DNA of 64,000 nucleotides, taken from Phaeosaccion multiseriatum. Its lineage: Eukaryota; Protista; Ochrophyta, other classes. Every line of letters begins with the position of its first letter. Within the stretch, counting starts at the first letter, position 1. The translations under genes and the position numbers were made by a program. Below, piece after piece: positions 1 through 64,000 of this stretch. Where the stretch lies: positions 3,286,001 to 3,350,000 of the forward strand of contig OZ218958.1 in NCBI GenBank assembly GCA_965112735.1. Reading direction: 5' to 3'. The notes under the pieces are model-generated. The model was not told the DNA's origin and did not search any database. It saw nothing but the letters and a program-made list of their open reading frames with translations.

Positions 1-898
1 GAGGGAAGCCCCTCTCGTTGTACACCAGCAGCGGGTTACCCAGCGAACGGATGGGGGCGTAGGAAGTGGTAGAGCCGTCGCCATCCCGCCCACTACCACT
101 ACCACTGCCACTGCCATCAATCCTGCCACTTTGGCGGGAGGGGCGCTGCTGGACAAGCACAAGGTCAGTGGAGTTGAGGTCCATCTTGGAGATCTGAGCA
201 AGGCGGAGAGGGCAAGAGGAAGAGGGGAGAGGAGGAGGGTATAGGGTATAGAGAGGCGGAGAGGGGGAGGATGAGATGATGCAACAGGGAGAGAGGGGGA
301 GGGTATAATGTAGGTATGTATGCAAGACGAGGAGCAACCGTTACATGCCGCTGCCGACCTACAGTACCCTGGCAGTCGCTGCCCTGCTTGACTGTGCCTC
401 TGGGGGAACCACATCTCTCTCCCTCTCCCTCTCTCTCTCCAAGCCTCTCCCGCCCCCCCAACCAACCTTCTCATACGTCCTGCGCACGCTCAGAGGCAGC
501 TCAGCCCCCGCCGCAAAGACAATGTCCGTCACGTCCTCCGCCCTAAAGCGCCCGTCCGCCCCTGCCTCACACTTCTTGACATCCACCAGCCCCATCGCCC
601 TGGGCACCACATCCACCGCCTTGGTGATTGCGCTACTCCCTCCAGCCACCTCGCCACTACTGCCCCCGCCGCCGGAAGCAGGGCTACGGGCAATGTTACC
701 CTTGGACAGAGCAAGGGCGATGGCCGCGCCTCTGGCCAGGGCGAGAGCGCCCGGCTGCTCCACTGCAGCCGCCTGTTTGAAGAGGGTGATGACCTCATCT
801 CGGATGGAGGACGTGGGGGAGAGACCGCCCGTCAAGATGACGCGCTGGACCTGCTCGGTCGGTGGAGGAGAAGGGAAGGGGAGGACAAAACAAGGGGA

Positions 899-941
<43 letters not shown>

Positions 942-1447
942 AGGGGGGGGGAGGGGAGGGGGGGGGGTAAGCACAAACAAAAACAGCACGTGCGTACATG
1001 TCGAGAGAGAGAGAGAGAGATGACCAGGACGAATCAAACTCGGTACCGCACCTGCGCAGGCAGAACATCCGCAGCCTCCAGAGCCCCCGTTAGTGCCGTT
1101 CGGACGGCGTGCAGCATTCCTCCGGCGGCGGCCTCCATGTCCCCCCGGGACAAGCTCGTGCTGTACTCGAAGGATGGGTCGACGCTGCTGCACCCCTGAG
1201 GGAGGCTCACCTCCGCGCTCTCGGAGGAGGAGAGTGTCTCTCGGGCCAAGCGGGCTTGCTTGAGCAGACACCGCAAGAGAGTCTGTTTGGGGGTGGTTGG
1301 GGTTGGGTTGTTTTGTTGCGAGGGAGGGAAAGGAAGGGGAGGAGGGAGGGATGGAGAGGTGGAGACATGAGGTGCATGCCATGCAAAATGGAGGAAAGCG
1401 CACCGGTGAGGTAGGAGGAGATACGGAGAAAGATTGAGGAGAGCGAC

Positions 1448-1487
<40 letters not shown>

Positions 1488-3632
1488 CCCATACGCGCAA
1501 GCCCGCAGCCGCCCCACAGACTCCTTAAGTTGTGACAGGAGCCGCACACTCGTCTCGCACCTTATCCTTGGCGAACTGTTCGCCGTGCCTGTCCTCGATG
1601 GCGGCCATTAGGGCCTTTGCGATCTGCCGCTCCATGTCCAGGCCTCCGCTGTAACTGTCACCCGCCGACCCCAGTAGCCTCATCTGCTGGCCTCCCCCCT
1701 GCCCTTGCCCTTGCCCTTCGCCCTCCCCCTCATCCTCACGCTCGTCCCTCATACTCTCCACTACACCGACATCGATGCAACTGGCCCCCACGCTCACAGA
1801 GACGGTCAACTCCCTGGCGCCACTCCCGCTGCTCTTTCCCTTCTTCTTTCCACCAGAGGCAGGAGAAACAGACGACTCGCCCCCACCACCCCCCACTCCT
1901 CCTCCTCCTCCTGCTGCTGCTGCTGCCGCTGCTGCTGCTCCTTTGTCTCCTGGCAACGCCACATGGCTCAACACGCTCGCCCCCAGAGCCGCCGCCAGGG
2001 GAGTGCTGATGAACAAGGCCGGAGTCATGCACGCCGTGTAGACTGCCTTCTGCAGGGCCACTCGCTGCACGTCACCGAAGGACGAGGGCACCGACAGCGC
2101 GCAGAAGGCAGTGGACACGCCGTAACGCTCCTTGGCCGCAATCTTCAGAGAGGTCAGGAGGATTGCGAGCACATTCTCTGCGAGTGTGGTCATGCCTCGG
2201 TCCTTGGACACGGCGGCGTCCGGACTCAGGATTCGGATCTGATTGCACGGATGTGTGGAGTGCATGATGGGTGGTAAGACGAGCGTCGGGCATACATACA
2301 TACCGGCATACGGGGGGGGGGAATGGAAGAAAGGCTCGTTGAGGAGAAGGACGAGGACGATGGGAAGCTTTCTTTGGGGTGGAGGGATGGATTGGAGAGC
2401 GTGGAAATGCTGTTGATGCCGTCGCGTGGGGACGGCAGGCAAAGAGCAAGGAGCAACACACAGCAGTCCCCTCCCCACCGCCTCCACCTCCTCCACCACA
2501 TACGCCTTGTTTCTTTTCACAGCCCTCGAACCACATGCATGCTTGCTGCCACCGCTGCTTCTGCGTGCTTTCTTTGACCCATGCAAGGCCGTGCCCACGC
2601 ACCCACCTGAATGCCCGACGTGTCCTCGAACTCCTCATCATCCTCCTTGCACGGCAAGATGTCAAAGTCTCTACCGAGCCTCTCCTTACGCACCGCCGCC
2701 TCGCCCATCGCCCTCAGGCCGAGAAGCCTCAGCAGTCCCTCCACGGGCATGCCCCCCTTGCCAGAGCTGCCCGCCGACACCTTCCAGCCCTTGGGCATGG
2801 AGTCACCTCGGTCGTCGCGGTACAGCCATTTGCGGAGGCCCTGACAGGGGTCATGGGAGGGAGGGAGGGAGGGAGGGAGAGACGGGAAAGGTGCTCGTGT
2901 TGGCTGGCTGTGACGTGACGGTTGTGTTAGCGCTGTTTGACGCATGCCCTGATCGGAGGAGATCAGGGAGAGAGAGAGCTTTGCCTGATTTGACAGACAA
3001 GAGGGCTTTGAAGCAAGCAGCATCAACGCCAGCCGTAGTAGTAGGCAGGCAATACTACCGCGGCAGCCAGCACGCACCTTCACGCCGACTACAGGGTCGC
3101 ACACAAGGGTGGCTGGGAGAGGCCCCACGAGAGGCACCAAGCCGCCCTTGCGGTCCTTCAGGTGCAGCACTGCGCTGTACTGCTCGGTGCCGAGATCGAT
3201 GCCCAAAGAGGCCTTGGGGTCGTCCTCGACCTACGAGGCACAGCAGGGGCGAGGTGCAGCATGGAGGAGAGAGGGATCGGGGGGAGCGAGAGGGAGGGGT
3301 GGAGAAAGGACCAGAAAGGGAGGGAAATCGTCAGAAGGGACTATATTTCTTTCGTTCGTCGCTTCGGTGCACGGCAACTGCGTAAAACCTCTACGTAAAG
3401 AGGTTAATGGCCTCCTATTCCTCACCTCTGGAGCCGCTTCCTCCACCCTCCTGCCCCGAAGGTCGAAGGCGCCTCCCGCCCCGGCAGCCCCCCCCGCCGA
3501 GCTCGCGTTCGGCTGGGGCATCTGCGGAGCCTGATTGAAGTTCATTGCCATGGCGTTCCCCGACATCATCGCTCCTCCGCTCATGCCGCCCCCCATCGCC
3601 ATCCCTCCCCCTCCTGAGGCGGTGAGAGACAT
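1..3632 (-). CDS. Atypical Hsp70-family protein, multi-exon, 3' end runs off the window
   Basis: Spliced exons (approx. 3632-3426, 3230-3078, 2840-2607, 2239-1556, 1281-1051, 850-475, about 150-1) give Hsp70 nucleotide-binding-domain motifs in the correct order: LGIDLGT, LSVPSSFGDVQRVAL, ISTPLAAAL, SVGASCIDVGVV, SAGDSYSGGLDME, VILTGG, ALARGAAI. GT-AG boundaries are visible. Confidence 0.8.
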
Positions 3633-3943
3633 GGCTCTGCCTTGTGTGTCCAGCAGACAAGACTCAAGAAATGACGAGTGTACGATGAAAGACAGGCTCC
3701 AGGGTCAAGAGGACAGAGAAGAGGACCTCACGTGTGTGAGTAGATCTACAGACACGCGGGAGAGCCCACGCGTCGGACAAGGCAGAAGTAGAGGCTTCGC
3801 CTTCGAGTTGGGTGTGAGCGTAAGGAATTACGTAAGGGAGGGGGAGAATCCAAGTCGAGGGATCCAAATAAAGGAGATTATACAGAGCAGTGAGGCCAGC
3901 GAGGGAAGAGGAGGAGCTTGAAGGCCTTCAGCAGAGAGGGTAG
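3633..3943. promoter_or_regulatory. Probable bidirectional promoter
   Basis: Only about 310 bp separate the divergent ATGs of the Hsp70-like gene (3632, -) and eIF2B epsilon (3944, +). Confidence 0.5.
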
Positions 3944-10868
<6,925 letters not shown>

Positions 10869-11263
10869 AACGTCCCCACAGCTTCCTTGCCGGCCTTTTG
10901 CCTTACCTTGTGCTCCTTGCTTTACTTGACTGAAGCAGTGCCCCTTGCTTTACATGACTGAAGCACTGCTCCCTTTAACAAGGCTTCTTGACGAGGCTTT
11001 TCATTCATTTAAAACTCTCCATTTGCGTAAGCATCGCCCAAATCGCCCGTTTTTTAGAAGTCGGGCGGCAAGGGGGAGTGCTCTTGCAGAAATGCTGACA
11101 AGTAGGGAAGGGGAAAAGCGATGAAAGCCGAAAGACTACAAGATGGATCGATAGGCATCTCAAAGAGCTACATGAAGAGCTATAGCGCTTCTCCCACCGA
11201 CATTTTCCTGAGCTCTCCCAAAACTCGAAAAAATAAAAAAAGCAATAATATTACGAAATCGAG

Positions 11264-12667
11264 TTAAGAACACATCACCTGAAGCCCCTCGGGTCGATCT
11301 GCAGGCAGCGGGCATCCCCTCCCCACCGTAAGCTTCTTGAGCCCAGCCGGTAGGCTCTCCAGAGGGCAGGAGTATTGAGACCTCAGTGTAAGAGTCCGCA
11401 GAGAGGGAGGGAGGTCCAGGGGGAGGTTAAAGTCACGCCCCATGCCTACCTCCTCGACACCATTGGGAAGGACCACAGGCTGATTGAAGTAATATCCAAA
11501 AGTGACCTTCTTGATCGAGGAAGGGAGATCGATTGGCCTGTTGAACCTTGAGTACCCCTCAAACCTCAGCTCCTCCAGAGAGCTTGGTAGCACCAAATCA
11601 GCCTGATTGAGGTGTTGTCCAAAAGTGACCTTCTTCAGCGAGGAAGGGAGAACGATTGGCCTGTTGAAATGTGAGTACCCCTCAAACCTCAGCTCCTCCA
11701 GAGAGCTTGGTAGCACCAAATCAGCCTGATTGAAGTGTTGTCCAAAAGTGACCTTCTTCAGCGGGGAAGGGAGAACGATTGGCCTGTTGAACCTTGAGAA
11801 AGTTGGAAACTCCAGCTCCTCCAGAGAGCTTGGTAGCACCAAATCAGCCTGATCGAAGAGAACTCCAAAAGTGACCTTCTTCAGGGAGGAAGGAAGAGCG
11901 ATAGGCCTGTTGAAACCTGAGTCCTCTGAAAACCCCAGCTCCTCCATAGAGCTTGGTAGCACCAAATCAGCCTGATTGAAGTATTCTCCAAAAGTGACCT
12001 TCTTCAGCGAGGAAGGGAGAACGATTGGCCTGTTGAACCACGACAATGGTGAAAACTCCACCTCCTCCACGCCGCTCGGCACAACAACGTCGCAAGCATC
12101 GAAGAACTCCGAAAAAGTCACACGCTTGACCGACAGTGGCAACAGTGCCAACACTTTGAGAGCAAGGGCCGCATCAGTTGGAGTCAGCTCGTCAGCGCCT
12201 GGACGTTGGATGCCGAGGCGCACCGCCCTGACGCGAAAGGAACCCGCCATACCATGGTCCGGCTGCCTCGCCCTAACCCTCCCCGACCTTCGAAGCCCTT
12301 CCACGGCATGTCTTCCCCGCATGGAGGCGGGAGGAGGGGAGGAAGCCGCAGCAAGGCGTTGAGTCTCCTCGCGCTCCCGCTGTTGCTGCTGCTTCAGCAT
12401 GCTCAGCACCCGTGACTGGATAGCTTGTGGCATCTCGGCGTTGATCACCAAAGCGCGGGAAGTAAACTTGTCCACCTCCTTGCATACGCCCCACAGAGCC
12501 TTGTTCGAAACACGGCCGGCAACCATCCTCAATGCCGCCGGCCCGCTGCTGCTGAGACTGGTGCGCTCTGGCAAATCCCCATCCGCTCCACCGGTCTTTT
12601 GATGGCTTTCTTCCATCACGACGCCCCCCCCGTTCGTTTCACCCCCCTTCGACGTGCTGCCCTTCAT
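11264..12667 (-). CDS. FNIP-repeat (LRR-like) protein with a degenerate F-box-like N-terminal motif, copy A (4 core 41-aa units)
   Basis: Intronless 467-aa ORF with repeats FxQADLVLPSSLEELxFxxxSx-FNRPIxLPSSLKKVTFGxx, matching the FNQPI..LP.SL..L.FG FNIP pattern. Confidence 0.88.
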   Translation of the reverse strand: MKGSTSKGGETNGGGVVMEESHQKTGGADGDLPERTSLSSSGPAALRMVAGRVSNKALWGVCKEVDKFTSRALVINAEMPQAIQSRVLSMLKQQQQREREETQRLAAASSPPPASMRGRHAVEGLRRSGRVRARQPDHGMAGSFRVRAVRLGIQRPGADELTPTDAALALKVLALLPLSVKRVTFSEFFDACDVVVPSGVEEVEFSPLSWFNRPIVLPSSLKKVTFGEYFNQADLVLPSSMEELGFSEDSGFNRPIALPSSLKKVTFGVLFDQADLVLPSSLEELEFPTFSRFNRPIVLPSPLKKVTFGQHFNQADLVLPSSLEELRFEGYSHFNRPIVLPSSLKKVTFGQHLNQADLVLPSSLEELRFEGYSRFNRPIDLPSSIKKVTFGYYFNQPVVLPNGVEEVGMGRDFNLPLDLPPSLRTLTLRSQYSCPLESLPAGLKKLTVGRGCPLPADRPEGLQVMCS

Positions 12668-14427
12668 TGTACTCCCTCTCCTTCCCCCTTTCCAGCGTCA
12701 CTGCGATACTTCGCTGTGGTGGGGTGGTGCAGACCGACTGATCGGGAATCGGGGAGGACATTTTACATATTACACCCTTAAGAGTGCAGTGCAGTGCATC
12801 TATCGGGGAGGACATGACGATGAAAGGAATTGACTTGACGTGTTGGTGCTAGATTCGTCGAGGGCTCACAGCTCCGAGGGTTGGAAGGGGGGGGGGGGGG
12901 GGCAACAATCGGCCTCCCCTCTTCCTCTTCCTTTCGATTCCCACCTCTGCTTCTCTTACAGTTCCAACATGGAGGACATACATGCGAGTATCGCAGCAGT
13001 GAGTAGGAAGGAGGAGGCAGTGGAGCAGGCGTTGAGCGGGCAGGGCAGCTACTTGGGGCTGTGCTTGGGAGGAGCAGCACCAGCAGCGGATGGTGAGAGG
13101 GAGGGAGTGAGGAAGGAGCTGCTGATGCACCTCCAAGCTTTGAGGGAGGAGAAGGCGAAAGAGAAAGCTCGCCTGAGGGAAGAGAAGGCTCACGAGAGGG
13201 ACGAGAAGGTTCGCGAGAGGGAAATGGAGGAAAAGCGGTTCGAGGAGAAGACAAAAGAGAGGATCCTGGAGAGCGAGAAGGAGCTTATCCTCCTCCGCCT
13301 CGAAGTGCAACCACCAGCAGCCACCAGAGGCCGCAGCTTCCTCCATCAAGGTGCCGACATACAGGAGGGGATAGTAGAGAGAAGGCGGGGCACCAAGCGG
13401 CGACGTTCGACTTCAGGAAGGGAGGATGGAGATGGCGGAGATGGTGGACGTGCTACAATTCGTCGAGCTTCCCTTCCTGGTCCGGGCGCCTGTGCAAATG
13501 CCTTTGGCATGAGAGAGGTATATGGAAAGGTGATGGAGCTCGTGGGGAAAGGGGAATACGCTTTCGTCGCGACCGTGTGCAAGGAGTGGAGGGGGCACTA
13601 CATCGTTGCGCACCCAGCCAAGACAAGCCAAAGGAGTGTAGTTGCCTCCATCGATCGTGTGTACTGGGCCAGGAGGCACGGCTACGAGCTTACAGTCGAA
13701 TCGTTCAGGGCCGCTGCTCAGTATGGAGATGTGAGCATGTGCAAGGCCCTCCATCACATGGGCTGTGCCTGGAGCGAGGCTGTGTGCCGCTCTGCAGCTT
13801 TGAACGAGCGGCACAGCCTGTGTGTGCTCAAGTGGCTGCGCTCAGAGGACTCGGCTGACGCCAAGGAGGGGAAATGCCCGTGGAATGAGGAGGTCTGCGA
13901 TGCTGCTGCGCGGAGGGGGGACTTGAAACTGCTGGAGTGGCTTCTGTCGGATGCTGTGAGCGCCCCCTTTAATGAGGTGATGTGGCTCTGTGCTATTCGT
14001 TATGGGCGCATCTCTGCGCTGGCATGGCTGCTGAACAATCCCAAGGTCAGGGCTAAGCTGGACGGAGCGGAGGAGGGCAGTTGGTGGAGGAGTGGAGCTA
14101 GTTCTGCTGCTCATGGCAGTCAAAGTGCTTTGCGGTGGCTGCACGCCAATGCGAGTGGGCTTTGTGATTGGACCCCTGACGTATGCAGATATGCACTTGA
14201 AGGAGGCAAGAGCCTGGAAATGCTGCAGTGGCTCCGCTCAGAAGAGGTGGGCTGTCCGTGGGACGAGAGTGTCTGTCCAGAGGCCATCAGGAGAGCGGAG
14301 GAGGAAGCAGGTGGACAGTGGGACATCAGGGGAAGTGTCTTTGAGGAGATGAAGCAGTGGGTCCATGCCAATGGGCACCCCTGCGACTGCGAGGACTGAT
14401 GAGCCAGAAGCAGTGTATATGTATGGT
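11278..14427. mobile_element. FNIP/ankyrin two-gene cassette, copy A (minimal)
   Basis: High similarity to 39750-42700 and, inverted, to 59810-63280. Homology stops a few codons before the FNIP stop and about 30 bp after the ankyrin stop. No transposase, TIR or TSD was seen, so mobility is inferred from dispersed copies. Confidence 0.55.
12969..14399 (+). CDS. Coiled-coil + F-box-like + CPW-type ankyrin-repeat protein, copy A
   Basis: Intronless. ATG at 12969 (MEDIHASI) is conserved in all three copies. Contains YAFVATVCKEWR followed by repeats such as CPWNEEVCDAAARRGDLKLLEWL and LEMLQWLRSEEVGCPWDE. Confidence 0.85.
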   Translation: MEDIHASIAAVSRKEEAVEQALSGQGSYLGLCLGGAAPAADGEREGVRKELLMHLQALREEKAKEKARLREEKAHERDEKVREREMEEKRFEEKTKERILESEKELILLRLEVQPPAATRGRSFLHQGADIQEGIVERRRGTKRRRSTSGREDGDGGDGGRATIRRASLPGPGACANAFGMREVYGKVMELVGKGEYAFVATVCKEWRGHYIVAHPAKTSQRSVVASIDRVYWARRHGYELTVESFRAAAQYGDVSMCKALHHMGCAWSEAVCRSAALNERHSLCVLKWLRSEDSADAKEGKCPWNEEVCDAAARRGDLKLLEWLLSDAVSAPFNEVMWLCAIRYGRISALAWLLNNPKVRAKLDGAEEGSWWRSGASSAAHGSQSALRWLHANASGLCDWTPDVCRYALEGGKSLEMLQWLRSEEVGCPWDESVCPEAIRRAEEEAGGQWDIRGSVFEEMKQWVHANGHPCDCED

Positions 14428-15019
14428 CGGCCATGGTAACGAACACATGAGACGGGTGCCTCTCCTGTGAGTACCAGCTTGGCATACATTTATAAGTATT
14501 ATACATAAACATGGCCCCGCCCACGGACCCGGCTTCTGTAAGAGATCCGAGACCAACGACGGCTCCTAAAGCGTCGAAAAAGAGAGCAAATAAATCTAAA
14601 CTAACCCCTGCCAGCTGCTTCCTTGGCACTCGGCCCGCCACGTTTCGGACTACTGGATGCGAGGCAAGCGGCTCGCAGCCTTCTGCGACAGAGGACACGC
14701 TCTTGCCCTCTGTCCTTCCTTTCTGTTGCCTGTAGCCCCCCCCCCCCCAACCTTCAGACAGGGCCATTCTTCAACAGACTGCACGAGATCCCTGTACCGT
14801 CTCGCTCATAAACACTAGAGCTCTAAAGAGAAACTAGAGCTCTCCCTCTCTAGCGCTCTCTCCCTCCTGCTCCCTCTCTCTTCTCCCTGCTCTGGTTCAC
14901 CCGAAAGCCTTCCCTCCAGAAGCGTGAAAGGAAGGCGCCGGGCTCGGCAAGTCTCTGCTGCCAGACAGACAGACAGATAGACAGACAGACCTGGCGATCC
15001 ACGCGTGTCCTTCCCCTCC

Positions 15020-15185
15020 TCACCCCAGCGTCATGCCTGCCAGCAGAGCGGCAGAGCCGGGCCCGTAAGCTGAGCCTCCGGTGTTCGTCTCCTGAGAGCG
15101 CCGTCGGAGGGGGGAGAGCGACCGCACCCCGTCGGTAGCGCTACGAGTTATCTGAGGGGCGGGAGAAGAAGAAGAAGAAGAAGAA

Positions 15186-15217
<32 letters not shown>

Positions 15218-17219
15218 AGGAGGAGGATACGACAGTGAGATGGAGAGGGAGACAGCGAGATTCAAAACGAAAGAGAAAGAGAGAGCGAGGGGGGAAATAC
15301 CGGCAGAGGACGAGGAAGACAAAGAAGAGGGGGAGTAGAGATGGGACCACAGGGGCCAACGCGTCCAGGACTAGAAGGACACGATGAGCGACAGGAGACA
15401 GCAAGACACAACAAAGAGACCACAGACACGAGAAACTAACAAGAGACGATCGACAACCAACCTTCGGCGGAAGCTGCGCCTTGACGACGTCGGGAGTGGT
15501 GACCCGCAGATAGCGGATGTTGCGGCCTGTGCGGAAGTCCGTCTTCTCCACCACGATGGTGTCGAGGCGCAGCCAGTCCTCCGGAGAGCGCATGCTGAAG
15601 CTCTCGCTGGCGCTGTCTAGGTCCCCGAGGTGCACAAGGCTGTAGAAGTTGACGCACCGCACCACGCTGTGCAGGCTACCGTCCACCAGAAACACCTTCA
15701 TATTCGTTGACATGGGGTAGGTAGGTTCATTGGCTTAGGTCAGGTGGTGTCGTTGGTATATTATTATTCGTTGGCATTGGTCAGACAGTGAGTCAATCAG
15801 TCAGTCAGTCAGTCAGTCAGTCAGTCAGTCAGTTCAGGAATCAGGGACGGGCCAAGGTGCAAAACACACTTGTTGTTGGGAAGTCGGATGGGTGGGGGAG
15901 ATGAGCCCAAGTGCCCTTCGTGGTGGCTCCACTCTCTCCTTCCCTCCTCCCTCCTCCGTGCGACTTACTTCAATGTTGATGGGGCTGGAGGCCCCGTCCC
16001 CTCTCCCCCTTCCCTTGAGGAGGTACTCGGTATCGGCCCCAAAGAGTTGCTCGATGGTGAAGTAACTGTCACTCCCCGAAGTTGTGCGGCTGCGTGTGCG
16101 GTGAGTGGAAGGGGGAAGGGGTGGGTGTGGGTGGGTGTGCACCGCTATGAGTGGGAAGCCGCGCAGGCACGACACGAGGCCGTCCGTGCGTCTACTACAC
16201 TTCCGTTGACATACTACACTTCCGTTGACATGTTGCAGCCTCCAGAACCTTCCCTCTCTCCCTCCTTTCCTCCCTTTGCGCATTCCTCCCATTCCTCCCT
16301 TCCTCCTTCCCCCCCTCCCTCGCTCCCTCCCTCGCCCCCTCCTGCCTCCATTCCCCCCCGTCCCTCCCTCCTCCCTTCGCGCATTCCTCCCATTCCTCCC
16401 TCCATCATTCTGCAAGCGAGCAGGAGCCTCTGCCTACCTACCCTACCTGGCCTTGCAGAGAATGGCCTCAACGATGCTGCTGACATTGGTGGAGCCCGTG
16501 TAGTCTGGGGAGGCCGTGAGGATCCTCACCACCTGCTCCAGCGACTTGATGAACAGCTCCCCGTGCCCCAGAAACTGCACGTCGTTCAGAATAACCTGGC
16601 CACATTCACAACATGCAAATGCACACACACACACATAGGCATATACACACCAGGCAAGGCATGGAATGGGACGAATTGCTTCATAGTTAGAGCACGGAGG
16701 CAAAAACACACACACACACACACCACAGACAAAACATGTAGCGAGGCCTCCGCTTTCCTCACGGTACAGTGCCATTTGCACGGGCACGGAAGGAGAGGAG
16801 GGCGAGACATCTCTCGCAAAGCGCCTGATCCGCGAGCAAGGGGCCCGTCAGCAGATCGGGGTCCTGCTCGACCCCTGCGCCCCGTCGTCTCGCACGTGTT
16901 GAAAGACAGCAGTAGCATAACTATATGGAGGCTTGCGCTGGTTCATCCGCCCCCATCTTGGCCTCTCCCAAGCGCTCCCAGGGGACTGTAGGCTGCTACT
17001 TGCCTTCTCTCTGTGAATGTCGTTGATGGCCTGCGTTAATGTCACCTCCGAGTCGCTCAGAGGGATGCAGCTAAAGTGCTCGGGAAAATCCATGAAGGCG
17101 CCGATGACCTTGTCCCTGTCGTGCATGGCGCAGGCCTTCTGCACCACATCGACGATGACTCTGTTGAGGCTGACTCGAGCCACGCTTTCACGCCGACCGC
17201 GAGGCTGGAAGGCCGCCAT
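15020..17219 (-). CDS. Hypothetical protein, 5 exons, first intron GC-AG
   Basis: Exons approx. 17219-17004, 16595-16447, 16090-15970, 15696-15463, 15151-15020 join as ...INDIHREK|VILND...CKAS|RTTSGSDSYF...NIE|VFLVDG...PPK|ITRS...LG*. Family not recognised. Confidence 0.7.
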
Positions 17220-17525
17220 TGATGCCCAGGGTCAGTCTGTCCGTCCCACTGGAGTCTCTCTCACATTCTCGCTGAAGAAAGCGTCTGCTACTTCCGCACG
17301 CGGGGAGAGCGGCGAGAGGCCACCAGCCAGCCTCTCTTATCGTCCCACAATGCCAGTTTTTTTGTCTTTCCTTGTCTCTCTTTTGTCTGCTTCCGTCTCG
17401 CTCAGACTTCTGCTCATATGCCTCCATCCAGTACCTGGGGTCAGGGGTTTTGGGCACATGATCGATTTTTGTTCAAAAATCCTCGAGCCAATAAAGAGCT
17501 TAGGGACCTTGTGGTGCATTGAAGT

Positions 17526-20500
17526 ATGGCGCCTGCTGCTGCTGTGCTGGCCACACTCGCAGCGGCGGTGACGGTGCTCCCTGGTACCGAAGCTTTGCTT
17601 TGCCAGCCCGCTCCGAGATCGGCCGCAGCGCTGGGTGCGATCCAGGGCAGAGGCGGCAGCAGCGCCAGCAGGAGCCGCGGCAGTAGCCACCGGTGCAGCC
17701 TGGGTGGCAGTAGCAGCAGCAGTGCGGGCGAGTGGGCGGCCAATGTGAACAGAAGGAGCGGCGGTGGTGGTGGCAGCAGCAGGAACACCAGGAGAAAAGC
17801 GGCGCTCACGACGGGGAGGGGAGCCGCAGTGGCAGGCGGCACGGCAGCGTGGGGACTGTACGAGTCGCAGCTCGCGAGGAGGAGAACGATGGCAGCCTCC
17901 ACGGCGGCCTGCATCACCACCATGTGCATGTCGGGTAGCAGTGAGGGAGAGGACGGAGGGCCTAGGTGGGGGAAGAGGGCTCGAGTTATGCACGCGCTCT
18001 CCAGTGTGAGGTGAGTGAGAAGGAGGACGGGGCAGAATCGCGAGGATACGAGGATAAGAGAGCAGGCTTGCAAATTTTGTGGAATGAAGGCGTGTGCTTT
18101 TCCTGACCAGAAAACGCCCACGCTCGCCCACCCCTCCCTGCTGCTGGAAACCACCCCTGTCCTCACTCAATGACACCCCTCAGGAAAGCCGTCCAGCGCC
18201 GCGCCATTAAAGCGGCTCTACTGGCGGGCACCATTGGCTTCTCGCTACTAAACACCCGAGGCGGCGGGGTGGCCCATGCTGGAGCCCCTCTACCGGACGC
18301 CGACAGCCTCATGAAGAATCTTCCCTCTTCCCGCACTGTGGTCACGGGAGAGGAAATCTTGCGGCAGAGGCTGGCGGACGCGGAAGCGAGAGAGGCGCAG
18401 GAGGAGAGTGGGGCGGCGGTGGAGACGGCCTCTGCGAGCGGCAAGAGGGGGGGCAGAAGGGGCAAGGGCAAGGGCAGGGCGGCGGTGGAGGTGCCTGATG
18501 TGAACATGGAGGGCATGTCGCCGGAGCTGCGGGCAATGCTGCAGGAGCAGCTGGACGTGCTGGAGATGTATAGAGACAGAGCAGAGGGAGGCGTCATGCC
18601 CGGAGAAGAAGAAGGAGGAGCAAGGGGGGCAGAATCGATGGGCGCCGAGGAAGAGACGATGGACTTTGAGCAATTCGCGGCACAGTGGGAGGGAGAGGAA
18701 GATTGGGAGGGCGAAGAAGGAGAAGAAGAAGGAGGAGGAGGAGGAGGAGGGGGGCTGCTGGGGCGGTTGGGTGTATCGGAGGACGGCGTGAGGGAGATGG
18801 GAGAGAGGGCCTTGGACCTGGCCATGACCACGGGGCAGGGGGTGCGGCAAGTTGCCAGCAAGCCCTTGGTGCAGGGAGGAGTAGCGGTGGCGTGCGCGGG
18901 CGGGGGCGTGGCGTACTGGCTGTCGGGCAGGGAGGAGAGGCAAAAGATTGCCTACGAGACCAAGAGGCAGAGGGAGAAGGCCGCCCGAAGGGCAGCCAAG
19001 CCTGAGCGGGACCTGACCTTGAGCAAGCCACCCACCGACGACTTTGACTTCGGCGGCCTGCTGGGCGACGATGAGGAGGTCTCCTTCAAGCCTCCTCCGC
19101 CCCGCCCGGCCCCGGCACCAAAGGCAGCACCACCAGCGGCTGCCAAGAAGCCAGCACCAGCACCAGCACCCGCTGCCAAGAAAGCAGCAAAAGGAGCAGC
19201 AACAGCAACAGCAGCTGTAGCGGCAGTTAAGGCCCCCAAGGCCGATTCTGTGGACACCGCTGCTGCCACCGCCACCAAGAAGGCCCCCAAGGCAGCCCCC
19301 AAGGCGGCCCCTCCTGCTCCTGCTCCTGCTCCTGCCGCCCCCGCCCCCGTGATTGTGGCCAAGGCGGGCAACAATGAGGGAGGCGACAAGGCGGGGGGCA
19401 AGAAGAAGTTCAACCTCTTCCGCAAGGACAAGGGCCCTCAGCGCGCCACGGACGTGGCGGCTGCCATCGCCAGCACGGCGTCGGACTCCGAGTCGGTCTT
19501 TGTGGAGGGCGTGGCCCGAGCCCTTGCACGCTTTGCGCCCCCTGGGGCCGTGGACCAGCGTTTCGCTCCGACGGCGACGGAGATGAAGGAGGTGGAGGAG
19601 GAGGGGGCAGGCTTCGACGCCTTGGCGGGCCTGGGCAGGGCTGCGGACATGTCGGTGGTGCACATGGCCAATCAGGTAAGCAGAGGGGCAGTGCGCTGGG
19701 GGAGGAGGGGAGGACAGAGCAGGGGGGGCTCAGCTGTTTCAGGGGTTGTATGCTTGGAAGAAGGATGAAGGAAGGAAGGAAGGGAGGGAGGGGGATGGGG
19801 AGGGAGGGAAGGAAGGGAGGGAGGGAGGAAGGAAGGAAGGAAGGGAGGGAGGGAGGAAGGAAGGGAGGAAGGAAGGAAGACGGACAGGACGGGAGGAAGG
19901 AAGGGAGGGAGAAAGACAGGAAGGGAGGAAGGGAGGGCGGAAGAGAGGAAGTGAGGAAGGGAGGAAGGCAGGCAACAAAGGCGTTGCAGGCAGGGCAGAT
20001 CCCTCCCCCTCCTCCCTGACCCATGCAAGAAGTGACGTCCCCATCCTCCCATCTACCTCCACCATTCCTGCCCTACTCTCTCTTCTCTACATTCCTCTCC
20101 TCCCCTCTCCTCGCCTCTCCTCTCTTTTGCTCCCCTCTAACCTCCTCTCCTTTGCCCTCCTCCCATCCCCTCTCCTCTCCTCGTCTCCTCTCATCCCCTC
20201 TCCGCTCCTCTCCTCTCCTCCCCTCTACTCTACCCTCCTCTCCTCGCGTTTCCTACCGTCTCCCCCCCTCCCCTCCCCTCCCCTCTCCTTTCCTCTCCCC
20301 TCTGATCCCTTCCCCTCTCCTCTCCTCTCCTCCCCTCCCATCCCTTCCCCTCTCCTCTCTTCTCCTCTCCACTTTTCTCCTCCCTCACATCCTCTCCTCC
20401 CCTCCCCTCCCCTCCTCCCGCCTCTCCTCCCCTCCCCTCCCCTCCCCTCCCCTCCCCTCCCCTCCCCTCCCCTCTCCTTTCCTCTCCCCTCCCCTCCCTT

Positions 20501-22732
20501 CCCATCTCCTCTGCCCTCTTGTCCTCTCCTCTCCTCTCCTCCCTCTCCTCTCCGCTCTTCTCCCCTCTTCTCCGATCCTCTCCTCCCCTCCGCTCTTCTC
20601 TCCTCTCCTATCCTCTCCTCTCCTCCACTCCTCCCCTCTTCTCTCCTCCTCTCCTCCCCTCCCCTCCCCTCCCCTCCCATTACACCCCCTTACACCCCCT
20701 TACATCCTCCTCCCTCCCCTCCTCTCAGGTGGCCAATGTCGTGAACGCCATGGTGGTCGGCTTGGTGGATGACGCCCTCAACTCTCTCAGCACCAAGGAC
20801 GACGTTGCTTCAGTGAACAAGCTCAACGCTCTCATTGACTTCATGGACGGCTGCGGTGCTCTCTTCGCGCACCTCTGCCCAGCCATTGAGGTGAGGAAAA
20901 GGGGGGAGGGACAGTAGCAGCGGGAGAACGAAAAGGAGGGGAGGAAGACGAGGAAGAACGAAGTGATAGGCTCGAACACTGGTGGGCCGTGAAGTCGCCT
21001 CGCTGCTGCTGCTGCCTGCGCTCTTACCCCCCTTGGTATCTACATGTTTTGCCTGTTGTTCTAAGCCCCTGTTCATATCCCTGCGACCCGCCTTGTCCCA
21101 CCCACCTCGCCCCCATATGCCTCCAAGGTGGACCCTCCCATCCGTTACAACGGCAAGGGTCGCCAGGGCCGGCTCGAGGACTTGTACAAGTGCTACTCCA
21201 AGGAGGCGCTCATCCACTCGCTCAAGCCCACGCCTGAGGGAGGGGAGGACCAGGCCCCCACAGGAGCAACGTCGGAGAGGCTCGAGAGGTGAGGAGGGCT
21301 AGAGGCAGCAGCAGAGAGAGGCAGAAGGGAGGGACAGCAGAGAGTGGAGAAGACGGGACAAGGGCGCCCCACTTGCTTGTCTTTTCTCTTGCGTCCTTCT
21401 CTACCCATGTCCCGCCCTTCCCCTCTCCCCATTTCATCCCCTCCCCTCCCCGTCTCCCATCCTCTGCACATTCAGTTACCACCCTGTCCGTTCGGACACC
21501 AACCACTGTACCCCCGCTCCCCCTGTCGTCCTGACACTCACCACTCTATCGCCTGCCTCTCTCTCCTGTGTGCATGTCCTGACACCAATGACGGTATCCC
21601 CTGTCCTTGCATGTCTGCACCCCCCGTATGCACCAGACTGCGTGACCTGTTCAACATCAAGGAGGCGAAGAGCAACTCCATCTCGCAGAAGGTCATGATG
21701 GAGACGCTCACCAAGGCCATGAAGGAGGTACGTCATGTCACGTCACGCTTCTTCGTCCATCTGACGCAACAATCCTTACGTAATTCATAGCAAGGGTAGT
21801 CAATTGTGGTGCCCTGCCTTCGACTCCCTTCTCACCCCCCTCCCCCCTCTCCATCTCATCATCATCTGTGCACACCCTCCTCCCCCTCCTGTCCTTCCCC
21901 CTCCACCCCAGGGCCCCGAGGGCGAGAACGCGGAGCTGATGCAGAGCCTGATGGGCGCTATGGGAGGGGAAGGAGGCATGCCCGACATGGAGGCACTCAT
22001 GGGTGGCGCCCCGGGGGGTCCAGGTGCGTGCATCTCTACTTCAGAGTGCTTGATGTCAGGCTTGAAACCATTTGGTGCCTGCCGTGTGTGTCTGCCCTGC
22101 ACAGAGCAACAAAGCTCACCCACCCACCCACCCACCCACCCATTCACACACGCGCACACACACACACACGCACCCACAGGCGCCGGTGACATGGGAGACG
22201 TGCAGGCCCAGGTGGAGGTGTTCCGCAGGATGGTGGAAGACGACAACGTCACCAAGGCCGAGGTGGACGAAATGCGCAAGATGTACAAGGACGCAGGTAC
22301 GGACGGCAGCGGATGGTAGTGGATGGATGGCAGTGGGCGGATGGCCATATACGGACGGCAGTGGACGGATCGATGGCAGGAATTGGATGGACGAATGGCG
22401 GAATACGGACGGGAGGGGACGGGTTGATGGGCAGGGAATGGCAGAGGTGGGCTGGGCCCCTCTCAGTGCCGAGAGTACCTTTTGCGTGCTTGCTGTGCCC
22501 TCTCGTCTTTGGTCTCCCGTCTTTCCCTTGCCTTCCACCTCAGAGGCACCTCCTTACACGACTGCACCCCCCCCCCCCTTCCCGTGTTGCCCATCCACCG
22601 CCATCTGTAACTTCCCTCCCAGGCATGGACTTGGAGGAGATTGTAAGCGTGACGGAGGCGTCGAAGGACTCTCTTGACCCCGCCAGCAGAGAGGTCCTCG
22701 AGCTGCTCAAGAAGCTGCTCGCCAAGTACTGA
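17526..22732 (+). CDS. Hypothetical membrane protein, probably plastid-targeted, 8 exons
   Basis: Signal peptide (MAPAAAVLATLAAAVTVLPGTEA-LL) followed by an S/R/G-rich transit-like segment. Hydrophobic segments, an A/P/K linker and a helical C-terminal region. Exons approx. 17526-18010, 18185-19675, 20729-20890, 21128-21288, 21637-21727, 21912-22023, 22180-22295, 22623-22732 with GT-AG ends. Confidence 0.72.
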
Positions 22733-23085
22733 GGGACTGAGGGACTGAGGGACTGAGGGGGAGGGAGGGAGGGAGGGAGAGGATGGGCCGGTGCTGCTTG
22801 CCTCGGGCAGCTCAGCTCAGAGGGTGTCTCTACCACGCTGTCGCGGTTTGTGGGCTTGCGGAGTGTTTTTTTCTCTCCTCTCTCTCTCTCACTCGCTGAT
22901 GGTCGATGGAGCCATCGGCAGCTGGGCGGTTCTTGGCGTACCGCGGCGGCGCCACTAGAGTGCACAGACAGAGCTCTACAAGGCAAAGCGAGGCAAGGGG
23001 AGGCAAGGAGGGCGTCGGTTTGAAGTCTCTGAACGGGGCGGCGACTGCGTCTGTGTTCTGATGGAGCTTTGACGGCCGGACTGAC

Positions 23086-23125
<40 letters not shown>

Positions 23126-24585
23126 GTGGGGGCCCACAAAGAGACCCAAGTAGAAAAAATAAGGCACACAAGGAGGCCCAAGTAGAACAAGGGGAAGGGG
23201 GGAAGGGATTTACTCTCTTTTATCGTACACTGCAAAGGGGAGGGTTCGCAATAGTGGAGAGAAAAAGAGACTCGGAGTAGAAACAGCTCTTTCGCGTGCG
23301 TACGAGGAGCGCGACCGGGGAGGTGCGAAAGAGAGCAAAAAGGAACGAAGAGCGTCGTAGAGATTTATCGTGCTACAGGGACTTTATACAGTATATTTCT
23401 ATTACGGGCTCGCGTCTTCCTCCTACATCAATCCCTCGACTGTCGCGGGGGTGCCCATTGGCAGTGCACCCGCTGCTTCTTCTCCTCACAAGCGCCGCTC
23501 TCGTGCGACGAGCCCAAGAAGCTACAGCAGGGCAGAGGACAGAGACGGCAGCGACCGGGTGGTGCGTAGCAGTGCCACCACCACCAACTCCTCCAGGCTC
23601 TCCTCGGGCAAGCATCAGCAGCAGGGGGACGAGCAGGAGTTTGGTGGTCGTGGCACTGCTCTGCTACTGCCACAGGCGGCGGCGGCGGGCATGCGCTCTC
23701 CTCGGGCAAGCATCAGCAGCAGCAGCAGCAGCAGCAGCAGTAGCGTCGACACGAAGACCGCCTGCTGCAGCATATCTGGCATTGAAGTGGGGGGTACCAC
23801 TAGATCTAAGAGTCCCCAAAAAAGGATTTTTCCCTCGCAGGCGAGGATGAAACTGTGCACACCCATATTCCCGTGGATATACATCATTGACGTAGAGTGG
23901 CCAGCCCCGAAAATGATTATCCGAAAAACGTGACCCTCATTTCCTCTTGCGTACCATGCTAGTCTACTGAGAACATTGCTGAGAAGGGGGTCGTCGCCGG
24001 CCAATAGCATGTATCACGCTAGCACGCTAGCTGACGCCGGCGGTTAGCAGCTAGCAGCTAGCTAGCTCACACCGGCGGTGGCAGCTGATGGTTGGCCGGC
24101 CGGCCGGTTGGCTGGTAGCGGGTCGCACATTGACTGACGCCGGCGGTAGCTGGTAGCACATTGACTGACGCCGGCGGTAGCAGGTAGCAGGTAGCAGGCC
24201 GGCTCCTCAACGCAAGGGAGGAGGATTAGACGGACATGTAGATAATGTCGAGGAAGTAGGACGAGAGAAGAAAACTGCACAAAGAGTAGTACACACACAC
24301 CTCAGAACATACGCACATTCACAGGCACACACACTCACACACATACACAAGCAAGACACGCAAGCACAGCAGAGAGAGTAACCCACTAACCAACCTGCAC
24401 GAGGAAATGCCCGCATCTCTGGAAAGTACAATACATCATCTGTGCAGCTTAGGACCATTGTCTCAGCCATGGCCTCGTGGCAGGCTTCCACGCGCTGCCC
24501 ATGCCATTCCCTCCCCTGCTGCAGACCGTAGGTCCCCTCCATCCTCCATAGGCCTCCATCCCATGCAAACGCATAGCGTGTGCGT

Positions 24586-25306
24586 TCGGCCCCTGACATG
24601 CTTCTGAGGCGACCCTGCTTCCTGCTTCTGGGCTGGCCTCTCTCAGAAGCATGTCAGGGGCGGACCTGTAATCAGATAATCTTGTCCAGGGTCGACTCCC
24701 TCCCTCCCTCCCTCCCTCCCTCCCTCCCTCCCTCCCTCCCTCCCTCCCTCCCTCCCTCCCTCCCTCCCTCCCTCCCTCCCTCCCTCCCTCCCTCCCTCCC
24801 TCCCTCCCTCCCTCCCTCCCTCCCTCCCTCCCTCCCTCCCTCCCTCCCTCCCTCCCTCCCTCCCTCCCTCCCTCCCTCCCTCCCTCCCTCCCTCCCTCCC
24901 TCCCTCCCTCCCTCCCTCCCTCCCTCCCTCCCTCCCTCCCTCCCTCCCTCCCTCCCTCCCTCCCTCCCTCCCTCCCTCCCTCCCTCCCTCCCTCCCTCCC
25001 TCCCTCCCTCCCTCCCTCCCTCCCTCCCTCCCTCCCTCCCTCCCTCCCTCCCTCCCTCCCTCCCTCCCTCCCTCCCTCCCTCCCTCCCTCCCTCCCTCCC
25101 TCCCTCCCTCCCTCCCTCCCTCCCTCCCTCCCTCCCTCCCTCCCTCCCTCCCTCCCTCCCTCCCTCCCTCCCTCCCTCCCTCCCTCCCTCCCTCCACTCC
25201 CTCCCTCCCTCCCTCCCTCCCTCCTTGCTTCCTGTTTCTGGCCGGCGCCAGAGGGCCTGCTTCCTGCTTCTGGGCTGGCCTCTCTCAGAAGCATGTCAGG
25301 GGCCGA
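24586..25306. mobile_element. MITE-like element with 23-bp TIRs enclosing about 525 bp of (CCCT)n
   Basis: tcggcccctgacatgcttctgag (24586-24608) is the perfect reverse complement of 25284-25306. Flanked on both sides by gtgcgt (24580-24585, 25307-25312). An internal third TIR copy lies at 24642-24661. Confidence 0.6.
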
Positions 25307-25685
25307 GTGCGTGCGTGCGTTCACAGACCACCGAAGACCCAAAGCCATGAGGCACGACCTACATACTCCATTGGGAAGCAGAGCAAAGGGAGAAGAACAG
25401 CGCACAAGTTGTCTGATGAGCCACCCTATGTGTGGAGTCGCCAAAACACACACAGGATAAGCAACCAACAGATAAGGACCTTTATCTTTCCCAACTCTCC
25501 ACACACCACCAGCGACTGACCATACATAAAAACGGGGTGCCCCCCAAATGGCGACGTGAGTCCGGCTCCCGGTACGTGTGCAACTGAGACAAAATGGAGG
25601 CATTGTCCCCCACCGGAGGGTGTGCCTGTGTGCAAGCAACAAACGACGTTTGTACAAACACCCCTTTGGGCAAAAGAGATGCTGT

Positions 25686-25756
25686 TGAGCCTGCCGAGAA
25701 TCGAACTCGGATCAAACAGTTGGGAACCGTTTATTCTACCCTTGAACCACAAGCCC
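25686..25756 (-). tRNA. tRNA-Gly (CCC)
   Basis: GGGCTTG TG GTTC AAGGGTA GAAT A AACGG TTCCCAA CTGTT TGAT CCGAG TTCGATT CTCGG CAGGCTC A folds into a full cloverleaf with a 4-nt variable loop. A TTTT Pol III terminator lies about 10 nt downstream. Confidence 0.85.
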
Positions 25757-28001
25757 TCTCATCCTGATGCCCACGTAGTGGCCTCTTCACTAGTGACGAA
25801 ACTTCGGTATGTAAACGCCCAGAATTTCACTTCCACTTATGTCAACAAAGCCCCTCGCCCACAGCTCAATTTTTTGGGGGTTCTTTCCTTTTCTCTCCTT
25901 TCACATGTCTCTTCTGCCTCCCCCCTCCTCTCTTCCTCACTCTGGCTGCATTTCCGGAGCCCTGAAGCGCTGCTGCACTACCTGACTGCCTGCCTGACTC
26001 GCTGACTGCCGGACTGTCTGACTGCCTGACAGTCTGACTGACTGGCTGACTGACTGAGCGACACAGGCACAGCTCCCGCGGGCCTGCCCACCACCCGCGT
26101 CTCCTCTCTTCTTTCTACCTGAGCGTAGCGAAGGCGCCACTTTGTATCCTTTCGTATGCCTGCTTGTGCTGACTATTGCGCGCAAGGACCGCATACCGCC
26201 GCATCCTCCACCCTAGCGTAGAGTCATCCGTGCCGCCGCCCCCAAGTTCCAACACCCGTCTCCGCTGGGATTGGTCCACAGGACAAGAGTCAAGCGCCAT
26301 GTCATCCAGCCGCTGCACCTGCAGATGCGCGTCGTCCTACTCCTACAGCCTCAGCCTCAAGTCTTGCTTGACTACTCTCCTGAGCTGCCGACGCCACACC
26401 TGAGCAGAGCCATCAGCCAGCAGCAGCAGCAGCAGCAGGTGGCCATGCGCCTCCCCTCGCGTGATCGTCTGTCTGTGTCCATCTCCTCTGGGCCGGCCCG
26501 CTCCGCCTCCGTCCAGCTCGAGGAGTGCACATACCGTGTCTACTTGACTTGCGCGCCCAGTCGCGGCCAGAAGCTCAAGCAGCCAACCGCAGCTACGTCG
26601 GCGCTCCTTCGTCCGCGTAAACCGCTCCACAATCTTTATCATCGCCGCCCAGCCAGCCACAAGCACTGCAGCTTGAACACCTCGTTCGAGCGTCTTGCTT
26701 CTTGCTCCTTGCCTCTCTTGCTTGGAGTGGTGGACGATCTCGGTCGCTCGCCTGCATGAAGCGTCGCTCCCACTCGCATCTCCGGGGTTGCACTCATCGC
26801 ACTCGCTCAGTGCAACAAATCGGTGACCCTCCTCGCCTCGTTGCTGCTCTATCGTAGCAAAAACACAGAGAAAGAAGGAGGGCCGGACCCATATTCATCC
26901 GCCAAGGAAAGCAAGTCACAGCCAACCAGTGTGATGTGTGTCGCTTCACAGCCATGTCTGGAGAGGAGGTCTCGCAAAAAACTTCCGCCAGCTCATCTTG
27001 CAGCCAGCCATGCCGCCAGGTCAGGAGCCAGCCAAGTGCTGTCTGTAGTGCAAGCAACCCACCCGCCGCCGAGGCCGCGTCCCGTAGCCCACTCCGCATC
27101 CAGCCATGGCGTGCGTACACATCTCTCCTGCAAATGGCGCGGCGCCGCCACGTAGACCTGGAGGGCGAGCTGCTTATCCCAGCCAGTCCAGCTGGACAGC
27201 GCTTAGACAGCTCAATCCTGACATAAGGCAAGGCATGGGGATGCGCGATTTCGATGGGGCGGGCGGGGGCGTTACAGAATTGTACGTTTCATCTGCAGGC
27301 ATATGGGACATGGCGGAAGGTCGGGGCGGGGATGAGGGCAGAGGCTGAGGCGCTCTGTGGGGTCTTATACACTCCTACTCGCTGGTTCCCTGGCCGCGAG
27401 AGGTGCTGCACGGCGCTCCTGACGTTGGGGCAAGGCTCTGGCTTCCACGGGCGGGGCGGCAAAGCAAAGAGCTTCCCTGCTAAGGGGGATGTTGGGAGCA
27501 GCGAGGATTATCCAGCGAGGCACCAGAAGAGGTAAGCAATATACGTCTCAGGCTTCGTTGGTGTCTTTGTAAGCTAGGGTCGCGGAGTGGGCGTGCCCTG
27601 CGCCCGTGCGTGGACGGGGCCGGTATTCTTTTGATGCCAGACAGATGCGGGGAACGCCTTCCCCCGGTAGGGGGAGACTCCAGTGGGTACGGACTTTATC
27701 AACGGCACCCACTGAGGCTGTGTGTGGCCGTGGGGACATTTCTGAGGGCGTGTAGCGTATCGTGTCGCCTGTCGGAGGCCTCGCTCCTTTGGAGCTTTTG
27801 AGCTTTTGAGAGGGATGGCCTGCGTGGGGAGGCACCACTCAACCGCGCAAACACATCCTTCCTCCTCTCCCCCCCTCGCTCATTGTGTGCTGGAAAGCAG
27901 GGGACGAGCCACATTTTAAGCCGCCGCCGGCGTGGAGCCCTCTCAACTACGTACTTCTCTCCGAGGGAGGTCGGGTCAAACTCCCATGCAACTGGGGTGC
28001 G

Positions 28002-28435
28002 AGCTGACAACATCTCACGATGGGCTTGTACATGCAGCGAGAGGGGGCCATTACCTCGCTGCTGATGTGATTCCGGGTCCATGCGGTGCTTGTGGGCCTG
28101 GCTGAGTTGCATGGTCGAGCGTGCGATTATTCACGAGTGGGGAGGATTCCCAGGCACCTTCACGGGGGGGGGCGGAGCGTAAGGTGAGCGGGGCGCCGGG
28201 GTGTGGCGGGGCTGCTGCAGGGGTGGGAACTGAGGTGCTGGATCGTATGGACCGAGTGGTGGTTGGTGGTAAGTAAGTTGTAGCCTCATAAGGAGGGCTC
28301 TCCACCCAAGCTGACAACGTCTCACGATGGGGTTCTTGGTTTTTGTCCCAACTCCCTTGCTGCTGACACGATTCAAGCATCCATGCGGTGCTTGTGGGCC
28401 TGGGCTTGAGTTGCAGGGTCGAATGTGCGACTCAC
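28002..28435. repeat. Diverged direct repeat pair of about 130 bp
   Basis: agctgacaac.tctcacgatggg...ccatgcggtgcttgtgggcctgg...gagttgca.ggtcga occurs at about 28002-28134 and about 28309-28435. Confidence 0.7.
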
Positions 28436-31196
28436 AAGGCCCAGGATAGGCCAGTACCGTGGGATGAACATCAACAGGGTCTGCAGCCTGGCGGACTTGT
28501 CCTACGCCGCGGGGGGGGGGGGGGAGGGGCAGCTGTTGAAGGAAGCACAGAGGGGCGCGCCAAGGCACGCAGGGTAAGAAGGGTCCTCAGGCAGCAGTCA
28601 ATGAGGAGCAACTGTACTTCAGGGCTCAGCATTCAGACTCAGCAGTTCCCTCGACCACTTCTTCCCGCAGACCATTTCGCACAGGGCGGGAGTGGCGGGC
28701 ATGAGTGTCGCTGGCCAGTACTACTGGCAACAACGACAAGTCTTGCCTTGGCATTGCTGTCCCACACGTCAGAGAGGCAGGCACACCAAGCCCAGGGTAT
28801 AAACCCTGCTCCTCCAGGGAAAAGCGGGAGAGTGGAGGAGGGTAGCAGCGAGGGGTGCCCACAAGACACAGCAAGGCTAATGTCCCTCGCGCAGTGGCTC
28901 TGGTGGGAGGAAGCCAAAGCCGTGCAGCGCGGAGGAGGCGACTGCGCACAGGAGGGGGTGACGGCGGAGGAGGTAGTGGTGCACAAGGAGAGAGGGAGGA
29001 GAGGCGGCAAGGGCGTCACGCGCCCGCCCTCACGCGTCGGCCGAAGGGCAGCAGTAGGCGGCAGAAGGAGGAGGGAGGAGTCGACCTCGTCGCAAGGGGC
29101 GAGCAGTGTGTTGTACCTTCTTAGTCCTTGCATGGCACGTTACCAACACTCCTCAGTGAGGCCCGAGCGTACCTATAAAGCCTAGTAGTACTATAGGGGC
29201 AGTGTAGACATCGATATCCAGTGTCGAGTTGACAAGAGACGTGGAAGAAGCAAATTTTGAAAACAACATGGCGCCAAAATGTGCTAAATCGCGAGAATAC
29301 TCGAGGTTTAGAGAATGCACTACCAGAGCGTTGCTCCCAATGGTAGGTCTCCTATTAGCCTGGAAAGGAAAGGAAGAAGTGATAAGCAATCGGCCCCTAC
29401 ACAGTTACAGAATGTTTTGGAGCGTCACCGCTGTAACGGCTGAGGAAGTCCTGACCCCTATGAAATTAACCCCGGGGTAGACTCGACCGACGGCAACAAA
29501 ATCATTAGCTCTTCCCCCCTCCACCAGCAGCGGGAAACAGCGTGCGCGCGAGCACCACCACACCACACACACAGCAGCAGCGGGGAGCCATTCCCGCGCT
29601 AGCGCCGTTCCCTCTGCTGCACCACAGACAGAGCAGCGGGAAGCGCCCATTATTCATTAGCGCGAGTGCGGAGCGGAGCGCCGTCTCATCCCTCCCACAC
29701 CGCACGGGAAATAGTCCTGCGCGAGCACCACCACACAGCAGCGGGCGCGAGCGCCGTTCCTCCTGGCTGCTGCGCCACAGAGCAAGTGCCGCCGTTGCTC
29801 CCTGCTAGTTCTGCGCCATTCCCGCGGGAACGGAGCGGAGCTCCAGAGGCCCCAAGACTTTGGTGTTGTTGTTTGTTGTTTCTGGGGCAGCACACCACGC
29901 ACCATCCCCCCGGGACGCTGAGGCTGAGGCTGCGCCGGCCCGCCGCAATTGCCCATCATGTCGTCGGGCAAGAGAAAGGTGCGTTGCTTGTTGTTGCTTG
30001 TTGTAGCTTGTGTGCTGGCAGGACACGCGGCCTGGCTCGATGTCTTGCTTGCTTCCTCACTCGCTCCTGTCCATGCTATGGCTTCGTCACCTGCCTGTGC
30101 TGGCCCCACCACAGAGAACGACAACAACCACTCTCATGGGTATCGGGGGAAAGACCCCCGCGGCGATTAAGAAAGCGACTGGCCAGGCCTTCGTGCAGCG
30201 CACCCTCGACGTCGAGTCCCAGTCATTTAGCGCCACGCCCATGCCACAGGCCTTGGGGCTGGCTGCAAATTGCGCGCTTGTGGTCAGGCCATACTGCAGC
30301 AGGACAAGACCAAGGGGGAAGGAGAGAGCTTCTTGCAGGGCAAGGCCTTCGTCCACAGCCTCGAAGACCGACGCAAGCGCCGCAACAAGGTACGCGCTTC
30401 GCCCTTCCTTCATTCGTTCACTCTTTCCCTTCCTTTTGTCGTTACTTGTACTTGCTTCTCTCCCAACTACACGCGCTTCGCCCTCTCCTTTCGCTACCTG
30501 ACTTCATTCATTGGCACTTTCTTTGTATTAAAATACAACAACAGGACGAGCTCCCGGGCGTGCAGGAGGGCCTCGTTCGCCTTTTCTGTGACACCCAACG
30601 GCGTGACGCAGGGCACGTTCGATCGAGTTCGAGACCGAAGCGGACTTTTGCAGGGAGGCTGTTCGGCAGACAGGCACCGCCCGTGGGGATGACTAGATGT
30701 GCAACATGCTGCAGCTGGCCGTGGACCTTTCTGCTGGGGGCAACAACGAGGGAGTCCGTCTCGACACCATGCTGGCCGGGGGGGACGACGAGACCGTGCT
30801 CGTCAAGTGCCTGGCCCACGCTGTGCGGCGCCAGGCTGTCCCCCCCCCCTCCATCTGCTCGGCGGGGGTGCCCATCAGCCAGCGTCGCACCGACAGAATG
30901 CTCGAGAGAGGCTTTTCTGTGGTGCCAGCAGCAACAGCAGCAGCTGAGGAAGCGAGCGACGCAGCAAACCGCATCTCCCTCTTCTTGGATGCGGGAGAGG
31001 GGAAGCGCAAGTGCAGCAGCTTTGGGCACATTGCCATGGAGGCCGTGGTGGAGGCCCTGGAGGAGAACGCCGACGACGAGCAAATGGGCCAGGAACTTTT
31101 GCGAGCCGTCGCCAGGTGCTTGCTCGTCGAGGGAGGCTACACCCTCTTCGGAGAGCTGCTGGCCTCCGTCGGCAGCAGGGCAGGTCTCCAGCACCA

Positions 31197-31542
31197 CCCG
31201 GTCAACAGCTTGACTGTGTGTGGCGGAGGAGAGGGCATGATGGAGCCCGTCGCCGAGATCATGCACAACGCCCTCGCTCGTCACCTCGGTCCTGAGCATG
31301 CCGTGCTGCGATACAACCAGGAGAGCAAGACCTTCCACCTGTCCACCTCCTCTCGTCCGGACATTCAAGTCGGCATGTCCGGACGAGAGGAGGTGGACAG
31401 GTGGAAGGTCTTGCTCTCCTAGTTGTATCGCAGCACGGCATGCTCAGGACCGAGGTGACGAGCGAGGGCGTTGTGCATGATGTCGGCGACGGGCTCCGTC
31501 ATGCCCTCTCCTCCGCCACACACAGACAAGCTGTTGACGGGC
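31197..31542. repeat. Long palindrome 1 (arms of about 165 bp, 10-nt loop)
   Basis: 31201-31364 is the near-perfect reverse complement of 31375-31538; loop tcaagtcggc. Confidence 0.95.
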
Positions 31543-31596
31543 TGTACGCATCGTCGCCGGCCACCACGCGGGAACCTCTTGGCGTCCTTCCCTCGG

Positions 31597-31632
<36 letters not shown>

Positions 31633-31959
31633 GGGGACCAACAGCTCATCCTCGACGTGCAGAGCAGCTCAGCCTTGTCGAGCGACGCGCGCCAGCAAAT
31701 GCTGTACGAGGCTCTTGCTGGGGGCCGCTCCAAGGACACTCCTTCGCCCCCCACAGAGGAGGAAGACGAGGCGGCTCCGGTGGCGAGGCAGCGCATTCTG
31801 GCCTTCGTAGAGCCCCCCCCAGCAGTCACGGATGCGGACTTGTTTACCACGGCCACTCGTCCCTTCGTCGACATGGTGCTCAGCGAAGAGGGGGACCGCA
31901 ACAGGCTGAGAAACGAGGCGCTCAGAGTGGTTGCTCGAACCCTCCTCTTCGTACGGCTT

Positions 31960-33125
31960 GCAGTGACGATGATGGCGCCCCCGGGAGCCTCTCACGCAGC
32001 GTGGAGTGCGCGCTGGAGCTTGGGCCGATGTTGAAGGAGGGCGTTGTGGACGCTCCTCTTCTCCACCACGACCCACACGTCCGCACCGGCAGCAAGCCAG
32101 CCAGTGGCTTTGAGAATGGCGAGAATGTGGCGCACCACGCCAGCTTGGGCTGTCAAGGACGCCGTGCTGCCTGAACTCGACCTCAAGAGCACGACGGCAG
32201 CGCCCCGAGGGGTGGTGGGAGGACGAGGCGGAGGAAACGGAGGAGGGGGGAGGCACTGACGATGAGAATGCGGTTCGTCGATCCCATGGCCGCCCACGGT
32301 TGCGCAGCCGTCTCTTCCTCTCTCTGCTGCTCCGGAGCAGCCTACGGGGGGGCAGGCGGAATGGGCGCTGCCAACCACCGCCCTGCTCTGCTTCGGCGTG
32401 AAGGTGACGTGGATGGAAAGGCGTGGGGTGTCGTCGCGTGGTAGTAGGTGTGCCGCAAAGGCCGTAATGTCTTGCATCTCGGTCATGATGTTCTTGAAGC
32501 GTGCGACATCGGGCACAAGGAAATCCGCATTCCTTGTGCCCGATGTCGCACGCTTCAAGTACATCATGACCGAGATGCAAGGCGTTGCCCTCAAGCTGCA
32601 GGAGGCCTTTGCGGCACACCTACTTCCGCGCGACGACGCCCCAGGCCTTTCAATACACGTCACCTTCACGCCGAAGCAGAGCAGGGCGGTGGTGGGCAGC
32701 GCCTCTGCCCCCATCATTCCGGAGCAGCAGAGAGAGGAAGAGACGGCTGCGCAAGCGTCGGCGGCCATGGGATCGACGAACCGCATTCTCGTCGTCAAGG
32801 CATCCGACGAAGTGGAGTGCCTCCCCCCTCCTCCGTCTCCTCGGCCTGGTCCTCCCACCACTCCCACCACCACTCGGGGCGCTGCCGTCGTGCTCTTGAG
32901 GTCGAGTTCAGGCAGCACGGCGTCCTTGAGGGCCCCCCTCGCTGGCGTGGTGCGCCGCATTCTGGCCATTCTCAAAGCCACTGGCTGGCTTGCTGCCGGT
33001 GCGGACGTGTGGGTCGTGGTGGAGAAGAGGAGCATCCACAACGCCCTCCTTCAACATCGGCCCAAGCTCAAGTGCGCACTCGACGCTGCGCGAGAGGCTC
33101 ACGGGGGCGCCATCATCGTCACTGC
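31960..33125. repeat. Long palindrome 2 (arms of about 560-600 bp, 7-nt loop)
   Basis: 31960-32522 pairs with 32530-33125 around the loop atccgca. The arms differ by substitutions and several indels. Confidence 0.95.
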
Positions 33126-33220
33126 CGTCCTCAGTCGCTTATGCCGCGACCCGGGCATAGCGCAGACCATTCTCACAGAAGCAGCAGGGAGCGAAGTGGT
33201 CTTTTCCGTCCCCGAGCCCC
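32878..33220 (+). CDS. Serine recombinase (resolvase/invertase/IS607 TnpA-type) catalytic-like domain within ORF 32398-33639
   Basis: AVVLLRSSS ... EKRS..LQHRPKLKCALDAARE..GAIIVTAVLSRLCRD ... AGSEVVF parallels YxRVSS ... SG..RPGLxxLL ... lvvxxlDRLxR ... gv.iv with the correct order and spacing. Matched by eye only. Confidence 0.55.
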
Positions 33221-33501
33221 TGCTCCGCACCTGCCAAGAACCCAACAAGTCAGGCGCAGGAGAGCCCCCCCCGAGACTCCACCAGGCCATCTACGGCCTC
33301 TCTTGCGTCAACCAGGCCAGCAGCGATGGCATGACACGCCACTGGGCGAACCACCACGCGGCCAGGGCCCTCATGGGCAGTCTTCTCTGCATCAAGGCTA
33401 CCGACCATCACGAGACGGGGGGCGAGGAGGAGGAGGAGGAGGAGGAGGAGGAGGAGGACGCCTTCTTCGGCGGCATCCTCGCATCCGAACCGTTCGTCGG
33501 T

Positions 33502-33770
33502 TGGTGGACGGGCTGGTGCGGGAGCACAGGTAGAAGTGCGTGGTGCTGTCAATGCTGGGTGGTTCCGGCATGGCGTTTGCAAGCGCGGCTGCGGTGGCTT
33601 CCACGAACGGTGTGGATGCGAGGATGCCGCCTTAACTGACTGGCTGTCGGCGGCATCCTCGCATCCACACCGTTCGTCGAAGCCACCGCAGCCGCGCTTG
33701 CAAACGCCACCGCCCAGCACGGACAGCACCACGCACTTCTACCTGTACTCCCGCACCAGCCCGTCCACCA
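33502..33770. repeat. Long palindrome 3 (arms of about 125 bp, 17-nt loop)
   Basis: 33502-33631 pairs with 33649-33770. The inner ~30 bp is also repeated at 33469-33500. Confidence 0.93.
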
Positions 33771-34290
33771 GTTGTCGTGGGATTGGTTCTTGTTTCCGGT
33801 CTCATGGTCGTTCTCGCGGAACACGCGGGTGTGTGGAAAGTTGATTCGTAAGTCAATGGCCCAGGCCCAGGCAGATACGGTGAGAACGGGTGGCGTGGCT
33901 CTCACTATCCTATGTGCGTAGGTGGTCGTTTAGGACTAGCATGAGATAAGTTAATAGAGGCAAGGCTGGCTTTGGGGTTGCTGTTACCTTGTCCGTGTGT
34001 CTAGTTCCATCCTATCTGTAGGCGACTTCCTATCCACTCATCGATTACCTGCCTTTTCCCATCCACTGCCTTCCCTCTCCTTCCTTCCTTCCTTCCTTCC
34101 CTCTCCTTCCTTCCTTCCTTCCTTCCCTCCTTCCCTCTCCTTCCTTCCTTCCTTCCTTCCTTCCTTCCTTCCTTCCTTCCTTCCTTTCTTCCTTCCTTCC
34201 TTCCTTCCCTCCTTCCCTCTCCTTCCTCCCTCCCTCCCTCCCTCCCTCCCTCCCCTCCTTCCTCTGCGTGACTGACTGACTGGCAGGAGC

Positions 34291-34431
34291 ATGACGGAGC
34301 TTGTTGACCACCTCTCTCGCATGACGGAGAAGCGCTTCTCGGACGAAAGAGCTGCCCTCAAGAGAAGGCACAGCGTTGAGGTCAAGCGTCTGCACCGCTT
34401 CATTGTGAGTCATTGCGTCGGACTCTTTCGG

Positions 34432-34462
<31 letters not shown>

Positions 34463-35337
34463 CCCCTCTCTCTCTCTTTTTGTCTCTACCTGTCTTACTG
34501 TTTCTCACTCTCCCCCTCTCTGCCTCTCTGTCGCCCTCTCTCCCTCCCTCTCTCTCTGTCTCTCTCTCTCTCGCTGTTTCTCTCCCTCTCTCCCTCTCTT
34601 CCTCTCTGCCTCTCTCTCGCGCTCCGTCCCTCCCTCCCTCTCTATCTCTCAAATCTCTCTCTCTCTCCCTCTCTCCTGCTGCTCTCTCCTTCTTTGCCCC
34701 CCTCCCTCTCTATCACCCGACTCACCCTCCTCCCCCTCCCCTCGCACCACCCACCCACAATCGACATCCCGTCATCTCTCACTTCTCTCACTTCTCTCTC
34801 ACCTCTCTCACTTCTCTCACTTCTCTCACTTCTCTCACTTCTCTCACTTCTCTCACCTCTCACCTCTCTCGCCTCTGTCGCCTCTATCGCCTCTGTCGTG
34901 TCTCTCAGAGCTCTCTCACCAGCAGCTTCCAGAACCCCCGGGGGCAGCAGGTCCGAGACAAAGTGCTGCAGAAGGCTTGCACGACATTCCTCGTCCCCAG
35001 GTCAGAGCCAGAGCCAGAGAGAGAGAGAGAGAGAAAGAGGAGGAGGGGGGTGGGCAGGGGTATGGGTAGAAGCTGAGAGAGAGGGGGGCAGGGGCAGAGA
35101 CACAAAGAGAGGCAGAGGCCGACAGCCACAGAGAGGCAGAGGTAGAAGCAGAGAGGGAGGCAGGGGGTGGAGGCAAAGGCCGAGGCAGAGGCCCGGAGCG
35201 AGGGATGCTGTGCGAGCCTTTAAGCCTTCTCCCCCTCCCCACCCCTCCTCTCCTCAGATGATCGAGCTGTCGCTGGAGTACGCCTCTCCTGTGGACGACT
35301 TGTTTGCCCAGGCCGCCATCGAGGAGCCTAGACCGCA

Positions 35338-35390
<53 letters not shown>

Positions 35391-36163
35391 TGGTGGTACG
35401 GCAGGAGCAACAATTAGTGGTGCGGGAGGGGCAGCAGTTGGTGGTGCGGGAGGGGCAGCAGTTGGTGGTACGGCAGGAGCAGCCGCGTGCAGTGTCCCCG
35501 GTGCCCTTGTCTGGCGTAGCAACGACGGTGCAGGAGGCCCAAGGGCGTGACACCCAAGTAGAGAGGAAGGAGCTGAGCCCCGAGCAGAGGTTTACACCCC
35601 GCGGAGGGGCGGCGGCGAGAAGGGAGGTGAGAGGGATAGCAGCAATGAGAGGGGCAGTGAGAGGGGCAGTGAGAGGGACAGTGAGAGGGACAGTGAGAGG
35701 GACAGTGAGAGGGACAGTGAGAGGGGCAGCAGCGAGAGCGGCTGGAGCGGCTCGAGGAGGAGTGTGTCGAGGGGAAGCAGCGGCAGATTCTCGTGCAGCA
35801 GCGACTACGCCTGCGAGCGAGGAGAAGGAGGCCACGACAGTACCATGAGTCCACATGGGCTGCCGCAGCGGGAGAAGCAGCATCAGCAGGGGGTGATACG
35901 GCAGCAACCATCCCCTGTGGCAAGTGGGGAGACGACTCATGAGGAGTCCCCCTGGGCAGAGCCTCAGCCATCTGTGAATGCGTCTCCAACGACCGCTGCG
36001 GTAAGCCCCTCTGCCAGTTCTGCAGCTGCCGTGTCTCCCGGCCTGCTGCCCCCTGAGACTAGTGTGAGTTTAGTTCGTCTCCTGCATCTAGCGTGCTGCC
36101 CCCTGGGAATGATGCACCCCCTGGAACTATTTGTGAGCTCCCTGGGACAAGAGAAGTGGCCGC

Positions 36164-36199
<36 letters not shown>

Positions 36200-38655
36200 G
36201 TTGAGGGCCGACCATGCCTCCAAAGGGTGGGGGGTGATGGACAGTGACTGTGACTCCGAGGAAGACTCACAGTTGGCACAGCTCCAGAGAGAGGCGGACA
36301 GGGCGGAGGCAAAGCGCTTGGAGGCGGCAAGTGAGCTCGAGAGGGCGGAGAGAGGGGTGGACCAGCTGAGGAGGAGCAAGCAGCAGCCGCAGGAGGAGGA
36401 GGAGCAAAGGGCAAGGGAGGAGCAGGCACGGCAGGAGGCAGAACAGGCAGAGGAGGAGGACAGGGAGCGGAAGAGGCGAGAGGAACAGGCAGAGGCGGAG
36501 AGGGGGAGAGAGAAGACAAGGCGGAGGAGGAGGAGGGCGAGGGTGAGGAAGGCCAAGGAGAAGAGGGCCGAGTGGCTGAGGGAAGCTCACACGGCGGCGA
36601 GGGACAAAGCTGAGAAGCAGGAGGCCCAAGTAGAGGAGGTTGTGACTCAAGCCGAGCAGTTGGTGGTTCAGGCGGAGAGGGGCGTGAAGGAGCTCGAGAG
36701 AGTCAAGGCAGAGCGGGAGAGAGCGAAAGCGGAGGGCAAGGGCAAGGCAGAGGAGGAGAGGGGGGAGGGGGAGGTGGAGAAGGAGGAGGACGAGGAGGAG
36801 GAGAGGGAGGAGGATGTGCGAGAGGCCCAAGCAGGGGTAGCAGCGCTGGCCAAGCTGTGGGTAGCTCAGGCACATCTTTTGGACGTTACGGCAAAGGCGG
36901 TGCGTGAGCTCAAGGGGCAGCAGGAGGGAGACCTTCTTCTTGTCGAGCAGGACCAGCAGCAGCAGTTGGTGATACAGCAGCAGCTACAGCAGGAGGAGGA
37001 GGAGGAAGAGGAGGAGGAGGAGGAGGAGGAGGCTACATCTGATGAAGGGGGGGACGAAGAAGCACCACTAAGTGACACAGATGGTGACACCGCCAATGCT
37101 TTGGATGTGCAACAGGGGTAGGAGGAGGTGATGAATGTGTGGGTAGAGCAGCACCGGCGGACGCTCGTACAAGCACAGCAACGGCTCCAAACCGCACAAG
37201 AGGCTGTGACTGGGGCAGAGCGGGACCATACAGAGGCCGTGGAGCGAGCAGCGGCGCTGAGCAAGGCGGTAGGGAAGGAGAAGGAGAGGCGGAGGCTGAG
37301 GAGGAGGATCGAGGAGGCGAGGAGGGGTGAGCAGAGCGCTTGGGAGAGGGTGAGGGAGAAGGTCCTGGAGGGGCAAAGACTGGAGAGGCAGGTGAGGGCC
37401 GCGGCGGATGCCTTTCTTGCCCAGGGGGGGAAACGGAGAGGCCTCCAGCAGCAGCCTCTGGAGGGTCCAGGGGGGCAGCAGCTGCCCCAGCCCGAGGGGG
37501 GGGGGGGCAGGGGATGAGAGCGGGAGAGGGGCAGACGCCATAACAACAAGAATCAGGGCCAGTGTGAGTGCCAGTGAGGATGCCAGTGTGAGTGCCAGTG
37601 CTGGAGGAGCGGTCCAGGCCCAAGGGGACGCCGTAGCAGACCAGCAAGGGACGCAAGGGAGGGGAGGAAGGAGAGGGAGAAGGCACTCTAATGATGATCA
37701 GCACGAGGACAGTCGCGATGCCCGGACCCCTTCAGTGGAGCCCTCACTGGGCAGCGGGGACAGTCGGGAGGGAGAGCGGGGACAGGGAGGGGGAGGGGGA
37801 GGTGGAGGCACGCACCACCCGAATCGCGGTAAGCACCGCAGCCCCGTTCGGTCGCGGCGAAGTGAGGCCTCCGAGGGTGGCGAGGCGAGGAGGGAGAGAG
37901 GGGGGAGGCAAGGCAGCGACGGGGAAGGGCAGGGAGGGGCCTTAGGGCAGCGCATTCACACTGAAACTGGCTCGGACACTGATACCCTCACTGGCACGCA
38001 TAGTGGCAGCGAGGCAGCGAGGAGGCGGAGGAGGCGCAGGAGGAGAAGGAGGGGCAGCGGTGAGGGGATTGAGGGGGGGTGTGACGGTGAGGACTGGAGT
38101 CAGGAGCGCGACGGCGGAGGTGGAGAGGAGGTGTGGGAGGGGAGGAGGAGGAGGAGGAGGAGCAGCGTCGGCTCCTCTGGGCCTATTCCTTATCCGCCCC
38201 TCTCTCGGGGGGCGGCGGAGGCGGGCAGGCAGGGGCAACAGGGGGGCAGACGGCGGAGGAGCAGCCTTGGCGTGAGCGGACAGGACCGCAGACGAGAGAG
38301 CTTGTTGGCCGACTCTATAGAGCACTCCGTTGGTAGAGATGAAGACGCGGGGAGGAGGCAGAGGAGGAGGAGGAGGAGGAGGAGCCGCTCGCCCACACCC
38401 GACAGCCCGAGAGGAGGTGAGGGGGGTACTGAGGACACAAGAAGGGGCAGCACGACCCCCGGTAGAGGAAGCCCTAACAGCCCTCGGAGCGCCGCCAGCA
38501 GAGGGCAGGAGCAGGGGCAGTCATATGGGCATGGACGGGACGGAGAGGACTCCGAGTCGGTACTGAACGGCATCCTCAGGCACACCGCCACCTTAGCCGA
38601 CGCCGTGGCCAAGAGGCACATGTCGCTCGCCGTCTCAGCCGAGGCCTCCGAACAG
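34291..38655 (+). pseudogene. Low-complexity coiled-coil protein gene, apparently disrupted
   Basis: Exons 34291-34404 and about 34909-35000, then 35258 onward with E/R/Q-rich helices. In-frame TAG at 37119-37121, a frame change at the G-run near 37500, and a final donor GTAAGT at 38656 with no clear next exon. Confidence 0.45.
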
Positions 38656-39735
38656 TAAGTCAGTAAGTCAGTAAGCGAATGAGAGTGACGGGAGTGACGG
38701 TGAGGCTGAGGGGTGGGGCTTGTGTGGTTGTGTGTGTTGAGTTTGAGTGTTGAGCCTGCTGTACCCGTCTCGTCTCGCAACCAACACCGGGGCAGGGCAG
38801 GCAGGGCTCAGCGGCTCTACGCCCACCCCGAAGGAAGCCCCAAAGCTCCAAGGACAAGGGGACCTCTGCTCATTCTGAGACACCATCAGCACTCACGGAC
38901 ACTGTGTCCTGATACTGCTCACTGTGTCCTGACACTGCTTCCTGACACCTTCCCCTCTTGAAACTCACTGGAACTGCCACAGGCTCATCGGTATGGGGGC
39001 TTCCCTTGTGGGGGAGGGCAGCGCGGTGTATGAGGCAGCAAGCCCCACTGCTTCTCGCAACTCAAGCTGGCCCTACAGCGAAGCAGACTGACGCCTGACT
39101 TGAGGCCGTCTGCGCTTTGTAGTACCTGGTGTCCACCAGCTGGCCGTACGGCGAGGGCGGCTGAGAGAGGACTGAGTGAGGACTGACTAAAGAGGGAGAC
39201 AAAGAGGGAGGCTCTCTTGCTTGCACTCTGATATCTGTACCTGGTGTCAGCCCCAACCCCCTCGTGGCGCTGCGACTCCCACTCCTTGGATCCTACACCA
39301 ACCAACACACTTTTGAGTCTTTCCGTCCTGGCCGGCCCATAGCTAGCTAGGCCTACCCATCGACGCAGATGGCTCATTCCAGTGGCCGCCCCAAAGCTTC
39401 CTCAAACGGGAGAGCGGGAGGTGTCGGGCAGCGGCAGACGGTGGCAGCCTTCGTGGACTCTCTCTTGGCCTGGGTGAGTCGAGGCCTGGGCCTGCAGGCA
39501 GACACTCTGAGAGCAGGCAGGCAGTGATGATAACAAAAGACAGTTCAAGAGGGCACTTTGCTGTCGCACCGCAGCGGAAGGGAGGGGTGGGCGAGCGGAG
39601 GGTGGCAGGTCAGGATAGGCCTCACTCGAGCACTGTAGACGCTCCCACGTGGTACCATTCTAGTAGGGGCAGTTGAGCAGGACGATCAAAACAAATTCAC
39701 CAAAGAAATGTCTTAATTTTTTTTTTTAAAGTATT

Positions 39736-41034
39736 TCAGGGTAGGGAATTATCACGGTGTACCTGAAGCCCCTCGGGGAGGTCTGCAGGCAGTGGGTACC
39801 CCCACCCCACCGTAAGCTTCTTCAGCCCAGCAGGTAGGCTCGGAAGAGGGCAGGAGTATTCAGGACTCAGTGTAAGAGCCTGCAAAGAGGGAGGGAGGTC
39901 CAGGGGGAGGTTAAAGTCAGCCCCCATTTCCACCTCCTCTACACCATTGGGAAGGACCACATGCTGATTGAATCCATCTCCAAAAGTGACCTTCTTCAGC
40001 GAGGAAGGGAGAGCGATTGGCCTGTTGAACTCTGAGTGCCATGAAAACTCCAGCTCCTCCAGAGAGCTTGGTAGCACCAAATCAGCCTGATCGAAGTGTT
40101 CTCCAAAAGTGACCTTCTTCAGCGAGGAAGGGAGAACGATTGGCCTATTGAACTCTGAGTAATGCGAAAACCCTAGCTCCTCCAGAGTGCTTGGTAGCAC
40201 CAAATCAGCCTGATCGAAGAGAATTCCAAAAGTGACCTTCTTCAGCGAGGAAGGGGGATCGATTGGCCTGTTGAACAATGAGTTCCATGCAAACTCCAAC
40301 TCCTCCAGAGAGCTTGGTAGCACCAAATCAGCCTGATCGAAGCGCCGGCCAAAAGTGACCTTCTTCAGTGAGGAAGGAAGACCGATACGCCTGTTGAACC
40401 ACGACAATGGTGGAAACGCCACCTCCTCCACGCCACTCGGCACAACAACGTCGCAAGCATCGAAGAACTGGGAGAAATGCACAAGCTTGACCGAGATTGG
40501 CAACAGTGCCAACACTTTGAGAGCAAGAGCCGCATCAGTTGGAGTCAGGCTATCAGCGCCTAGACGTTGGATGCCGAGGCGCACCGCCCTGACGCGAAAG
40601 GAGCCCGCCATACCATGGTCCGGCTGCCTCGCCCTAACCCTCCCCGACCTTCGAAGCCCTTCCACGGCATGTCTTCCCCTCATGGAGGCGGAAGGAGGGG
40701 AGGAAGCCGCATCAAGGCGTTGAGTCTCCTCGCGCTCCCGCTGCTGCTGCTGCTTCAGCATGCTCAGCACCCGCGACTGGATAGCTTGTGGCATGTCGGC
40801 GTTGATCACCAAAGCGCGGGAAGTAAACTTGTCCACCTCCTTGCATATGCCCCACAGAGCCTTGTTTGAAACACCAACACGACCAGCAACCACCCTCAAT
40901 GCCGCCGGCCCGCTGCTGCTGAGACTGGGGCGCTCTGGCAAATTCCCCCCCGCTCCATCGGTCTTTTGATGACTTTCTTCCACCACGCCGTCCCCCCCCT
41001 TCGTTTCACCTCCCTTCGACGTGCTGCCCTTCAT
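39736..41034 (-). CDS. FNIP-repeat protein, copy B (3 core units)
   Basis: Intact intronless 432-aa paralog of 11264-12667. Confidence 0.88.
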   Translation of the reverse strand: MKGSTSKGGETKGGDGVVEESHQKTDGAGGNLPERPSLSSSGPAALRVVAGRVGVSNKALWGICKEVDKFTSRALVINADMPQAIQSRVLSMLKQQQQREREETQRLDAASSPPSASMRGRHAVEGLRRSGRVRARQPDHGMAGSFRVRAVRLGIQRLGADSLTPTDAALALKVLALLPISVKLVHFSQFFDACDVVVPSGVEEVAFPPLSWFNRRIGLPSSLKKVTFGRRFDQADLVLPSSLEELEFAWNSLFNRPIDPPSSLKKVTFGILFDQADLVLPSTLEELGFSHYSEFNRPIVLPSSLKKVTFGEHFDQADLVLPSSLEELEFSWHSEFNRPIALPSSLKKVTFGDGFNQHVVLPNGVEEVEMGADFNLPLDLPPSLQALTLSPEYSCPLPSLPAGLKKLTVGWGYPLPADLPEGLQVHRDNSLP

Positions 41035-41257
41035 TGTACTCCCTCTCCTTCCCCCTTTCCAGCGTCACTGCGATACTTCACTGTGGTGGGGTGGTGTAGA
41101 CCGACTGATCGGGAATTGGGGGGGATAAAATAGGGGGGAAGAACGTCAAAGGAGCTGACTTGACGTGTTGGTGCTAGATTCGTGGAGGGCTCACAGCTCC
41201 GAGGGCTGGAAGGAAGGGGGGGGGGAAACAATTGACCCTTTTTCTTACGATTCCAAC

Positions 41258-42675
41258 ATGGAGGACATACATGCAAGTATCGCAGCAGTGAGCAGGAAGG
41301 AGGAGGCAGTGGAGCAGGCGTTGAGCGGGCAGGGCAGCTACTTGGGGCTGTGCTTGGGAGGAGCAGCACCAGCAGCGGATGGTGAGAGGGAGGGAGGGAG
41401 GAAGGAGCTGCTGATGCACCTCCAAGCTTTGAGGGAGGAGAAGGCGAAAGAGAAAGCTCACCTGAGGGAAGAGAAGGCTCATGACAGGAACGAGAAGGTT
41501 CGCGAGAGGGAAATGGAGGAAAAGCAGTTCGAGGAGAAGACAAAAGAGAGGATCCTGGAGAGAGAGAAGGAGCTTATCCTCCTCCGTCTCGAAGTGCAAC
41601 CACCAGCAGCCACCAGAGGCCGCAGCTTCCTCCATCAAGGCGCCGACATACAGGAGGGGATAGTAGAGAGAAGGGGGGGCACCAAGCGGCGACGTTCGAC
41701 TTCAGGAAGGGAGGATGGAGATGCCGGAGATGGTGGACGTGCTACAATTCGTCGAGCTTCCCTTCCTGGTCCGGGCGCCTGTGCAAATGCCTTTGGCATG
41801 AGAGAGGTATATGGAAAGGTGATGGAGCTCGTGGGGAAAGGGGGATACGCTTTCGTCGCGACGATGTGCAAGGAGTGGAGGGGGCACTACATCGTTGCGC
41901 ACCCAGCCAAGACAAGCCAAAGGAGTGTAGTTGCCTCCATCGATCGTGTGTACTGGGCCAGGAGGCAGTCGAAACGTTCAGGGCCGCTGCTCAGTATGGA
42001 GATGTGAGCATGTGCAAGGCCCTCCATCACATGGGCTGTCCCTGGGATGAGGATGTGTGCGACGGGGCATCGAGAAACGAGCGGTACAGCCTGCGTGTGC
42101 TCAAGTGGCTGCGCTCAGAGGATTTGGCTGACTCCAAGGAGGGGAAATGCCCGTGGAATGAGGAGGTCTGCCGTGCTGCTGCGCGGAGGGGGGACTTGCA
42201 GCTGCTGGAGTGGCTTCTGTCGGATGACGTGAACGCACCCTTTGATGAGTATGTGTGGCTCTGTGCTATTCATTATGGGCACATCTCTGTGCTGGCATGG
42301 CTGCTGAACAATCCCAAGGTCAGGGCTGAGCTGGACGGAGTGGGGGAGGGGAGTATGTGGAGGAGGGGACCTCATTTGGCTGCTTATTGCAGTCAACCGA
42401 ACACTTTGCGGTGGCTGCACGCCAATGCGCATGGGCTTTGTGATTGGACCCCTGACGTATGCAGATATGCAGTTAAAGACGGCGAGAGCCTGGAAATGCT
42501 GCAGTGGCTCCGCTCAGAAGGGGTGGGCTGTCCGTGGGACGAGAGTGTCTGTCCAGAGACCATCAGGAGAGCGGAGGAGGAAGCAGGTGGACAGTGGGAC
42601 ATCAGGGGAAGTGTCTTTGAGGAGATGAAGCAGTGGGTGCATGCCAATGGGCACCCCTGCGACTGCGAGGACTGA
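41258..42675 (+). pseudogene. Ankyrin-repeat partner, copy B, frameshifted
   Basis: A 16-bp deletion (cggctacgagcttaca in copy A, ca microhomology) near 41968 splits the ORF into 41165-42007 and 41866-42675. Confidence 0.88.
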
Positions 42676-43510
42676 GGAGCCAGAAGCAGTGTACGTGTAT
42701 GGCCTCTCATGGTCGGAGAGCGAGGTGGAGGGGCGCAGCGGCGGACGATCAATGCGGGGCTGTTGGTGCTGTGTTTCCATGTCCGTACACAGCGCCAAAT
42801 CGACTTCATTGTGGGGGAGAGGCGTGCATGGAGCTCCTGCAGCGGAAAGCTCGGGAGGGCACCACTTATTGTACGGGAGCGGCTGGGACACCTCACAGAG
42901 AGCATGGACAGGCCCTTTCACGCCCCAAGGGCGGCGGAGCGGAACCGCCCTCGACTGTTGGACGTGGTGCGGTCATCAGACCAGCGCTTCCTCCCCGCCT
43001 TGTACCTCGGCTGCTTGCTTCCAATGGAGGGGCGTGCGAAGTAGTACGGAGGCCATTGTGTGGGGTCGTCTTGTTCCCCTTAGGCAAGGCGGTGTGCAGA
43101 ATACATTTGTGCATATCGGCGTTGCTGGAGTGGTCCCACCCATCCAGTGGCCGCCCCAAGGCTTCCTCAGTTGGGAGAGCGGGAGGTGTCGGGCAGCGGC
43201 AGACGGTGGCAGCCTTCGTGGACTCTCTCTTGGCCTGGGTGAGTCGAGGCTTGGGCCTGCAGGAGACACTCTGAGAGCAGGCAGGCAGTGATGATAACAA
43301 AGACAGTTCAAGAGGGCACTTTGCTGTCGCACCGCAGCGGAAGGGAGGGGTGGTGGTGGGGGGGGGGGTGGCAGGGTAGGGCTCACTCATGGTTGGAGCA
43401 CTGTAGACGCTCCCACGTGGTACCATTCTAGTAGATTGCTAGGCTGCTGGGGCAGTTGCTTGAGCAGTACGATCAAAACAAATTCACCAAAGAAATGTCT
43501 TGGAAGTATT

Positions 43511-43649
43511 TCAGGGTAGGGAATTATCACGGTGTACCTGAAGCCCCTCGGGGAGGTCTGCAGGCAGCGGGTACCCCATCCCCACCGTAAGCTTCTTCAG
43601 TCCAGCAGGTAGGCTCGGAAGAGGGCAGGAGCAGTGAGAACTCAGTGTA
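43511..43649 (-). pseudogene. 3' remnant of a further FNIP gene
   Basis: Encodes TLSSHCSCPLPSLPAGLKKLTVGMGYPLPADLPEGLQVHRDNSLP*; homology stops abruptly at about 43649. Confidence 0.85.
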
Positions 43650-43891
43650 TGTCAATGACGTGTATCCACGGGGCCGGTGTGCGACAGTTTCGGTTTTCTT
43701 GATCCTAGCTTCTCCCGCCTGAGCGAAACACATTCGTACAGTGCTTTTGTTCTGCTGCTTTTCTCGTTGAGCCTGTGCCTCTGCTTCGCCTGTGGAAGGT
43801 CCTCTCAAGTTGCGTTGGGGCTTCTGCGCTTAATGCATCCTCGCTTCACTGGATAAGAGGCATTTTTTGGGGGCGGGGGGGGAAATCCATC

Positions 43892-56482
<12,591 letters not shown>

Positions 56483-57452
56483 CGAGGGCATGGGAGGGGT
56501 GTAGGGTAGCTCTTTCCGCTTAGATTTTCAGCTTACAGCCATGTTTAATTTTGTTCTAAGCGAGTTGAGTTTGCGAGCGAAGCTCATGGACATGGATCAA
56601 GGGCTGGCTGGGCACACGTCAAGCGGGTGGGCCTGGTTGTAGCTTTGGTATGTGAGCAACGCAATCGTTGCTTCCAGCTCGTTGGCGAGGCCATGTTGAA
56701 GGCTCAAGGCTGACTCAAAAAGGGGAGGGTGTGGGTGGGCAGGAGTGCTGTAGTGGTATAAACCTTTCGGTGGCGTCGTCTCTTGATGCGACGTGAAGCA
56801 GTGTCTGTCTCGCGGCTCCCGAAGCCCATGTCAACGAATGCTGCCGCTTTATGGCGCTTGGCTTGCCGAAGCGAGCGTGCCGATCCAGCCGCTGGATCAC
56901 CAGCCGATGCAGCCTCCTGCACAACCATAGATGGCACTTCAGGGTGTAATACATATATAAACTCCTGCACGCTCGGCTGCTCTTTTTTTTCAATTTCGGC
57001 TGTACGAGCTAGCGAGAGTGACCGCCCAGGGACTCGAAGCAAAAGCGTGTCCGCGTGCCGGCCGTAAGGTCGTCTAAAAGGGTAGAGGATAGAGGAGAGC
57101 ATTGTATAGCGAGGGGGAGTCAAGAAGCAGCTGCAGGCACGGAAAGCGCATGAGCACAACCAACTCCTCCTCACTGTACTCGCTACCCTCCCTCCCGGGG
57201 AAATCGTCGCCTCGCCTCCCCGGGGAAATTTGAATTTGACATCGACATCACTTTCAAACGCTTGGGGCACTTCGCTCAGTTATCCGCCGCGCGCCATTCG
57301 CTCTATCGTACTCCGTCCGGAAGAATCGGGAAGCGGCGAGGTGCGATCCGTTTGGCGAAAGAGCCTCGAGGGGCGCGGACAGCAACAACACGAAGAGCTT
57401 CTGACCTACGACAGGGCGGCGGGCGGCGGGCGGCGTAGGAAGAGGAGGCAGA

Positions 57453-59003
57453 ATGGAGGCGGAACATGGCGAGAGCGCGTGGACGACGGGGAGCGTGGGA
57501 TCGAGCACGGCGGGCTCCGCTCTGCTGTCCTTGGGAGACCCTGCTGCGGCTGCTGCGGCTGCTGTCTCGGAGGGTAGTAGAGTCGCAGTAGCCGTCTTGG
57601 CCATAATGGCGGGAGAAATGTCGAGCAAGGACCTATGGGGCATTCACGGAGACGTTGACGAGGTTACCTCTCGCACTTTGGTCTTCAGGGCCGCTATGCC
57701 GCGTGATACTCAGCAGCGTCTCCTTGACATGCTGAAGCGGCAGCAGCAGCAGCAGCAGAGACCGGATCATGATGCCGGGCTGCCCGGGCAGGAGAGGTCA
57801 TTTCATGTCAAAGCTGTGCGCTTTGACGACTATACCCTGGCTGTGAGTGTGTCGGGAGTGTTGGCCGTGCTACCCCCTTCAGTCAAGCGGGTGGAGCTGC
57901 CTAACGGCTTTAATGAGGCGGACTTGGTGCTACCAAGCTCTCTGGAGGAGCTGAGGTTTTCAGAGGACTCAGAGTTCAACAGGCCAATCGTTCTCCCTTC
58001 CTCGATGAAGAAGGTCACTTTTGGAGAACGCTTCGATCAGGCTGGTTTGGTACTACCAAGCTCTCTGGAGGAGTTGGAGTTTGCACGGGTCTCAAGGTTC
58101 AACAGGCCAATCGCTCTCCCTTCCTCGCTGAAGAAGGTCACTTTTGGAGAACACTTCGATCAGGCTGATTTGGTGCTACCAAGCTCTCTGGAGGAGTTGG
58201 AATTTGCGTGGAACTCATGGTTCAGCAGACCAATCGTTCTCCCCTCCTCCCTGAAGAAGGTTACTTTTGGAAGAGCCTTCGATCAGGCTGATTTGGTGCT
58301 ACCAAGGTCTCTGGAGGAGTTGGAATTTTCAGAGTACTCAGAGTTCAACAGGCCTATCGCTCTTCCTTCCTCCCTGAAGAAGGTCACTTTTGGAGAATAC
58401 TTTCACGCAGATTTGGTGTTACCAAGCTCTCTGGAAGAGCTGAGGTTTTCATACGGTTCATGGTTCAACAGGCCAATCGTTCTCCCTTCCTCGCTGAAGA
58501 AGGTCGCTTTTGGACATGACTTCGATCAGGCTAATTTGGTGTTACCAAGCTCTCTGGAGGAGCTCAAGTTTTCAGAGGACTCAGAGTTCAACATGCCAAT
58601 CGATCTCCCTTCCTCGCTGAAGAAGGTCACTTTAGGAGAATGTTTCGATCAGGCTGATTTGGTGCTACCAAGCTCTCTGGAGGAGCTGGAGTTTTCATGG
58701 AACTCAGTGCTCAACAGGCCAATCGATCTCCCCCCCTCGCTGAAGAAGGTCACTTTTGGAGATAGATTCAATCAGCCTGTGGTCCTTCCCAATGGTGTCG
58801 AGGAGGTGGTCATGGGGGCTGACTTTAACCTCCCCCTGGACCTCCCTCCCTCTCTTCGGGCTCTTGCGCTGAGCTCTGAATACTCCTGCCCTCTTTCGAG
58901 CCTACCTGCTGGGCTGAAGAAGCTTACGGTGGGGGTGGGGTACCCGCTGCCTGCACATCTACCCGAGGGGCTTCAGGTACACCGTGTTCCTTCCCTACCC
59001 TGA
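57453..59003 (+). CDS. FNIP-repeat protein, copy D (7 core units, divergent N-terminus)
   Basis: Intronless 516-aa ORF. Repeats and C-cap are nearly identical in framework to copies A-C, while the N-terminus is only distantly similar (MSSKDLWGIHGDVDEVTSRTLV vs VSNKALWGVCKEVDKFTSRALV). Confidence 0.88.
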   Translation: MEAEHGESAWTTGSVGSSTAGSALLSLGDPAAAAAAAVSEGSRVAVAVLAIMAGEMSSKDLWGIHGDVDEVTSRTLVFRAAMPRDTQQRLLDMLKRQQQQQQRPDHDAGLPGQERSFHVKAVRFDDYTLAVSVSGVLAVLPPSVKRVELPNGFNEADLVLPSSLEELRFSEDSEFNRPIVLPSSMKKVTFGERFDQAGLVLPSSLEELEFARVSRFNRPIALPSSLKKVTFGEHFDQADLVLPSSLEELEFAWNSWFSRPIVLPSSLKKVTFGRAFDQADLVLPRSLEELEFSEYSEFNRPIALPSSLKKVTFGEYFHADLVLPSSLEELRFSYGSWFNRPIVLPSSLKKVAFGHDFDQANLVLPSSLEELKFSEDSEFNMPIDLPSSLKKVTLGECFDQADLVLPSSLEELEFSWNSVLNRPIDLPPSLKKVTFGDRFNQPVVLPNGVEEVVMGADFNLPLDLPPSLRALALSSEYSCPLSSLPAGLKKLTVGVGYPLPAHLPEGLQVHRVPSLP

Positions 59004-59834
59004 AAACTTCTAAGACATTTCTGCGATTTTTCTTTTACTAGCTAGCTACTTTAGCTATTTACCATTTTTTTTTATACCATTTTTTTTTTCTTTACCACGT
59101 GGGAGCGTCTACAGTGCTCCAACCATGAGTGAGCCCTACCCTGCCGCCCCCCCCCCCCACCACCACCCCTCCCTTCCGCTGCGGTGCGACAGCAAAGTGC
59201 CCTCTTGAACTGTCTTTGTTATCATCACTGCCTGCCTGCTCTCAGAGTGTCTGCCTGCAGGCCCAAGCCTCGACTCACCCAGGCCAAGAGAGAGTCCACG
59301 AAGGCTGCCACCGTCTGCCGCTGCCCGACACCTCCCGCTCTCCCAACTGAGGAAGCCTTGGGGCGGCCACTGGATGGGTGGGACCACTCCAGCAACGCCG
59401 ACATGCACAAATGTATTCTGCACACCGCCTTGCCTAAGGGGAACAAGACGACCCCACACAATGGCCTCCGTACTACTTCGCACGCCCCTCCATTGGAAGC
59501 AAGCAGCCGAGGTACAAGGCGGGGAGGAAGCGCTGGTCTGATGACCGCACCACGTCCAACTGTCGAGGGCGGTTCCGCTCCGCCGCGTGAAAGGGCCTGT
59601 CCATGCTCTCTGTGAGGTGTCCCAGCCGCTCCCGTACACTGAGTGGGGCCCTCCCGAGCTTTCCGCTGCAGGAGCTCCATGCACGCCTCTCCCCCACAAT
59701 GAAGTCGATTTGGCGCTGTGTACGGACATGAAAACACAGCACCAACTGCTCCACATTGATCGTCCGCCGCTGAGTCCCTCCACCTCGCTCTCCGAGCATG
59801 AGAGGCCATACACACATACACTGCTTCTGGCTCA

Positions 59835-61268
59835 TCAGTCCTCGCAGTCGCAGGGGTGCCCATTGGCATGGACCCACTGCTTCATCTCCTCAAAGACACT
59901 TCCCCTGATGTCCCACTGTCCACCTGCTTCCTCCTCCGCTCTCCTGATGGCCTCTGGACAGACACTCTCGTCCCACGGACAGCCCACCTCTTCTGCGCGG
60001 AGCCACTGCAGCATTTCCAGGCTCTTGCTTTCTTTAACTGCATCTCTGCATACGTCAGGGGTCCAATCACAAAGCCCATGCGCATTGGCGTGCAGCCACC
60101 GCAAAGTGTTCGGTTGACTGCAATAAGCAGCAATCCGAGGTCCCCTCCTCCACCAACTGCCCTCCTCCGCTCCGTCCAGCTTAGCCCTGACCTTGGGAAT
60201 GTTCAGCAGCCATGCCAGCGCAGAGATGTGCTCATAGTCAATAGCACAGAGCCACACATACTCATCAAAGGGGGCGTTCACGTCATCCGACAGAAGCCAC
60301 TCCAGCAGTTTCAAGTCCCCCCTCCGCGCAGCAGCATCGCAGACCTCCTCATTCCACGGGCATTTCCCCTCCTTGGCGTCAGCCGAGTCCTCTGAGCGCA
60401 GCCACTTGAGCACACGCAGGCTGTACCGCTCGTTCAAAGCTGCAGAGCGGCACACCGCCTCGCTCCAGGCACAGCCCATGTGATGGAGGGCCTTGCACAT
60501 GCTCACATCTCCATACTGAGCAGCGGCAATGAACGTTTCGACTGTCAGCTCGTAGCCGTGCCTCCTGGCCCAGTACACACGATCGATGGAGGCAACTACA
60601 CTCCTTTGGCTTGTCTTGGCTGCGTGTTCCACGATGTAGTGCCCCCTCCACTCCTTGCACACCGTCGCCACGAAAGCATACTCTCCCTTTCCCACGAGAT
60701 CCATCACCTTTCCATATACCTCTCTCATGCCAAAGGCATTTGCACAGGCGCCCGGACCAGGAAGGGAAGCTCGGCGAAAGGCAGCACGTCCACCATCTCC
60801 GCCATCTCCATCCTCCCTTCCTGAAGTCGAACGTCGCCGCTTGGTGCCCCCCCTTCTCTCTACTATCCCCTCCTGTATGTCGGCGCCTTGATGGAGGAAG
60901 CTGCGGCCTCTGGTGGCTGCTGGTGGTTGCACTTCGAGGCGGAGGAGGATAAGCTCCTTCTCTCTCTCCAGGATCCTCTCTTTTGTCTTCTCCTCGAACC
61001 GCTTTTCCTCCATTTCCCTCTCGCGAACCTTCTCGTCCCTCTCGTGAGCCTTCTCTTCCCTCAGGTGAGCTTTCTCTTTCGCCTTCTCCTCCCTCAAAGC
61101 TTGGAGGTGCATCAGCAGCTCCTTCCTCACTCCCTCCCTCTCACCATCCGCTGCTGGTGCTGCTCCTCCCAAGCACAGCCCCAAGTAGCTGCCCTGCCCG
61201 CTCAACGCCTGCTCCACTGCCTCCTCCTTCCTGCTCACTGCTGCGATACTTGCATGTATGTCCTCCAT
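59835..61268 (-). CDS. Coiled-coil + F-box-like + CPW-type ankyrin-repeat protein, copy C
   Basis: Intact 477-aa paralog starting MEDIHASI and ending GHPCDCED*. Confidence 0.85.
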   Translation of the reverse strand: MEDIHASIAAVSRKEEAVEQALSGQGSYLGLCLGGAAPAADGEREGVRKELLMHLQALREEKAKEKAHLREEKAHERDEKVREREMEEKRFEEKTKERILEREKELILLRLEVQPPAATRGRSFLHQGADIQEGIVERRGGTKRRRSTSGREDGDGGDGGRAAFRRASLPGPGACANAFGMREVYGKVMDLVGKGEYAFVATVCKEWRGHYIVEHAAKTSQRSVVASIDRVYWARRHGYELTVETFIAAAQYGDVSMCKALHHMGCAWSEAVCRSAALNERYSLRVLKWLRSEDSADAKEGKCPWNEEVCDAAARRGDLKLLEWLLSDDVNAPFDEYVWLCAIDYEHISALAWLLNIPKVRAKLDGAEEGSWWRRGPRIAAYCSQPNTLRWLHANAHGLCDWTPDVCRDAVKESKSLEMLQWLRAEEVGCPWDESVCPEAIRRAEEEAGGQWDIRGSVFEEMKQWVHANGHPCDCED

Positions 61269-61516
61269 GTTGGAATCGTAAGAGAAGCAGAGGTGGGAAT
61301 CGAAAGGAAGAGGAAGAGGCCGATTATTGCCCCCCCCCCTCTTCTCGCCCTCGGAGCTGTGAGCCCTCGACGATTCCAGCACCAACACGTCAAGTCAAAA
61401 TTCCTTTATCTCCATCCTACAACTGTAATGGTGTAATATATATTTATCCTGCCCCCCCCGATTCCCGATCAGTGGTCTACACCACGCTGGAAAGGGGGAA
61501 GGAGAGAGAGAGTACA

Positions 61517-63301
61517 ATGAAGGGCACCACGTCGAAGGGAGGTGAAACGAAGGGGGGGGGCGGCGTGATGGAAGAAAGTCATCAAAAGACCGGTGGAGCG
61601 GATGGGGATTTGCCAGAGCGCACCAGTCTCAGCAGCAGCGGGCCGGCGGCATTGAGGATGGTTGCCGGCCGTGTTTCGAACAAGGCTCTGTGGGGCGTAT
61701 GCAAGGAGGTGGACAAGGTAACTTCCCGCGCTTTGGTGATCAACGCCGAGATGCCACAAGCTATCCAGTCACGGGTGCTGAGCATGCTGAAGCAGCAGCA
61801 ACAGCGGGAGCGCGAGGAGACTCAACGCCTTGCTGCGGCTTCCTCCCCTCCTCCCGCCTCCATGAGGGGAAGACATGCCGTGGAAGGGCTTCGAAGGTCG
61901 GGGAGGATTAGGGCGAGGCAGCCGGACCATGGTATGGCGGGCTCCTTTCGCGTCAGGGCGGTGTGCCTCGGCATCCATTTTCCAGGCGCTGACGAGCTGA
62001 CTGCAACTGATGCGGCTCTTGCTCTCAAAGTGTTGGCACTGTTGCCACTGTCGGTCAAGCGTGTGGGTTTTTCGGAGTTCTTCGATGCTTGCGACGCTGT
62101 TGTGCGGAGCGGCGTGGAGGAGGTGGAGTTTCCACCATTGTCGTGGTTCAACAGGCGTATTGGTCTTCCTTCCTCACTGAAGAAGGTCACTTTTGGCCAA
62201 CGCTTCAATCAGGCTGATTTGGTGCTACCAAGCTCTCTGGAGGAGGTGGAGTTTTCATCGAACTCATTGTTCAGCAAGCCAATCGTTCTCCCTTCCTCGC
62301 TGAAGAAGGTCACTTTTGGAAATTCCTTCGATCAGGCTGATTTGGTGCTACCAAGCTCTCTGGAGGAGTTGAAATTTTCATGGAACTCATCGTTCAACGG
62401 GCCAATCGTTCTCCCTTCCTCCCTGAAGAAGGTCACCTTTGGATTCTGCTTCGATCGGGCTGATTTGGTGTTACCAAGCTCTCTGGAGGAGCTGGATTTA
62501 TGGAACTCAAGGCTCAACGGGCCAATCGATCTCCCTTCCTCGCTGAAGAAGGTCACTTTTGGAAGAGCTCCCTTCGATCAGGCTGATTTGGTGCTACCAA
62601 GCTCTTTGGAGGAGCTCAGGTTTGAACAGGACTCATGGTTCAACAGGCCAATCATTCTCCCTTCTTCACTGAAGAAGCTCAGTTTTGGAAAATTCTTCGA
62701 TCAGGCTGATTTGGTGCTACCAAGCTCTCTGGAGGAGCTGGAGTTTTCATTAATGTCACAGTTCAACAGCCCAATCGTTCTCCCTTCCTCGCTGAAGAAG
62801 GTCACTTTTGGAGTTTTCTTCGATCAGGCTGATTTGGTGCTACCAAGCTCTTTGGAGGAGCTGAAGTTTTCAGACCGCTCAAGGTTTAACAGGCCAATCG
62901 ATCTCCCTTCCTCGCTGAAGAAGGTCACTTTTGGATTACACTTCGATCAGGCTGATTTGGTGCTACCAAGCTCTCTGGAGGAGCTGAAGTTTTCAGGCCT
63001 CTCAGTGTTCAACAGGCCAATCGTTCTCCCTTCCTCGCTGAAGAAGGTCACTTTTGGAGGTGGATTCAATCAGCCTGTGGTCCTTCCCAATGGTGTAGAG
63101 GAGGTGGAAATGGGGGCTGACTTTAACCTCCCCCTGGACCTCCCTCCCTCTGTGCAGGCTCTTACACTGAGTCCTGAATCCTCCTGCCCTCTTCCGAGCC
63201 TACCTGCTGGGCTGAAGAAGCTTACGGTGGGGTGGGGGTACCCACTGCCTGCAGACCTCCCCGAGGGGCTTCAGGTACACCGTGATAATTCCCTACCCTA
63301 A
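61517..63301 (+). CDS. FNIP-repeat protein, copy C (7 core units)
   Basis: Start MKGTTSKGG at 61517 is homologous to the starts of copies A and B; 594 aa, intronless. Confidence 0.88.
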   Translation: MKGTTSKGGETKGGGGVMEESHQKTGGADGDLPERTSLSSSGPAALRMVAGRVSNKALWGVCKEVDKVTSRALVINAEMPQAIQSRVLSMLKQQQQREREETQRLAAASSPPPASMRGRHAVEGLRRSGRIRARQPDHGMAGSFRVRAVCLGIHFPGADELTATDAALALKVLALLPLSVKRVGFSEFFDACDAVVRSGVEEVEFPPLSWFNRRIGLPSSLKKVTFGQRFNQADLVLPSSLEEVEFSSNSLFSKPIVLPSSLKKVTFGNSFDQADLVLPSSLEELKFSWNSSFNGPIVLPSSLKKVTFGFCFDRADLVLPSSLEELDLWNSRLNGPIDLPSSLKKVTFGRAPFDQADLVLPSSLEELRFEQDSWFNRPIILPSSLKKLSFGKFFDQADLVLPSSLEELEFSLMSQFNSPIVLPSSLKKVTFGVFFDQADLVLPSSLEELKFSDRSRFNRPIDLPSSLKKVTFGLHFDQADLVLPSSLEELKFSGLSVFNRPIVLPSSLKKVTFGGGFNQPVVLPNGVEEVEMGADFNLPLDLPPSVQALTLSPESSCPLPSLPAGLKKLTVGWGYPLPADLPEGLQVHRDNSLP

Positions 63302-64000
63302 AATACTTTTAAAAAAAAAAATTAAGACATGTCTTTGGTGAATTTGTTTTGATCGTCCTGCTCAACTGCCCCTACTAGAATGGTACCACGTGGGAGCGTC
63401 TACAGTGCTCCAACCAGGAGTGAGGCCTATCCTGACCAGCCACCCTCCGCTCGCCCACCCCTCCCTTCCGCTGCGGTGCGACAGCAAAGTGCCCTCTTGA
63501 ACTGTCTTTTGTTATCATCACTGCCTGCCTGCTCTCAGAGTGTCTGCCTGCAGGCCCAGGCCTCGACTCACCCAGGCCAAGAGAGAGTCCACGAAGGCTG
63601 CCACCGTCTGCCGCTGCCCGACACCTCCCGCTCTCCCGTTTGAGGAAGCTTTGGGGCGGCCACTGGAATGAGCCATCTGCGTCGATGGGTAGGCCTAGCT
63701 AGCTATGGGCCGGCCAGGACGGAAAGACTCAAAAGTGTGTTGGTTGGTGTAGGATCCAAGGAGTGGGAGTCGCAGCGCCACGAGGGGGTTGGGGCTGACA
63801 CCAGGTACAGATATCAGAGTGCAAGCAAGAGAGCCTCCCTCTTTGTCTCCCTCTTTAGTCAGTCCTCACTCAGTCCTCTCTCAGCCGCCCTCGCCGTACG
63901 GCCAGCTGGTGGACACCAGGTACTACAAAGCGCAGACGGCCTCAAGTCAGGCGTCAGTCTGCTTCGCTGTAGGGCCAGCTTGAGTTGCGAGAAGCAGTGG

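Follow-up and report, generated by a model that had tools for sequence, protein, structure and literature searches.

Three paralogous head-to-head pairs of FNIP-repeat and ankyrin-repeat genes, probably a locally amplified cassette, in Phaeosaccion multiseriatum

The stretch of Phaeosaccion multiseriatum contig OZ218958.1 analysed here (64,000 nucleotides, positions 3,286,001 to 3,350,000; called the window, in whose numbering all coordinates are given) contains a divergent pair of genes three times within 52 kb, at ~11.3–14.4, 39.7–42.7 and 59.8–63.3 kb, as located from the listing of open reading frames and the placement of ATG codons (Table 1). One gene encodes a leucine-rich-repeat (LRR) protein of the FNIP type and the other an ankyrin-type protein (Ank). 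The start codons are 301, 223 and 248 bp apart in pairs 1, 2 and 3, and the third pair is inverted, in agreement with an earlier note on this DNA, which described the pair in both orientations with ATG codons about 220–300 bp apart.

Table 1. Features of the FNIP/ankyrin locus (window coordinates).
Feature	Position	Strand	Description
FNIP-A1	11264..12667	-	Intronless FNIP/FGxxFN leucine-rich-repeat gene, 467 aa, ~5.5 units of 41 aa; PF05725 E 3.6e-44
Pair 1 divergent intergenic region	12668..12968	.	301 bp; aligns with the other two spacers, with indels; presumed bidirectional promoter
Ank1	12969..14399	+	Intronless, 476 aa; E/K-rich coiled-coil N-terminal half, short three-helix region, six CPW-type ankyrin-like repeats
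FNIP-A2 3' flank	39045..39735	-	95% match to the copy-3 flank at 63302-64000
FNIP-A2	39736..41034	-	Intact open reading frame, 432 aa, ~4.5 repeat units; PF05725 E 2.4e-33
Pair 2 divergent intergenic region	41035..41257	.	223 bp
Ank2	41258..42675	+	Broken by one frameshift, otherwise unbroken
Truncated FNIP remnant	43143..43649	-	3' flank and the final ~140 bp of the coding region
FNIP-B	57453..59003	+	Fourth FNIP gene, unpaired, 516 aa, ~7.5 units; PF05725 E 1.9e-66
Ank3	59835..61268	-	Intact, 477 aa, 92% identity with Ank1
Pair 3 divergent intergenic region	61269..61516	.	248 bp
FNIP-A3	61517..63301	+	Intact, 594 aa, ~8.5 repeat units; PF05725 E 1.1e-57
FNIP-A3 3' flank	63302..64000	+	Matches 39045-39735; similarity continues up to the window end

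The intact copies of both genes are single uninterrupted open reading frames, and their neighbours are multi-exon host genes, which bears out the description of intronless pairs among heavily intronic genes. The neighbouring eIF2B-epsilon gene, mapped one exon at a time, has at least five separate exons between 4396 and 8263. The 129 long open frames of the window contain only five kinds of host domain, which fits a genome with short exons. The Pandoravirus-like GC content and the ankyrin matches had raised the idea that the window itself belongs to a giant-virus genome; this was rejected, as it is excluded by the multi-exon eIF2B-epsilon gene, RCC1, a tRNA gene, long microsatellites and the low coding density.

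The unpaired FNIP-B gene, the 3' FNIP fragment and the frameshift in Ank2, the two reading-frame pieces of which were analysed separately, were all absent from the earlier note. FNIP-B lies tail-to-tail with Ank3 and its N-terminal region is only 36–38% identical to those of the A copies. The FNIP fragment is a direct repeat of 39378–39874 (87%) and also matches the 3' end of FNIP-B, and the 39378–39735 part of the FNIP-A2 3' flank is common to the FNIP-B flank and to this fragment. The last few codons of FNIP-A1 are unlike those of the other copies because the boundary of the duplication falls within them.

All four FNIP genes match the Pfam family FNIP (PF05725) with E-values of 2e-33 to 2e-66 and scores of 114–220 bits against a cut-off of 21, which confirms the family assignment made in the earlier note. 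Comparison with Crov588 of CroV (PDB code 6nyr) by phmmer gives an E-value of 1.2e-70. The protein is predicted to adopt the LRR solenoid fold of the Crov588/Crov539 type: the best PDB matches of its AlphaFold2 model (pLDDT 83) are 6nyr (E 2.5e-14) and 7zal (Crov539). In the model the first 69 residues are disordered, and a long helix comes next.

The FNIP repeat is a 41-residue double unit, in which the FGxxFN motif occurs only in every second half. The number of units ranges from 4.5 to 8.5 across the genes, and the DNA contains 3.4–7.4 copies of a 123-bp repeat. Seven of the 41 repeat columns are hypervariable, with a dN of 0.88 compared with a dS of 0.13 in the framework.

The ankyrin assignment is likewise upheld. 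Copy 1 matches Ank_4 in Pfam with 31.6–33.9 bits against a cut-off of 22.7, and copy 3 with 19.8 bits, below it. The search for relatives yielded 6341 representative proteins at E < 1e-3, and Pfam clearly identifies 99 of 100 relatives as ankyrin proteins. The structural model (pLDDT 84, pTM 0.78) shows an ankyrin helix-turn-helix solenoid preceded by three short helices, modelled with moderate confidence (pLDDT 63–71). Its TM-scores to the ankyrin domains of Espin, EHMT1, FEM1 and RNase L are modest (0.4–0.46), and it matches giant-virus ankyrin proteins with E-values in the range 1e-9 to 1e-10 (down to 7.5e-10). Together with the Crov588 match of the FNIP protein and the protist matches of the ankyrin protein, this supports the proposed affinities of both families to giant viruses and protists.

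The ankyrin gene evolves unevenly along its length: dN/dS is 0.16 in the N-terminal half and 1.0–1.4 in the ankyrin domain (Fisher P = 5e-4). The value of 1.4 for the domain is not significantly above 1 (P = 0.22), and only rate heterogeneity along the gene, not positive selection on the domain, is claimed. The signal of diversification in the FNIP and ankyrin domains is real.

An F-box-like N-terminal module common to both proteins was considered; it was rejected only for the FNIP protein, which has no Pfam match in this region and a disordered model there. The FNIP proteins showed no fused domain such as an F-box or a kinase, and neither their N-terminal region nor that of the ankyrin protein contains a Pfam F-box even at E-values up to 10. 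None of 85 FNIP relatives has an F-box, which occurs in 5 of 100 Ank relatives. The two proteins have unrelated N-terminal regions (hhalign probability 0.15%).

The three pairs are 89–95% identical in DNA, including the promoter region and flanks (self-BLASTN E = 0), and the non-repeat parts of the copies are 93–95% identical. They are nested truncations of one ancestral segment and not independent juxtapositions. Their recurrence is far beyond chance, but only because the pairs are paralogous copies of one segment. The shared identity, spacer included, bears out the proposal that the pair was copied as one unit; the further claim, that three occurrences point to functional coupling, falls with the finding of one duplicated segment. 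A single duplicated segment is also close to the outcome, one local segmental duplication, that the earlier note had itself named as speaking against its proposal.

The closest pair of copies switches along the alignment, a pattern that reads as the mark of gene conversion. The end points differ between copies, and copy 1 stops within ~40 bp of both stop codons; its tidy ends hint at copying by a more specific mechanism. Unique multi-exon host genes lie between the dispersed copies, an arrangement that simple tandem duplication is insufficient to explain. Open frames are kept in all four FNIP genes and two of the three Ank genes. Since these frames are retained and the N-terminal half of the ankyrin protein is constrained, the cassette is more than junk, and each gene may depend on the other.

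The locus is probably best explained as a young, locally amplified two-gene cassette, co-duplicated as a segment, rather than as three independent pairings. This explanation is built on the anatomy and paralogy of the pairs, their repeat dynamics and substitution patterns, and the folds of the proteins. The ancestral order would have been FNIP-A and Ank, transcribed outward from a shared 220–300 bp promoter region, followed by FNIP-B pointing back toward Ank. Segmental duplication at the DNA level would have copied this segment to two more sites within 52 kb, one of them inverted; copy 3 appears to retain the full segment, copy 2 to end inside FNIP-B, and copy 1 to consist of the two coding regions and the spacer alone. 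After duplication the copies would have exchanged sequence by gene conversion, the FNIP arrays would have gained and lost repeats through unequal recombination of the 123-bp unit, and one Ank copy would have become a pseudogene. The shared spacer probably drives co-transcription of both genes, although their adjacency need not imply joint function. The products, two protein-binding solenoids that lack enzymatic and signalling domains, may be fast-diversifying binders or adaptors, and the ankyrin protein could be a substrate receptor of a ubiquitin ligase. The whole looks like a fast-evolving young local family of repeat-protein genes, a pattern typical of birth-and-death families that may be in conflict with viruses or other parasites.

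Compatible with this cassette is an origin of both genes from a nucleocytovirus, either as an integration remnant or through a smaller transfer, followed by amplification; it is a serious possibility, on the doubtful side. Both genes are intronless within an intron-rich genome, and their GC3 (0.62–0.66) is below that of neighbouring host exons (0.72–0.78), which fits a foreign origin. The best relative of Ank is encoded on a metagenomic contig that carries a gene for a poxvirus-type late transcription factor (VLTF3), and the structural matches of Ank are ankyrin proteins of Pandoravirus, Cedratvirus and Pithovirus. The best solved relatives of the FNIP protein are CroV proteins, and one strong FNIP match is on a compact virus-like contig. 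However, no viral hallmark genes (capsid, polymerase B, packaging ATPase, VLTF3 and the like) were found in the 64 kb; no contiguous block of them is present among the 129 open frames, and multi-exon host genes intervene between the cassettes. The searches gave no close viral relative, all matches being at most 40% identical, and both families are abundant in cellular protists, including Chrysoparadoxa, Balamuthia, brown algae, dictyostelids and dinoflagellates.

A second alternative, proposed in the earlier note, is a two-component recognition module. Both proteins, FNIP-LRR and ankyrin, would be expressed together from the bidirectional spacer and act jointly, for instance as a heterodimeric binder or as sensor plus adaptor, and a role in immunity or genetic conflict would have selected for their staying and duplicating together. 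The preservation of the head-to-head arrangement and the short spacer in every copy agrees with it, as do the reduction of copy 1 to exactly two coding regions plus spacer and the hypervariable FNIP positions and fast ankyrin domain alongside a constrained N-terminal half of Ank. Against these stand the origin of all three pairs from one juxtaposition, the broken Ank2 with its intact FNIP mate, and FNIP-B, an older paralogue without a partner. The head-to-head pairing is also absent from the related loci searched in other genomes. In searches for relatives with a narrow alignment and a degenerate DNA pattern, an FNIP gene was found beside none of the related ankyrin genes at 85 loci, and a related ankyrin gene at only one of 43 FNIP loci, where the two are co-directional; the neighbours of FNIP genes in these 43 loci are other FNIP genes, not ankyrin genes. 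None of the relatives of the window proteins is closer than about 40% identity (41% or less for Ank). The claim that pairing is a property of the families is not supported by these searches.

Head-to-head sensor/helper pairs are known among plant NLRs, such as RGA4/RGA5 and RRS1/RPS4. The pairs in the window resemble them in their divergent orientation, short shared spacer, fast-evolving recognition repeats and local duplication. Unlike them, they have no NB-ARC or NACHT, TIR or coiled-coil signalling domain and no integrated decoy, the partners come from different families, and the pairing is not conserved elsewhere. Pfam searches found only FNIP or ankyrin repeats in the two proteins, and no NB-ARC, TIR, kinase, nuclease or other signalling or effector domain, so that the analogy to NLR sensor and helper, which the earlier note had drawn, depends on gene orientation alone and is not supported. 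The absence of such domains and the unrelated N-terminal regions likewise argue against joint action, and the two-component module is unlikely. A recognition role for the proteins agrees with the hypervariable FNIP positions and the fast ankyrin domain, but nothing shows a two-part immune system. More improbable is a specifically protist two-protein cassette, co-regulated and co-duplicating, that presents two variable surfaces jointly against viruses or selfish elements; if true, it would follow the logic of paired immune receptors with wholly different components of giant-virus type. The locus is described overall as a cassette of recognition-type genes amplified locally, in which a paired system is possible rather than demonstrated.

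That the pair travels as one unit, carried by a transposable element, is a very unlikely reading and was rejected. Three dispersed copies lie in both orientations between unrelated genes, and a ~500-bp direct repeat surrounds pair 2 (39378–39874 and 43143–43649). This repeat, however, corresponds to the 3' end of an adjacent FNIP gene and is not an LTR, each copy has its own end points, the 129 open frames contain no transposase, integrase or reverse-transcriptase domain, and no terminal inverted repeats were found. Of the suggestion that the module spreads as a unit, the co-copied segment stands, but without mobility machinery or terminal repeats. Mis-assembly of one locus into several is scarcely credible even in such repeat- and microsatellite-rich sequence, as the copies differ by 5–11%, vary in integrity, end points and number of repeats, and are each surrounded by unique sequence.

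The amplified cassette finds its closest parallels in known repeat-protein families. FGxxFN LRR families form large variable repertoires of binders, some fused to an F-box (PMC9525666), and F-box-FGxxFN proteins of Megavirus baoshan are among those cited there. The family is multicopy and variable in CroV, Megavirus, dictyostelids and virophages (PMC9525666, PMC10945749), and Skp1 interactors in Dictyostelium include FNIP-type LRR proteins (PMC9485057). The window genes share with this family the Pfam assignment, sequence, fold, FGxxFN motif, and multicopy and variable nature, and differ from it in the 41-residue double repeat, the GC-rich cellular host genome and the lack of a detected fused domain. 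The ankyrin protein has the short N-terminal helical region of the CPW-type ankyrins of giant viruses and protists, and a C-terminal motif found in two relatives. This kin comprises families of Pandoravirus, Cedratvirus and Pithovirus and proteins of Chrysoparadoxa and Balamuthia, some with an N-terminal F-box. In contrast to them, Ank has no Pfam F-box and carries an additional coiled-coil half at its N-terminus (~200 residues, under purifying selection); it is at most 41% identical to any relative. F-box SCF receptors with LRR or ankyrin domains are similar in having repeats after short N-terminal helices and in being lineage-specific and fast-evolving, and differ in the F-box, which the window proteins lack at any threshold.

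Multigene families of ankyrin, FNIP, MORN and F-box repeat proteins have grown through local duplications in giant viruses and amoebae (PMC5753266). The same two families, and the same processes of duplication, repeat-number change and pseudogenisation, are seen in the window, where the duplicated unit is a mixed pair on a cellular chromosome.

On present evidence, the locus is a lineage-specific gene-family expansion that merits an annotation note, and not a new system. It illustrates, cleanly and on a small scale, the diversification of such genes within a cellular genome, with co-duplication of two genes, repeat-number change, gene conversion and hypervariability limited to a few solenoid positions. 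Few gene families of giant viruses and their hosts are as large and as little understood as those of FNIP-type LRR and ankyrin proteins, and the defences of protists against giant viruses are poorly known. If the two proteins acted jointly, they would represent a new kind of paired recognition cassette.

The three FNIP/ankyrin gene pairs are divergent, and their start codons lie 301, 223 and 248 bp apart in pairs 1, 2 and 3, respectively. The earlier note had contrasted these intronless genes with intron-rich neighbours, and the contrast is real: the intact pair genes are single open reading frames, while the eIF2B-epsilon host gene is split into at least five exons by introns of roughly 0.3–1.5 kb. 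Three features were not listed there, namely a fourth FNIP gene (FNIP-B), a truncated FNIP 3′ remnant and a single frameshift that disrupts Ank2, in which other breaks are absent and whose two pieces were analysed separately.

Features of the window and of the outside loci compared with it
Feature	Position	Strand	Description
FNIP-A1 (pair 1)	11264-12667	-	divergent from Ank1
Ank1 (pair 1)	12969-14399	+	
FNIP-A2 (pair 2)	39736-41034	-	divergent from Ank2
Ank2 (pair 2)	41258-42675	+	
Ank3 (pair 3)	59835-61268	-	inverted pair
FNIP-A3 (pair 3)	61517-63301	+	divergent from Ank3
FNIP-B	57453-59003	+	tail-to-tail with Ank3
FNIP 3′ remnant	43143-43649		truncated
Copy 1	11277-14437		self-BLASTN
Copy 2	39045-43649		self-BLASTN
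Copy 3	64000-58869		self-BLASTN
Copy 1 duplication boundary	11264-11290		inside last codons of FNIP-A1
eIF2B-epsilon	4396-8263	+	homologue maps collinearly, exon by exon
tRNA-Gly (anticodon CCC)	25686-25756	-	Rfam/ARAGORN
TGTC x54	7670-7887		microsatellite
GGAA x55	19756-19972		microsatellite
CTCC x132	24696-25224		microsatellite
TCCT x45	34078-34263		microsatellite
GCAG x144	47978-48555		microsatellite
Low-complexity protein ORF	53162-56482	+	uninterrupted, 1106 codons, Ser/Gly/Ala-rich
Contig with the best Ank relative (1444 aa)	L003 20194-21960	-	giant-virus-like metagenomic contig
Locus with both families	L112 363-3776	+	CPW-ankyrin gene between same-strand FNIP genes, giant-virus metagenome bin
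Top FNIP match	L129 8001-35129		27-kb gene model, Effrenium voratum

Self-BLASTN shows copy 1 to be 90.8% identical to copy 3 and 89.3% to copy 2, and copies 2 and 3 to share 90–95%, including the non-coding spacer and the 3′ flanks; without internal repeats the identity among the copies is 93–95%. The copies are nested truncations of one another, where copy 3 holds FNIP-A, Ank and the complete FNIP-B, copy 2 reaches only about 140 bp into FNIP-B from the 3′ side, and copy 1 extends from the last codons of FNIP-A to about 40 bp beyond the Ank stop codon, so that the end points are unlike in each copy. Owing to the boundary of copy 1, FNIP-A1 has a C-terminal tail that is shorter and different and ends at a new stop codon; this copy also lacks the roughly 360-bp 3′ flank common to the other FNIP genes. 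The copies have no terminal inverted repeats, the sole flanking direct repeat found by self-BLASTN is the 3′ end of the neighbouring FNIP gene, and none of the 129 other long open frames of the window carries a transposase, integrase, reverse-transcriptase or viral hallmark domain. Given nested, 89–95% identical copies with differing ends and no mobility features, the three occurrences are one ancestral juxtaposition spread by DNA-level duplication. The repeated pair of the earlier note is thus present three times and in both orientations, but not as independent pairings, a result close to the local segmental duplication which that note had itself set against its proposal. The closest pair of copies varies along the alignment, which points to gene conversion among them. 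Two oddities, the dispersal of the copies among unique host genes and the trimming of copy 1 almost exactly to the two coding regions, mean that a more specific mode of copying or a genuine functional unit keeps a low probability.

The FNIP proteins match Pfam PF05725 with 114–220 bits, and their best solved relative is Crov588 from Cafeteria roenbergensis virus (sequence E 1.2e-70). In structural superposition the AlphaFold2 model (pLDDT 83) fits Crov588 and Crov539 best, and the proteins belong to the FGxxFN subclass of LRR (PMC9525666). Their repeats are double units of 123 bp and 41 residues, which number about 5.5, 4.5, 8.5 and 7.5 in FNIP-A1, A2, A3 and B, respectively. When the 17 in-register units are compared, 34 columns hardly vary (the commonest residue accounts for no less than 65% in each, and for no less than 76% in 33), and seven variable columns (8, 9, 25, 28, 29, 31 and 37) hold four to nine different residues each. 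The variable columns show a dN of 0.88 against a framework dS of 0.13 (framework dN/dS 0.38), a contrast inflated by their having been picked after the data were seen. Even so, a rate about sevenfold above neutral is difficult to account for without selection for diversity. Judging from the LRR register, the variable columns would follow each β-strand, the usual ligand-contacting edge. In the model the N-terminal 69 residues are disordered and precede a long helix; this region gave no hit to an F-box or any other domain, and an F-box is absent from all of 85 relatives. The top FNIP match, from Effrenium voratum, couples FNIP repeats with biotin-carboxylase and carbamoyl-phosphate-synthase domains, though this apparent fusion may stem from a merged gene model.

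The Ank proteins consist of two halves: an E/K-rich coiled-coil of ~200 N-terminal residues, without a family match, and a C-terminal half of six CPW-type ankyrin-like repeats, which reach the Pfam Ank_4 cut-off in copy 1 but not in copy 3. The model folds as an ankyrin solenoid (pLDDT 84), with ankyrin proteins of Pandoravirus, Cedratvirus and Pithovirus as its best viral matches. An exhaustive search gave 6341 representative relatives, and in a sample of 100 of them, 99 proved to be strong ankyrin proteins; the named cellular ones belong to Chrysoparadoxa australica and Balamuthia mandrillaris. By sequence, the best relative is found on a metagenomic contig (L003) that is probably a giant virus, since it carries a VLTF3 gene. 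Other genes of this contig code for an IS605 OrfB/TnpB-like protein and for several RING-finger proteins, of which one is fused to ankyrin repeats. The N-terminal half is under purifying selection (dN/dS 0.16, Ank1 versus Ank3), whereas substitution in the ankyrin half is close to neutral in all comparisons (dN/dS 1.0–1.4, not significantly above 1, P = 0.22). The two rates differ significantly (Fisher P = 5e-4), and the changes cluster in the central repeats. A Pfam F-box precedes the repeats in five of the 100 relatives; the window proteins have a three-helix region of moderate model confidence at that place, with no detectable F-box. For the ankyrin protein, but not for the FNIP protein, a role in ubiquitin-dependent targeting may reasonably be guessed.

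Outside the source genome, no FNIP gene flanks the related ankyrin gene at any of 80 metagenomic loci, which together span 648 kb and of which 39 are 6 kb or longer; nor do the two families co-occur in nine further contexts of best hits. A CPW-ankyrin gene is found at one of 38 giant-virus FNIP loci (L112), the only outside locus with both families, where it is co-directional and lies inside an FNIP array. Within the window, FNIP-B is an older paralogue without an ankyrin partner, and in pair 2 an intact FNIP gene adjoins a broken Ank. At their N-terminal ends the two proteins are unrelated. From the geometry, co-transcription from the shared spacer is likely. Plant NLR pairs, to which the module had been likened, have the same orientation, but the FNIP/Ank pair has no nucleotide-binding or signalling domain, which reduces the analogy to orientation.

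The window has a G+C content of about 60% and contains host eukaryotic genes for eIF2B-epsilon, RCC1-like and Hsp70-like proteins and proteins with Yae1 and ephrin-receptor-like domains. The nearest database proteins to the LbH exon of eIF2B-epsilon are only 38–39% identical, which suggests that the public protein collection covers the host lineage poorly. Rfam and ARAGORN found nothing in the window beyond the tRNA-Gly, which directly adjoins the CTCC microsatellite. Tetranucleotide microsatellites are abundant and may mark host introns and intergenic DNA; long AG, TG, GT and CT runs also occur, and microsatellites produce long spurious ORFs on both strands. The low-complexity ORF product has hydrophobic stretches around residue 370 and near the N-terminus and no Pfam match, and may be a lineage-specific membrane or surface protein.

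GC3 of the FNIP and Ank genes is 0.62–0.66 against 0.72–0.78 for neighbouring host exons, which could reflect a foreign origin or weak codon bias through low expression. With the lack of introns and the viral best hits, it makes a giant-virus origin of the cassette plausible but no more than that, since cellular protists commonly carry both families as well. The substitution pattern supports a putative recognition role. The evidence best supports a lineage-specific cassette whose two binder genes are undergoing amplification, homogenisation, diversification and partial loss, which resembles the birth-and-death pattern known in the FNIP and ankyrin families of giant viruses and amoebae (PMC5753266, PMC9525666).
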